A DNA stretch of 64,000 bases from Mobula hypostoma (lineage: Eukaryota): the NCBI RefSeq assembly GCF_963921235.1, contig NC_086108.1:2790001-2854000 (forward strand), given 5' to 3'. Shown here one piece after another: positions 1-64,000 of the stretch; within the stretch, counting starts at the first letter, position 1, and each line of letters begins with the position of its first letter. The notes beneath the pieces are model-generated. The model ran no database searches. It saw only the letters and a list, made by a program, of their open reading frames with translations, and was not told the DNA's origin. The position numbers and the translations under genes were made by a program.

Positions 1-272
1 CCTTTACCAATTTGGTTCACCCAATCTACATGTAGATTGAAGTCACCCATTATAACTGCTGTTCCTTTATTGCACACATTTCTAATTTCCTGTTTAATAC
101 CATCTCCGACCTCACTACTACTGTTAGGTGGCCTGTACACAACTCCCACCAGCGTTTTCTGCCCCTTAGTGTTACGCAGCTCTACCCATATCGATTCCAC
201 ATCTTCCCGGCTTATGTCCTTCCTTTCTATTGCGTTAATCTCATCTTTAACCAGCAACGCCACCCCACCTCT
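1..272 (-). mobile_element. CR1 LINE ORF2 endonuclease fragment
   Basis: Minus-strand translation gives GGVALLVK...ESIWVELRN...GVVYRPPN...IMGDFN (APE domain). Confidence 0.85.
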
Positions 273-324
273 TGAGAATATACTTTGAAAGTTTGAACTT
301 TGAATCTCATTGTGTGCCTTGTAT

Positions 325-1043
325 TGTGGACTAGACAGGGCAGGACTTACACAGGGACATGGCAATACAGATCCATAATTCCTCGGAAGTGTCATCATAG
401 ATAGATAGGGTCATAAGCTTTTGGCACATTGGCCTTCATAAGTCAAAGTCTTCAGTACAGGAGATGGGATGTTATGTCGAAGTTTGGTGAGGGCAAATTT
501 GGAGTATTGTGTGCAGTTGTGATCACCTGTCTACAGAAAAGATGTCAATAAGCTTGAAAGAGTGCAGAGAAAATTTACAAGCATGTTGCTGGGACTTGAG
601 GACCTGAGTTATAGGTTACGACTTTCTCCCCTGGAATGTAGAAGATTGAGGGGAGATTTGATAGTAGTATACAAAATTATAGGTAGGGGTTTAAAATTAT
701 ATTAAGGGTAAATGCAGGCAAGCTATTTCCACTGGGGTTGGGTGAGACTAGGACTAAAGGTCATAGGTTATGGGAGAAAGGTCAAATATTTAAAGAGAAC
801 ATGACAAGGAACTTCTTCACTTAAAGGGTGGTGTGCATGTAGTACGTGTTATCAGCAGAAGAGGTGGATACAGGTTCAAATGCAACATTTAAGAGAAGTT
901 AGGATAGGTACATGGATGGGAAGGGTATGGGGGGGGGGGGCTATAGTCCAGGTGCGAGTCAATGGAACTAGGAAGAGTAACAGTTCAGCACAGATAGATG
1001 GGCCGAAGGGCGTGTTTCTGTGCTGCAGTGTTCTATACTCTAT
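325..1043 (+). mobile_element. Degraded CR1 3' fragment
   Basis: EYCVQ/ERVQRKFT-type coding remnants and a CR1 3' UTR (gggccgaagggc...). Confidence 0.8.
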
Positions 1044-1091
1044 AATCATCACCTTCACCTGGGGAAATGGAGAAAACCTATTTTTACCAAC

Positions 1092-1939
1092 CTCATATTT
1101 CACTCTCTTTTCTTCTTCCTCTCCCTCCTCCTCTTCATCCTCACTATCCTCTTCTTTGCTGCTTTCCAAATCACGGTTCCTCTTCCACTCCTGTTCAATC
1201 TCACCCTCGTGTCTCTTCTTCAAGTCCACGCTAAAGTGATGGTGTCTCTTATCCTCGATCTCCTGTTGCTCGAGGGATTGCTTGCTACCCTCTCCCTGCA
1301 GGTGGGTTCCGACCCCCAGCATCTTCATCCCTTTCTGCCCTGCTTCAAACTGATCAGTCTCTTCATCACTGGCATTCTCCTGAACTCGCTTCTCAACACT
1401 CACCGGTCCGTGCTTGTTCCCCGTGCTGCCATCATCTTTCCCTTCACCCCAGTGTTTCTTCCCTCCTTGCTGGTTTCCCAGTTCCTGCTTGGCGATCTTC
1501 TTGAGGAGCTCATCGATCTTGAGGAGGTCACGTTCCTCTTGCCCAACCTCACTGGAACTTTGATCCTCCTCAGATGACTCACCATGCCTCCTCTCAGAAC
1601 TTTCTTTGTCTTTATCAACAACCTCTTCCTTGCTCGCATGGACCACTGCCTTGGTGTCATCTTTACTGTTAACAGCTTCCTTGTCTTCGTGTTGTTCCTC
1701 CATGTTCAGCTCTTCGCTTTTCTTGTTCTGCTCTTTGCTTTTCCTGTATCGCACCATGTCTTCCTCTTCCTTTGAAAGGAGATCCTTCTTCACATGGGAT
1801 CCTCCTTGGCCATTGAGATCTTCCCCCCTTTCATCCCTCTTCTCCAAATTCTCTGCCTCATTCCACTCTGTGACTCCTGCCATCGGGTAGTTCCACTTCT
1901 TGTCACCATTGAGAGACCTTTGCTTGGCTGAACTCTCTC
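1092..1939 (-). CDS. CCER2: Granin precursor large acidic coding exon 5 with many dibasic sites
   Basis: Lies within ORF 876..1958. Acceptor tgtttcttgtccacag, in frame with exon 4 (G|GA GAG AGT). E/K-rich with multiple KR/KK/RR sites and the motif KRVQENASDEETDQFE. The 3' end is inferred at GAG|gttggt (phase 0); alternative donors lie nearby. Confidence 0.85.
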
Positions 1940-3404
1940 CTGTGGACAAGAAACACAAGGGTTAAAACATTCGAGGATGTTGCCATGAGGAAAGATGGGA
2001 TAAATTAGGGCAGTTTGTTGAGAGGAGTCTTAATAGATTGATAGCTTCTTAATTAGTAAGGGCATCAAAGGACAGGGGGAGAAGGTAGGAGAATGGGGTA
2101 GGGTGGGGAAAAAGTTGTGGAGAAGACTCGATGGGCCAGTTAGCATTCTGTTCCTATTACACGGTCTAATCAGGATATAAAATAGTGAGGGGACGAGATA
2201 GAATAAGTAGGAGGGACCCTGGAGGAATTGCGAACTAAGGATTAGATGGAAAGTGATGACAGGTTCCTTGAGGTTTTTATAGCTGGGGGTGGCAAGCTCC
2301 CGCTCCCAATGACATGCACCTCAAATAGTCTCTGACAACCCAAGTCCAGTCCTGTCCTTTATATGCGGCTTAGTTACCAAACCCAGCAGAATCATTTCTA
2401 CTGACAGGAGAAGGAGAAAAGGCGGGTTACTGGTGCCTTAAAACCAGTCACTTCAGGCAGATGGGGCTCGTCAGCCGTAGTTGGCAGCTCATCTTGGAGA
2501 AGGAAAACTCTGATCTCAAACCTCCACTGCCTTCTGGCTGTACCCACTCATGGGGGAGGCTTTGAGAGTAAAGCCAGAGGAAAATTTCAGAGCTGGAGTC
2601 CCTAAGGCAGTCTTACGCTGAGTTCAACACTGACTGGCAACTCCTGCAACACATTCCTTTGGGTTCATCAGCTGGTGGACTACTGCCAGGAAAATTGGCC
2701 TTGATAAAAGCTCCCATCCAGTTCACTGACCAATCCCACAGGCACTGGCCCCCATCATTGGGCTAGTTTGTCTTGAGGTCCTCAACAATGCCTCAACTAG
2801 CTGCTCTCCTGCCGGATGCCATTATCACGTTATTGGTTCTACACCAGATTGACTGAGCCTGACTGAGAAATGTGGCTCGTTGACAGGATTCCTGCCTCTG
2901 AGGCAGGAGGCTGTGGGTTCAAGTCCCACTCCAGCCCAGAATTTGGTGGGATGGGGTGGTAATGTTGCAGTCTGAAAGGGCTCATATCAAGGCATCTTAT
3001 TCCAAGTCTCTGGATATGGAGGATTTCCTGCCTTTTATCTTGAGGAAGAGTGAGCCATTTCTTCCTGATGTCCTGTGGCCAGCAAAGAGCTAAGCTTTAT
3101 TTGTCAGATGTATACCAACAGTGAAATGCATTGTTTGTGTCAACAACCACAGTCCAAGATGCTCAGGAGGGAGCCCACAAGTGTTGCACCTACATAGCAT
3201 GCCCACAGCTTACTAAGCCTAACACGTACATTTTTGGAATGTAGGAGGAAACCAGAGCACCTGGTGGAAACCAACATGAGAATGTACAAACACCTCATGG
3301 GCAGCAGAGAGAAATAAACATCCACCTTACAGCTGGCTCTACAAAGCATTACGCCAATTGTGTACTTAATATTTCAGTAATATTTGAGTAATCTTGTAAA
3401 TCTT

Positions 3405-5650
3405 TTCATTTCAATATAATTATGGAGAAGGATAGGACTGGACCCAAGGTTGAGATTTTTGAATGGAGAAAGTCTAACTTTGAGGAGATGCGAAAGGATT
3501 TAGAAGGAATGGATTGGGGCAATTTGTTTTATGGGAAGGATGTAATAGAGAAATGGGGGTCATTTAAAGGTGAAATTTTGAGGGTACAGGATCTTTATGT
3601 TCCTGTTAGGTTGAAAGGAAAGGTTAAAAGTTTGAGAGAGCCATGGTTTTCAAGGGATATTGGAAACTTGGTTCGGAAAAAGAGAGATATCTACAATAAA
3701 TATAGGCAGCTTGGAGTAAATGAGGTGCTCAAGGAATATAAAGAATGTAAAAAGAATCTTAAGAAAGAAATTAGAAAAACTAAAAGAAGATATGAGGTTG
3801 CTTTGGCAAGTAAGGTGAAAATAAATCCCAAGGGTTTCTACAGTTATATTAATAACAAAAGGATAGTGAGGGATAAAATTGGTCACTTAGAGAATCAGAG
3901 TGGACGGCTATGTGCAGAGCCAAAAAAGATGGGAAGATTTTGAACAATTTCTTTTCTCCGGTATTCACTAAGGAGAAGGATATTGAATTGTGTAAGGTAA
4001 GGGAAACAGGTAGGGAAGTTATGGAAACAATGATGATTAAAGAAGAGGAAGTACTGGAGCTTTTAAGGAATATAAAAGTGGATAAGTCTCTGGGTCCTGA
4101 CAGGATATTCCCTAGGACCTTGAGGGAAGTTAGTGTGAAAATAGCATGGGCTCTGACAGAAATATTTCAAATGTCATTAGAAACGGGAATGGTGCCGGAG
4201 GATTGGCGTATTGCTCATGTTGTTCGATTGTTTAAAAAGGGTTCTAAGAGTAAACCTAGCAATTATCGGCCTGTGAGTTTGACGTCAGTGGTGGGTAAAT
4301 TGATGGAAAGTATTCTTAGAGATGGTATATATAATTATCTGGATAGAGAGGGTCTGGTTAGGAACAGTCAACATGGATTTGTGTGTGGAAAGTCATGTTT
4401 GACAAATCTTATTGAATTTTTTGAAGAGGTTACAAGGAAAGTTGACAACGGTAAAGCGGTGGATGTTGTCTATATGGACTTCAGTAAGGCCTTTGACAAG
4501 GTTCCACACGAAAGGTTAGTTAGGAAGGTTCAATCGTTAGGTATTAATATTGAAGTAGTAAAATGGATTCAGCAGTGGCTGGATGGGAGATGCCAGAGAG
4601 TAGTGGTGGATAACTGTTTGTCAGATTGGAGGCCGGTGACTAGTGGTGTGCCTCAGGGATCTGTACTGGGTCCAATGTTGTTTGTCATATACATTAATGA
4701 TCTGGATGATGGAGTGGTAAATTGGATTAGTAAATATGCAGATGATACTAAGATGGGTGGCATTGTGGATGATGAAGTAGGTTTTCAAAGCTTGCAGAGA
4801 GATTTAGGCCAGTTAGAAGAGTGGGCTGAAAGATGGCAAATGGAGTTTAATCTGATAAATGTGAGGTGCTACATTTTGGTAGGACTAATCAAAATAGGAC
4901 ATACATGGTAAATGGTAGGGCATTGAAGAATGCAGTAGAACAGAGGGATCTAGGAATAATGGTGCATAGTTCCCTGAAGGTGGAATCTCGTGTGGATAGG
5001 GTGGTGAAGAAAGCTTTTGGTATGCTGGCCTCTATAAATCAGAGCATTGAGTATAGGAGTTGGGATGTAATGTTGAAATTGTACAAAGCATTGGTAAGGC
5101 CAAATTTGGAGTATTTTGTACAGTTCTGGTCAACAAGGAAAGATGTCAATAAAATTGAGAGAGTACAGAGGAGATTTACTAGAATGTTCCTTGGGTTTCA
5201 TCTCCTAAGTTACGGAGAAAGGTTGAACAAGTTGGGTCTTTATTCTTTGGAGCGTAGAAGGTTGAAGGGGGACTTGATAGAGGTATTTAAAATTATGAGG
5301 GGGATTGATAGAGTTCACGTGGATAGGCTTTTCCATTGAGAGTGGGAGAGATTCAAACAAGAGGACATGAGTTGAGATTTAAAGGGCAAAAGTTTAGGGG
5401 TAACATGAGGGGGAACTTCTTTACTCAGAGAGTGGTAGCTGTGTGGAACGAGCTTCCAGCAGAAGTGGTTGAGGTAGGTTCAATGTTGTTGTTTAAAGTT
5501 AAATTGGATAGATGTATGGACAGGAAAGGAATGGAGGGTTATGGGCTGAGTGCAGGTCGGTGGGACTAGGTGAGAGTAAGAGTTTGGCACGGACTAGAAG
5601 GGTCGAGATGGCCTGTTTCTGTGCTGTAATTGTTATATGGTTATATGGTT
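3405..5650 (+). mobile_element. 5'-truncated CR1 LINE (RT), frameshifted
   Basis: ORFs 3422-5569 with NYRPVSLTS, DFSKAFDKV, GVPQGSVLGP and YADD; (TTATATGG)n tail. Confidence 0.95.
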
Positions 5651-6904
5651 AAATATATCGTTTGCTTAAGCATTCTTGTTTGTTGAAATAATTACAGGTC
5701 ATATGTACGTGACCTGCATATATCATTACGTTACCACGTGACACATGCACACCTCTCTTAAAGTAAACTTGAAGTTAGACCTGTACTTTGGACTCCAGCG
5801 TCTTCTTTTGAATTAGTTTAATGTTTTTCAGTTACAAAACATAGGAGCAGAATTAGGCCATTCAGCCATTTCATCATGGCTGATCCATTTTCCCTCTCAG
5901 CCCCAATCTCCTGCCGTCTCCCCGTATCCCTTCATGCCCTGACTAATGAAGAATCTATCAACCTCTGCCTCAAATATACCCAATGACTTGGTCTCCATGG
6001 GTGCCTGTGGTAATGAATTCCACAGATTCACCACCCTCTGGCTAAAGAAATTCCTCCTCATCTCCATTCAAAATGAATTCTGAACCCGAGTCCTTTGGTC
6101 TTAAACTCCTCCACCATAGTACAAATCCTCTCTATATCCACTCTATCAAAGCCTTTCAACAGACGATAGATTTGAATTAGGTCACCCCTCATTCTTCTGA
6201 GTCAAGGCCCAGAGCCATTAAACGCTCATGCGATAAGCCTTTCAACCCCGGAATCCTTTTCGTGAATCTCCTTTGAACGCTGCCCAATGTCAGCACATCC
6301 TAAGGGTCCAAATCTGCTCCCAATACTCCAAATGAAGCCTCACCAGTGCTTTATAAAGCCCCAATATTACATCCTTGCTTTTATATTCTAGTCCTCTTGA
6401 AATGAATGCTAACATCGCATTTGTTGTCCTGCAAATTAACTATGCTGATTACCCAACTAATATCATTACTATGGATTATCACGTCGCTGCCGCTGGTGCT
6501 CCTGACCTCACTGGATCTCCTAAATAACAACAAGGACTGTAAGTTCATTGGCTAACGACCATACTGAGATTATGAAAGTCCTTATCAAGATGCAGGTCTG
6601 CCTTTGATCATTCTACCAGTGTCTTGAGGACAGGTCATTTTAAGATAGGGTTTGAAAATCTAAAATAGTGCAGAAGATAGAAATCTGAGGTAACAATAGG
6701 GAATGGTGGAGGTACTCAGAACATCAGGCAGCATCTGTGGTAAGAAAAGACCAGAATCAATGCCTCAGATTGGAGACCCTTCGTCAGATCCGGGCAAGTG
6801 AGAAAGCAACTTTATTTTACAAGGAGGATGGGGTGGGATGGATAGAGTGAAGAGAATATGTGAAGGAAATGTATCCTCAGGTCGACAACTGATAAACAGT
6901 AACT

Positions 6905-7455
6905 ATATTTCACTGGGAGTTTGAGGAGACTTGGTATGTCACTAAAGACTCTCAAATATTGCTACATGTGTACTGTGAAGAGCATTTTAACCAGCAGCAT
7001 CACCATCTGGTACGGAGGTGTTAATGTACGGGATTGGAAAACGCTGCAGAAAGTTGTGAGCTCAGTCAGTTCCATCACGGACACCCACCTCCACAGCATC
7101 CAGGACATCTTCAAAAGGCCATGGCTCAGAAAGGCAGCTTCTGTCATTCAAGACCCCCACCACCCAGGACGTGCCCTCTTCTCATTGCCACCATCAGGGA
7201 GGAGGTACAGAAGCCTGAAGGCATACACTCAGTGATTCAAGAACAGCTTCTTCCCCTCTGCCATCCGATTTCAGAACAGTCCATGAACAGTACCTCATTA
7301 AGTTTCTGTCTTGCTTTTTGCGCTACTAATATAATTTAATTTTTAAATATAAATTTCTTACTATAATTTATAGTTTTGTTATTATTATGCATTGCATTGT
7401 ACTGCTGCCACATAACAAATTTCATGACATATGCCGTGATATTAAATCTGACTCT
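6905..7455 (+). mobile_element. Rex1/Babar-type LINE 3' fragment
   Basis: SILTSSITIWYG...LPPSGRRYRSLK C-terminal motif followed by an AT-rich 3' UTR. Many similar fragments occur across the window. Confidence 0.75.
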
Positions 7456-7554
7456 GGTCCTCAGCTGCTTCTCGGTAGAAATTAAACTTGACTATTCATA
7501 CTGGGGAATTTATTGAGAGGAAAGAGAAGAGACACAGAAATATAAAGATAAGGA

Positions 7555-8170
7555 GAGAAGGGAGGGGGAGAGAGAGGGGGGGGGAGAGAGAGAGGGGGGA
7601 GAGGAGGGAGGGAGAGAGGGAGGGAGAGAGGGAGGGAGAGAGGGAGGGAGAGAGGGAGGGAGAGAGGGAGGGAGAGAGGGAGGGAGAGAGGGAGGGGGGA
7701 GAGGGAGGGGGGAGAGGGAGGGGGGAGAGGGAGGGGGGAGAGGGAGGGGGGAGAGGGAGGGGGGAGAGGGAAGGAGAGAGGGAAGGAGAGAGGGAGGGGG
7801 GAGAGGGAAGGAGAGAGGGAGGGGGTGAGGGAAGGAGAGAGGGAGGGGGTGAGAGAAGGAGAGAGGGAGGGGGTGAGAGAAGGAGAGAGGGAGGGGTTGG
7901 AGAGAAGGAGAGGGGGGAGAGAGAAGGAGAGAGGGAGGGGGAGAGAGGACAGAGAGACAGCAGAGAGATGATCGAGAATTAGAGAGAGGGGATAGAAAGA
8001 AGATAGTGAGAAGGAAAAGAGATTGAGGGGATGGGGAAGGGGAGAGACATAGATAGGTAGATAGATAAAATGAGGGGGGAGAAAACGGATACAAATAAAT
8101 GGTGAGTGAAAAAAGATAGAAAGAGATGGAACGAGAGTGTGAGATAGACTCGAGAGAGAGAGAATGAGAG
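7555..8170. repeat. GA-rich microsatellite / low-complexity tract in intron 4
   Basis: (GAGAGGGA)-type units; strongly purine-biased plus strand. Confidence 0.95.
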
Positions 8171-8252
8171 ATGGTGAGAATCCTACAATTGTTTGCAGGT
8201 GGATGTTTACACCACAAACGACAGCCACAGCAGTTTGACGTGGTCACTGTAC

Positions 8253-8321
8253 CGTGATGTGTGAGTTCCTCCAGCTCCCTCAGAAGATTCTGATGATGCA
8301 CCATAGCCAGAACTGTCTCAT
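8253..8321 (-). CDS. CCER2: Granin precursor coding exon 4 (DETVLAMVHHQNLLRELEELTHH)
   Basis: Acceptor ccctctcctgctag and donor CACG|gtacag. 69 nt, phase 1 to 1. Matches CHGA DERILSILRHQNLLKELQDLA. Confidence 0.9.
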
Positions 8322-8560
8322 CTAGCAGGAGGGATAAATACTGCAGTTAGCACTGTGACCATCTTAAATGCAAAGGATTGAAAAAGATCCAGGCAGATTA
8401 TGAAAATATAGTCGAAAGGATGCACAGCAACAGAGACAGAGAGACACAGTGAGTGACAGAGAGAGAGAGACAGAGAGCATGTAGCAGACATGCAGTTGCA
8501 CAACTGGGAGAGAGGCAGAGAATGGGCAGAGGAAAGTATCGGAGGAACGGGCTGACTAAC

Positions 8561-8651
8561 CTTCTTTGAGAATGTTGCTGCATTCATCACTGAGAGGCAG
8601 TGAGGGTTTGGAGAGAGTATCTGAAATCACCTCGGCAATACATCTGGTAAC
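8561..8651 (-). CDS. CCER2: Granin precursor coding exon 3: disulfide loop VTRCIAEVISDTLSKPSLPLSDECSNILKE
   Basis: Acceptor tctccccctgcag and donor GAAG|gttagt. 91 nt. Close match to the chromogranin A/B N-terminal Cys-loop (CHGA CIVEVISDTLSKPS...EC). Confidence 0.93.
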
Positions 8652-9789
8652 CTGCAGGGGGAGACAAAGGTACAGATGGACACTGAATTGCAGGTCGTTC
8701 AACCTCCCGAAGACTAACTGCCCCTTATTCCGTTCATGTTTAATAGATATCACAAACAAAATCAGCATGATAATTCCCATCCCTCACTCTCCCTGAACTG
8801 CCACCTAATGATGGAAAGTAACAACCTTATCAGGCAAACTTGCTGGAGGATCTCAAGGGGTCAAGCAGCATCTGTGGAGGGAAATGGACAGTCAGCCTAA
8901 TGGCATGAATTTCAATTCCGCCTTCCAGTTTAAAAACCCTTTCCCTCCCCCTCTTCTTCTATTCCTCACTCTGGCCTCTTACTCTTTCTCGCCTGCCTAC
9001 CACCTCCCTTGGTGCCCCTCCTCCTTCCCTTTCTCCTGGACGGTTTGACTTGTGGTTTAAAGTTTTATTTTTGGTGTTTTTCGCTTGTCTATTTGTGCCA
9101 TATGCACATGGCGGGGGCGGGGGGGCGGGGTTGATGTTTTTCTTTGAACAGGTTCCATGGTTTTCCTGGTTTTGTAACTGTCTGTGAAAAGATGAATCTC
9201 AGGGTTGTATACTGCATACATACTTCAATAACAAATGTACTTTGAATCTTCAGTCCACTCTATTCTCCTATCAGATTCCTTCCTCTCCAGCCCTTGACCT
9301 TTCCTACCCATTTGGCTTCAGCTATCACCTTCCAGCTGTCCTCCTTCCCCTCCCTCCACCTTTTCATTCTGGTGTCTTACCCTTTCTCCCTTCCTCCTCA
9401 GTCCTGATGAAGGGTCTCAGCCCAAAATGTCCACTGCTTATTCACTTCCATGGATGTTGTCTGACCTGCTGAGTTCCTCCAGAATTTTGTGTGTGTTGCT
9501 CTGGATTTCCAGCACTTGCAGAAGTTCTTGTGTTTATGAATCAACTTCTCTGGTTATTTCAGCAGTGTCTTGTGTCTCCAAATCACACTGTGTCTGGAGT
9601 TACATATAGTGTATAACAAGTTAGGGTAAATGATTTGGCCCATGTGAATGTACAAGATGGACACTATTACTAACAGCTTAAACTCAAATATTTAACAATG
9701 TCAAGGAGGAATTTGTTCTCATTTGCACAAGCCCATAAGGCATCAGCGCAGAATTAGGTCATTTGGCCTTTCATCTGCTCTGCCAAACA

Positions 9790-10740
9790 AACTTGGACAA
9801 CTAATATTTTAGAACATGTTGCTTCCTCAGAAATTTGGTTTGTTGATGAGAGACTGCTTGAAGCTGAACAGAAATACAACTTCAATTTGGAGAAACAAGA
9901 AATTAACTTTTATTGAGTATAATGCATTTAATTGCATAGCTTTGCAGTAGTTCAACTAAGCTAACAATGTTTTGTTGATGATTTTCATTTGTGCTCAGTG
10001 TCTGAGGCTTCTCACTTAAGTGTCCAACAATAATCAGCCAGTATTGATGGATTCCAGTTGCCCTGAAACAGTTTCTCTATGATCGCAATGTCCTGGTGAA
10101 ACCTTTCACTGCGTTCGTCACTGACAGCGCTAAGGTTTTCTGGGAAGAAGTCTAAATGGGAAGGCAGAAAATGAATCTTTAGTGACATGTTGCACTTCAT
10201 GGTTTCTTCTCCGTGGATTGTCACCTTGTTGCGGTGGAGAGGCTTGTGTGGTCCTGTGATCCCGAGAGCAATGCTGTCTGGAGCTATGCTCCTGGTAGGG
10301 TCACCCATGGCGGTAAGGTCAAGGGTGAGGTCCCTGACAAAGAACAATCCAACCAAGACCTCAACGGTGGAACAGGCAGAAGAAGTTACTTTAAACTCAA
10401 TGGCTGTGAAGGCGGATGAAGGCTGCAACAAATCCACCAGCTCCAATCGTCGTGGTTTCCGTGCCATTGGAACCAGTTGGTTGATTTGTGAAGTATCGTG
10501 TGCTTCTTGGAGTGCAACATCAAGTACACGTTAAACAAATACACGCACAGGCGTCTTCACTCTGTGGGTCACTTCTTCAGAACGAAGACCATCATCCTCG
10601 ACCTTGAGGGATAGCCACGACGACGACGACTTCATGGTTTCAGCTCACATTGTGGGCAGCATTTCAACTGACTTGAAATGTGAATCGAGATAACAAATAA
10701 AGACGATTTTTAGAAAATGATACATAATAGGGGATTTCAC
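9790..10740 (-). mobile_element. DNA transposon remnant (Chapaev3-like transposase C-terminus), interrupted by an RTE-related insert
   Basis: MKCNMSLKIHFL.SHLDFFPENL.AVSDE..ERFHQDI...LADYCW; same family as 38993-39764. Superfamily name is from memory. Confidence 0.7.
10207..10628 (+). mobile_element. RTE-related non-autonomous element/SINE with (ACG)n tail
   Basis: 13-bp TSD ACTTCATGGTTTC at 10194-10206 and 10629-10641. RTE/BovB-like 5' UTR head (CACCTTGTTGCGGTGGAGAGGCTTG...GGGTCACCCA). Confidence 0.8.
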
Positions 10741-11064
10741 ATAGATTGAAGCTCTGTCGTTGCCAAGACAATTTTCAACAACATCCTTGAATGTCTTCCA
10801 TTCAGAACAGAGATGCAAAGGAATTTTTTTAGCCAGAGGGTGGTGAATCTGTGGAATTTGTTGCCACGGGCGGCAGTGGAGGCCAAAACATTGGGTGTAT
10901 TTAAGGTAGAGATTGATAGGTATCTGAGTAGCCAGGGTATCAAAGGTTATGGTGAGAAGGCGTGGGAGTGAGACTAAATGGGAGAATGGATCAGCTCATG
11001 ATGAAATGGCAGAGGACAAAAGGCAGTGGACATTTGAGCAAAGCCAAGACAGGGACTAATTTAC

Positions 11065-11111
11065 CTTATCATCGTCCTTCAGGATCTTGGATGACAGTGG
11101 TCGACAGGTCA
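11065..11111 (-). CDS. CCER2: Granin precursor coding exon 2 (VTCRPLSSKILKDDDK)
   Basis: Acceptor tttctctcttgcag and donor AAG|gtaaat. 47 nt, phase 1 to 0. Corresponds to CHGA VTALPVNSPMNKGDTE. Confidence 0.8.
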
Positions 11112-12127
11112 CTGCAAGAGAGAAACAGTTGATGTACAGTGACAGGCAGGGCAGTCAATGTTAACACAACTCTGAGGTACAACCCCAGCCTCTATCCTGC
11201 ACCTCCCGCCCCCAGGATGTCTCAGCTAACTCCCCCAGTCTCTTTGGAGCTGGACGACACTCAGTGCACCAGGTTAGATCACACTTGGCGTATCGAGCTC
11301 AGTTTCAGTCACCTCATGATTGGAAGGATGTGGAAGGTTTTCTGAGGGGGCAATCTGCGAGCTTTTTGTGCAGCGGGGGGGGTCAGGGGTTTGGGATTTG
11401 AGAGTTTTGTTTCTTTTTCCTTTTCAATGACTCCCGTGGTTTTTCTGTATTGCATGGCCTTCTGGAGAAGATGAATATCAGAGTTGTATTGTACAGGTAT
11501 ACTTTGACAATAAGATGAACCTTTGAACCTCCAGAAGCTTTAGGGAGGGTGCAGAGGAGCTTTACCAGGATTAAGGAGGTAGATTGTGCTCGGGTTTTTC
11601 CCTTAGGATAAAGGAAGATGAGAGATGACTCGATAGAGGTGTTCAGAATCAGAATCCACAGCAGTACTATGCAATATATAATAATAGGAAAAAAATGTGA
11701 ACTACTATATGTATATTTATTAGTTATATTAAATAACAGAAAAAACAGAAATAAAAAAAGTGAGGTAGTGTTCACGGGTTCAATGTCCGTTCAGGAATCA
11801 GATGGCCGAGGGGAAGAAGTTGTTCCTGAATCACTGAGTTTGTGCCTTCAGGTTCCTGTACCTCCTCCCTGATGGTAGCAATGAGAAGAGGGCATGTCCT
11901 GGGTGATGGGGGTCCTCAATGATGGATGCTGCCTTTGAGGCACCGCTCCTTGAAGATGTCCTGGATACCACGGAGACTAGTGCCCATGATGGAGCTGACT
12001 GAGTTTACAAATCCTAGCAGCTTACTTCGATCCTGTGCAGTAGCCACTGCCCCCCACCCCCCACACCACAAGTTGACGCAGCCTGCTAGAATGCTGTCCG
12101 TGGTACATCTGTAAAAATTTTCAAGTG

Positions 12128-13290
12128 TATATGGATTTCAGCAAGGCATTTGACAAGGTACCCCATGCAAGGCTTATTGAGAAAGTAAGGAGGCATGGGA
12201 TCCAAGGGGACATTGCTTTGTGGATCCAGAACTGGCTTGCCCACAGAAGATAAAGAGTGGCTGTAGACGGGTCATATTCTGCATGGAGGTTGGTGACCAG
12301 CGGTGTGCCTCAGGGATCTGTTCTGGGACCCCTACTCTTTGTGATTTTTAGAAATGACCTGGATGAGGAAGTGAAGGGATGGGTTAGTAAATTTGCTGAT
12401 GACACAAAGGTTGGGGGTGTTGTGGATAGTGTGGAGGGCTGTCAGGGGTTACAGTGGGGTATTAATAGGATGCAAAACTGGGCTGAGAAGTGGCAGATGG
12501 AGTTCAACCCAGATAAGTGTGAAGTGGTTCATTTTGGTAGGTCAAATATGATGGCAGAATATAGTATTAATGGTAAGACTCTTGGCAGTGTGGAGGATCA
12601 GAGGGATCTTGGGGTCCGAGTCCATAGGACACTCAAAGCTGCTGTGCAGGTTATCTCTGTGGTTAAGAAGACATACGGTGTATTGGCCTTCATCAATCGT
12701 GGGATTGAGTTTAAGAGCCGAGAGGTAATGTTACAGCTATATAGGACCCTGGTCAGACCCTACTTGGAGTACTGTGCTCAGTTCTGGTCACCTCACTATA
12801 GGAAGGATGTGGAAACCATAGAAGGGGTGCAGAGGAGATTTACAAGGATGTTGCCTGGATTGGGGGGCATGCCTTATCGGAATAGGTTGAGTGAACTCAG
12901 CCTTTTCTCCTTGGAGCGACAGAGGATGAGAGGTGACCTGATAGAGGTGTATAAGATAATGAGAGGCATTGATCATGTGGATAGTCAGAGGCTTTTCCCC
13001 AGGGCTGAAATGGCTAGCACAAGAGGGCACAGTTTTAAGGTGCTTGGAAGTAGGTACAGAGGAGATGTCAGAGGTCAGTATTTTACGCAGTGGTGAGTGT
13101 GTGGAATGGGCTGCCGGCAATGGAGGTGGATATGATAGGCTCTTTTAAGAGACTCCTGGATAGGTACATGAAGCTTAGAAAAATCGAGGGCTATGGGTAA
13201 GTATAGTAATTTCTAAGGTAGGGACCTGTTCGGCACAACTTTGTGGGCCGAAGGGCCTGTAATGTCCTGTGGGTTTTCTATGTTTCTGTG
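12128..13290 (+). mobile_element. CR1 LINE 3' portion (RT)
   Basis: ORF 12257-13096 with GVPQGSVLGP and FADD; TTCTATGTTTCT tail. Confidence 0.95.
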
Positions 13291-14710
13291 TTTCCTGTTT
13301 CTAACTTCCACCCACAGAATCTTAGTAGGCAATCCCTCTATGACATCCTCCTTTTCTGCAGCCGTGACATTATCTCTGATCAGCAATGCTGTGCCCCCAC
13401 CTCTTACCTCCCTCCCTGTCCTTTCTGAAACATCTAAAGCCTGGCACTCTAAGTAGCTATTCCTGCCCCTGATCTAACCAAGTGTCTGTAATGGGCACAA
13501 CATCATAGCTCCAAGTACTGATCCACGCTCTAAGGTCATCCACCTTGTTCACAATGCTTCTTGCAGTAAAATAGACACATCTCAAACCATCAGTCTGAGC
13601 GCATCCCTTCTCTATCACCTGCCTATCCGCCCTCTCACACTGTCTCCAAGCTTTCTCTATTTGTGAGCCAGCCACCTCTTCCTCCATCTCTTCAGTTCGG
13701 TTCCCACCCCCCAGCAATTCTAGTTTAAACTCTCCCCAGTAGCCTTAGCAAACCTTCCCACCAGGATCTTGGTCTCTCTGGGATTCAAGTGCAACCCGTC
13801 CTTTTTGTACAAGTCACTCCTGCCCCAAAAGATGTCCCAATGATCCAGAAATCTGAATCCCTGCCCCCTGCTCCAATCCCTCAGCCACGCATTTATCCTC
13901 CACCTCACTCTAATCTTATACTCACTGTCACGTGGCAGAGGCAGCAATCCTGAGATTACTACCCTTGTGGTTCTGCTTCTCAGCTTCTTTCCTAACTCTC
14001 TGTAGTCTGTTTTCAGGACTTCCTCCCTTTTCCTGGCTATGTCGTTGGTACCAATATGTACCACGACTTCTGGCTGTTCTCCTTCCCACGTCAGGATATC
14101 ATGGATGTGATCAGAAACATTCCGGACCCTGGCACCTGGGAGGCAAACTACCATCCACATTTCTTTCCCAAGTCCACAGAATCACCTGTCTGCACTCCCC
14201 AACTATAGAGTCCCCTATCACTGCTGCCATCCTCTTCCTTTCCCTATCCTTCTGAGCCACAGGGCCAGACTCTGTGCCAGAGGTGCGGCCACTGTTGCTT
14301 CCCCCAGGCAAGCCATCCCCCCCCCCGACAGTACTCAAACAGGAGTACTTATTGTTAAGGGGTACAGGTACAGCCACAGGGGTGCTCTCTAGTATCTGAC
14401 TCCTGCCCTCTCCTGACTGTGACCCACTTATCAGTCGCCCGAGACCTCGGTGTGACCACTTGCCTATAGCTCCTCTCTATCACCTCCTCAGTTTCTTTGA
14501 CCAGACAAAGGTCATCGAGCTGCATCTCCAGTTCCCTAATGTGTTCCCTGAGGAGCTGCAGCTCGATGCATCTGGCGCAGATGTGGCCGTCCGGGAGGCT
14601 GGGAGGCTGGGAGTCTCCCGGACATCCCACATCTGACACCCAGTACAGAACACAGCCTCACAGCATACTTCCTGTTTCTATTCCTCACAAGTAACCTACC
14701 TTGCCTCAAC
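13291..14710 (-). mobile_element. CR1 LINE 5' portion: ORF1 (Zn-finger/zipper plus SGNH esterase) and start of ORF2 endonuclease
   Basis: HICARCIELQLLREHIRELE; AVIGDSIV; VVVHIGTND; KDGLHLN; then LRCVYFTARSIVNKVDDL...ITDTWL. Confidence 0.9.
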
Positions 14711-15694
14711 CTCTTCTGCAGTTTCTAGCAGTCATGTGTAGAGCATTTGCCGTGCCAAGCTGTGACGCACCTAGACAGAATGCTTCCTATGGTGTATCGG
14801 TCAAATTGGTAGGAGTCAATGGGGACCATTTCCAATCTCTTTAGCCTCCTGAGGAAGTCGAGGTGTTGCTGGGCTTTCTTGGCCATCAGGACAGGCTGTC
14901 GGTGATGTTCACACCGAGGAACTCAGTGGGTCAGGAGTGCTGACGAAGGGTCTCCGGCCAAAACATCCTCTTTATGTCCCTCCATAGATGCTGCCTGACC
15001 TGCTGAGTTCCTCCAGCATTTTGTTTGTGTTGACCCAGATTTCCAACCTCTGCAGAATCTCTAGTGACTCGTGCATGAGTGTGTTTGACAGTCAGTGCAG
15101 ACGTGGTGAGTCGATGGCTCCCCCTCTGTCCCCCATGACTGTACCCCTCACTTTATCCCTGAACCAGAACCAGGACCAGGCTTAATATCACCAGCATATG
15201 TTGTGAAAAATGTTAACTTTGTGGCAGCTGTACAATGCAATACATGATCATATAGAAACAAAACTGAATTATAGCAAATACATATGTATATTAAATAGTT
15301 AGATTAAATAAGTAGTGCAAAATCAGAAATAAAAAGTATGAGTTCGTGTTGACGGGTTCAATGTCCATTCAGAAATCTGATGGCAGAGGGGAAGAAGCTG
15401 TTCCTGAATCGTTGAGTGTGTGTCTTCAGGCTCCTGTACCTCCTCCCTGATGGTAGCAATGAGATGAGGACATGGCCTGAATATGTTTCACCTCCACCTT
15501 TTGCTTTCTCCCTCCTCGTACCGAACCCCCGGTGCACATCCCATTCCTCCATCAGCCCCTCTTCTTTATGTGCCTGGGCCCTTGAGTAACAGCACCACTC
15601 AGGGATTCGATCGTTCACCTTGAAACGGTGAGTAGTCCTTCAGATCTACCTGTCCCACCTCACCTAGCAACCTGAAACTTCCAAAGCCTATAAA

Positions 15695-16750
15695 ATGTTA
15701 ATGGCTGATTGGCAGGAGTGGGAATAAAGGGAACTTTTCTGCTTGGCTGCTGGTGACTAGTGGTATTCCACAGCGGTCAGTGCTGGGACCGATTATTTTT
15801 ACTTTGTATGTCAATTATTTGGATGGTGAAATTGATGACTTTGTTGCAAAGTTTGCAGATGATATGAAGATAGGTCATTATGAGGAATTAGAGAGGCTAC
15901 AGAAGGATTTAGACACATTAGGAGAATGAGCAATGAATGGTAGATGAAATAGAGTATCGGGAAGTGTACTGTCATGCACTTTGGTAGAAGAAATGAAAGG
16001 TTTGACTATTTTCTAAATGGAGAGAAAATACCAAAATCTAAGGTGCAATGGGACTTGGGAGTCCTTGTGCAGGATCTCTTAAATGTTAATTTGCAGGATG
16101 AGTTGGTGGTGAAGGAGGCAAATGCAATGTTAGCATTCATTTCAAGACAACTAAAATATAAAAGCAAGAATGTAATGTTGAGACTTTATAAGGCACTGGT
16201 GAGGCTTCACTTGGAATATTGTGAGCAGTTTTGGGTCCCTTACCTTAAAAAAAGGATGTGCTGAAATTGGAGAGAGTTCAAAGGAGGTTCACGAAAATGA
16301 TTCCAGGATTGAAGGGCTTATCATATGAAGAATGTTTGATGGCTCTGGGTCTGTATTCACTGGAGTTCAGAAGAATGAGGGGTGACCCAATTGAAGCCTA
16401 TTGAATGGTGAGAGGGCTCGATAGAGTGGTTGTGGAGTGGATGTTTCCTGTGGTGGGAGGTCTGGGACCCGAGGACAGGCATCCTTCTAGAATGGAGATG
16501 AGGAGGAATGTCTTTAGCCAGAGAGTGGTGAATCTGAGGAATTCTTTGTCACAGGCAGCTGTGGAGGCCAAGTCTTTACCTATGTTTAAGGCAGAGGGTG
16601 ATAGATTCTGGATTGGTCAGGGCATGAAGGGATATGGGGAGAAGGCAAGAGATTGGGGCTGAGAGGAAAATTGAATCAGCCATGATGAAATGGTGGAGCA
16701 GACTCAATGGGCCAAATGGCCTAATTATGTTCCTATATCTAATGGTTTTA
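15695..16750 (+). mobile_element. Degraded CR1 RT/3' end
   Basis: FADD, MHFGRRN and LYKALVRLHLEYCEQFW motifs with stops and frameshifts. Confidence 0.9.
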
Positions 16751-17614
16751 ACACTGTTGGTGTAGACAGGAGCATGTGCTGCCCAACAAGGTATAGGTTC
16801 TTTAAGTGACCATGGGAAGAAACGCTGGCAACGCTGTGGCACATCTCCAGAGACCCAAGTTCTACGCTGACCTAGGGGGCAGCAGCCTGTATGTTTCTCC
16901 TGTGCCCGTATTGGGTTCCTGTACAAAAGGTGTACAGGGTATTAACAGGCCAGTGTCAATTGCCTTCAGACTGTAGATGGAAGGAGATAGAACATAAAAG
17001 AGCACAGGACAGGAATAGGCCATCTTTCTAAACTGGGGCAATCAGATCTGTATGCAATACTCCAGATATGACCTAACCCGAGTTCTATAAAGTTGTAAAA
17101 TAACCTCCACTTTTGAACTCATGAAGTCTTACTGTCTTGGCTAAAATATTTCTGCATCTCCTACCAGATGGCAGGAGATTGAACAGACAGGACAGTGTCC
17201 GGGATGGGATGGGATGGATGGGATGGGATGGGACTTTAGTGATGTGACGAGCATGCCGTACGCATCGTGAGTTGTAGGTCGTCTCTGGGTCCCAGTGATG
17301 TGCTGAGCTGTCCTGGTCACCCGTTGGAGTGCTTTGTGATCTGTCTTGAGGAATTAAGAAGAATCGGAGGACGATCCATTGAAGAGTCCAATATTTTTGT
17401 CGGCTTTGAAGGGCTGATGCAGGAGTGATGTTACCCCAGGTTGAGGTGAGCAAGGCTCAAACAATAGAGTGAGTCAAGAAGATATGACTTCATCCAGAAG
17501 ATGGTGAATTTTTGGGGGTTCTGTTCTTGAGAACTGTGAGGGGTCAGTGCTGGGAATATTCAAACAAGAGCCTGATGGAGCGAATCAAGTGGCTCCTGAA
17601 ATGCCTCCAAAAGG

Positions 17615-18015
17615 ACCACACCCTTGCTGTGGCTTAGAGTCTCCTGTGTCTCAATGACCCACAGAGCCATGTTGGCTGGGGTCAGGGCTTTATGATTTGG
17701 CTCTTGGTAGGGTCACCCAGCCAAACAGGTCAAAGGGTAGAGGCCAGACGGAGAGTGATCCACCAGTCCTCCAGGTTCAGGGGTTCAGCTCAGGGCCAAC
17801 AACCCTGACTGGTCAAACAACATCATTACAGAAACAGCAATGAAGAATCCTTCTACATCTGAGTGTGACGGTATTCCTGAGTCTCCACCCGGGATTGGGT
17901 GACTGACAGTAGTGAAAACCGAGAGGAAGCTACTGACACGATGAAGGAAGCCCTGAACACCACCAGAGATGGAGGACCTTCATTACTGCCCTAAACACCA
18001 GCGGTGTAACTGGCA
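17615..18015 (+). mobile_element. RTE-related non-autonomous element (second copy at ~61785-62170)
   Basis: RTE-like head (CCTTGCTGTGG...TCAATGACC...GGGTCACCCA); colinear with 61785-62170. Confidence 0.65.
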
Positions 18016-18177
18016 GAAGAAGCTGAAGGAAATAACATCTATTGGTCTATTGAAATGCAGAACAGGGACATGGATGGGAAAGTGTTGGAAAATGGAACTA
18101 GCTGAGATGGCTATCTTGGATGGCATAGCCAAGGTGGGCTGGGTGTTCTATTTCCATGCTGTATTCTTTGCAATGTT

Positions 18178-19960
18178 TAGAATATAGAACAGTACAGCAC
18201 AGTACAGGCCCTTCAGCCCACAAACCCTGCCTCCCATATAAGCCCCCACCTTAAATTCCTTCATATACCTTTCTAGTAGTCTCTTAAACTTCACTAGTGT
18301 ATCTGCCTCCACCACTGACTCAGACAGTGCATTCCACGCACCAACCACTCTCTGAGTAAAAAACCTTCCTCTAATATCCCCCTTGAACTTCCCACTCCTT
18401 ACCTTAAACCCATGTCCTCTTGTATTGAGCAGCGGTGCCCTGGAGAAGAGGCACTGGCTATCCACTCTATCTATTCCTCTTATTATCTTGTACACCTCTA
18501 TCATGTCTCCTCTCATCCTCCTTCTCTCCAAAGAGTAAAGCCCTAGCTCCCTTAATCTCTGATCATAATGCATACTCTTTAAACCAGGCAGCATCCTGGT
18601 AAATCTCCTCGGTACCCTTTCCAATGCTTCCACATCCTTCCTATAAGTGAGACGACCAGAACTGGACACAGTACTCCAAGTGTGGTCTAACCAGAGTTTT
18701 ATAGAGCTGCATCATTACATCGCGACTCTTAAACTCTATCCCTCGACTTATGAAAGCTAACACCCCATAAGCTTTCTTAACTACCCTATCTACCTGTGAG
18801 GCAACTTTCAGAGATCTGTGGACATGTACCCCCAGATCCCTCTGCTCCTCCACACTACCAAGTATCCTGCCATTTACTTTGTACTCTGCCTTGGAGTTTG
18901 TCCTTCCAAAGTGTACCACCTCACACTTCTCCGGGTTGAACTCCATCTGTCACTTCTCAGCCCACTTCTGCATCCTACCAATGTCTCTCTGCAATCTTCG
19001 ACAATCCTCTACACTATCCACAACACCACCAACCTTTGTGTCGTCTGCAAACTTGCCAACCCACCCTTCTACCCCCACATTCAGGTCATTAATAAAAATC
19101 ACGAAAAGTAGAGGTCCCAGAACAGATCTTTGTGGGGCACCACTAGTCACAACCCTCCAATCTGAATGTACTCCCTCCACTACCACCCTCTGCCTTCTGC
19201 AGGCAAGCCAATTCTGAATCCACCTGGCTAAACTTCCCTGGATCCTATGCCTTCTGACTTTCTGAATAAGCCTACCGTGTGGAACCTTGTCAAATGCCTT
19301 ACTAAAATCCATATAGATCACATCCACTGCACTACCCTCATCTATATGCCTGGTCACCTCCTCAAAGAACTCTATCAGGCTTGTTAGACATGATCTGCCC
19401 TTCACAAAGCCATGTTGACTGTCCCTGATCAGACCATGATTCTCTAAATGCCCATAGATCCTATCTCTAAGAATCTTTTCCAACAGCTTTCCCACCACAG
19501 AGGTAAGGCTCACTGGTCTATAGTTACCTGGACTATCCCTACTACCTTTTTTGACAAGGGGACAACATTCACCTCCCTCCAATCCTCCGGTCCCATTCCC
19601 GTGGACAATGAGGACATAAAGATCCCAGCCAGAGGCTCAGCAATCTCTTCCCTCGCCTCGTGAAGCAGCCTGAGGAATATTCCGTCAGGCCCCAGGGACT
19701 TATCCGTCCTAATGTATTTTAACAACTCCAACACCTCCTCTCCCTTAATATCAACATGCTCCAGAACATCAACCTCACTCATATTGTCCTCACCTTCATC
19801 AAGTTCCCTCTCATTGGTGAATACTGAAGAGAAGTATTCATTGAGGACCTCGCTCACTTCCACAGCCTCCAGGCACATCTTCCCACCTTTATCTCTAATC
19901 GGTCCTACCTTCACTCTTGTCATCCTTTTGTTCTTCACGTAATTGAAGAATGTCTTGGGG
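18178..19960 (-). mobile_element. CR1 LINE, 5'-truncated (same family as 58736-61018)
   Basis: Overlapping minus-strand ORFs with full RT motifs; near-identical peptides to the 58.7-61.0 kb copy. Confidence 0.95.
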
Positions 19961-21944
19961 AAACCTAAGGTGGATCTTGTCACTCAGAGCGTGGTGAGGA
20001 TGTATGTGTGGAACGAGCTGCCGCTGGAAGCGGTGAATACGGCTTTGAGTTCAACACTGAAGAGGAAATGGGATAGGTACATGGATGGCAGAGGTATGGA
20101 GGGCTATGGTTTGAGTGCAGGTCAATGGGAGTAGGTAGATCAGCAGTGCGGTACAGACTAGATGGGCCAAAGGGCCTGTTTCTGTGCTGTAGTTCTAGGA
20201 ATCTATGACACTGGCCCAGAACAGGCAGCTGCTGGGAAATGGAAAGTCGAGCCTTGGGGTGAACTGACATGCATAACTCTGTCAATCAGTGTGGCACACC
20301 TTCTAGTGTCTCTCTGTTAGAGAGTGACTGCCATCTCCAGTCTAAACATCAAAGAGCCTGATCCAGAGTCTCTTGTGTCTGGGTCTGCTTTAAGTGCAAG
20401 ATGTGAATGGAACCGAGGCCCATCACGTGTACCCGAGCCCCAGCAGGCATGTTTGCTGCTTGTACACAGGGTGCACAATTGAATCCTGCACATCCTCAAA
20501 AACCATAAAATGCAAGTGAGACATTGTTTCCCCAAGAGGTTTAAGGACTTCACATCAATCCATTCTGTTGATCAAAGTTGCTTGATAGATATCCAGAAAT
20601 CTAAATACTGGTGTGACTGTCACCTCCTTCATAAACATCTATCAATCTATGGTGGTAGGGTAATAACTATTTTTGAACTTGGTAGTGTGTGGGACCGAAG
20701 GTTGATGGCAGCAGCGAGAAGAGAGCATGGTTGGAGTCCTTGATGATGGATGCTGCTTTCTTGGCACTGGCAATGTTGGAACCTAAGTGAGGAGGAAGAC
20801 CGACTCTAGTGTAGAGAGGGCGACCAGAGTTTATTCATAAGAATTCCAACAGAACGGTTGGCTGAGCGACACCACAAGTCGTAACATTCTCAAAACTAGG
20901 ACCCCACAATTAGCGCAAATCAGGAGTCCCCTGAAGTAATCCAAGTGACACGGTATCCCCTGCCCTTTGGAGGCTTTCCCCATTCAAGGGCTTTGTTATT
21001 TCCAGATCGGGCTGTGATGACTCTATAATATGCACAAAGGCCCGAATCATATCTTATACTTCTATATATAGATCCTGGGTTTTGGTTTCCTTGTGTGCAA
21101 ACATCCTCCCTACCTTATTAAAAGTTAAATTACATAAATGATTCTTGCATATATTTGCTGTATACGTTTACATGTATTCGGAATTTGCTGTGGTGTGCTG
21201 GCCACGACATGGCATACAACATACAACTATAAAGCATAAAGAATTATATAAAAAATAAAGTTAGAGGTTAAGAGCCAGATATGGAATAAAATGTGCATGA
21301 ATACCAGCACAAAACAGCTTTACAAAGTGGTTTAAAGTGTTTACAGTGCTGTGACGGAGGTAATACATAGAGGGGTTGGGGAGGTCACCAGATGACCAGA
21401 TTAACTAGCTGATGAAAGAAGCTTTTAACTTGGTGTGAAGTTTGTGTTGTAATAGCCCTATAGTGCTTCACACTGGGAGGTTTTGTAAAAGGCAGGTTGC
21501 AGGGTGGGTGGTCTCTGAATGATTTGTCTTGCCTGCTCCCTTGTCCTGGACACGTACCAGTCTTTCAGTGATGATAGACTGCACCAATGACCTTCTCTGC
21601 CCGTCTTTTTGATTCCTCACATGTATGTGCCTGGTTACGGTCTAAAAAAAAGCACTCTTGCCCGCTTTGACATTGTCTACACTGTACTGACAATCACAAC
21701 TGAATATCCATGAATAAGACCACAAAATGTTTGCAACACTCAGCTGGTCAGACAGAAACAAAGTCAAAGTCATAAGAGTGGAAACATTTAGAGAAGTCTG
21801 TTTCTCACTTACTGGATGCTGCTTGCCTGGCTAAATATTTCTGGTGCTCTTGGCTCGATTTCAGATTTAGAGTTTGCAGCAGGACCTTCAGCACTTAACG
21901 GAAAGGAAGTTGACGTTAACGGGGTCAGGGGGCTCTGCACTCTG

Positions 21945-22155
21945 CAGCCACTTTGTTAGGTACTCCTGCTTGTTCATGCAAATATCTAATCAGCCAACTG
22001 TGTGGCAGCAACTCAGTGCAAAAACCCATGCGGACATGGTTGTTGTTCGAACATCGGAATGGGGAAGAGATGTGACCCAAGTGACTTAGACCATTGGTTG
22101 AATATCTCGGAAGTTGCAGGTCTCCTGGGATTTTCCACATACAACAGTCTCTAGG
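21945..22155 (+). mobile_element. Tc1/mariner-like remnant (related pieces at ~53280-53535 and ~63785-64000)
   Basis: GCCACTTTGTTAGGTAC terminal-like sequence and a decayed HTH region (ISETADLLGIS in the 53.3 kb copy). Confidence 0.55.
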
Positions 22156-23570
22156 GCAGGTCCATTTGGAGACTCTGAAGAAATAGGGCATGGCTGGAGA
22201 TCTTTCTTGGCCAGAAAATATGGAGGATCTTTAGAGGCAAGGTAGTCATTCTCACAGTTAAAACTGACCATGACTTCCACTCTATCTTGCCTTAATGTCT
22301 TTGGACATCGAGAGCTAACAATGGCTCAGAGGGCAACTTTCTCCAGTTCATCTGCGAAACAGTTTAAATTCTTCACTTTACTGTCTCTTCTCTCCTTTTC
22401 AAGGTGGTTGTAGTGCTGTGGGTGTCAGTGACCTACAGCTGCACTCAAACTGTATTTCTTCACAAGCAGTGGAGCCAGCCCAGCGGCCTAGCATTTTCAA
22501 TCTCTGCAGAAGGTGCCCGCCTTCGGGGATGGGCTTTTGTGGCCCTGTGGATGACCCAATTCTCGCTGAAGCATTGCGGGAGATCAGAACATCGAGGGAG
22601 TGGGTGTGGCTGTCAGAGGCCTCCGCACTCAAGTGATCAGTCTCTCTCCCTCTCGATGGTGAGAAGCAATTTGCTGCTGTTTCTGCAGGCTGTGACATCG
22701 AAACAGAGACCTGTGGGCCTCTCCTCTCACTGTGGCATGAATGAAACCTCACTCCCTTGTTAGTAAGAGAGAGCCTGTGGGATGTCAAAGTGTTGGGATA
22801 AACAACATCTTTTTTTTGATGAACCCCAGATCATAGTCTCTATGGGAGCTTTGCAATTGCTTGCCTGGCAGGTGGGGAGGGGGGGGTGCTGTTGCTTTGT
22901 GCTGGAATAAGTGGGGGGGGGTGAGGAGAGGGTTGATGCTTTACTGCTGCTTGTGGGAGGAAGGGCGATGGTGTTCTAACGTTTTTCTGTCATTCATTCA
23001 TTGGGGTTTTTCTTCTGTTTGGTGGAGGTCTGTGAAAAGTAAGAATTTCAGGCTGTATACATTCTCTGATATTAATTGGAAACACTAAACCTTTTAATTA
23101 ATGTAGAAGAACAACAGGGGTTTCAGATTGACCTTTAAACAGACAGAAGTGAAGGAAGGACCCCTTCATGAACAGACTCGGTATTAATCCAAATAAGTAA
23201 ACAGAGTAATCAAGTATTTGTTGGTAATTAAGTGTCTGCTTTTTCAGCGAACATCTGTGACGTGGCTTTCAACAACACCGACAAGTTAACAGGCAAGTAA
23301 CATCTACAGCACCACCAAGTCTGGGTTCCACCCAACATCTTCTGGAAGCATTAACATCAGAGGCATGGCCAAATTTCTACAGATGTGTGGTGGAGAGCAT
23401 ACTGACTGGTTGCCACACCATCTGGCACGTAGGCACCAATGCACAGGATGGCAAGAGGTTGTAGCCTCAGGCAGCTCCATCACTGGCACAAACCTCCCCA
23501 CCAGTGAGGACATCTTCAAGAGGCGGTGATCCAAGAAGGCAGTGTTCATCCTCAAGGACCTTCACCATCC

Positions 23571-25482
23571 AGAAGACGTCCTCTACTCATTCATCCGGAA
23601 GTGCATCGACGATGTTGTCCCCCAGAGGTCAGTCAGGTTCGGGAAGACCCTGAGACCCTGGATCAATAGTTCCACGCGAGCAGCACTTACCACTCAACAC
23701 AGAGCTTACGCTGCTGGCAGTCAGCAGGAGCTCAGGAAAAGCAGCTACGATCTGCGCAGAGCCATCAAGACTGCGAAACAGCAATACAAGGACAAGATTG
23801 AGTCAAGATTCACAACGAATAGCACATGTGACCTGTGGCGAGGGTCGCAAACTGCAAAGCCACCAACATCGTGGCCTCAAATGAGCTCAATCGCTTTTAC
23901 GTTCGGTCCGATGTCACTAACACTGAGCCTCCGAGGAAAGCCACCGCTACTACCTGCAACCTGGTCATCCCTGAGGCTGAGGCACGCAGATGTTTCCAAC
24001 AAGTGGACAGTCGCAAGGCTGTGGGACCGGATGGCATCCCAGTGCGGGTACTCAGGATGTGCCCAGCACAACTGGCAGGTGTGCTTGCAAACATTTTTAA
24101 TCTCTCCTTCTCCCAGTGTAGAGTTCCCTCCTGCTTCAAAACATCCACCATTGTTCCTGTACCTAAAAAGACCAAGGTAACATGTCTGAATGACTGGCGT
24201 CCTGTCGCACTCACCTCAATAATCAGCAAATACTTTGAGAGGCTGGTCAAGGATTACATCTGCAGCTGGCTACCACCTACACTGGACCCCTACAATTCAC
24301 CTACTGACACAACCGATCAACAGATGGAACAATAGCCACACCTCTACACACTGTCCTTACACATCTGGAGAAGGCTGCTTCTGTGAGAATGCTGTTCTTG
24401 CACTACAGTTCAGCATTCAACACCGTAATTCCATCCAGGCTCGACAGGAAGCTCAGAGACCTCGGCCTTCACCCTGCCTTGTGCAACTAGATCCTGGACT
24501 TCCTTTCAGAGAGCCGGCAGGTGGTAGGAGTGGGCTCCCTCACCTCCACCCCTCTGACTCTCAACACAGGAACCCCTCATGTCTGTGTACTAAGTCCCCT
24601 CCTTTACTCCCTGTATACCCATGACTGTGTCGCCACCCACAGCTCTAATCTGCTAATTAAATTTGCCGACGACAGTACATTGATTGGCCTAATCTCAAAC
24701 AGTAATGAGGTGGCCTACAGGGAAGAAGTCATCACCCTGATACAGTGGTGTCACGAAAACAACCTCTCCCTCGATGCCGCAAAAACAAAGGAGCTGGTTA
24801 TGGATTACAAGAAGAATGGAGACAGGCTAACCCCTGTTGAAAATCAATGGACCTGGGGTTGAGAGGGTAAACAGCTTTGAATTCTGCAGCATCCACATCA
24901 CCAAGGATCTCACGTGGTCTGTACACACCAGCTGTGTGGTGAAAAAGGCACAACAGTGTCTCTTTCACCTCAGACGGTTGAGGAAGTTTGGTCTGGCCTC
25001 CCAAATCCTAAGAACTTTCTACAGGGGCACAATTGAGAGCATCCTGACTGGCTGCATTACTGCCTGGTATGGGAACTGTACTTCCCTCAATCACAGGACT
25101 CTGCAGAGAGTGGTGCAGACAGCCCAGCGCATCTGTAGTTGTGAACTTCCCATGATTCAGGACGTTCACAGAGACAGGTGTGTAAAAAGGGCCCGAAGGA
25201 TCATTGGGGACTCGAGTCACCCCAATCACAAACTGTTCCAGCTGCTACCATCAGGGAAACGGTACCGCAGCATTAAAGCCAGGACCAACAGGCTCCAGGA
25301 CAGCTTCTTCCAGCAGGCCATCAGACTGATGAACTCACGCTGATTTGAGTCTATTTCTGTGATAGATTGACTGTTCTATTTATTATAAATTACTATGATT
25401 GCACATATAGATGGAGACGTAACGTAAAGATTTTTACTCTTCATGTTATGTGAAAAATGTAAGAAATAAAGTCAATTCAAAT
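23571..25482 (+). mobile_element. Rex1/Babar-clade LINE, 5'-truncated
   Basis: KAVGPDGIP, LNDWRPVALTS, VLSPLLYSLYTHDC, KFADD, KKAQQCLFHLRRLRKFG; AATAAA plus CAATT tail. Confidence 0.9.
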
Positions 25483-26843
25483 CCGCTAGGAACCAAAATT
25501 GGATTCTCATTCCATCGTTTGGTTCACGAAGTCTTTCTGCAATGAGAATATCCAACAGGAGAGAGGTTTACACCCTACCTTCATATTCAATGCTCTGTGA
25601 CTTTACCTTCATTGAGACCCAAAACGTCCATGTTCAATGGCTCATCATTAACCAAAAACTCAAGTGGACCAGCCTCTTGTCTATGTGGTGGTTTCATCAG
25701 GCAGGAGGTATAGGAGTCTGAAGACCCACACTCAACATTTTAGGAACAACTTCTTCCCCTCCATTGTCAGATTTCTGATCAGTCCATGAACCTTGAACTC
25801 TACCTCACCATGCTTTTGTACTATACTTATTTTTCTAATTTACGCTAGATTTAAGTCTTTGCACTGTACTGCTGCCACAAAACAACGAAGGTCATGTCAT
25901 CTAAATCAGAACCTACGTACTAATCTTTCCAGTGCTGAAAACCTTAAAATCTTTCTCCATCAAATCTGGTTTTTGGGCATATCATCTACAAGTTTCATAA
26001 ACTTCTGCAGATGTGCAGTGGAGAGTATTCTGACTGGATGCATCACAGTCTGGTATAGAAGCGCTAATTCCCTGGAATGGAAAGTCCTACAAAAAGTAAT
26101 GGGTACAGCTAAGCCCATCTCGGCTAATTCCCTTCGTTAATGAGTACATCTACTATCACGGGTGAGTGTAAATGAGCTCTTTGGGCCTGTGTGGGGAACG
26201 GGTGAACAGTGGGATCTGAGGTTTTTAACAGCACCTGAATTTTAAGAGCAATCTTGTCGTGAGAGGCCCCTTGGGTAACAGTGACCATAATATGGTGGAA
26301 TTCTTTATTAAGATGGAGAGTGACATAGTTAATTCAGAAACAAAGGTTCTGAACTTAAAGAAGGGTAACTTTGAAGGTATGAAACGTGAATTAGCTAAGA
26401 TAGACTGGCAAATGACACTTAAAGGATTGATGGTGGATATGCAATGGCAAGCATTTAAAGGTTGCATGGATGAACTACAACAATTGTTCATCCCAGTTTG
26501 GCAAAAGAATAAATCAAGGAAGGTAGTGCACCCGTGGCTGACAAGGGAAATTAGGGATAGTATCAATTCCAAAGAAGAAGCATACAAATTAGCCAGAGAA
26601 AGTGGCTCACCTGAGGACTGGGAGAAATTCAGATTTCAGCAGAGGAGGACAAAGGGCTTAATTAGGAAGGGGAAAAAAGATTATGAGAGAAAATTGGCAG
26701 GGAACATTAAAAACTGACTGTAAAAGCTTTTATAGATATGTAAAAAGGAAAAGACTGGTAAAGACAAATGTAGGTCCCCTGCAGACAGAAACAGGTGAAT
26801 TGATCATGGGGAACAAGGACATGGCAGACCAATTGAATAACTA

Positions 26844-27615
26844 AAACAACAGGAATTCTGCAGATGCTGGAAATTCAAGCAACATACATCAAAGTTGCTG
26901 GTGAACGCAGCAGGCCAAGCAGCATCTATAGGAAGAGGCGCAGTCGACATTTCAGGCCGAGACCCTTCGTCAGGACTAACTGAAGGAAGAGTGAGTAAGG
27001 GATTTGAAAGCTAGAGGGGGAGGGGGAGATGCAAAATGATAGGAGAAGACAGGAGGGGGAGGGATAGAGCCGAGAGCTGGACAGGTGATAGGCAAAAGGG
27101 GATACGAGAGGATCATGGGACAGGAGGTCCGGGAAGAAAGACGGGGGGGGGTGACCCAGAGGATGGGCAAGAGGTATATTCAGAGGGACAGAGGGAGAAA
27201 AAGGAGAGTGAGAGAAAGAATGTGTGCATAAAAATGAGTAACAGCTGGGGTACGAGGGGGAGGTGGGGCCTAGCGGAAGTTAGAGAAGTCAATGTTCATG
27301 CCATCAGGTTGGAGGCTACCCAGACGGAATATAAGGTGTTGTTCCTCCAACCTGAGTGTGGCTTCATCTTTACAGTAGAGGAGGCCGTGGATAGACATGT
27401 CAGAATGGGAATGGGATGTGGAATTAAAATGTGTGGCCACTGGGAGATCCTGCTTTCTCTGGCGGACAGAGCGTAGATGTTCAGCAAAGCGGTCTCCCAG
27501 TCTGCGTCGGGTCTCACCAATATATAAAAGGCCACATCGGGAGCACCGGACGCAGTATATCACCCCAGTCGACTCACAGGTGAAGTGTTGCCTCACCTGG
27601 AAGGACTGTTTGGGG
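26844..27615 (-). mobile_element. Penelope-like element 3' fragment (GIY-YIG endonuclease plus terminal region)
   Basis: GVIYCVRCSRCGLLYIGETRRRLGDRFAEH; 14-bp TSD CAATTGAATAACTA at 26830-26843 and 27616-27629. Confidence 0.92.
26942..26977 (-). ncRNA. Minimal hammerhead ribozyme motif of the Penelope-like element
   Basis: AGTC-CTGACGA-AGG(GTCTCGG)CCT-GAAA-TGTC-GACT: core boxes present, stem I AGTC/GACT, stem II AGG/CCT. Confidence 0.7.
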
Positions 27616-29674
27616 CAATTGAATAACTACTTTGGTTCTGTCTTCACTAAGGAGGACATAAAAAATCTTCCAGAATTAAGGGAGAGAGGGTCCAGTGAGA
27701 TGGAGGAAAGTGGTGTTAGGTAAATTGAAGGGATTAAAGGTAGATAAATTCTCAGGGCCAGATGGTCTGCATCCCAGAGTGCTTAAGGAAGTAGCCCATG
27801 AAATAGTGGATGCATTAGTGATAATTTTTCAAAACTCTTTAGATTCTGGACTAGTTCCTGAAGATTGGAGGGTGGCTAATGTAACCCCACTTTTTAAAAA
27901 AGGAGAGAGAGAGAAACCGGGGAATTATAGACCGGTTAGCCTAACGTCGGTGGTGGGGAAACTGCTGGAGTCAGTTATCAAAGATGTGATAACAGCACAT
28001 TTGGAAAGCAGTGAAATCATCGGACAAAGTCAGCATGGATTTGTGAAAGGAAAATCATGTCTGACGAATCTCATAGAATTTTTTTGAGGATGTAACTAGT
28101 AAAGTGGATGGGGAGAACCAGTGGATGGGGTATATTTGGATTTTCAAAAGGCTTTTGACAAGGTCCCACACAGGAGATTAGTGTGCAAACTTAAAGCACA
28201 TGGTATTGGGGGTAAGGTATTGATGTGGATAGAGAACTGGTTGGCAGACAGGAAGCAAAGAGTGGGAATAAACAGGACCTTTTCAGAATGGCAGGCAGTG
28301 ACTAGTGGGGTACCGCAAGGCTTAGTGCTGGGACCCCAGTTGTTTACAATATATATTAATGACTTAGATGAGGGAATTAAATGCAGCATCTCCAAGTTTG
28401 CAGATGACACGAAGCTGGGCGGAAGTGTTTGCTGTGAGGAGGATGCTAAGAGGATGCAGGGTGACTTGGATAGGTTTGGTGAGTGGGCAAATTCATGGCA
28501 GATGCAATTTAATGTGGATAAATGTGAGATTATCCACTTTGGTGACAAAAAGAGGAAAACAGATTATTATCTGAATGGTGACCAATTAGGAAAAGGGGAG
28601 GTGCAACGAGACCTGGGTGTCATTATACACCAGTCATTGAAAGTGGGCATGCAGGTACAGCAGGCGGTGAAAAAGGCGAATGGTATGCTGGCATTCATAG
28701 CAAGAGGATTCAAGTACAGGAGCAGAGAGGTACTACTGCAGTTGTACAAGGCCTTGGTGAGACCACACCTGGAGTATTGTGTGCAGTTTTGGTCCCCTAA
28801 TCTGAGGAAAGACATTCTTGCCATAGAGGGAGTACAAAGAAGGTTCACCAGATTGATTCCTGGGATGGAAGAACTTTCATATGATGAAAGACTGGATTGA
28901 CTAGGTTTATACTTGTTGGAATTTAGAAGATTGAGGGGGAATCTTATTGAAACATAAAATCCTAAAGGGATTGGACGGGCTAGATGCAGGAAGATTGTTC
29001 CCGATGTTGGGGAAGTCCAGAACGAGGGGTCACAGTTTGACGATAAAGGGGAAGCCTTTTAGGACCAAGATTAGGAAAACCTTCTTCACACAGAGAGTGG
29101 TGAATCTGTGGAATTCTCTGCCACAGGAAACAGTTGAGGCCAGTTCATTGGCTATATTTAAGAGGGAGTTAGATATGGCCCTGTGGCTACAGGGGTCAGG
29201 GGGTATGGAGGGAAGGCTGGTGCAGGGTTCTGAGTTGGATGATCAGCCATGATCATAATAAATGGCAGTGCAGGCTCGAAGGGCCGAATGGCCTATTCCT
29301 GCACCTATTTTCTATGTTTCTATGTTTCTATGATATGTATCTGTTACCATCCACTGCCTTTAGATTCATGTTCTTGCAGACTTCTACAGGGAAAAAAGAA
29401 ATGGAATAGAATTTATGAAGAACTATACATAAAGACTGACAAAGAACTAGTGTTCAAAAGAAGACAGACTGTAAATAAAAACAATACCGGGAGCATCAGT
29501 TGTCAGAGTCCTGGAAAGCGAGTTTACAGATCAGGGAATCAGTTCATTTGGTACATTGGCCTTTATTAATTGTAGTATTGAGTGTAAGAGCTGGAATGTT
29601 ATGATGAGGTTGTATAAGGCATTGGTGAGGCCGAATCTGGAGTATTGTGTTCAGTTTTGGTCACCAAATTACAG

Positions 29675-30905
29675 GTGAGAAAGAGGGAGACAGTTAGTGA
29701 AGGAGAACGAGAGACGGCAGATAGATAGTGACGAAGAGAGGGGGGAGCAGGGAGACAAAGACAGTGAAGGAGAGGGAGCCTGAGACAGTGAGGGTGGAGT
29801 GGGAGATGGAGACAGAAATAGTGAGGAAGAAAATGATGTCGAGGGAGTCGGTGGTATTAATGGGGAGGGAGAGCGAGAGGGACACAGATACTGAGGGTGA
29901 GAGTGAGGGAGAGGGAGTCTAGAAAGAGATAGTGAGGAGGAAGGAGCGGGGGAGAGACACACAGAGGTAGTGATTTGAGGGAATGGGAGAGGGATCCGAG
30001 ATAGTGAGGAGGGACGGGGATAGGGAGGCAGAGATGAGGGAGAAGAAGTTGACAGATAGTGAGGGAAGCGAGAGAATAGACAGAGGTCATGAGGGAGAGG
30101 GAGACAGATAGTGAGGGGGAGGGAGAGGGAGATAGTAAGGGAGTGGGAGAAAGAAACAGATAGTGAGGGAGAATAAGGGGAGAGGAAGAGGGAGACAGGG
30201 ATAGTGAGGGAGAGGAAAAGGGAGATAAATATATTGAGGGAGAAGGAGACGGAGAAAGTGAGGGAGACAGATTGTGAGGGAGGGAGATAGAGATAGTGAG
30301 GAAAGGAAGAGAGAGACGGAGAGAGTGAGGGAGAGGTAGACAGTAAAGGGGAAGGAGTGAGAGACGAAATACTGAGAGAGAGGGAGATTGTGAGAGAGAT
30401 TTGAGAGGGTGTGATAGAGGGAGACAGATAGAGAGGGTGAGGGGGAGGAAGAGAGAGAGTGAAGAAGAGGGTGTGGGAGACTGAGGGAGGGAGAGGGAAG
30501 GAATGGGGAGGAGGAGAAATGGGGTTTGAAGTGGGGAGTGAGAGGGACACAAAGAGGCAGGGGGGCAGATGGGGGAGAAAAAGAAGATGGAGAGACGGGG
30601 TGGTAAAGGAGAAGAAAGGGAGGAAAGGGGGAGTGGCTTGCTGGAGTGGGTCTGGGGGGAGGGAGATGGGGGGAGGGACATTAGGAAGACGGAGATTAGG
30701 ACGGGGAGAATGGAAAATAGGGGAGGGTGTGGGGGAGAGATAGGGCGAGAGAGTGTGGGTTTAAATTGAGGGTCGGGACAGAGGGAGAGATAACAAGGCG
30801 GAGAGAGGGAGGATGTTCATGCATTCATACTCGCGGAGAGAGAAGGATGAGACAAGACGACTGGAAGGAGCGAGGGAGGGAGAGCCGGGAGGCTGGAGGG
30901 AGAGG
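29675..30905. repeat. Purine-rich low-complexity tract in intron 1
   Basis: Degenerate GAGACAGATAGTGAGGGA-like units over about 1.2 kb. Confidence 0.9.
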
Positions 30906-30971
30906 GTGGCCTGGCCGGGGAGAGCGGAGAACAACAGCGAATCCGCAGCGCCACCGGAGCTCCCGGCTCTG

Positions 30972-30992
30972 CTCTCTGTCCATGGAGCTGAA
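30972..30992 (-). promoter_or_regulatory. RE1/NRSE-like REST binding site in intron 1
   Basis: TTCAGCTCCATGGACAGAGAG versus consensus TTCAGCACCACGGACAGCGCC. Correct half-site spacing, about 275 bp downstream of exon 1. Confidence 0.7.
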
Positions 30993-31266
30993 AACATCTC
31001 GAACCCTCGAGAACAGGAGCTTTGGGGATAATATCGCACCTCCCGATAACCATCTGGCATTTAATCTTATATTTTCCATTAACTATTAACCAACCAATCT
31101 CGCCACCTCACACAAAGCACAACTTTTCTATTTTAAATAACACATAACCAGCAAGTCCGTTTAAATAATAGAGCCGACACCAGACAAACAGTATTAACAC
31201 AGTGCAAATAGTATTTAAATACATTTTAACACAATGAAACGCACTTGGATGTTGGAACAACCTTAC

Positions 31267-31312
31267 CCTGGTAACAGAGGAGCATCAAGACCGCGAAACC
31301 CCTGTAAATCAT
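31267..31312 (-). CDS. CCER2: Granin-family precursor (CHGA-like N-terminus, CCER2-like core), coding exon 1: signal peptide MIYRGFAVLMLLCYQ
   Basis: ATG at 31312 (context CACAATG), hydrophobic signal peptide, CAGG|gtaagg donor. 46 nt, ends phase 1 and joins exon 2 in frame. Resembles CHGA MRSAAVLALLLCAGQ-V as recalled. Gene symbol is tentative (alternative: CHGA-like). Confidence 0.8.
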
Positions 31313-31504
31313 TGTGGATCGCGCCTCCCGATGTGTGGGGGGCTTGCAGTTAAGGGCAGACAGACGGAGAAATACAGCATTTAATGAAGAGGTTGAAGAT
31401 GGGATGAGTTCGCTGTAACAAACGGAAAAGCAATGGAAATGAAGGCGGCTCGACCGTCTCCGCTAAGGAGATCTGAACCAACCTGGAATATTCAAGCGAT
31501 TGTG

Positions 31505-31538
31505 TTTTTAAATAGCCGGACCAGAGGAAGTGATGTCA
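31505..31538 (-). promoter_or_regulatory. Putative core promoter: TATA-like box plus CRE-like/ETS composite
   Basis: Minus-strand TATTTAAAAA at 31514-31505. TGACATCA (one mismatch to TGACGTCA) at 31538-31531, abutting GGAAGT on the plus strand. About 200 bp upstream of the ATG in a locally CpG-richer segment. Confidence 0.55.
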
Positions 31539-33377
31539 ATGGCTGGAGTCTATTATACATATTTTTAAAGGTAAATGCAATCACCATTTATTGTCTGGGA
31601 CCGAAACTAGAACAGTCCTTGAGGCACTCGGATTAACATCAACGTAACAAAACGGCCCTTTAATTAAAGCTTAGGTACCAGGTCTGAGAACGACAAAACG
31701 CCGCAGGTGCCTGAAACATGAAATAAAATCAGAAAATGTCACTGTTGCTGGTCGGCGGGCCAGGCGGCATTTGCGGAGAGGGAAAGGGTTTAAATCAGAA
31801 TTGGTCTTTGTCTGAAATATTTACTCTGTTCTTGTCCTTAACCCTGCTTTGATTTCTAACAATAGACAGTACAGTGTCTAAGATTTTTGCACTGGCTTTA
31901 AAATAAAAAACAAATGTCATGATATATGTGAGTGATGATAAACCTGATTCTGATCTGGGTCTCTGTTGCGGACTGAGATTGGGAAAGGGGCAGGGAGAAG
32001 GGGTTCATGGTTGGGAAAAAGGAAAGGGAGAGGGGAGGGAGCGGGAAGCACCAGAGAGACATTCTGCAATGATCAATAAACCAATTATGTGGAATCAAAT
32101 GTCCCTGCCTGGTGTCTCAGGGCTGGGTGTGTCTGCACCCACATCACCCCGTCCCTGGCACTCCTTCTCTGCTCCTCCAGCTGTCCCACTCCCCTCCTGC
32201 AGTGCACCACCCTCGTCATTCCCAACGTCCTTGCTCTCCTCAGCTTTACAAACTGACTCACTGGTCCACGTTGACACATACAGTACTGGGCAAAAGGCTT
32301 AGGGTAGGGTGCACAGTACTGAATTTTCAGAAATCACCTACTGTTTTTTTCCCCCAAGACCACGGTGTTATAGTTCTTTCAAAATCTTCTTTAAACAACA
32401 ATCTGATCATTGCTATCACAGACTACTAGATGACCTGGGCACTCACGATAAGGCCGGCATTCATGATGAATCTGTTTGCCCTTGAGAAGGCGGGGGCGGG
32501 CTGTTTCTTCAATGGCTGCTGTTTCTCTGGGGAAGATGCTCCTACCGTGTTGTTAGGCTCGGGGTTCTGGGATTTAAATCCAAGGACAGTAGCTAAACAA
32601 TACATTTCTGAGCCGCTTGGAAGGGAAGTTGGCGATGCTGATGTGTCTAGGCATATACCACCTTCTATATTTGGGTGGTAAAGTCACAGGTTTGGAGATG
32701 CTGTTAGTCGGGGTAGCAGGGTGGAGATACTGTATGTCTCTATCAAAGGGGGTGTAAGGTGCTTCTTTCCTCCGCTAGCCTGCAGGTCATCCATGGGCAA
32801 AGTGTAGCAGCTGCTTAGTCCCCCCACCCCAGACCAGGGTCATGTGAAACCGTGGGAGCAGGTGGTGGATGGTCGTATGAGCAGCCGGTGCAGATCACAA
32901 GTCCTGGTTATGTGACCACTGACTCCAGGCAGAAAATCTCTGAAGAGTATTGATAATGGCTGGGGTCACCCGTCTTGTAAAGACACTGCCCAGAAGAAGG
33001 CAATGGCAAACCACTTCTGTAGGAAAATTTGCCAAGGACAATCACGGTCACCATGATTGCCCACGTCATACGGCACTGCGTATAATGATAATTATGGTGA
33101 TGTTAGTCAAGAAGTTATATAAAAATTCAGCGCAGAAACCAATTCCTTCATGCCAGCCAGGATGCCAATCGAACCTAGTCTAATTTGCCTGCCCTATCCC
33201 TCTAAATCTTTCCTGTCCATGCACCTTGTCCAAATTGTTAAATGTTATTGTTCCTCCTGTCTGAACCACTTGCTCTGGCAACTCACTCCTTATACCCACC
33301 ACCCTCTGTGTGAAGAAGTTGCCCATTGTAATCTTTCCCCTTGTTCGGAGAGCCGTTCGCCGAGCGTGTTGGTGGGG

Positions 33378-33422
33378 ACGCGAACGTTTCGTCACCCAGT
33401 CGAAGTGACATCATCAGTGCGC
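33378..33422 (-). ncRNA. Minimal hammerhead ribozyme motif (second Penelope-type family)
   Basis: GCGCA-CTGATGA-T-GTCAC(TTCGACTGG)GTGAC-GAAAC-GTT-CGCGT. A decayed relative lies at ~61120-61156. Confidence 0.65.
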
Positions 33423-33939
33423 AATTGAGTGTTGTTTCTGCCGAGAGCTCACGTTTACATTGTTCCGACTATTTATATTGTTCTATCGATCGGCTGTGTC
33501 GCCGGCCGCTCGTCCCCGTTGGGAGAGCTGAGTGATTCCGCCAACACGCTGTGAGCGTTGGTTCCCCGGGTGTCAGAGGCTCACCCCCGGCCCCCGATCC
33601 TCTCATCTTAAACCTACCTCACCCCCATTTTTGATTCCCTTTTCCTGTGTAATGTATCCCGTTTGTGCCCCTATGACTTTATACGCCTCTATAAGGTGTC
33701 TCCTAAGCTCCAAGGAGTAAAGTTCTAACGTATCCAACCTATAACTCACGCCCCCGAATCCCGGCAAAATTTTTGAAAAAGACTTGGCAGTCATCCCAGT
33801 TTAGTGACTCGGAGTATTATGCTGTGGTCCAGCTGCCTCGTTTTTGGAAGGATGTGAAAGCTTTAGGAGGGGTACAGAGAGATTTACCAGGTGTTGCACC
33901 TCGGCAGGGCAAATGCAAGGAGACAGTTAAGGGCGAGAT

Positions 33940-34620
33940 CCTTAACAGAGTTGCTGAGCCCAGAGGCCTTGGGTCCAAGTTCATAGCTCCTTGAATGCGA
34001 CTACACAGGTCGATGTGGTTAAAAAGGTTTATGGAATGCTTGCATTGAGTTTAAAAGTCAGGAGGTTATGTTGCAAACTTATAAAATTCTGGTTAGGGCA
34101 CATCTAGAGTATTGCGCACTGTTCTGGTCGCCCTCTGCAGGAAGGGTGTTGAGGCTTTGGAGAGGGTGCAGAAGAGGTTTACCAGGATGCTGTCTGGTTT
34201 AGAGAGCGTGTGCTATCATGAGAGGCTGGATAAACTTGGGTTGTTTTCTCTGGAGTGTCGGAGGCTGAGGGGAGATCTAATAGAGGTTTATTGAAGATTG
34301 TGAGAGAAATAGAGTGGACAGGGAGTATCTGTTTCCCAGAGTTAAAATGTCTAATACCAGAGGGCATGCATTGAAGGTAAGAGAGGGTAGGTTCAAGTGG
34401 GATATGAGGGGTAACTTTTTAATCAGAGAGTGGTGGATGCGTTGCCTGGTCTGATGGTAAAGGCAAACACATTAGAGGTTTTTAAGAGACATTTGGATAG
34501 GCACATGGATGTGAGGAAGATGGAGGGATATGGACATGGTGTAGGGAGGAGGAATCAGTGTTTGGGTGTTTTTGATTTGCTTTGTAGCCGGTTCGACACA
34601 ACACTGTGGGCTGTACTGAT
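33940..34620 (+). mobile_element. CR1 3' fragment
   Basis: LERVQKRFTRML...LRGDLIEVY. Confidence 0.85.
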
Positions 34621-35529
34621 GTACGTTTGTACATTTATGAGGGTTGGTGTGGTGAGCTAAGGCCTTTCTCTTTAGAGAGAAAGAGAATAAAAATGACTCG
34701 ATAGAGGTGTACAGGATTTTAAAAGGCATAAATCAAGTGGACAGCCAGAGACTTTTTCCCAGGGTGAGGGGCATAATTTTAAGGTGACTGGAGGGAAATA
34801 TCGGAGGGGATGTCAGAGGTAAGTTCTTTACGTAGAGAGCAGCGGGTGTGTGGTGGATTCTGAGGCAGTAGTACAGGCAGATATGGGTAGTGGGTAGTGG
34901 CTCCATATGTCACTACTACAGGGCGGTGACGACCCTACCTTACACGAGTCCCGGGCTCAGCTGGCTCCGGCTGACAGTACCCGGTATGGGCCCCTATCCA
35001 GGGTTACGGATCCCACTGCCTTGTGGGTATCTTCGGGAGAAGAAAAGGCTGAGGAGTAAACCCTACACAAATCCGGAGTGGAGCCCCTAAGGCGGTTGGA
35101 TGACATATCACGTCACCTCCCGGCAGCTCCTGCAGCCAAGCTGATGCCAAATGTACTGCTTCGCATTCCTTTGCACCACTTCCGCAAGGCCGAGAGGGGG
35201 ATCTTGATGTCTGGGCAGCACAGGATCTCCATATTCATCACCCAGGTCTGTGCCCTGGAGAAAAACCGGGAGCATCCATTGTCTACTTAGACAGACGGAG
35301 CCATTAATAAATTAATTAGTAGAGGCAGATTCATTAGGGACATTTAATAGACTCTTAGATAGATACACGTGGATGATAGAAAAACGGAGGGGTAATTGGG
35401 AGGGATCGTGGTGTAGATTAAAAAGTCAACACAACATCGTGAGCTGTAAGAGCTGTACTGTGCTATGTTCTCGCTCTTAATACATACTTCAGATCCACTA
35501 CTTAGCTCTGTGTCCTGACTGGCTGCATT

Positions 35530-36660
35530 TGTTGTAATGGGGCATAGGGAGCGGACCCAAGAGCAGGTCATAGACACGTAAGTAGCATTAACAGAAGTGT
35601 GTTTATTAATAGTTGCCAGGAAAGCCGGGGAGCGAGGATAGAATGCTTACACGGACTAGGATGCAGGACAACAAAACAGGAGGAGCTCGGACACAGAGCC
35701 TGGTCTTGGACTTGGATTTGGACCCGGAGCCTGGATTTAGACTTGGACTTGGACTTGAGCTTGGACTTGGACATGGACTTAGACACAGAGCAAGGACTTG
35801 GACACAGAGCCTGGACTTGGACTCGGACTTGGACACAGAGCCTGGATTTGGACTCGGACTTGGACACAGAACCTGGATTTGAACTTGAACTTGGACACAG
35901 AAAGACAGAATACCCAACTCGGAGTAGCAGCAAATGGCCGGACCTACTCAACTGGAAACGAGGCGACCAAATCAAACAACAACAGACAATCCATAGCTTG
36001 ACACGGAGTAGCTCATGAACCGGCGAACGGCCAGCACTCAGCTGGACATGAAGAGACAGAATTCCCAACTTGGAGTAGTGGCAAATGGCCGGACCTATTC
36101 GGCTGGAAACAAGACGACTAACCCAACCAACAACTGACAATGCGAATCTTGACATGGAGTAGCTCATGAAGCAGCAAATGGCCGGCAATCCCTTAGCTGG
36201 ACACAAAGAGATAGAATTCTCAACTCGGAGTAGTGGCAAACGGCCGGACCTACTCAGCTGGAAACGAGATGGCAAAAACCAAACAATGACAGTCCATTTG
36301 TATCTTGGCTCTGAGTGGCGGCAATTGGCCAGCAAATCTCAGTCGGACATGAAAACGACAGAATTTGCATCCTGACTCAGAGTAGCAGCAAAACGGCCAG
36401 CAACTCATCTGGACACGAAAACGACTGGATTCACTAAGCAGCCACAGGCACCGAAGCAACTTAGAGTCCAGGATTCTCGGTGGCTCTGGGACAAGCATAG
36501 CCGCACTGGCTACGGTGATGAACCAGCAGCGAGTAGATGTAAACTGGAGGTTTTATGCTGCTGGTTCGAATGAGGATCAGATGCCCTAATCAGGGAACCC
36601 AGTGGAACACGGGTAAAGGAAATTAACTGAAATGAGAAGTCAGCAGACCGGACCGTGACA
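35530..36660 (-). mobile_element. Solo LTR (Gypsy/BEL-type) with internal (GGACTT)-based repeats
   Basis: TG...CA termini; 5-bp TSD GCATT at 35525-35529 and 36661-36665; minus-strand AATAAA at ~35602; splits a Rex1-type fragment. Confidence 0.85.
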
Positions 36661-38992
36661 GCATTATGATCTGGTATGGCAATCTGAACGCACTGGAATG
36701 TAAGAAAGTACCAGACTCAGCCCAACACATAAAACATATAGATTTGTCACATTTGTGTCATCGTTTGCGACGTGCTGGAGGTAGCCCCCAGAGTTGCCAT
36801 GCTTCTGACACCTGCACAGCGTGCGCACAACTCACTGCCCCTAACCATAGGTCTTTGGAATGTGGGAGGAATGGTTAGAGAAAACATGCAAGCTCCTTCC
36901 AGACATCAGCAGTAATCAAAGCCCGATCACTGACTGCTGGAGCTGAAACCATAAGACCACAAGATATAGGAGCAGAATTAGGCCATTTGGCCCATCAAGT
37001 CTGTTCTGCCATTTCATCATGGCTGATCCATTTTCCTCTCAGCTCCAATCTCCTGTCTTTTCCTCGTAACCTTTCATGCCCGGACCAATCAAGAACCTAT
37101 CAACCTCTGCTTAAATATACCCAATGACTTGGCCTCCACAGCCCCCTGTGGCAACATATCCCACAGATTCACCATTCTCTGGCTAAAGAAATCTCTCCTC
37201 ATCTCCATTCTAAAAGGACATCTCTCTATTCTGAGACAATATTCTCACCATAAGAAACATCTTCTCCACATCCACTCTATCGAGGCCTTTCAACATTCAA
37301 TAGGTTTCATTGAAATCTCCCCCTCAGTCTTCTGAATTCCAGTGAGTACAGGCCCAGAGCCATCAAACGTCCTCATATGATAAGCCTTTCAATCCTGGAA
37401 TGATTGTTGTGATTGTGCTAACTGCTATGCTGACGTGCCATGGGCACAACCCTCCCCACTACTGGTAATATCTACAGGGGGTGCTGCCTCCATAAGTTAA
37501 CATCTGCCAAAGATCCCCACCAGCAGGCTATGCATCTTCCTTGCATTGAACAGGCGATACAGAACCCTGAAGTCCCACACCACCAGGTTCAAGAACAGCA
37601 ACTTCCCTCCAACCATTCGACTCTTGAACCAACGCTAACCACTCCATCATTATAGCAATACTATGACCACTTTGATCACTTTACACAAAACTGGACTTAC
37701 TTTGTTTGAATTGTGTTCTTTCTTGTGAAAGAAATATGGATAATTGATAATTTTTTCTTGACAATGCAGCTTATGAGATGCGATGTGTTTGTGATACTGC
37801 TGCAAGTAAAATTTTTAATTGCACCTATGCATACGTGTACTTGTACACATGGCGATAAATGTACTCTGGCAACACAATAGCGTAGCAGTTAGTGTGACCC
37901 TATTACAGCTCAGGGTGTCAGAGTTCAGAGTTCAATTCTGATGCTGTCTATAAGGATTTTGTACACCCTCCCTGTGAATGCCCAAGTGCCCCAGTTTCCT
38001 CCCACATTCCGAAGAATTATCAGTTAATAAATTAATTGGTCATTGTAAATTGTCCTGCAGTTAGACTAGGGTTAAATAGGTGGTTTTCTGGGTGGCGTGG
38101 CTCATTTGGCTGCAAGAGCCTATTGGATCTATTTAATTCTTAGATTAGACAGTTTAATTTTTCCTTTCTTTGCAGATTAACAATTAATTATCTGCTTGTA
38201 TTTTATACAAGTTTAATAATGGCTGTACAAAATATAATTCTGCAAAGCTCTGGAAATTTGTTTTGTGTTACTTCAGTAAGTGTATCTTATCGGCTAAGTG
38301 CAGTTTTCAAATGAGTACTTTTTAATGGGGTGTCTCTTATCTACAAATTTGAATGGAATTTTTCTTATCCTTGGGTACAAAAATGCTGTTTTATGCCAGG
38401 CGCTATGTTTAGTTTCTCTCTTTTCTTCAACTAGTAGACCACTATCACTGTCCTGTTCTACTTCCCTTTGTTCCATCAACTCTTAATAAAACAATTGTGG
38501 AGCAACAAATTTTGTGCCTCTTTCCTGACTTCCAACAGAATCTTGGATTTAAGCATCAAAATCCAACAGGCCTGTTCTGCGCTGTATCACCAAATTTAAA
38601 AATAAATTAACTGGACTGACTTCAATGGGAGTGAATCGAAAAGGTATTTGATTCAACATGGTTCTGTATCATGATGTAATCCTTGAGCCATTGAAAACTC
38701 TATTCAGAGTTCTTACACTTCGTCCCACCTAATCCCTGAGATTGAAAGGACCTTTCCTCTGTCACATTGGCAAAACCTTTTGTTCTGAATGTGTAATGAA
38801 TTTTCTGACAGGGCTTGTAGGTTGCATTATTAATTCTGACACAAGTCCAATTACCACATGGGGGGAGAGGTGGAGATATGTGAAGCCATGGGAGCAGGTG
38901 TTGGGTCATTGTATGAACAGCTGGTGCATATCACAAGTCCTGGTTATGTGACCACTGACACCGGACAGACAATCTCTGAACACTATTAAAAA

Positions 38993-39764
38993 CACTGGAC
39001 AAAAGTGTTGCTTTCTCAGAATTTTTTTTTTGTTTATGACAGACCGCTTGAAACTGAACACCAATATAATTCCAGACAATTTGTATCATGTAGGAATTTG
39101 GAGAAACAAGAAATTAACTTCTATAACATGTTTAATTGCATAATGGTGGTGACGCTTTGCAATAGTTCAACTAAACTAAAAATGTTTTCTTGATGATTTT
39201 CGTTTATACGCAGTGTCTGAGGCTTCTCATTCAACTGTCCAACAACAATCAGCCAGCATTGATGGATTCCAGTTGCCCTGATATGGTTTCTCCATGACCA
39301 CAATGTCCTGGTGAAACCTTTCACTATGTTTATCACTGACAGTGCCAAGATTTGCACTAAATGGGAACACAGAAAATAAATCTTTAGTGACATGTTGCAC
39401 TTCATGGTTTTGTATGCTTGAAGCACCTTGTCAACCAGCTGTATGTAGTTTGGTGCTCTGTAGTTGCCAAGAAAATTTTCAGCAACATCCTTAAATGCCT
39501 TCCATGTGACTTTCTCCAGTCCCACTAGAAGTTCTTCAAATTGCCTGTCATTGATGACCTGTTTGATTTGTGGACCAACAAAAATGCCTGCCTTAATCTT
39601 GGCATCAATTATTCTGAATGAATTATGAATTGAAATAACAAATATAGGCACTTTCAAAAAAATGGTGTGTGATATGGAAATGTCATGGTGATTTTCATCA
39701 GTGGCTGAAAATTCATGAGATATGCCCAAAGGTATTCAGAAATCTAAATCTTTGTTGCTCAGTG
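38993..39764 (-). mobile_element. Internally deleted Chapaev3-like DNA transposon
   Basis: CACTG...CAGTG termini with TAA on the right flank. ORF 39121-39729 with KIKAGIFVGPQIK...FLGNYRAPNY...MSLKI. Inserted in a copy of the repeat also seen at 32730-33100. Confidence 0.75.
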
Positions 39765-40531
39765 TAATGGCTGCGGTCACCCGTCTTGTAAAGACACTGC
39801 CCAGAAGAAGGCAAACTTCTTCCGTAGAAAAATTTGTTAACAGCAACCATGGTCATGGGACCATGATCACTTAAGTCACAATACACGACACATGATGATG
39901 ACGATGATGACAAATTACCCTAGAGCTGACATATCCTCCAAAAGCTTTAAGTGGGGGACTGTTTTTGTGCTCAGGTGTTTAGGCTTTGTGTAGTACTCAG
40001 AATACGATCTATTTTACCTTAAAAGCAACCCAGAGTTTATGATTTGGTCTCAGTACCATATAACCATATAACCATTACAGCACAGAAACAGGCCATCTCG
40101 GCCCTTCTAGTCCTTACACTCGTGATTCTCTGCATGAACAAAAGGTCTCTGTAAAATTCCAGAATATTTAATTAGATATATCAAGGGTTCAAAAACTTCC
40201 AATTTATTATCAAACTCTGTATACCATGTTCAAAGGTTCAAAGGTCAAGTTTAATGTCAGAGAAACGTATACAATATACATCCTGAAATGCTTTTTCTTC
40301 GTAAAACATCCACGAAAACAGAGAAGTGCCCCAAAGAATGAATGACAGTTAAACGTGAGAACCCCAAAGTCCCCCCCCCAGCAAAAGTAAACGTGCATCG
40401 GTACAATCACCGAGCCCGTGTGTGCGCTAAGCAATAGCAAAGACACAGACCTTGCAGTTACACTGATTCGTTTCTCATTCTTGGGCTGTGATGCTTTAAT
40501 CACCACAGAGTAATGGAGCTGAGCACGGGTT

Positions 40532-41782
40532 CATAGAAACATAGAAACATAGAAAATAGGTGCAGGAGTAGGCCATTCGGCCCTTCGAGCCTGCATCGCC
40601 ATTTATTATGATCATGGCTGATCATCCAACTCAGAACCCCACCCCAGCCTTCCCTCCATACCCCCTGACCCCCGTAGCCACAAGGGCCATATCTAACTCC
40701 CTCTTAAATATAGGTAATGGACTGGCCTCAACTGTTTCCTGTGGCAGAGAATTCCACAGATTCACCACTCTCTGTGTGAAGAAGTTTTTCCTAATCTCGG
40801 TCCTAAAAGGCTTCCCCTCTATCCTCAAACGGTGGCCCCTTGTTCTGGACTTCCCCAACATCGGGAACAATCTTCCTGCATCTAGTCTGTCCAATCCCTT
40901 TAGGATCTTATATGTTTCAATCAGATCCCCCCTCAATCTTCTAAATTCCAACGAGTACAAGCCCAGTTCATCCAGTCTTTCTTCATATGAAAGTCCTGCC
41001 ATCCCAGAAATCAATCTGGTGAACCTTCTTTGTACTCCCTCTATGGCAAGGATGTCTTTCCTCAGATTAGGGGACCAAAACTGCACACAATACTCCAAGT
41101 GTGGTCTCACCAAGGCCTTGTACAACTGCAGTAGTACCTCCCTGCTCCTGTACTTGAATCCTCTCGCTATAAATGCCAGCATACCATTCGCCTTTTTCAC
41201 CGCCTGCTGTACCTGCATGCCCACTTTCAATGACTGGTGTATAATGACACCCAGGTCTCGTTGCACCTCCCCTTTTCAAAATCGGCCACCATTCAGATAA
41301 TAATCTGTTTTCCTATTTTTGCCACCAAAGTGGATAACTTCACATTTATCCACATTAAATTGCATCTGCCATGAATTTGCCCACTCACCCAACTTATCCA
41401 AGTCACCCTGCATCCTCTTAGCATCCTCCTCACAGCAAACACTGCCACCCAGCTTCGTGTCATCCGCAAACTTGGAGATGCTGCATTTAATTCCCTCATC
41501 CAAGTCATTAATATATATTGTAAACAACTGGGGTCCCAGCACTCAGCCTTGCGGTACCCCACTAGTCACCGCCTGCCATTCTGAAAAGGTCCCGTTTATT
41601 CCCACTCTTTGCTTCCTGTCTGCTAACCAATTCTCCACCCACACCAATACCTTACCCCCAATACCGTGTGCTTTAAGTTTTCACACTAATCTCCTGTGTG
41701 GGACCTTGTCAAAAGCCTTTTGAAAATCCAAATATACCACATCCACTGGTTCTCCCCTATCCACTCTACTAGTTACATCCTC
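40532..41782 (-). mobile_element. CR1 LINE 3' part, young copy
   Basis: RT ORFs and (CATAGAAA)n tail on the plus strand; possible TSD GGTTCA at 40528 and 41791. Confidence 0.95.
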
Positions 41783-42384
41783 ACAGTTTCGGTTCACGGG
41801 CCTCGATGCAGTGTCCGGCCGTATCCGCGTTCTCGAGAGGGAAGTTCGCCAAGTGCTTCAGTATATCTTAAAATTGCTAGTTCATTTAGATGGTTAAAAA
41901 GTATATTTCTAAATGGGAAATTATGGGCTGTGGATTGCAGTGATTGTAGTTCAGAAGAAGTGTAACTAGTAGGGTATCTAGAGAGCCGTCTGCTAAAAAT
42001 GTCGCCGTGTGTTGCCTCCACCATCTTGATTGCTTGTAATCTAGACCAATGTCCTGAACCCTTCATTACATTTCAGTCTCTAATTCACCCCCATGGAGTT
42101 GATGGCTTTGTGGTCAAGTTTGTGGATGATACAAACAAAGGTGTCAGGGAAGGTAGAGTTAAAGAAACAGGAAGTTTGCAGAAAGACTAGTACAGATTAG
42201 GAGAATGGGCAAAGAAGTGGCAGATGGAATACAGTGTTGGGAAGTATATAGTCATGCATTTTGGTTGAAGAAAGGGTAGACTATTTAACTATTTCCAAGG
42301 TACAGAGGGACTTGGGAGTCCTCCTGCAGAATTCCCTTTCAGGTTGAGTCAGTGGTGAGGAAGACAAATGCAATCTTAGCATTT

Positions 42385-44347
42385 GAGAACTGGGAGAAAT
42401 TCAGAGTTCAGCAGAGGAGGACAAAGGTCTTAATTAGGAAGGGGAAAAAAGATTATGAGAGAAAACTGGCAGGGAACATAAAAACGGACTGTAAAAGCTT
42501 TTATAGATATGTAAAAAGGAAAAGACTGGTAAAGACAAATGTAGGTCCCCTGCAGACAGAAACAGGTGAATTGATTATGGGGAGCAAGGACATGGCAGAC
42601 CAATTGAATAATTACTTTGGTTCTGTCTTCACTAAGGAGGACATAAATAATCTTCCAGAAATAGTAGGGGACAGAGGGTCCAGTGGGATGGAGGAACTGA
42701 GTGAAATACATGTTAGTAGGGAAGTGGTGTTAGGTAAATTGAAGGGATTGCAGGCAGATAAATCCCCAGGGCCAGATGGTCTGCATCCTAGAGTGCTTAA
42801 GGAAGTAGCCCAAGAAATAGTGGATGCATTAGTGATAATTTTTCAAAACTCGTTAGATTCTGGACTAGTTCCTGAGGATTGGAGGGTGGCTAATGTAACT
42901 CCACTTTTTAAAAAAGGAGGGAGAGAGAAACCGGGGAATTATAGACCAGTTAGCCTAACATCGGTGGTGGGGAAACTGCTGGAGTCAGTTACCAAGGATG
43001 TGATAACAGCACATTTGGAAAGCGGTGAAATGATTGGACAAAGTCAGCATGGATTTGTGAAAGGAAAATCATGTCTGACGAAGCTCATAGAATTTTTTGA
43101 GGATGTAACTAGTAGAGTGGATAGGGGAGAACCAGTGGATGTGGTATATTTGGATTTTCAAAAGGCTTTTGACAAGGTCCCACACAGGAGATTAGTGTGC
43201 AAACTTAAAGCACATGGTATTGGGGGTAAGGTATTGGTGTGGTTGGAGAATTGGTTAGCAGACAGAAAGCAAAGAGTGGGAATAAATGGGACCTTTACAG
43301 AATGGCAGGAAGTGACTAGTGGGGTACCACAAGGCTCAGTGCTGGGACCCCCGTTGTTTACAATATATATTAATGACTTGGATGAGGGAATTAAATGCAG
43401 CATCTTCAAGTTTGCGGATGACATGAAGCTGGGTGGCAGTGTTAGCTGTGAGGAGGATGCTAAGAGGATGCAGGGTGACTTGGATAGGTTGAGTGAGTGG
43501 GCAAATTCATGGCAGATGCAATTTAATGTGGATAAATGTGAAGTTATCCACTTTGGTGGCAAAAATAGGAAAACAGATTATTATCTGAATGGTGGCTGAT
43601 TAGGAAAAGGGGAGGTGCAATGAGACCTGGGTGTCATTATACACCAGTCATTGAAAGTGGGCATGCAGGTACAGCAGGCGGTGAAAAAGGCGAATGGTAT
43701 GCTGGCATTTATAGCGAGAGGATTCGAGTACAGGAGCAGGGAGGTACTACTGCAGTTGTACAAGGCCTTGGTGAGACCACACCTGGAGTATTGTGTGCAG
43801 TTTTGGTCCCCTAATCTGTGGAAAGACATCTTTGCCATAGAGGGAGTACAACGAAGGTTCACCAGATTGATTCCTGGGATGGCAGGACTTTCATATGAAG
43901 AAAGACTGGATGAACTAATAGTACTCGTTGGAATTTAGAAGATTGAGGGGGGATCTGATTGAAACGTATAAGATCCTAAAGGGATTGGACAGGCTAGATG
44001 CAGGAAGATTGTTCCCAATGTTGGGGAAGTCCAGAACGAGGGGTCACAGTTTGAGGATAGAGGGGAAGCCTTTTAGGACCGAGATTAGGAAAAACTTCTT
44101 CACACAGAGAGTGGTGAATCTGTGGAATTCTCTGCCACAGGAAACAGTTGAGGCCAGTTCATTGGCTATATTTAAGAGGGAGTTAGATATGGCCCTTGTG
44201 GCTACGGGGGTCAGGGGGTATGGAGGGAAGGCTGGGGCGGGGTTCTGAGTTGGATGATCAGCCATGATCATAATAAATGGCGGTGCAGGCTCAAAGGGCC
44301 GAATGGCCTACTCCTGCACCTATTTTCTATGTTTCTATGTTTCTATT
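42385..44347 (+). mobile_element. CR1 LINE, young copy, nested in an older CR1 (~42095-44905)
   Basis: ORF 42352-43599 RT and (TTTCTATG)n tail. The older CR1 reading NAILAF... resumes at 44348 (...LEYKSKD..LRLYKAL). Confidence 0.95.
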
Positions 44348-44990
44348 TTAAGGGTACTAGAATATAAAAGCAAAGATATAATGCTAAGGCTTTATAAGGC
44401 ATTGTTCAGACTGCATGGAGTACTGTGAGCAGTTTTGGGCCCCTTATCTAAGAAAGGACGTCTTGGGATTGGAGAGGATTCAGAAGCAGTTCACAAGAAT
44501 GAATACGGGAATGAAAGGGTTAATCTATGTGGCGCATTCGATGGTTCTGGGCCTGTATTCACTGGAGTTTAGAAGAAAGAGGGGGATCTCATTGAAACCT
44601 ATAGAATATTGGAACGGCTAGATAGAGTGGATGTGGAGAGGATGTTTCCAATGGTGGGGGAGTCTACGATCAGAGGGCACAGCCACAGAATACAGGCATG
44701 TCTCTTTAGAACAGAGATAAGGAGGAATTTCTTTAGCTAGAGGATGGTGAATCTGTGGAAATCATATTCACAGATGGCTGTGGAGGCCAAGTCATTAGTT
44801 ATGTTTAAAATGGGGATTGATGGCCCTTACTAATAAAGGCATCAAAGTTTCTGGGGAGGGGGCAGAAGAATGGTGTTGAGAGGGTAATAAATCATCCATG
44901 ACGGGGTCACAGACTCCTCATTGTATGTTCTCGATATTTACTGCTTACTTATTTATTACAATTGTTTCTTTGTTTTGCATTTGCAGTTTG

Positions 44991-46231
44991 TGTCACAATG
45001 GGGGGGGGGCACTGGGAGCAAGACTGGACCCAAATGCAAGACACATCTTGTGAGGTTAATTAGATTTAGTTTATTGTTCGATACCAGGAGAGCAAGGCAG
45101 GAGTAGGAACAGCGAACTGGACAAGGACTGAGGACTACGACTAGGCTGGGACAAGGGGTCTGGGCTAGGACTCAGAATCGGCTCCCAGAACTAGAGGAGA
45201 CATGAATAGGCTACGGTATGGACTCCGAGCCAGAGACTGGGCAAGGACCCAGTACCTGGGTCTTGCCTCGGGCTCGGACCCCAGAACAAGGCAAGGACAT
45301 GACATGGACTAGGGAGAGGAAGAATATGGGAACACCGAGCCTTGGTCTCGGGGGGCAGGTACATGGAACCATGGACACATACACAGAACAGAGAGCCGGG
45401 ACCCCTCCTTGGGAACAGGACATAGGGCCGGGACTCATGACCCCCGCGGGGCAACGGCAAGATGGCCTGACTTACCCCACGGAGGCAAGGACAAGACAAG
45501 ACCAACACGAAAGAACACCAGACAGTACCTATCTAGCACCGGTGATAGAACAAGACTGAGGTGCAGACGAGGGCTGCAGACGAGGGCTAGAGGCGAAAGG
45601 GGCAGAGAAGGGGTTCAGACGGGGGGTAGGACAGGAATCACAGACCACCAGGGCCAGGACTTGACTCGGAACTTGGACGCCGCCAGGACCGAGATTTGAC
45701 TTGGAACTTGGATGCCGCTAGGACCGGGACTTGACTCGGAACTTGGATGCCGCTAGGACCGGGACTTGACTCGGAACTTGGATGCCCCCAGGGCCGGGAC
45801 TTGACTTGGAGCCTCCGGGTAGTGGCGAGCTCTCGACTCAGCCCGGGAACAGTAGACGGCGGTTCTTGATTCCCTCTGGCGGGTTAACTGACGGACCCAC
45901 CTCGATAAGGAAACTTTGCAGGCTCGTTTTGGCGAGGTAACTTGACAGGTGCTCCAGTGAGGAAAGGCGAATTATCAGCACTCGCCTCGGGCGGAGACAT
46001 GGCTTGCTCCAGCCAGATGACATTGGCACGCCGTTCCTTTAGTGACTTTGCAGACGCTCTCGCACTGAGTGGCTGAAAGCCGGAGACGATAAACTACCGG
46101 TTCAGCCGAGAGCAAATTGCCTCTAATCACCAAGGCCGAGGGACACGGGAAAACAGGGAACCAAAGGGAAACAGTCCAGATTGTAACATAAACAAAGTAA
46201 TTTTAAAGAGACCCCGATCCGGACCATGACA
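44991..46231 (-). mobile_element. Solo LTR with internal 35-bp tandem repeat
   Basis: TGTCA...TGACA inverted termini; 5-bp TSD GTTTG at 44986-44990 and 46232-46236; 35-bp unit repeated 4-5 times at ~45650-45810. Confidence 0.88.
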
Positions 46232-48034
46232 GTTTGTTGTCTTCTACACTCTGACTGAATGCCCCAGCTGATTCTGTTATTTTTCTGTAGATTTGTTGAG
46301 TATGCCAATGAGAAAATGAATCTCAGGGTTCTATATGCTGACATATATGTACTTTAATTATAACATTTACTTAAAGTTACCTATTTACTCAAAGTTCAAA
46401 TTATAAAATTTACTTTGATCTTTGAATGGCAGAGCAGACTCGATGGGCCAAACGGAGAGGGCACGAGAGGTATATTGTGAGACCCTCTTGTCGTACTAGG
46501 CAAACGTGCAATCGTCTGCTAACACTGGGTTAGAAGCCGTCCTTTAGCCTGGTGAAGCGTGCTTTCAGACTTCTGTATCTCTTGCCTGACTGGGGGATGG
46601 GGAAGGAAGGAATAAAGACAGAACACCTGAGGTTTATAAGAAGTGTATCATTTATGTTAAGGCAAGTTTGTATTAACTTATCTTTATCATCTTGGACAAG
46701 GCAGGAACCGGGTATTGATAGTAGATGATCAGCCATGATCTCAGAATGGCAGTGCAGGCTCGAAGGGCCGAATGGTCTACTTTTGCACCTATTGTCTATT
46801 GTCTATTGTCTATCTTTGGAATATCTCTCTCTCTTTGGCCATCCATCCCATAGGATGATGATGGTTCCTTTCAGTCAGTTAGTGGGGTTGACCCCACTCC
46901 TCAGAAAGGAGCAGCGTGTGCGTGAGTGGATTTTAGGTGAGTAGGGGGTTGCACAGGTCCAGACCCACCCTCTCGACATCCCCTCCCGGATCCAGTGGCA
47001 TGATGGGGTCCAAGACGGCTGGGGGAGGTTCTGTTGCAGTGAATGGCCAGACCAAGCTTCGATGCAAGGGATGCCCTTTCCGCGCTTCACGGCACGTGTT
47101 TGCTAGATGGCCGTTGACCCCACGAGAGGGTTCATCCGCCCTTTGACAGGTCTTGTTTTTCGTCCTGCAGGGTGTCCAGCCACCCGCCTCACCAGGCAAG
47201 CCTGATGGGGGAGCTGGTTTAGTCGCCGGCCCCGACCATGCGACAGGTAGTGCTGGGTTACATGGTACCAGTAGCACTCAGATGAATATTCTGTGGAATA
47301 TACTGTGCTTCTGTAAAATTAATGTTTATGTCATTCATCCTGTGTACGTATGCCCACGACAATAAACGTGAACTTGAAGGTTTATTCTGTGTGCTGCTTC
47401 ACCATAAAACTACCCAAGCCCCTCAGTGGACAAAAATATATCTTAGTTTGATACACAGTTCTGGTTTACGACAGGGTCAAAGCTCGCAAATTTCTACAGA
47501 TGTACCATGGAGAACATCCTAACTGGCTACATCACCACCTAGTACAGAGGGGCTTCTGCTCAGGATCGGGAAAAAGCTCCAAACTCGCCCACTTGCACCA
47601 TGGCACCAGGCTCCCCAGCATCAAGGACATCCTCAACGGCGATGCCTCAGAAAGGCAGCCTCCATCATTAAGGACCAGCCCCTCATCACCCAGGACATGC
47701 CCTCTTCTCATTGCTACCATCAGGGAGGAGGTACAGGAGCCTGAAGACACACACTCAACGATTCAGGAACAGCTTCTTCCCCTCTGCCATCTGATTCCTG
47801 AACAGACATTGAACCCACGAACACAACCTCATCATTTTTCTTTTTTTCTCTCTTTTTGCACCTCTTATTTAATATTTTAATATTTCTTATTGCACTTTAT
47901 AGTTTTTCACTATAATGCATTGCATGGTAGTACTGCCGCAAGTCAACAATGCTAGTGACATTAAATCTTATTCCAAAGCTTGTTTATGTTAATTCTCAAC
48001 ATCTGCTTTCCCTTCATCAGTCCTCCAAGCACAT

Positions 48035-48505
48035 GCCAGGAGTTCACTCCCTCCCCTCGCTCGGCCTGGGTCTCATTTCCTTTCTGCCGGGAGTTCATTC
48101 CCTCCCCTCGCTCGGCCTGGGTCTCATTTCCTTTCTGCCGGGAGTTCACTCCCTCCCCTCGCTCGGCCTGGGTCTCATTTCCTTTCTGCCGGGAGTTCAC
48201 TCCCTCCCCTCGCTCGGCCTGGGTCTCATTTCCTTTCTGCCGGGAGTTCATTCCCTCCCCTCGCTCGGCCTGGCTCTCGTTTCCTTTCTGCCGTGAGTTC
48301 ACTCCCTCCCCTCACTCGGCCTGGGTCTCATTTCCTTTCTGCCGGGAGTTCACTCCCTCCCCTCGCTCGGCCTGGGTCTCATTTCCTTTCTGCCGGGAGT
48401 TCACTCCCTCCCCTCGCTCGGGCTGGGACTCATTTCCTTTCTGCCAGGAGTTCACTCCCTCCCCTCGATTGGGCTGGGTCTCATTTCCTTTCTTCCACTG
48501 GGTCT
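48035..48505. repeat. 51-bp minisatellite, about 9 copies
   Basis: Unit GGGAGTTCACTCCCTCCCCTCGCTCGGCCTGGGTCTCATTTCCTTTCTGCC; gives 17-aa periodic ORFs. Confidence 0.95.
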
Positions 48506-48894
48506 CTCACGTTGCTTCGCTGCTCCCTCTCAGTGTTCTCCTCCACTCACTCTTTTCTCTGCACACATTCTCTTCTTTCCACAATACTTCCCCCCCCCCA
48601 CTTTCTCACTTCCTTCTCTCGCTCTCTCTCAGAGCCTCATTGCGTTTTCCTGTCGATCTCACATTCCTTTTCTGTTTTCTCTTCACACTCTCTCTCAGTG
48701 CCTCACCATCCCAGGCCACTCGCTGCTAAAATAGTCCCAGCGAATGTGACTGACTGAGAAATTGATTCACTGCAGAGATTTTCACTGATCATCTATTTAC
48801 ACTGGGCCCACAGGCTGAAAAGACTAATGTGTAGTTAATTGTCAAGCGAGACTCTGAAGGAATGCAAAGCACTGAACAAAGCCAAGAGCATTAC

Positions 48895-51720
48895 TAACAA
48901 GAGAAAATCTGCAGATGCTGGAAATCCGAGCAAAACATAGGAACTCAGCAGGCCAGGCAGCATCTATGGAAAAGAGTACAATTGCTGTTTCTGGCTGAGA
49001 CCCTTCGGCAGGACTGGGGAAAAAAAGATGAGGAGACAAAAGGTGGAAAGTTGATTGGTTAAAGAGATTAGGATCGTCCGTCGTCATTGATGAAGACCTC
49101 GACACCATTAGTGCTTCTTACGAGGTCGAGTTGCTAGCTCAACACTCAACCCGGCACGGATGGAAAGCGTGCCCGGGAGCGGCCCGACTGGATTCGAACC
49201 CGGGAACCTCCGTTCCAGAGTCTGGCGCTGATGTCACTGCGCCACCAGCCGGTTTGATGGTGTCGAGACTAGCACATGATTTGGATTTAAGTGAGGGAGA
49301 TTTGCGCAGCGTCAGCCTCACTCTCTCTTCCCAATTCCCATCTGGATCCAGTGGCAAGACAGAGTCTAGACGGCTGGAGATGGGACTAGGCGCAGTGGAT
49401 GACCAGGACGTCTTCTGTGTCTTGTCCTGCTCTACACGTTCCTCGACGCTTGCAGAGACCGCTTTCTTGACCGTTGGACCTTCCATTGGTCTCATCCACT
49501 CAATCCGCCGGAGTCTGTCTTCACGTGCTGGGATAGACAACTCCCCATCTCACCGAGGGTTTGAGACCCGTCGGCTACCCTCACCTGGTTTAGTCGGCTT
49601 GTCGAAGCCGTTGCCCGGGGTGTGGCCACTGTCGCATGCAAACAGCTACGGGGAGCCACAGGTGAGAGCTGAGTGCCAGGTGGGGACCAAAGGTGGACTA
49701 ACCGCCCTGAAAAGGATGCAACATGTCCCCCACCAGAGGTGCTACCCCTCCCTGACACCCCATACATCCGGTTAAAGAGATACAGGGCTGGTGAAGGGGG
49801 AGTCTAGAAGAAGAGAACTGAAGGCTGTGGAAGAAAGAAAGCAGGGGAGGAACACCAGAGGGAGGCGATGGACAAGCAAGGAGATAAGATGAGAGAGGGA
49901 AAAGGGGATGGGGAATGGTGAAGTGGTGGGGGCGGAGGGCATTACCAGAAGTTCAAGAAATCGATGTTCATGCCGTCAGGTTGGAGACTACCAATCGGAA
50001 TACAAGGTGTTGTTCCTCCAACCTGAGTGTGGCCTCATCACGACATACTGGAAGGGGAATGGGAAGTGGAATTTCTGGTGGATGGAGCATAGGTGCTCGG
50101 CAAAAGTGGTCTCCAAATCTATGTCGGTCTCACCAATACACAGGAGACCACACCAGGAGAAGGACAAATGGACAAGGGAGTCGCGTAGGGAGCGATCCCT
50201 GCAGAAAGCAGAAAGTTGGGGGAGGGGTTGTGGAGAGGGGAAGATGTGCTTGGCGGTGGATCCCATAGGAGATGGCAGAAGCTGTGGAGAATTATGTGCT
50301 GGACGCGAAGGCTGGCGGAATGACAGGTGAGGACAAGAGGAACCCTATCCCTGGCAGAGTGGCAGGAGGATGGGATGAGAGCAAACCTGCGTGAAATGGA
50401 AGAGATGCTGTTGAGGGCAGCATTAATGGTGGAGGAAGGGAAGCCCCTTTCTTTGAAGAAGGAAGACATCTCCTTCATCCTGGAATGTAAAACCTCATCC
50501 TGAGAGCAGATGCAGCAGAGACGGAGGAATTGAGAGAAGAGGGTGGCGTTTTTTGCAAGTAACAAGGTGAGAATGGGTATGGTCTAGGTAGCTGTGAGAG
50601 TCCATGGGTTTATAATAGACATCAGTAGATAAGCTGTCTCCAGAGAAAGAGACAGAGAGATCAAGAAAGGGGAGGGAGGTGTTGGAAACGGAGCAGGTAA
50701 ATTTGAGGGTAGGGTGGAAGTTGGAGGCAAAGTGGGTGAAGTCAATGAGTTCTGCATGGGTGCAGGAAGCAGCGCCAATGCAGTCGTCGATGTAGCATTG
50801 GAAAAGTGAGGGATGGCCACCAGTTCCAAGTAGCCGACAAACAGGCAGGCATAGCTGGGACCCATGTGAGTGCCCATGGCTACACCTTTTGTTTGAAGGA
50901 AGTGAGAGGAGCCAAAGGAGAAATTTAGGAGTGAGGACAGGTTCTGCCAGATGGAGGAGAGTGGTGGTGGAGGGGAACTGGTTGGGTCTGGTGTCCAGAA
51001 AGAAACGGAGAGGGTTGAGGCCTTTCTGGTGGGGGATGGAGGTGTATAGGGACTGGACATCCACAGTGAAAATAAGATGTGATGGTGGCTAGGGTACAGT
51101 GTTTGAAATCATTGAAATGATCCAGACGGTGTGAAGTGTCACGGATGTAGGTAGGATGAGACTGAACTAGGGGGGATAGGTATGCAGATGTGTTCAGTGG
51201 GGCAGGAACAAGCTGAAACAATGGGTCTACCTGGACAAGCAGGTTTGTGGATCTTGAGTAGGAGGTAGAAACGGGAGGTGCGGGGTGCAGGAACTATGAG
51301 GTTGGTGGATGGGAGATCCCCAGAGCTAATAAGGTCAGTGTTGGTGTGGGAGACAATGGCCTGGTGCTCTTTAGTGGGTTCTTGTTTGAGGTGTTAGTAA
51401 GAGAAGCTGTCTGAGAGTTGTCGCTGGGCCTCAGCAAGGTAAAGGTTAGTACACCAGACTACTACAGCACCCCTCTTATCTTCAGGATTGATGGTAAGGT
51501 TAGGATTGATGTGGAGGGAGTGGAGAGCAGAGCGTTTGGAAGGAGTGAGGTTGGAATTGGAGAGAGGAGTGTTGAAGTTGAGACAGTTGATGTCCTGTTG
51601 GCAGTTGGCAATGAAAAGGTCCAGAGCAGCAGAAGACCAGGGCGGGTGTCCGGGAAGAGGAGGAGGGTTGAAGACGGGAGAAGGAGTCATCGGTGCAGGG
51701 TAGAGAGTAAGTCGGGATAA
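48895..51720 (-). mobile_element. Degraded Penelope-like element (RT plus GIY-YIG) with nested insertion
   Basis: DKRGAVVVW, MDVQSLYTSIPH, QTKGVAMGTHMGPSYACLFVG, YIDDCIG, CGLLCIGET; terminal sequence shared with 26844-26980. Confidence 0.9.
49069..49769 (-). mobile_element. Non-autonomous retroelement insert containing a tRNA-derived SINE
   Basis: 12-bp TSD GGTTAAAGAGAT at 49057-49068 and 49770-49781. tRNA-like head on the minus strand at ~49252-49175 (A box TGGCGCAGTG, B box GGTTCGAATCC). Confidence 0.75.
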
Positions 51721-51904
51721 CAAGATCAAGGTAGCAAGGTTTTGGATTAGTGAAAGATATGTTTGAAACAGAAATTTATACTCAATTTAATAAGTCTCAC
51801 CTAAGGCACACATTCCCTAACTATTTTACCTCTAAGCCAGTATTCCCAAGGGCAATGTTAGCATTACTCATTACATCTTATAGCGTCTGTAAGACTGTAA
51901 GATC

Positions 51905-52470
51905 ATCATCATCAAATACCTTTTAATCCTCTGGGTGTCTAGGACATCAATGAAGGTCCTCCATCTCTGTCTGGCCTTGGCCATCTTCTCTATTGTGCCC
52001 CAGGTGTAGTTCAGGGTCCTCATTTCTGCCTCTGTGGTAGGGCACCAAGTTGCCTTTGGTCTCCCCTATTTCCTCCGCCCTTCAGAGGTTCAATGAAGAT
52101 CTGTCTTGACAATGGAGCTGGCCTCTCTTCTCATCACCTGCCCAACCCATCTCCAACGTTTCCTCATGATGATTGTGGCCGTGTCCTCTTGGTGACACTG
52201 AACGAGTCGCGGGTGGTTGGAGATCTTTCTTGGCCAGAAAATTCTGAGGATCTTCCGGAGGTTCTTGGTGTGGAATGACAAGGTCACTCTCTGACAAGCT
52301 TTGCAAGGTCACTCCCTGTCATGCACCATACAAGAGTGTGGACAGAAGGCAGCTCCGGTACAGCTTCACCTTGGTGTGGACACTCCACTTGGTTGATCCC
52401 CATATGTTGCTCATTGATCTGAAGACATTTGCAGCTTTGGTGAGTCTGTCAACCCTGGTCCCACTGTCTT
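51905..52470 (-). mobile_element. RTE-clade LINE 3' fragment
   Basis: LRKILRIFWPRKISN; RKRWRWVGQVMRR; (GAT)n tail. Confidence 0.8.
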
Positions 52471-54167
52471 GCAAAATGAAAGACCATAAGGTATAGGAGA
52501 AGAATTAGGCCATTTGGTCCATTGAGTCTGTTCCACCTTTCAAATCGTGGCTGTGTTCTTTTCAATTCCATTCTCCTGACTTTTTCCTGTAACTCTTAAA
52601 CCCCTGACAATCAAGAACTCTGCCTTAAATTCAATTCAATTCAAGCTTAATTGTTATTCAACCATACATGAATATTCATGAAAACAGCCAAATAAGACAG
52701 CGTTACTCCTGGGCCAAGGTGCAAAACACAGTACCAACAGTTACACACAGCACAAAGTACACATAGCACATAAAGACAGCCACACACAAAAAAACAGTCC
52801 AGGCCCGAGCCATGAACACTGCAGAAATCTGCAGAAATCTGCAGTTGACCACAATACAGCTTGTGTTCTGCCGAATGAACACTGGGGGACAGCACTGACT
52901 CCAGCGTACCACTCCGTGCCCTGTGGAGTGCATTGGCTCTTATACCTCTCTCCTGGAAACTGGAAATAGGCGACGCCTCAGCTTGAGGCCTAGTCCTCGC
53001 ACATACTATGTTGAAACACACACAATGATTGGCCACCACGGCTGAAACACAAACAATGATTGGCTGCCACAGCTGAAACACACACAATGATTGGCTGCCA
53101 CAGCTGAAACACACACAATGATTGGCCGCCACGGCTGTCTATGGCAATAAATTCCACAGATTCACCACCCTCTGGCTAAAGAAATTCCTCCCGATCTATG
53201 TTCTAAAGGGACGTCTTTCTATTCTGAGGCTGTGCCCTCTGGTCCTATATTAACCTACTAATGGAAACATCCTTTGTTGTTTGTGAAATTCCAAGGAGAT
53301 CAGCAGTTTCTGAGATATTCGAACCACCCCATCTGGCACCAATAATAATTCTACAGTCAAAGTCTCTTAGATCATATTTCTTCCCCATTCTAATGTTTGG
53401 TCTGAACAACAACTGAACCTCTTGACCACGCCTACAAACTTTTATGCATTGAGTTGCTGCCACACAATTGGCTGATTAGATATTTTCATTAGCGAGCAGC
53501 CATACAGGTTTACCTAACAAAGTAGGTACTGAATGTAGATAGAGGTGACTGTACATCTAGGGTACTGTGTACTGGATATTGTGATTGGTTGAAGGGAAGT
53601 AGCTGTTCCTTGACCAGGTTGTGTGGGCTTCAGGTTTTGTACCTCTTGCCTGATGGTAGCTGCAAGAAGATGATGTGGCCCTGATGGTGGGATCTTTAAT
53701 GAAAGATGCTGTCTTCTGAGATGGTGTGATCCAGATGGTGGGGATCTTTGGTGAAAGATGCTGTCTCTGAGAAGATGGTGTGGCGCAGATGGTGGAGATC
53801 TTTAATGAAAAACGTTGTTTCTGAGAAGATGGTGTGGCCCTGATGGTGGGATCTTTAATGAAAGATGCTGTCTCTGAGATGGTGTGATCCAGATGGTGGG
53901 GATCTTTGATGAAAGATGATAACTTCATGAAGTGGAAATGTAATGAATGGAACTCCAGTCGGTGACTGATTCTCCTGATGCCCTGATTCAAGGAAGATAT
54001 AGCAGTGTGAAAGATTTCCTCCAATAGTTTACCAGATATTGGTGTAGAAATAACTCACAGGATTTTGTCCCTCAAAGGTAGCCTGAGAGATGATCCCACT
54101 GTCCCGGAAAATGGTTAGGGTGACATGTGGCATTACAAACACAAGAGATTCTGCAGCCACCGGAAAA

Positions 54168-54445
54168 CCAGAGTAACACACACAAAATGCTGGAGGAACC
54201 CAGCCGGTCAGACAGTGTCTGAGGCCAGAGTAACACAGACAAAATGCTGGAGGAACTCAGCAGGTCAGACAGTGTCTGAGGCCAGAGTAACACACACAAA
54301 ATGCTGGAGGAACCCAGCCGGTCAGACAGTGTCGATGGTCAGAGTAACACACAAAATGCTGGAGAAATGCAGGTCAGACAGTGTCTGAGGCCAGAGTAAC
54401 ACAGACAAAATACTGGAGGAACCCAGCCGGTCAGACAGTGTCCAT
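54168..54445. repeat. ~57-bp tandem repeat (about 5 copies) derived from a Penelope-related terminus
   Basis: Unit AGAGTAACACACACAAAATGCTGGAGGAACCCAGCCGGTCAGACAGTGTCTGAGGCC; the same core occurs singly at ~9460-9500 and ~14990-15025 on the opposite strand. Confidence 0.9.
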
Positions 54446-54544
54446 GGGGTCAAGATGCTTCATCAGGATGATAAAGGAAAGGGAAAGAAGACAGAATAGG
54501 AAGGTGGTGGTGGTGGTGGGGAGGGAGGGCGAGAAGCACAAGCT

Positions 54545-55670
54545 GGGAGGTGATAGGTGGAGTCAGACAAGGGGGGAAGGTGGGTGGGTGGGGGAGAGGG
54601 ATGAAGTGAGAAACTGGGAGGTAATAGGTGGAGTCAGGCCTGGGGGAAGGTGGGTGGGTGGGGGAGAGGGATGAAGTGAGAAACTGGGAGGTGATTGGTG
54701 GAGTCAGGCCTGGGGGAATGTGGGTGGGTGGGGGAGAGGGATGAAGTGAGAAACTGGGAGGTAATAGGTGGAGTCAGGCCTGGGGGAAGGTGGGTGGGTG
54801 GGGGAGAGGGATGAAGTGAGAAACTGGGAGGTAATAGGTGGAGTCAGGCCTGGGGGAAGGTGGGTGGGTGGGGGAGAGGGATGAAGTGAGAAACTGGGAG
54901 GTGATTGGTGGAGTCAGGCCTGGGGGAAGGTGGGTGGGTGGGGGAGAGGGATGAAGTGAGGAATTGGGAGGTGATAGGTGGAGTCAGGCCTGGGGGAAGG
55001 TGGGTGGGTGGGGGAGAGGGTTGAAGTGAGAAGCTGGGAGGTGATAGGTGGAGTCAGGCCTGGGGGGAAGGTGGGTGGGTGGGGGAGAGGGTTGAAGTGA
55101 GAAACTGGGAGGTAATAGGTGGAGTCAGGCCTGGGGGGAAGGTGGGTGGGTGGGGGAGAGGGATGAAGTGAAACTGGGAGGTGATAGGTGGAGTCAGGCC
55201 TGGGGGAAGGTGGGTGGGTGGGGGAGAGGGATGAAGTGAAACTGGGAGGTGATAGGTGGAGTCAGGCCTGGGGGAAGGTGGGTGGGTGGGGGAGAGGGAT
55301 GAAGTGAGAAACTGGGAGGTGATTGGTGGAGTCAGGCCTGGGGGGAAGGTGGGTGGGTGGGGGAGAGGGATGAAGTGAGAAACTGGGAGGTGATTGGTGG
55401 AGTCAGGCCTGGGGGGAAGGTGGGTGGGTGGGGGAGAGGGATGAAGTGAGAAACTGGGAGGTGATTGGTGGAGTCAGGCCTGGGGGGAAGGTGGGTGGGT
55501 GGGGGAGAGGGATGAAGTGAAACTGGGAGGTGATAGGTGGAGTCAGGCCTGGGGGGAAGGTGGGTGGGTGGGGGAGAGGGTTGAAGTGAGAAACTGGGAG
55601 GTGATTGGTGGAGTCAGGCCTGGGGGGAAGGTGGGTGGGTGGGGGAGAGAAGCTGGGAGGTGATTGGTAG
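54545..55670. repeat. ~70-bp G-rich minisatellite, about 16 copies
   Basis: Unit GGGAGGTGATTGGTGGAGTCAGGCCTGGGGGAAGGTGGGTGGGTGGGGGAGAGGGATGAAGTGAGAAACT. Confidence 0.95.
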
Positions 55671-57122
55671 AAAAGGTAAAGGGCTGAAGAAGAAGGAATC
55701 TGATTTTGACAGGATAGTTCTGTGACAGGATTCTACACTCCTATAAACTTCTGTAGGAACTGCCCTGGGTCCAACACATCAGTGCCACTATGAAGAATGC
55801 ACAACAGCACCTCCAGTTCCTTAGACGTTCATGAAGATTTGTCACAACAAACTTCTATAGATGTGTGGTGGAGAGTGTCTCATCACAGCCTGGTATGGAG
55901 CATTGGAATGGAAAATCCTGCAAAAAGTAGTGGATTTGGCACAGTACATTGCGGGTAAACCTCCCACCCCAACCACCCAGAACATCTACACCAAGCCCTG
56001 TGGCAGGAGAGCAGCATCCGTCGTCGGGGACCCCCACCACCCAGGCCACGCTCTCTTCTCACTGAAGGAGGTACAAGAGCCTCAGGACTCACAGATTCAG
56101 AAACAGATATTAACCCTCAACCATCAGGCTGTTCAACCTCACTTGTCCCATCTCTGAACTGTTCCCACAATCTATGCACTCACATTCAAGGCCTCTTCAT
56201 CTCATGTTCTTGATAGTTACTGCTTATTTATTACTATTATTATTATTATTGCACAGTTTGCTGTATTTTCCATGTTGGTTGTTTGTCCCTCCTGCTGGGC
56301 ACAGACTTTCATTGGTTCTACTGTGTTTCTTGGATTTGCTCAGTATGTCCTCAAGAAAAAGAATCTCAGGCTTGTACATGGTGATATAGATGTACTTTGA
56401 TAATAACCCTACCGTGAACTTTGATTCCTTCTTCTTCAGCATTTTACCTTTTCTACCTATCACCTCTCAGCTTCTCACTTCACCCCCTGCCCTGCTCACC
56501 TGTCAGTATGTACTCCCTCCCCCCATCTTCTCATTCTGGCCTCTTCCCTCTTCCTTTCCAGTCCGGATGAAGGGTCTCCACCCAAAACGTTAACTGTTTA
56601 TTCCTCTCCATAGATGCTGCCTGACCTGCTGAATTCCTCCAACGTTTTCAAAGAATGTATAAAACACACAACCTTGAGATTTGTCTGCTTACAGGCAGCC
56701 ACAAAGCAAGAAATCAGAAAGAACCCAATTTAAAAATTAAAGACCAACCCCCAACGTGCAGAGAGAAAGACGAAAAAAAGACATCCTGCAAACAGAAGCG
56801 AGCATCAAAACCAGCATTCTGAACCGAATTGAGTCCTCAGATCCAAATCCACGGATCAGCCTGGAGTAGGCCCAAAGCCTCGGTATTCAGCTCATCGTTT
56901 TAGCGGGGCAAATCGCCGCAAAGTTCACAGACACAAAGCACAGGCAGACCAGCAGTTTCACAGCCTTATCCTCGTGCAGAGAGGAGTGAACATTGATCAG
57001 GCTTAGCTACACAAATTGCTCTGGGCCTTGTGAAGTGAGGCATTCTCATTGCTCTGAGAAAGGGCAGCTGCAGAGAGACTGTCCCGTGACTCGATGCTTG
57101 GGATGGTGTCACTGGGCTGAGG

Positions 57123-58720
57123 CAGGGGACCCAACCTTTTCTGCACTGCGGACCGGCTGACGGCGGGGGGTCGGGTGTTAATCATGACTGGAATATAGGT
57201 GATAAGTCAACTATAAGTCACTTATAAATGGCTAATACACTTAATTTCGTTTCTAAAAGGGTTTATCTAACGAATTTAATATTAAACACACACAGCGCAT
57301 ATTTTCCTCGCATGAATATAGTGATAAGTCAATTATAAGTCACTTATAAGTCAATAGCATCATAACATTTTAAGTAACGTTTGGATATTAAACACACAGC
57401 ACTTATTTTCCTCATATGAACATATAAAATCATTGCAACACACCAATATCGCTGAATCAGTGGGAGCCCTGGGCTTGTTTCCCTGCAACAAGACGGTGCC
57501 ATCGAGGGGTGAAGGGAGACATCGATACTCGAAGGGGGTTCCTGATGTCCAGTCTATTCCGCAATTTAGTTTTCATTGCATTCATTGCAGAAAACTCCGC
57601 TTCGAAGAGATATGATGTTGGAAATGGAAGCAACGTTTTCAGTGCTTTCATGGCTATCTCAGGATATTCAGCCTTGATTTTGATCCAGAATGCCAGCAGA
57701 GATGTTATGTCAAACAGACGTGAGTTGAGGGCTTTTGCTTTGATGTGATTGATAACTCCAACAACGTCACTCAATATGCTGTTAAGATCAGGTGACATTT
57801 TTCGGCTAGCCAGCATTTCCCTGTGTGTGACACAGTGTGTAGACTGGCATTCAGAAGCAACCTTTGACTCGGGGAGTGAAACCAGACGGCCGTCCAGTCA
57901 TAACTGCAGCCCCGCCTGTGCATATTCCAACACAGAATGACCAGTCCAGTTTGCCTGACATGTAGTCATTCAAAGACTTGAATAGTTCTGCCCCAGTTGT
58001 GTTAGTTGGCAGCGGCAGTGTACACAACATATCCTCATGCACACTGTCTTGAAATATATATTGCACATAAACCAGCAGCATTGCCTTGTTGTCAACATCG
58101 GTAGACTCGTCGCCCTGGATAGCATACCATGGTGACTCAATAAACCGTTCCAACAGCTGGGCTTCGATGTCCTCCGCTATGTCATCGATTCTCCTTGAAA
58201 CTGTGGTAGCTGAAAGAGAAACCTGTGCCATCTTGTTAGCTGCAGCTTCTCCCAACAGTTCACGGCACATGTCCTTGGCAGCAGCCAGAGTCAGTTCTTC
58301 ACCAACAGTGAAAGGCTTCTTAGCCTTAGCAATACGGCTAGCCACTAAGTACGACGCTCTCAGAGCAGCAGCATTTATGGAGGTGGTGTCTCTCAGCACT
58401 TCCTTCTGTCCCGCTTGCTCACGTTTTTTCCGCTCGAAAAACTCAACGGGTTTGTCTTTAAGTGCAGGGTGCTTGGACTCGAGGTTCTGAAGCAGTTTTG
58501 AGGGCTTCATTGCCTCACTAGACAGCGTGTCTTCACATATCACACACAGGGGACTTGGTGCGTGCAAATCACCGGTCGCAAAAAAGCCATATTTTATGTA
58601 CGACTCGTCGTATTTTTTGTTGAAGAAAGCTTTCTTTTTTTTGCAGTCTCGGCCTCGGCTGTCTCTGCGTTATCATCATCGTTAGGCCTTTTATGTCCCC
58701 TACCATCTCTTCCAAAGGGA
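57123..58720 (-). mobile_element. hAT Charlie/Buster-type DNA transposon, defective
   Basis: TIR-like CAGGGGACCCAACCTTTT at 57123. Transposase remnants: YDESYIKYGF, PLCVIC...MKPSKL..L.SKH, YAIQGDESTD, LLPFPTSYLFEAEFS. Internal deletion near 57715; 5' end lost at the CR1 junction. Confidence 0.9.
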
Positions 58721-58735
58721 CTGCCTGCACTCATT

Positions 58736-61018
58736 GGCTGGACGTGCATCTCTAATAGGCAAAATAAGCAAAATAGAATGGAGGATTGTAGACTCTGCCA
58801 TGGTCAGAACGACCATCGAAAGATGCAGAAGGAGTCCTGAAGGTGAAATCAGAGAGGACAGGAACATTTTTAATTGGGGAAGGGCAAATTATGAGGCTAT
58901 AAGGCTAGAACTTGCGGGTGTGAATTGGGATGATGTTTTTGCAGGGAAATGTACTATGGACATGTGGTCAATGTTTAGGGATCTCTTGCAGGATGTTAGG
59001 GATAAATTTGTCCCGGTGAGGAAGTTAAAGAATGGTAGGGTGAAGGAACCATGGGTGACAAGTGAGGTGGAAAATCTAGTCAGGTGGAAGAAGGGAGCAT
59101 ACATGAGGTTTAGGAAGCAGGGATCAGATGGGTCTATTGAGGAATATAGGGAAGCAAGAAAGGAGCTTAAGAAGAGGCTGAGAAGAGCAAGAAGGGGGCA
59201 TGAGAAGGCCTTGGTGAGTAGGGTAAAGGAAAACCCCAAGGCATTCTTCAATTATGTGAAGAAAAAAAGGATGACAGGAGTGAAGGTAGGACCGATTAGA
59301 GATAAAGGTGGGAAGATGTGCCTGGAGGCTGTGGAAGTGAGCGAGGTCCTCAGTGAATACTTCTCTTCAGTATTCACCAATGAGAGGGAACTTGATGATG
59401 ATGAGGACAATATGAGTGAGGTTGATGTTCTGGAGCATGTTGATATTAAGGGAGAGGAGGTGTTGGAGTTGTTAAAATACATTAGGACAGATAAGTCCCC
59501 AGGGCCTGACAGAATATTCCCTAGGCTGCTCCACGAGGCGAGAGAAGAGATTGCTGAGCCTCTGGCTAGGTTCTTTATATCCTCGTTGTCCACGGGAATG
59601 GTACCAGAGGATTGGAGGGAGGCGAATGTTGTCCCTTGTTCAAAAAAGGTAGTAGGGATAGTCCGGGTAATTATAGACCAGTGAGCCTTACGTCTGTGGT
59701 GGGAAAGCTGTTGGAAAAGATTCTTAGAGATAGGATCTCTGGGCATTTAGAGAATCATGGTCTGATCAGGGACAGTCAGCATGTCTTTGTGAAGGGCAGA
59801 TCATGTCTAACAAGCCTGATAGAGTTCTTTGAGGAGGTGACCAGGCATATAGATGAGGGTAGTGCAGTGGATGTGATCTATATGGATTTTAGTAAGGCAT
59901 TTGACAAGGTTCCAAACGGTAGGCTTATTCAGAAGTTTGGCCAGGTGGATTCAGAATTGGCTTGCTTGCAAAAGGCAGAGGGTCATGGTGGAGGGAGTAC
60001 ACTCAGATTGGAGGATTGTGTGTTGTCCCACAAGGATCTGTTCTGGGACCTCTACTTTTCGTGATTTTTATTAACGACCTGGATGTGGGGGTAGAAGGGT
60101 GGGTTGGCAAGTTTGCAGACGACACAAAGGTTGGTGGTGTTGTAGATAGTGTAGAGGATTGTCAAGGATTGCAGAGAGACATTGATAGGATGCAGAAGTT
60201 GGCTGAGAAGTGGCAGATGGAGTTCAACCCGGAGAAGTGTGAGGTGGTACACTTTGGAAGGACAAACTCCAAGGCAGAGTACAAAGTAAATGGCAGGATA
60301 CTTGGTAGTGTGGAGGAGCAGAGGGATCTGAGGGTACATGTCCACAGATCCCTGAAAGTTGCCTCACAGGTGGATAGGGTAGTTAAGAAAGCTTATGGGG
60401 TGTTAGCTTTCATAAGTCGAGGGATAGAGTTTAAGAGTCGCGATGTAATGATGCAGCTCTATAAAACTCTGGTTAGGCCACACTTGGAGTACTATGTCCA
60501 GTTCTGGTCGCCTCACTATAGGAAGGATGTGGAAGCATTGGAAAGGGTACAGACAAGATTTACCAGGATGCTGCCTGGTTTAGAAAGTATGCATTATGAT
60601 CAGAGATTAAGGGAGCTAGGGCTTTACTCTTTGGAGAGAAGGAGGATGAGAGTAGACATAATAGAGGTGTACAAGATAATAAGAGGAATAGATAGAGTGG
60701 ATAGCCAGCGCCTCTTCCCCAGGGCACCACTGCTCAATACAAGAAGACATGGCTTTAAGGTAAGGGGTGGGAAGTTCAAGGGGGATATTAGAGGAAGGTT
60801 TTTTACTCAGAGAGTGGTTGGTGCGTGGAATGCACTGCCTGAGTCAGTGGTGGAGGCAGATACACTAGTGAAGTTTAAGAGACTACTAGACAGGTAAATG
60901 GAGGAATTTAAGGTGGGGTTTATATGGGAGGCAGGATTTGAGGGTTGGCACAACATTGTGGGCCGAAGGGCCTGTACTGTGCTGTACTATTCTATGTTCT
61001 ATGTTCTATGTTCTATGT
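58736..61018 (+). mobile_element. CR1 LINE, 5'-truncated
   Basis: ORFs 58734-60897 with RT motifs; (TTCTATG)n tail. Confidence 0.95.
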
Positions 61019-61074
61019 GATACAGAATCCTTTCTCCAATTCTGATCTGATGTTGGAAATAGCTCAGAAAATGT

Positions 61075-61640
61075 GTAGCTTGATGGTTGAGTTGAGTTGT
61101 TCTCCAATCTTGGCAATCAATTTGCAAACATTTCGTCACCATTCATCATCAGTGAGCTGGTCACTTGTGGTGTGTCCTCCAAATGCTGGACTTTTATATA
61201 CTTATCAATCAGCTGATTGGCAGTCATTACGGAAAATCAATTGTGATGTAGGGAGGGGGGTCTCGTTGCTGATTGGTCTCTGTGTGTTGTCTGGAATTTT
61301 GCCTGCATTGGCTTATAAATGGGAACAAGGTCTATGAGTCAGTTTATAGAATTGTTCCTACAAAACCACGCTTCTAGGAATTCTTGTGCCATAACTTTCA
61401 CTGATGCCTGGTCCAATTTGTGCCTCTCTTGATCTTCATGAGTAGAGACTAAGCAAAGTTGCTTAACAGTTAGTTGACATGCATGGATCCTTGAGGATAT
61501 CTTTCTCCTATTTTGACTGACGTAATATTTGTTGCAGTTCCCACATTGGATTCTTTAGACCACTTTGGTCTTTTCCAATAGCTTGGTTTGTTCTTTAGGT
61601 CTGATCTAATGTGTTTAAACTGTCATCGGCCATGTGTTAT
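61075..61640 (-). mobile_element. Decayed Penelope-like 3' fragment
   Basis: Minus-strand VV*RIQCGNCNKYYVSQ (GIY-YIG-like) and a CTGATGA...GGTGACGAAA hammerhead remnant. Confidence 0.6.
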
Positions 61641-64000
61641 TGTGGTCAAGTTTTAGAATTCCTTCCCTAAACCTCCCATTTAAGACTTTTCTTTCACACC
61701 TACAGTATCTACTGGACCAAGCTCATGATCATGAAGGAACCTACTGCCAAATTCCTTTTGATCCTCCTGACATCCTCCAAGAGTATCACTGCCCTGTCGT
61801 AGGGTTTGGAGGTTTGCACGCCTCAATGACCTGGAGAGCCATGCTGGCTGGAGTCAGGGCCTTGTGTTCTGGCTCTTGCTAGGGTCAAAGGGTAGAGGTC
61901 AGACTGAGAGTGGTCCACTGTCCTCCAGGTTTGGGGGTTCAACTCAGTGCTAACAACCCTGACTGTTCAAAAATGACACAGAAACAGCAGTGAAGAATCC
62001 TTCATCTGCATGTGATAGTATTCCCAATTCTCCACTCAGGACTTGTTGGACTGACAGTAATGGAAACCAAGAGGAGGCTACTGACACGATGAAGGAAGCC
62101 CTGCACATCACCAGAGATGCAGGACCTTCGTTACTGCTCTAAACACCGGCAACATAGCAGGCAGTAGGCAAGTACTCCTGTCATGCATTGTGGAACGTTT
62201 TATGACGTTGTTAATGCTATATTGGTGCAAATTATTGTTATTGTCAGTTTTTGAATATATTCTTTAATAGTCTTTGAAGAGCAACTCTACAATGGACCAG
62301 AGACACAAAGAACATGGTGCAATATTAATGAACAACGCCACGAAGTGCAGTTTTTTTCCAATAAGACCAATTACTGACACCACTTTTAAGATACAAGTCA
62401 CAACACTCTTCCCTACATCACAATGGTCCATGATTAATCCTGAATACAATTATGAAGAAGGCACGGTAGCACCTCTACTTCGTTAGGAGTTTGTAGAGAT
62501 TCAGCCTTCTATAGATGTGTGGTGGAGAGTATATTGACCAGCTGCATCACAGCCTGGTATGGACACACCAATGCCCTTGAACAGAAAATCCTACACAAAG
62601 TAGGATCTGGCTCAGTCCATCACGGGTAAAGCCCTCCCCCCACTCAGCACAGGAAAGCAGTATCCAGGGACCCTCACTGCCCACGTCATGCTCTCTTCTC
62701 ACTGCTGCCATTGGGAAGAAGGTTTGGGAGCCTCAGGTCCCACACCACCAGGTTCAGGAACAGTTGTTACCCCACAACCATCAGGCTCCTGAACCAGTGT
62801 GGATAACTTCACTCACCACAATGAGCCTCAGGTCCCACACCACCAGGTTCAGGAACAGTTATTACCCCACAACCATCAGGCTCCTGAACTAGAGGGGATA
62901 ATTTCACTTGCCCCATCATTGAAATGTTCCCAGAACCTATGGACTCACTCTCAAGGACTTTCCATCTCATGTTCTCAATATTTATTGTTTATTATTATTA
63001 TTATTTCTTCTTTTTCTATTTGGAGAGTTTGTTGACCTGCACTCTGGTTGAACGCCCTAGTTGTGGGGTCTTTCACTGATGGTGTTATGGTTATTATTCT
63101 ATGGGCTTACTGAGTATGCCCACAAGAAAACAAATCTCAGGGTTGTATATGGGTACATATACATACTTCGATAATAAAATTTACTTTTGAACTTTGAATG
63201 CCTGTTTTGTAATTTCAAAATCATAGAGTCATAGAGCTCTACAGCACAGAAACAAGCTGTTGTTCTGCTTAATCACATTGAATCACACATGGACCATAGA
63301 CATTTCACCTTTCACCCACAACCTCTAGTTGTCATCTCATTCAAGCTCAGTGGAAAAAGCCTGCTTGCATTTACCCTATCTGGTTGGTTGGTGGTTGGCA
63401 TCCGTCTGTCTCAAAGGACAATGGGTGATGATCATGATCATCACAAGACTGGGCAGAAGGTCTGGAGATCCTGAGATGCCCAGTCATCAAGGTCCCCCTC
63501 TCGGCCTCACCAGTGTAGTCCAAAGGAAAGCTTATGAAGCAATACTCCTGGCACCAGCTTGGCTGCAGGACCTGCTGGAAGGGTGTTCAATCATGTCCAG
63601 CTGCCTTAGGGGCTCCAATCTGGAGTTATATACCCTGTATAATTTTGTACATCTCTATCAAATCTCCTCTCCTGCTCCTATGCTCCAAGGAATAAACTGC
63701 AAACCTATTCAACCTTTCCTTGTAACTCACCTCCTGGCAACATCCTTGAAAATTTCCTCTGTATTCTTCCAATCCCTTTCCTGTAGTACATGGTCTTATG
63801 CTGCTGTAGCCCATCCACTTCAAGGGGTTCAACGTGTGGAGTGTTCAGAGATGCTCTTCTGCACACCACTGTTGTAACACATGGTTATTTGAGTTACTGT
63901 CAGCTCGAACCAGTCTGATCTTTCTCCTCGGAGCTCTCTCATTAACAAGGCATTTTCACCCACAGAACTGTCGCTCACTGGATGATTTTTCTTTTGCTTC

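Follow-up and report, generated by a model that had tools for sequence, protein, structure and literature searches.

The locus raises the question of whether an acidic, granin-like gene of the ray Mobula hypostoma is a form of chromogranin A (CHGA) or the counterpart of the scarcely studied human gene CCER2 and, with it, whether CCER2 is an anonymous "coiled-coil" protein or a relative of the chromogranins. A stretch of 64,000 nucleotides (the window; forward-strand positions 2,790,001 to 2,854,000 of contig NC_086108.1) was analysed. It was concluded with high confidence that the window holds the first five of the six exons of a gene of a myliobatiform ray, 43 kb long and present in single copy. 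This gene is the vertebrate CCER2 orthologue and belongs genuinely to the chromogranin A/B family.

All exons in the window lie on the minus strand. Coding exon 1 (31267..31312; 46 nt) consists of the ATG and a hydrophobic signal peptide, followed by the donor GTAAGG; its peptide was aligned with the N-termini of the orthologues P0005 (Hemitrygon) and P0006. Coding exon 2 (11065..11111; 47 nt), containing the end of the signal peptide and the start of the mature protein (VTCRPLSSKILKDDDK), was singled out among 46 open 47-nt AG..GT intervals, being the only one to combine a polypyrimidine tract with the donor GTAAAT; its peptide was also present in the Hemitrygon and Pristis orthologues. Coding exon 3 (8561..8651; 91 nt) is the disulfide-loop exon, and coding exon 4 (8253..8321; 69 nt) encodes the ...VLAMVHHQNLLRELEELTHH helix. 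Coding exon 5 (1092..1939; 848 nt, i.e. 2 nt and 282 codons) gives the acidic Glu/Lys-rich core; it ends at the splice donor GAG/GTTGGT (position 1092), where the gene continues. Coding exon 6 was located outside the window, 13.1 kb beyond its start (C50:2777913-2777996); its 27 residues and stop form the granin C-terminal helix ending RRG, which was aligned with the C-termini of both CHGA and CHGB. Exons 1–5 alone amount to 367 codons, the whole CDS to 1185 nt (394 aa). The sizes, phases and junctions of the five exons first proposed have stood; the number of coding exons has been corrected to six.

Exon 5 was matched to a Mobula protein with 96% identity (E 2.6e-157), and all eight protein matches of this search (8/8) were elasmobranch, Mobula and seven others; with such an E value and seven further elasmobranch proteins, the observation is far beyond chance. 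The gene model was here known from genomic DNA alone, and a decaying or unexpressed copy was therefore considered; it is very hard to reconcile with the 394-codon frame, intact over six exons with compatible phases and canonical AG/GT junctions throughout, with the single copy of exon 5 found by genome search, and with 87-96% identity to orthologues from two other ray genera, in which the motifs are invariant. Logan contigs of 1.6 kb (skate) and 2.4 kb (squamate) encode full-length proteins and thus represent spliced transcripts, that of the skate being an orthologue of the ray gene.

The protein (394 aa; E 17.5%, D 7.1%, K 11.4%) starts with a hydrophobic leader from exons 1 and 2, a signal peptide predicted from its alignment with the leaders of the orthologues and, at profile level, with that of CHGA. 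The peptides quoted in the original prediction were all recovered on the minus strand: the Cys loop (8601-8651; Cys35 and Cys55 in exon 3, Cys-x20-Cys); HQNLLRELEEL (8263-8295, exon 4); the CCER2 signature peptide KR-VQENASDEETDQFEAGQKG... with ASDEET (1314..1391), which follows a dibasic site and contains an N-x-S sequon and an S-x-E site; and KRHHH (1236..1250), the start of a His-rich segment that runs on to ...DLKKRH and is common to CCER2 proteins. Fourteen dibasic sites were counted, 13 in exon 5 and the last (RR) in exon 6. An amphipathic internal segment, DLLKIDELLKKIAKQEL (1479..1529, minus), is conserved in the alignment of elasmobranch orthologues; in one catshark isoform it is present in three copies. 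Pfam Granin (PF01271; gathering cut-off 25 bits) was matched by exon 3 alone at model positions 8-37 (E 4e-5, 23.2 bits), by the full-length Hemitrygon orthologue (P0005, 87% identical to the ray protein) with 37.5 bits and by that of catshark (P0010) with 38.3 bits; exon 5 alone gave no match to this model.

Approximately 195-225 nt upstream of the ATG (span 31505..31538, minus), a CRE-like octamer TGACATCA (31538-31531) and a TATA-like element TATTTAAAAA (31514-31505) were read directly as a putative core promoter. The octamer has one mismatch, and such matches are common by chance; the perfect CRE TGACGTCA has its sole window copy at 4280, a frequency at chance level. The pair is a candidate core promoter.

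The simplest assignment, a plain CHGA orthologue, is suggested by the NCBI label "chromogranin-A-like" of the shark and skate orthologues, by the N-terminal 85 residues (47-55% identical to CHGA proteins) and by an ITPK1-type gene nearby. A better CHGA candidate was, however, found in the same genome on contig C1 (2.156 Mb), with GOLGA5 on one side (C1:1.93-1.97 Mb) and ITPK1 on the other (C1:2.197-2.204 Mb), and in both catshark and electric ray a distinct protein bears the name chromogranin-A. This locus, the position of the ray gene outside the CHGA clade (97/82) and the missing CHGA block KRWxKMDELA contradict the assignment, to which only a vanishing probability is given. CHGB was located on contig C22 by its CHGB-type loop and C-terminus; separate CHGA and CHGB loci accordingly exist, as the original prediction implied, and the ray gene did not group inside CHGA. 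The own-genome Granin search gave loop exons on C1, on C22 and on C50, the contig of the ray gene, and nowhere else; as it used a stricter mode, this count of three loci is a floor. GOLGA5 was above the family cut-off only on C1, beside CHGA, with none on C50, and the GOLGA5/ITPK1 flanks thus belong to the C1 gene; two weak sub-threshold GOLGA5 matches were seen on C18 and C9. Both genes, the CCER2-type one and CHGA, occur side by side in Scyliorhinus, in Narcine, in Latimeria and in Ambystoma.

In the CCER2 signature KR-V-x-E-[NK]-A-S-D-E-E-T-x-Q-F-E, the residues K, R, E, A, S, D, E, E, T, Q, F and E are invariant in 17/17 aligned sequences. ASDEETxQFE was present in 46 of 50 elasmobranch/CCER2-type proteins (of the rest, two have TSDEET and two are truncated) and in 0/44 CHGA-type representatives; it was absent also from the single fish CHGA retrieved by name. 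Only NCBI-named CCER2 (coelacanth, amphibians, turtles, squamates, marsupials, rat, orangutan) could be aligned with this motif together with the His run and the C-terminal helix, the non-mammalian names being automatic annotation; the ray protein has in common with the CCER2 group the collinear His-rich segment, KKRH and the tail ELxxLxxIExELKxxAEKLRxxRRG. Residues 264-394 likewise were aligned with CCER2 only: Ambystoma 46% identity (E 2e-16), Latimeria 45% (4e-11); among mammals, rat E 7e-7 and orangutan E 3e-5. The profile of the C-terminal two-thirds retrieved Narcine "CCER2-like" (1.5e-100) and Anolis CCER2 (4e-10). The search with Anolis CCER2 gave 43 proteins, of which 27 bear the name CCER2 in a source; the elasmobranch proteins (E 1.7e-24 to 1.5e-19) stood before both marsupial CCER2 (8e-9) and the sole true CHGA retrieved (2e-8, 16% coverage). 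BLAST of the N-terminal part gave about equal scores for CHGA and CCER2, roughly 90 bits.

The tree was built from 42 rows and 110 N- and C-terminal columns. The ray gene was placed in a CCER2-type clade with high, though not full, support (93/86; the branch in 93% of bootstrap trees), sister to the CHGA clade; each of the two contains cartilaginous and bony vertebrates. A CHGA duplicate peculiar to cartilaginous fish, its resemblance to CCER2 being convergent, would agree with the elasmobranch-only result of the initial exon-5 search (8/8). Grouping the elasmobranch genes with chondrichthyan CHGA in one clade, however, cost 33.6 lnL and was rejected (AU p 0.005); a collinear alignment of 130 residues, taking in the motif, His run, KKRH and C-terminal helix, at ~45% identity with coelacanth and salamander CCER2 is not plausibly a product of convergence, and the ITPK1 copy beside the gene, at 62-73% identity, is an old one. 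With the AU test and the bony-vertebrate orthologues both against it, such a duplicate is rejected as next to impossible.

Somewhat more weight, though still little, is given to a granin paralogue of ancient origin that is nearer to CHGA than to CCER2, with the true CCER2 lost from cartilaginous fish, the ray-type gene lost from bony vertebrates and the motif ancestral: "elasmobranch genes + all CHGA" was not rejected on the 110 columns of the N- and C-terminal alignment (AU p 0.107, delta lnL 3.9), and synteny with the human CCER2 neighbours is not tight. Two reciprocal losses and a loss of the motif in all CHGA would be needed; the free tree favours the CCER2 grouping, full-length scores are higher for CCER2 than for CHGA, SIRT2 and MRPS12 are on the contig of the ray gene, and the genome has at least three loop-granin loci by the stricter-mode search. 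CCER2 orthology with a full vasostatin-like N-terminus, as originally proposed, is thus the preferred assignment.

The linkage to the human CCER2 neighbourhood, which we take to be SIRT2/NFKBIB/SARS2/MRPS12, is partly conserved and loose. A sirtuin exon closest to SIRT2 was found at C50:3.36 Mb, 0.54 Mb away (SIRT3 is on C45), and MRPS12 at C50:9.46 Mb, 6.6 Mb from the ray gene; on the same contig SARS2 was not detected, nor was any FBXO17/27-type gene. A VPS9-domain gene was seen at C50 3.18 Mb. PAF1 and SUPT5H, presumably at human 19q13.2, were located on a contig other than that of the ray gene, C40. An ITPK1 paralogue 82-105 kb from the ray gene, its closest neighbour identified, is 62-73% identical to the C1 copy and is, judged by this divergence, an old paralogue. 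Since the ray gene too has an ITPK1-type neighbour, ITPK1 synteny alone does not discriminate between CHGA and CCER2; to our knowledge, this paralogue has no counterpart beside human CCER2.

In Latimeria, caecilians, salamanders, turtles and squamates, the proteins that NCBI names CCER2 carry a complete vasostatin-like N-terminus and are recognised by Pfam Granin, whereas mammalian CCER2 fails it (5/5). The motif and the His run persist in CCER2 of marsupials, rat and orangutan, and in marsupials and rat so do a degenerate Cys loop and the C-terminal helix; by hhalign, the mammalian CCER2 profile was matched to the CHGA profile over signal peptide and loop (probability 90%, E 1.6e-6). Because the ray counterpart keeps every chromogranin hallmark, the sequence comparison points to CCER2 as a sister of CHGA that has been overlooked, and not an anonymous "coiled-coil" protein; the proposal that it is a chromogranin paralogue gains support from the Granin matches outside mammals and from a clade sister to CHGA.

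The ray gene and CHGA would have arisen by a duplication predating the split of cartilaginous and bony vertebrates, which probably copied a block of granin and ITPK1. The full granin architecture would have been kept in elasmobranchs, coelacanth, amphibians and reptiles; in mammals, the N-terminal part of CCER2 appears to have been shortened and degraded, and for this reason the protein may have gone unrecognised as a granin. From family knowledge, the signal peptide should direct this acidic protein of 394 aa to the secretory pathway. By analogy with CHGA and CHGB, the N-terminal disulfide loop and an acidic core aggregating with Ca2+ at low pH would sort it to the dense-core granules of neuroendocrine and sensory cells, and prohormone convertases may cut at some of the 14 dibasic sites; a peptide starting at the invariant V-x-E-[NK]-A-S-D-E-E-T-x-Q-F-E, the C-terminal amphipathic peptide and others would be released. 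As to the joint proposition, we are evenly divided: CCER2 as the third surviving CHGA/CHGB ohnologue, which the genome duplications of early vertebrates produced along with the adjacent ITPK1 copy; the protein as both a prohormone and a genuine granin of dense-core granules; and the ASDEETxQFE segment, unchanged from rays to primates, as the mark of either a bioactive peptide that has been conserved or a sorting signal that depends on phosphorylation. Human CCER2 is reported as a marker of neuroendocrine Merkel cell carcinoma, which lends indirect support to the predicted storage in dense-core granules with regulated release, and it is also listed in studies of hair cells, of the cochlea and of small-cell lung cancer; no link between CCER2 and the granins was found in the open-access literature searched. 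If the proposition is true, this human "orphan" neuroendocrine, Merkel-cell and hair-cell marker is a truncated chromogranin.

Among the known systems, SCG2 (secretogranin II) is an acidic granule protein matched by Pfam Granin (C9 locus, 63.6 bits), but a single 652-aa open frame without Cys loop or RRG helix, and not a homologue in the narrow sense. CHGB (secretogranin-1) is an acidic protein with a 91-nt loop exon (VTRC...), as in the ray gene, and a C-terminal helix on its own exon; it differs by its locus (C22), is without the exon-4 helix and the ASDEET motif, and is the outgroup of the tree. With CHGA, the ray gene shares the signal peptide, matching exons of identical phases (47/94/69 nt in CHGA vs 47/91/69 nt), the Cys-x20-Cys loop, the HQNLL-type helix, the acidic core with dibasic sites, an own last exon for the amphipathic helix ending RRG and the ITPK1-type neighbour. 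CHGA differs by its C1 locus with GOLGA5 and ITPK1, its own clade and a mid-region that cannot be aligned with the ray protein; KRWxKMDELA, a conserved mid-region block of the CHGA consensus, is missing from the ray CDS, whereas the ASDEET motif and the His run of the ray protein occur in 0/44 CHGA-type proteins. Mammalian CCER2 is shorter (~270-290 aa vs 394 aa with a complete vasostatin-like domain in the ray), has the HQNLL helix missing or degraded and stands on a very long branch (1.4); it nevertheless shares the motif KRVAEKAS[DN][EK]ET.QF, then G-rich and His-rich segments, to which marsupial and rat CCER2 add the Glu-rich tail, the C-terminal helix and the N-terminal ..VTRC/LTRC.. Cys loop, and it is linked to non-mammalian CCER2 at E 8e-9.

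The peptides quoted in the original prediction were all found on the minus strand of the window, and the exons were located by reading the DNA, with a scan of the 22 kb that separate exon 1 from the loop exon. Coding exons of the ray granin gene (minus strand, window positions): exon 1, 31312–31267, 46 nt; exon 2, 11111–11065, 47 nt, from a scan of open 47-nt AG..GT intervals (proper acceptor and donor in 1 of 46 candidates); exon 3 (loop exon), 8651–8561, 91 nt; exon 4, 8321–8253, 69 nt; exon 5, 1939–1092, 848 nt. Exons 1–5 give the 367 codons predicted for the whole product; position 1092 is a donor and not a stop, and a sixth exon exists. It was found via the orthologous Mobula protein, which carries a granin C-terminal helix beyond its exon-5 part, and lies outside the window, 13.1 kb beyond its start, at G000:C50:2777913–2777996 (C50, the contig of the ray assembly that contains the window, at C50:2790001–2854000). 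AG/GT was observed at all junctions and the phases are compatible. Complete CDS: 1185 nt, 394 aa; the product is acidic (E 17.5%) with 14 dibasic sites; span of the gene ca. 43 kb. With exon 5 as protein query against the own genome the self-match only was obtained, i.e., the gene is single copy. Per se it is an ordinary conserved gene.

At window 31505–31538 (minus strand), 195–225 nt before the ATG, there is a CRE-like TGACATCA and, 16 nt downstream of it, a TATA-like TATTTAAAAA. cAMP-responsive core promoters have been described for chromogranin genes, and the pair, which is only suggestive, may be a candidate for such a promoter of the ray gene. LINE-type reverse-transcriptase/endonuclease frames were found at 18151–19983 (minus; open frame in intron 1), 42289–43596 and 59570–60894 (both plus; upstream of the gene) and 3–410 (minus; window start), one of them with 115 bits to RVT_1. 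Long CT-rich low-complexity tracts with Ser/Leu/Pro frames and strong GC skew (minus strand) occupy 7485–8243 in intron 4 and 29600–30820 in intron 1; a tandem array of ca. 70-bp units lies around 55 kb (55000–55740). Three minus-strand frames of 172–272 aa (57854–58669, 39124–39735 and 10015–10530) give the impression of DNA-transposon transposase remnants; no Pfam match at E 1e-3 or better was obtained for the first two. The Pfam scan of 31.5–64 kb, which took 150 of 177 stop-to-stop frames of ≥60 aa (those up to ca. 58.8 kb), returned two reverse-transcriptase matches and two sub-threshold DUF matches, and nothing else; hence no neighbouring gene was seen in this interval by a scan that short exons would escape.

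The ray gene codes for a granin. Its loop exon has a Pfam Granin match (positions 8–37), its last exon codes for the granin-family C-terminal helix, and full-length orthologues score 37.5 and 38.3 bits vs the Pfam Granin cut-off of 25; exon 5 alone gave no Pfam match. In the same genome the corresponding CHGA exons measure 47, 94 and 69 nt and the loop exon of CHGB 91 nt, with phases equal to those of the ray gene.

Exon 5 alone retrieved eight relatives, all elasmobranch (labelled chromogranin-A-like, uncharacterized or Secretogranin-1). CCER2 was reached only with a profile, which was prepared from the C-terminal two-thirds of seven of these eight proteins and also matched Narcine ‘CCER2-like’, Anolis carolinensis ‘CCER2’ and an Anolis sagrei protein labelled ‘chromogranin-A’. 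The Anolis CCER2 query gave 43 proteins, 27 of them named CCER2 by a source, the names being automatic annotations (squamates, turtles, salamanders, caecilians, Latimeria, marsupials); elasmobranch proteins appeared at 1.7e-24 to 1.5e-19, and a single genuine CHGA, at 2e-8 with 16% coverage. An exhaustive profile search yielded 104 representatives; cluster look-ups of these named rat CCER2, orangutan partial CCER2, CHGB, two lamprey proteins and distinct true CHGA proteins of Scyliorhinus, Narcine, Callorhinchus, Latimeria, Acipenser, Ambystoma, Xenopus and turtles. By virtue of these separate CHGA proteins, four taxa have both a CHGA and a CCER2-type gene.

The signature KR-V-x-E-[NK]-ASDEETxQFE of exon 5 (ASDEET motif) was found in 46 of 50 CCER2-type proteins, with TSDEET in 2 more and 2 truncated, and in 0 of 44 CHGA-type representatives, a distribution in keeping with the original prediction. 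In an alignment of 17 proteins from rays to opossum, K-R, E, A-S-D-E-E-T and Q-F-E are invariant, and the cysteine pair of the loop and the C-terminal helix leucines are kept as well. Isoform X4 of Scyliorhinus canicula (P0010) carries three tandem copies of an internal segment, LD/KIDE…KKIA, of which other species have one. The decisive evidence for the proposed orthology is the C-terminal half, which over 130 residues aligns collinearly with coelacanth and salamander CCER2 at ca. 45% identity, while no CHGA aligns; judged by sequence, the ray granin gene is CCER2.

The tree (42 proteins, 110 N- and C-terminal columns) placed the CCER2-type proteins, the ray protein included, in one clade (support 93/86) and the CHGA proteins in another (97/82*), cartilaginous and bony vertebrates being present in both; the ray protein stands outside the CHGA clade, as anticipated, and marsupial CCER2 has a very long branch. 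One clade of the elasmobranch genes with chondrichthyan CHGA was rejected (AU p 0.005). Holding the elasmobranch genes together with all CHGA was not rejected (p 0.107), so that the 110 columns alone are compatible with the ray gene being an old paralogue on the CHGA side; that origin is nevertheless very improbable in view of the 130-residue C-terminal half, which has its counterpart in coelacanth and salamander CCER2 and in nothing of CHGA. Two lamprey proteins, P0120 (Lampetra) and P0111 (Petromyzon), have the granin loop and the C-terminal helix without the ASDEET motif; they form long branches outside the CHGA + CCER2 pair. The bonefish protein P0115 (Albula goreensis, 203 aa; UniRef label Chromogranin A) has the variant HASDEATHQF and a CCER2-type tail. 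Since this variant is present in a bonefish, ray-finned fishes are not devoid of CCER2: the family is present there too, in a short form.

Separate CHGA and CHGB loci, looked for in the same genome, are indeed present. The Granin search of the assembly was run in a stricter mode, the number of loci being therefore a floor, and gave loop exons at no fewer than three loci: C1:2.157 Mb, C22:82.18 Mb and C50. The C22 locus further includes a C-terminal exon of CHGB type (82.16 Mb); the C1 exons resemble Narcine chromogranin-A. A further Granin match, on C9, was rejected as a loop granin; it is a single open frame of 652 aa (L001, G000:C9:64758703–64763265, ORF 1240–3198, minus strand), which we take to be secretogranin II with a secretoneurin-like segment. 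GOLGA5 exceeded its family cut-off at C1:1.93–1.97 Mb only, and ITPK1 exons were found at C1:2.197–2.204 Mb, with a second set on C50; the classical GOLGA5–CHGA–ITPK1 arrangement is therefore that of C1, and not of C50. The second ITPK1-type gene (G000:C50:2672077–2695864, plus strand) lies beyond the window start, 82–105 kb from the last exon of the ray granin gene. The C50 and C1 copies have only 62–73% protein identity in conserved exons, which points to an old joint duplication of granin and ITPK1 as one block.

Linkage with the human CCER2 region, for which an order of the human neighbours was assumed, is only partly conserved: a SIRT2-type exon and MRPS12 are on C50, SARS2 was not found there. 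The sirtuin exon at C50:3.359 Mb is closest to SIRT2 (60.2 vs 57.7 bits for SIRT3), SIRT3 being clearly the C45 gene (131 vs 112 bits); MRPS12 is at C50:9.455 Mb (196 bits to mammalian uS12m). A VPS9-domain exon at C50:3.177 Mb, of RINL or another VPS9 gene, gave no PDB relative. Searches of the genome with Seryl_tRNA_N and tRNA-synt_2b gave nothing near the ray granin gene; the gene they found on C52 is presumably cytosolic SARS1. At G000:C50:82233455–82234090 (plus strand; 82.2 Mb) an uninterrupted frame of 492 aa codes for the complete core of a class-II aminoacyl-tRNA synthetase (102.5 bits); our guess is that it is probably another mitochondrial synthetase, which may be an intronless gene, and it has no connection with the granin. 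A search for FBXO17/27-type genes gave none on C50, the FBA domain occurring in a cluster on C75 only, and PAF1 and SUPT5H are on C40; like the negative result for SARS2, this speaks against tight synteny.

None of five mammalian CCER2 proteins had a Pfam Granin match at E of 1 or better, and this is why the link to granins was missed; coelacanth, caecilian, turtle and lizard CCER2 exceed the cut-off. Comparison of the mammalian CCER2 profile with the CHGA profile (hhalign) gave 90% and E 1.6e-6 over signal peptide and loop. The link is latent in databases, since in public annotation the non-mammalian orthologues already bear the name CCER2 and a Pfam Granin flag. No statement of the homology was found in the accessible text of the open-access literature searched, in which 82 papers mention CCER2, five of them together with chromogranin and one with secretogranin. 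Some papers that also deal with chromogranin employ CCER2 as a marker of Merkel cell carcinoma, one such paper describing it as previously unassociated with neuroendocrine programmes.

CHGA and CHGB are central to dense-core granule biogenesis, precursors of regulatory peptides and widely used tumour markers; to our knowledge, they are treated as the sole two true chromogranin homologues. A third chromogranin paralogue, from sharks to humans, would give the uncharacterised human CCER2 an immediate testable function: it is predicted to be a protein of the granule matrix and a precursor of peptides, and may buffer granin loss-of-function phenotypes. The informative form is that of the ray, which retains the CHGA-like N-terminus together with the C-terminal half specific to CCER2. 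The ASDEET segment is invariant, follows KR and holds an S-x-E site, to which an N-x-S sequon is added in cartilaginous fish and coelacanth; for these reasons it is the foremost candidate for a peptide with a function or for a site of modification, and a specific candidate peptide. Gene structure, domain content, paralogy and conservation come from the present analysis; the route proposed for the protein is modelled on CHGA and CHGB. By analogy with these, a CCER2-type granin would enter the ER, would be sorted in a loop-dependent manner (PMC2132667 reports that sorting requires the loop of CHGB), would aggregate in the acidic, Ca2+-rich granule and would be cleaved at dibasic sites, as CHGA and CHGB are.

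Follow-up and report, generated by a model that had tools for sequence, protein, structure and literature searches.

A probable CCER2-type chromogranin gene in the ray Mobula hypostoma, with one conserved segment behind a convertase-type dibasic site

Introduction

Does the large open exon on the minus strand of this 64,000-nucleotide stretch of Mobula hypostoma DNA (hereafter the window) encode an array of neuropeptides, as a first-pass annotation had proposed from five segments flanked by dibasic sites, and to which family does its gene belong? On the sequences compared here the array reading for the most part fails, and the lead candidate among the five segments and its link to CCER2 stand. 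The gene is likely to be a third chromogranin, in which a single segment, preceded by a convertase-type site, is deeply conserved. In the literature passages that name it, CCER2 is assigned no molecular function and is used as a cell marker, a plasma-panel protein or a moyamoya candidate, not as a granin. The shark and ray proteins bridge CCER2 to the chromogranins, a link that mammalian CCER2 alone does not give, and this bridge would provide CCER2 with a family, a likely site of action (the secretory granules) and one precise segment.

Gene layout

The window is repeat-rich vertebrate DNA, 46% of which was masked in a self-comparison, with numerous reverse-transcriptase frames. Searches with tblastn, using eight relatives as queries, placed five coding exons in it, four of them upstream of the large open frame (Table 1), and the label "exon 5" given in the first-pass annotation was thus correct. 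The first exon opens with ATG, AG acceptors precede exons 2 to 5, GT donors follow all five, and the phases keep one frame; intron 1 (11112-31266) spans about 20 kb. By alignment, the hydrophobic N-terminus encoded by exons 1 and 2 corresponds to the signal region of CHGA, and exon 5 is 96% identical to that of Mobula birostris, the closest named relative. In all eight relatives compared, the protein closes with another helix, some 25 residues long, that aligns with CHGA and CHGB; a sixth exon encoding this C-terminal helix is therefore expected outside the window, which would make six coding exons in all.

Two GT donors lie four bases apart at the end of exon 5 (1088-1092), the one at 1092 in phase 0 and the other in phase 1. 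The M. birostris gene model runs past the first of them; read-through gene models of CHGA and CCER2 stop after a Glu at the matching place, which favours the phase-0 donor. All parts stand in one frame in a protein of 392 residues, encoded by a contig of 1,617 bases and most similar to Amblyraja radiata, which points to a spliced transcript in a skate.

Upstream of the gene (31400-64000) there are LINE reverse-transcriptase frames, transposase-like frames at 39121-39735 and 57457-58669, and tandem repeats at about 47.9-48.7 kb and 54.4-55.7 kb; inspection by eye of the 77 long frames between 31.4 and 64 kb of the window revealed no neighbouring gene.

Table 1. Exons, segments and dibasic sites of the gene, in window positions, with the number of proteins dibasic at each aligned site or the identity of each segment.
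Feature	Positions	Strand	Other chondrichthyans	Non-mammalian bony vertebrates	Remarks
Coding exon 1	31267..31312	-			46 bases; opens with the start codon and encodes the larger part of a putative signal peptide; GT donor, phase 1; tblastn
Exon 2	11065..11111	-			47 bases; end of the putative signal peptide and start of the mature protein; AG/GT, phase 1 to 0; tblastn
Exon 3	8561..8651	-			91 bases; two-cysteine chromogranin loop; AG/GT; tblastn
Exon 4	8253..8321	-			69 bases; codes for helix 2 of the vasostatin-like N-terminal domain; AG/GT; tblastn
Exon 5	1092..1939	-			848 bases; one open frame with 282 whole codons, phase 1 to phase 0; codes for the acidic and largely disordered mid-protein; 13 basic clusters
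KK13-14	1896..1901	-	11/11	0/26	sharks and rays only; at about the position of the CHGA vasostatin-I site, a likeness in position only
Segment 1	1842..1895	-	51%	17-19%	KK...KR, 18 residues; 5% in mammals
KR33-34	1836..1841	-	9/11	26/26	behind the N-terminal domain
RR116-117	1587..1592	-	8/11	26/26	absent from the first-pass list
KK146			3/11	2/26	opening KK of segment 2
Segment 2	1461..1496	-			KK...G-KK
KK160			9/11	4/26	closing KK of segment 2
KR183-184	1386..1391	-	11/11	26/26	most conserved predicted convertase site
19-residue block	1329..1385	-			directly behind KR183-184; hallmark of CCER2-type proteins
Segment 3	1251..1385	-			KR...KR, 45 residues; predicted product in this ray
KR230-231			10/11	20/26	closing site of segment 3; mammals without a shared counterpart
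Segment 4	1221..1244	-			KR...KKR, His-rich 8-mer; 34-46% in non-mammals, 1% in mammals
KKR240			7/11	13/13 (coelacanth, caecilians, salamanders, reptiles); 0/13 (frogs)	
Segment 5	1185..1211	-	30%		KKR...KR, 9-mer; 9-18% elsewhere
KR252			11/11	4/26	closing site of segment 5
KR277			10/11	1/26	

Granin membership and orthology to CCER2

The first-pass reading of the gene as a granin was borne out by the Pfam Granin family (PF01271), whose cut-off of 25 was passed by all six near full-length shark and ray relatives (33.4-47.7 bits). Exon 3 of the window alone scored just below it (23.2 bits, E = 4e-05), and exon 5 alone returned no family in the Pfam scan. Exon 3 codes for both cysteines of the loop and aligns with CHGA and CHGB, the N-terminal domain matched CHGA in a profile comparison at E = 3.2e-39, and the chain is acidic (D+E 25-26%, with 12-15 basic clusters, in two relatives). 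A search of solved structures gave a single match, the 25-residue chromogranin A peptide 6r2x, on the exon-4 helix (E = 4.4e-06). AlphaFold modelling of the protein from M. birostris (pTM 0.22) gave a helix at either end and others at residues 104-129 and 184-207; pLDDT is under 50 in 170 of the 363 residues and in most of exon 5.

A profile of seven shark and ray proteins was searched against 1.84 billion representatives and yielded 90 matches. After one of the profile's own members, the top ranks went to two proteins named CCER2 in RefSeq, a caecilian one at E = 1.8e-45 and a lizard one at E = 1.4e-40; the best CHGA ranked below them at E = 2.6e-29. Several of the relatives bear the RefSeq name "chromogranin-A-like". 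Catshark, chimaera and electric ray each have a separate CHGA. Among the matches listed from a second search (120 of 336) were CCER2-type proteins of coelacanth, amphibians, reptiles, placental mammals and more sharks; none was named from birds, crocodilians, marsupials or monotremes among these 120, and a single teleost (Albula) was found among the CCER2-type matches of the searched representatives, neither of which is evidence of absence. Some lizard and frog CCER2-type proteins carry the automatic name "Chromogranin A", so that annotation pipelines half-see the link. Two lamprey proteins, one from Petromyzon and one from Lampetra, are annotated as uncharacterised or as "ABC transporter F family member 4-like"; both possess a chromogranin N-terminal domain and the C-terminal helix, and both lack the block described below.

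A tree was built for 46 proteins from 95 columns of the N-terminal domain and C-terminal helix, with the block excluded and the Narcine CHGA row dropped because it missed the loop pattern. The shark and ray gene grouped with CCER2 (support 86.5/86), and CHGA formed a clade with its own shark members (92.4/97). With all 46 rows and a fast search, an AU test did not separate the alternatives (p = 0.57 for grouping with CHGA as a whole, 0.57 and 0.12). After removal of four mammals and Albula, a shark-only duplicate of CHGA was rejected (p = 0.001), as was, narrowly, a grouping with CHGB (p = 0.042), and grouping with CHGA as a whole stayed unrejected (p = 0.185). The gene is very probably the CCER2 orthologue, and CCER2 a third chromogranin of jawed vertebrates beside CHGA and CHGB, chiefly because the block is shared, CCER2 outranks CHGA in the search and sharks have a CHGA of their own.

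Mammalian CCER2 itself matched CHGA directly with a profile probability of 38%, and none of six mammalian proteins passed the Pfam Granin cut-off, which those of coelacanth, caecilian and turtle pass and those of lizard and toad just miss. The exon-4 helix is missing in mammalian CCER2 (12% identity) and kept in that of coelacanth, amphibians and reptiles, and the mammalian protein has two extra cysteines after the loop; these changes are the likely reason why it goes unrecognised as a granin.

Dibasic sites and candidate peptides

All five segments and their flanks are present in one open minus-strand frame as the first-pass annotation gave them, and the 13 basic clusters of the exon include others besides those used there. 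In 20,000 shuffles of the 282 residues of exon 5, KR pairs proved to be enriched (6 observed against 1.78 in shuffles, P = 0.0035) and dibasic pairs of all kinds to be in mild excess (14 against 8.65, P = 0.026); in the same exon KK (6 against 4.45, P = 0.27) and Gly followed by a dibasic pair (1 against 0.75, P = 0.55) stood at chance level. Sites were scored in 11 other chondrichthyans and 26 non-mammalian bony vertebrates by the presence of a dibasic pair at most two residues from the aligned position, which is a lenient measure in a basic-rich, low-complexity chain (Table 1). By this score three sites, KR33, RR116 and KR183, are old across jawed vertebrates, with likely counterparts in 66 (as KK), 68 and 70 of 83 mammals, respectively.

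When the KR-bounded segments were aligned across orthologues, the first 19 residues behind KR183-184 were found to be kept, and the other four segments were not kept in mammals. The claim of a multi-peptide array loses its footing here, since segments 1, 2, 4 and 5 are restricted to sharks and rays or to non-mammals. Segments 1, 2 and 5 share 9-19% of their residues with the orthologues of non-mammalian bony vertebrates and 5-18% with those of mammals, and even within chondrichthyans the four segments (30-51%) are no better kept than the bulk spacer (48%). The amidated peptide proposed in segment 2 is not supported: the Gly directly before the closing KK is shared with Mobula birostris alone (1/11 relatives), the pattern stands at chance level in the shuffles, and the opening KK lies inside the predicted helix 184-207 of the M. 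birostris model. By analogy with other granins, segments 1, 2, 4 and 5 are likely to be spacer by-products.

A helix at window positions 1455-1541 is conserved only in sharks and rays and occurs in three tandem copies in the Scyliorhinus canicula protein. Homology to WE-14 of the shark helix before segment 2 had been suggested by eye and was unsupported in a profile test.

Segment 3 fared differently. Its conservation to mammalian CCER2, on which the first-pass annotation had based its choice of lead candidate, was recovered by profile comparison (probability 97%, E = 2.6e-11), and it is the best of the five in that it alone is deeply conserved, in its first 19 residues. Two limits go beyond the earlier description: mammals have no shared dibasic site close behind these residues, and 13 of 83 mammals have lost the KR in front of them.

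The conserved block behind KR183-184

Conservation begins exactly at KR183-184, the residues ahead of the KR being variable. In a 55-row alignment with M. birostris as reference, the identity of the 19-residue block was 84% within chondrichthyans and about 69% to mammals; to frogs it was 50%, and to the group of coelacanth, caecilians, salamanders and reptiles 69%. To mammals, the cysteine loop reached 25% and the C-terminal helix 37%. All 124 CCER2-type proteins (12 chondrichthyans, 15 from coelacanth, caecilians, salamanders and reptiles, 13 frogs, one teleost and 83 mammals, with six near-duplicates excluded) had the block, matching 11-21 of 21 reference positions, a result that is partly built in because the profile of the second search held the block; the 12 chondrichthyan proteins all matched at least 15. 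The 93 other proteins (CHGA, CHGB, two lamprey granins and fragments, including partial CCER2 models that end before the block region) matched at most 9 of 21. Within mammals the block ranked fifth of 248 windows in column conservation (0.91), not above residues 91-119. A word-index search with the block region returned two rays alone, the index being too strict for 45 residues.

KR or RR stands ahead of the block in all 41 non-mammals, and KR in 70 of 83 mammals. The 13 mammals that have lost it (11 with KQ, two with QR) represent at least seven lineages: a rodent, three vespertilionid bats, Bos and a Bos-like protein, two Equus, two Macaca, two Ursus and Vicugna. KR is retained in their sampled kin Mus caroli, Pipistrellus, Eptesicus fuscus, Bubalus and Papio. 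The block is nearly as intact in the KR-less mammals as in the others (16.6 against 17.2 of 19 residues), which counts against the cleavage reading.

Behind the block, the next dibasic pair lies 34-45 residues on in 10 of 12 chondrichthyans, 45 in coelacanth, caecilians and salamanders, 34-36 in frogs and 37-63 in reptiles, and in most mammals about 80 residues on or nowhere. No C-terminal cleavage site common to jawed vertebrates was found among the 124 proteins, so that the length of any product would vary by group and its N-terminus alone would be shared.

The Ursus block is the most decayed (13 of 19 residues), together with KQ; a chimpanzee (Pan) record has Lys in place of the glutamate that most mammals have in the Ser-x-Glu of the block; and a 203-residue protein of the bonefish Albula goreensis, the sole teleost CCER2-type protein among the matches, has a diverged block behind KR.

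CCER2 in the literature and in peptidomics

In the accessible passages of the papers that name it, CCER2 is measured in plasma and associated with migraine (PMC13088631), and is listed beside CHGB among brain microperfusate proteins (PMC9855636); both detections were counted in favour of secretion of mammalian CCER2. Other passages present Ccer2 as a cochlear hair-cell marker confirmed by in situ hybridisation (PMC7221106), and CCER2 as a marker of Merkel cell carcinoma (PMC12623243) and a candidate gene for moyamoya (PMC12511514, PMC7207206). The granin passage of a cichlid survey gives nine granins, CCER2 not among them (PMC4992253), and the main texts of a paddlefish lateral-line paper (PMC5429088) and a zebrafish gut paper (PMC12714231) do not mention it. 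The literature search found no paper treating CCER2 as a granin, although subscription journals, bioRxiv supplements and family databases lay outside it and may hold the link; the CCER2 passages of three of the five papers naming both state no link of descent between CCER2 and a chromogranin, and the block string was found in no paper of the search.

The peptide library of Foster et al. contains one CCER2 peptide, from another part of the protein (254-262), with no receptor paired to it (PMC6838683), and the block string is absent from their seven supplementary files, which fits their rule of 3-45 residues. Searches for CCER2 or the block string in the peptidomics supplements of Madsen 2022 and PMC8121762 gave no match and, being without a positive control, are not a fair negative. 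The same holds for the Secher 2016 supplement, where the WE-14 control was found and CCER2 was not, but the FASTA file lacked the block string, and for the organoids of Beumer 2022, where no CCER2 peptide matched and CCER2 stood at 0-4 counts. The lack of a processed CCER2 peptide in these four supplements counts against the cleavage reading, but at least two of them would have been unable to reveal one.

Proposed working and alternatives

The best overall explanation, to which we give an even chance, is a CCER2-type granule protein that is cut at KR183-184 and whose working part is the conserved first 19 residues behind the cut. Such a protein would be stored in secretory granules and secreted through them, and prohormone convertases would cut it at KR33, RR116 and KR183. 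Cutting at KR183-184 would, in rays, quite probably release a 45-residue acidic piece; its length would usually be 34-45 residues in sharks, coelacanth and amphibians. For most mammals it would be about 80-97, since the first dibasic pair that they share behind this cut lies in the C-terminal helix. Selection could then be keeping the freed N-terminal block, and not the surrounding spacers, through an action after release from sensory or neuroendocrine cells, a proposal for which the balance is level. For CHGA, sorting to dense-core granules and cutting by PC1 and PC2 at dibasic sites are established (PMC12074958), and Foster et al. describe known peptide ligands as conserved segments between cleavage sites (PMC6838683).

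A bolder form of this explanation, which we think unlikely, would make CCER2 an overlooked third chromogranin, and the fragment after the conserved KR an undescribed secreted signal that is retained between sharks and mammals and used by hair cells, Merkel cells and perhaps the electroreceptors of sharks. If that were true, a library screen of short, dibasic-bounded human peptides would have missed the fragment because mammals have no nearby C-terminal site.

The alternative that survives best, possible though on the whole doubtful, is that the block works as a short motif for binding, sorting or phosphorylation while still part of a granin that is uncut, or cut variably, and that the KR is secondary. 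The repeated loss of KR from an intact block in mammals speaks for it, as do the unshared C-terminal site and the motifs of the block itself: Ser-x-Glu, which is the Golgi kinase Fam20C consensus, is retained in 40 of 41 non-mammals (its middle residue altered in frogs) and 71 of 83 mammals, and is overlapped by an Asn-x-Ser sequon in all 12 chondrichthyans and the coelacanth. It is harder to reconcile with the unbroken KR or RR of the non-mammals, exactly where conservation starts, and the AlphaFold model gives the block no stable fold or packing (pLDDT about 50). Moreover, the Arg codon of the ray is CGA and, judging from this codon, a fast-mutating CpG may explain the repeated Arg-to-Gln changes as recent, mildly tolerated losses. 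The natural KQ variants of macaques, Bos, bears and some bats bear on whether the cut matters.

That the exon is after all a true array, with several active peptides including the amidated 11-mer, is very unlikely. The excess of KR over shuffles would agree with it, and sites 13, 230, 252 and 277, dibasic in 10-11 of 11 chondrichthyans, may give rise to several small pieces in sharks and rays; the enclosed sequences, however, are conserved no better than spacer within chondrichthyans, the Gly-KK is a chance-level pattern and the opening KK of the amidated candidate recurs in only 3 of 11 relatives.

That the gene is a second CHGA copy sharing a mere acidic motif with CCER2 is scarcely credible. 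The RefSeq names, the unrejected grouping with all CHGA and the possession of the exon-4 helix lean that way, and so do the Atlas clusters closest in features (Chromogranin-A at 0.95-0.96, CCER2 lower at 0.87). Against it, the block separates the 124 CCER2-type proteins from the 93 others, CCER2 of coelacanth, amphibians and reptiles has the exon-4 helix as well, the AU test rejects a shark-only duplicate and the WE-14 profile has no significant match in nine shark and ray proteins.

Comparison with known systems

Mammalian CCER2 shares with the ray gene the 19-residue block behind KR, the cysteine loop, sites matching KR33 and RR116, and a C-terminal helix ending in RRG-like residues. It differs in being shorter (about 265 residues), in lacking the exon-4 helix and in having no shared dibasic site close behind the block.

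CHGA, the precursor of vasostatins, WE-14, catestatin and serpinin, has the same N-terminal domain, C-terminal helix and acidic, disordered middle with dibasic sites, and the same intron positions around exons 3-4 and ahead of the last exon. The ray gene differs in that a single large exon separates exon 4 from the last, with six coding exons expected; human CHGA has eight according to the gene description in PMC12074958. CHGA lacks the block; at most the first 12-15 residues of the block weakly resemble a CHGA stretch right after WE-14 (2-10 bits). At window positions 1344-1391, the KR and the first dozen block residues resemble this pre-catestatin stretch in some non-mammalian CHGA rows. A CHGA profile picked the block as its best site in all 10 chondrichthyan proteins, with 0-16 of 300 dibasic-preserving shuffles as good, and in none of eight bony-vertebrate proteins; the reverse profile picked the CHGA stretch in 4 of 27, and whole-profile comparison with CHGA aligned the N-terminal domain only. 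These results, from a test chosen after the likeness had been seen, hint weakly that the start of the block may be homologous to the CHGA stretch.

CHGB (secretogranin-1) shares the cysteine loop and the C-terminal helix, and its layout, with one large middle exon, is that of the ray gene; it differs in lacking the exon-4 helix and the block, as seen in one CHGB cluster (armadillo). An analogy for the block is secretoneurin in secretogranin II, a lone conserved island behind KR in a fast-evolving acidic granin. Secretoneurin, however, is a proven product with dibasic pairs on both sides, whereas in the ray gene and its relatives the N-terminal site alone is shared.
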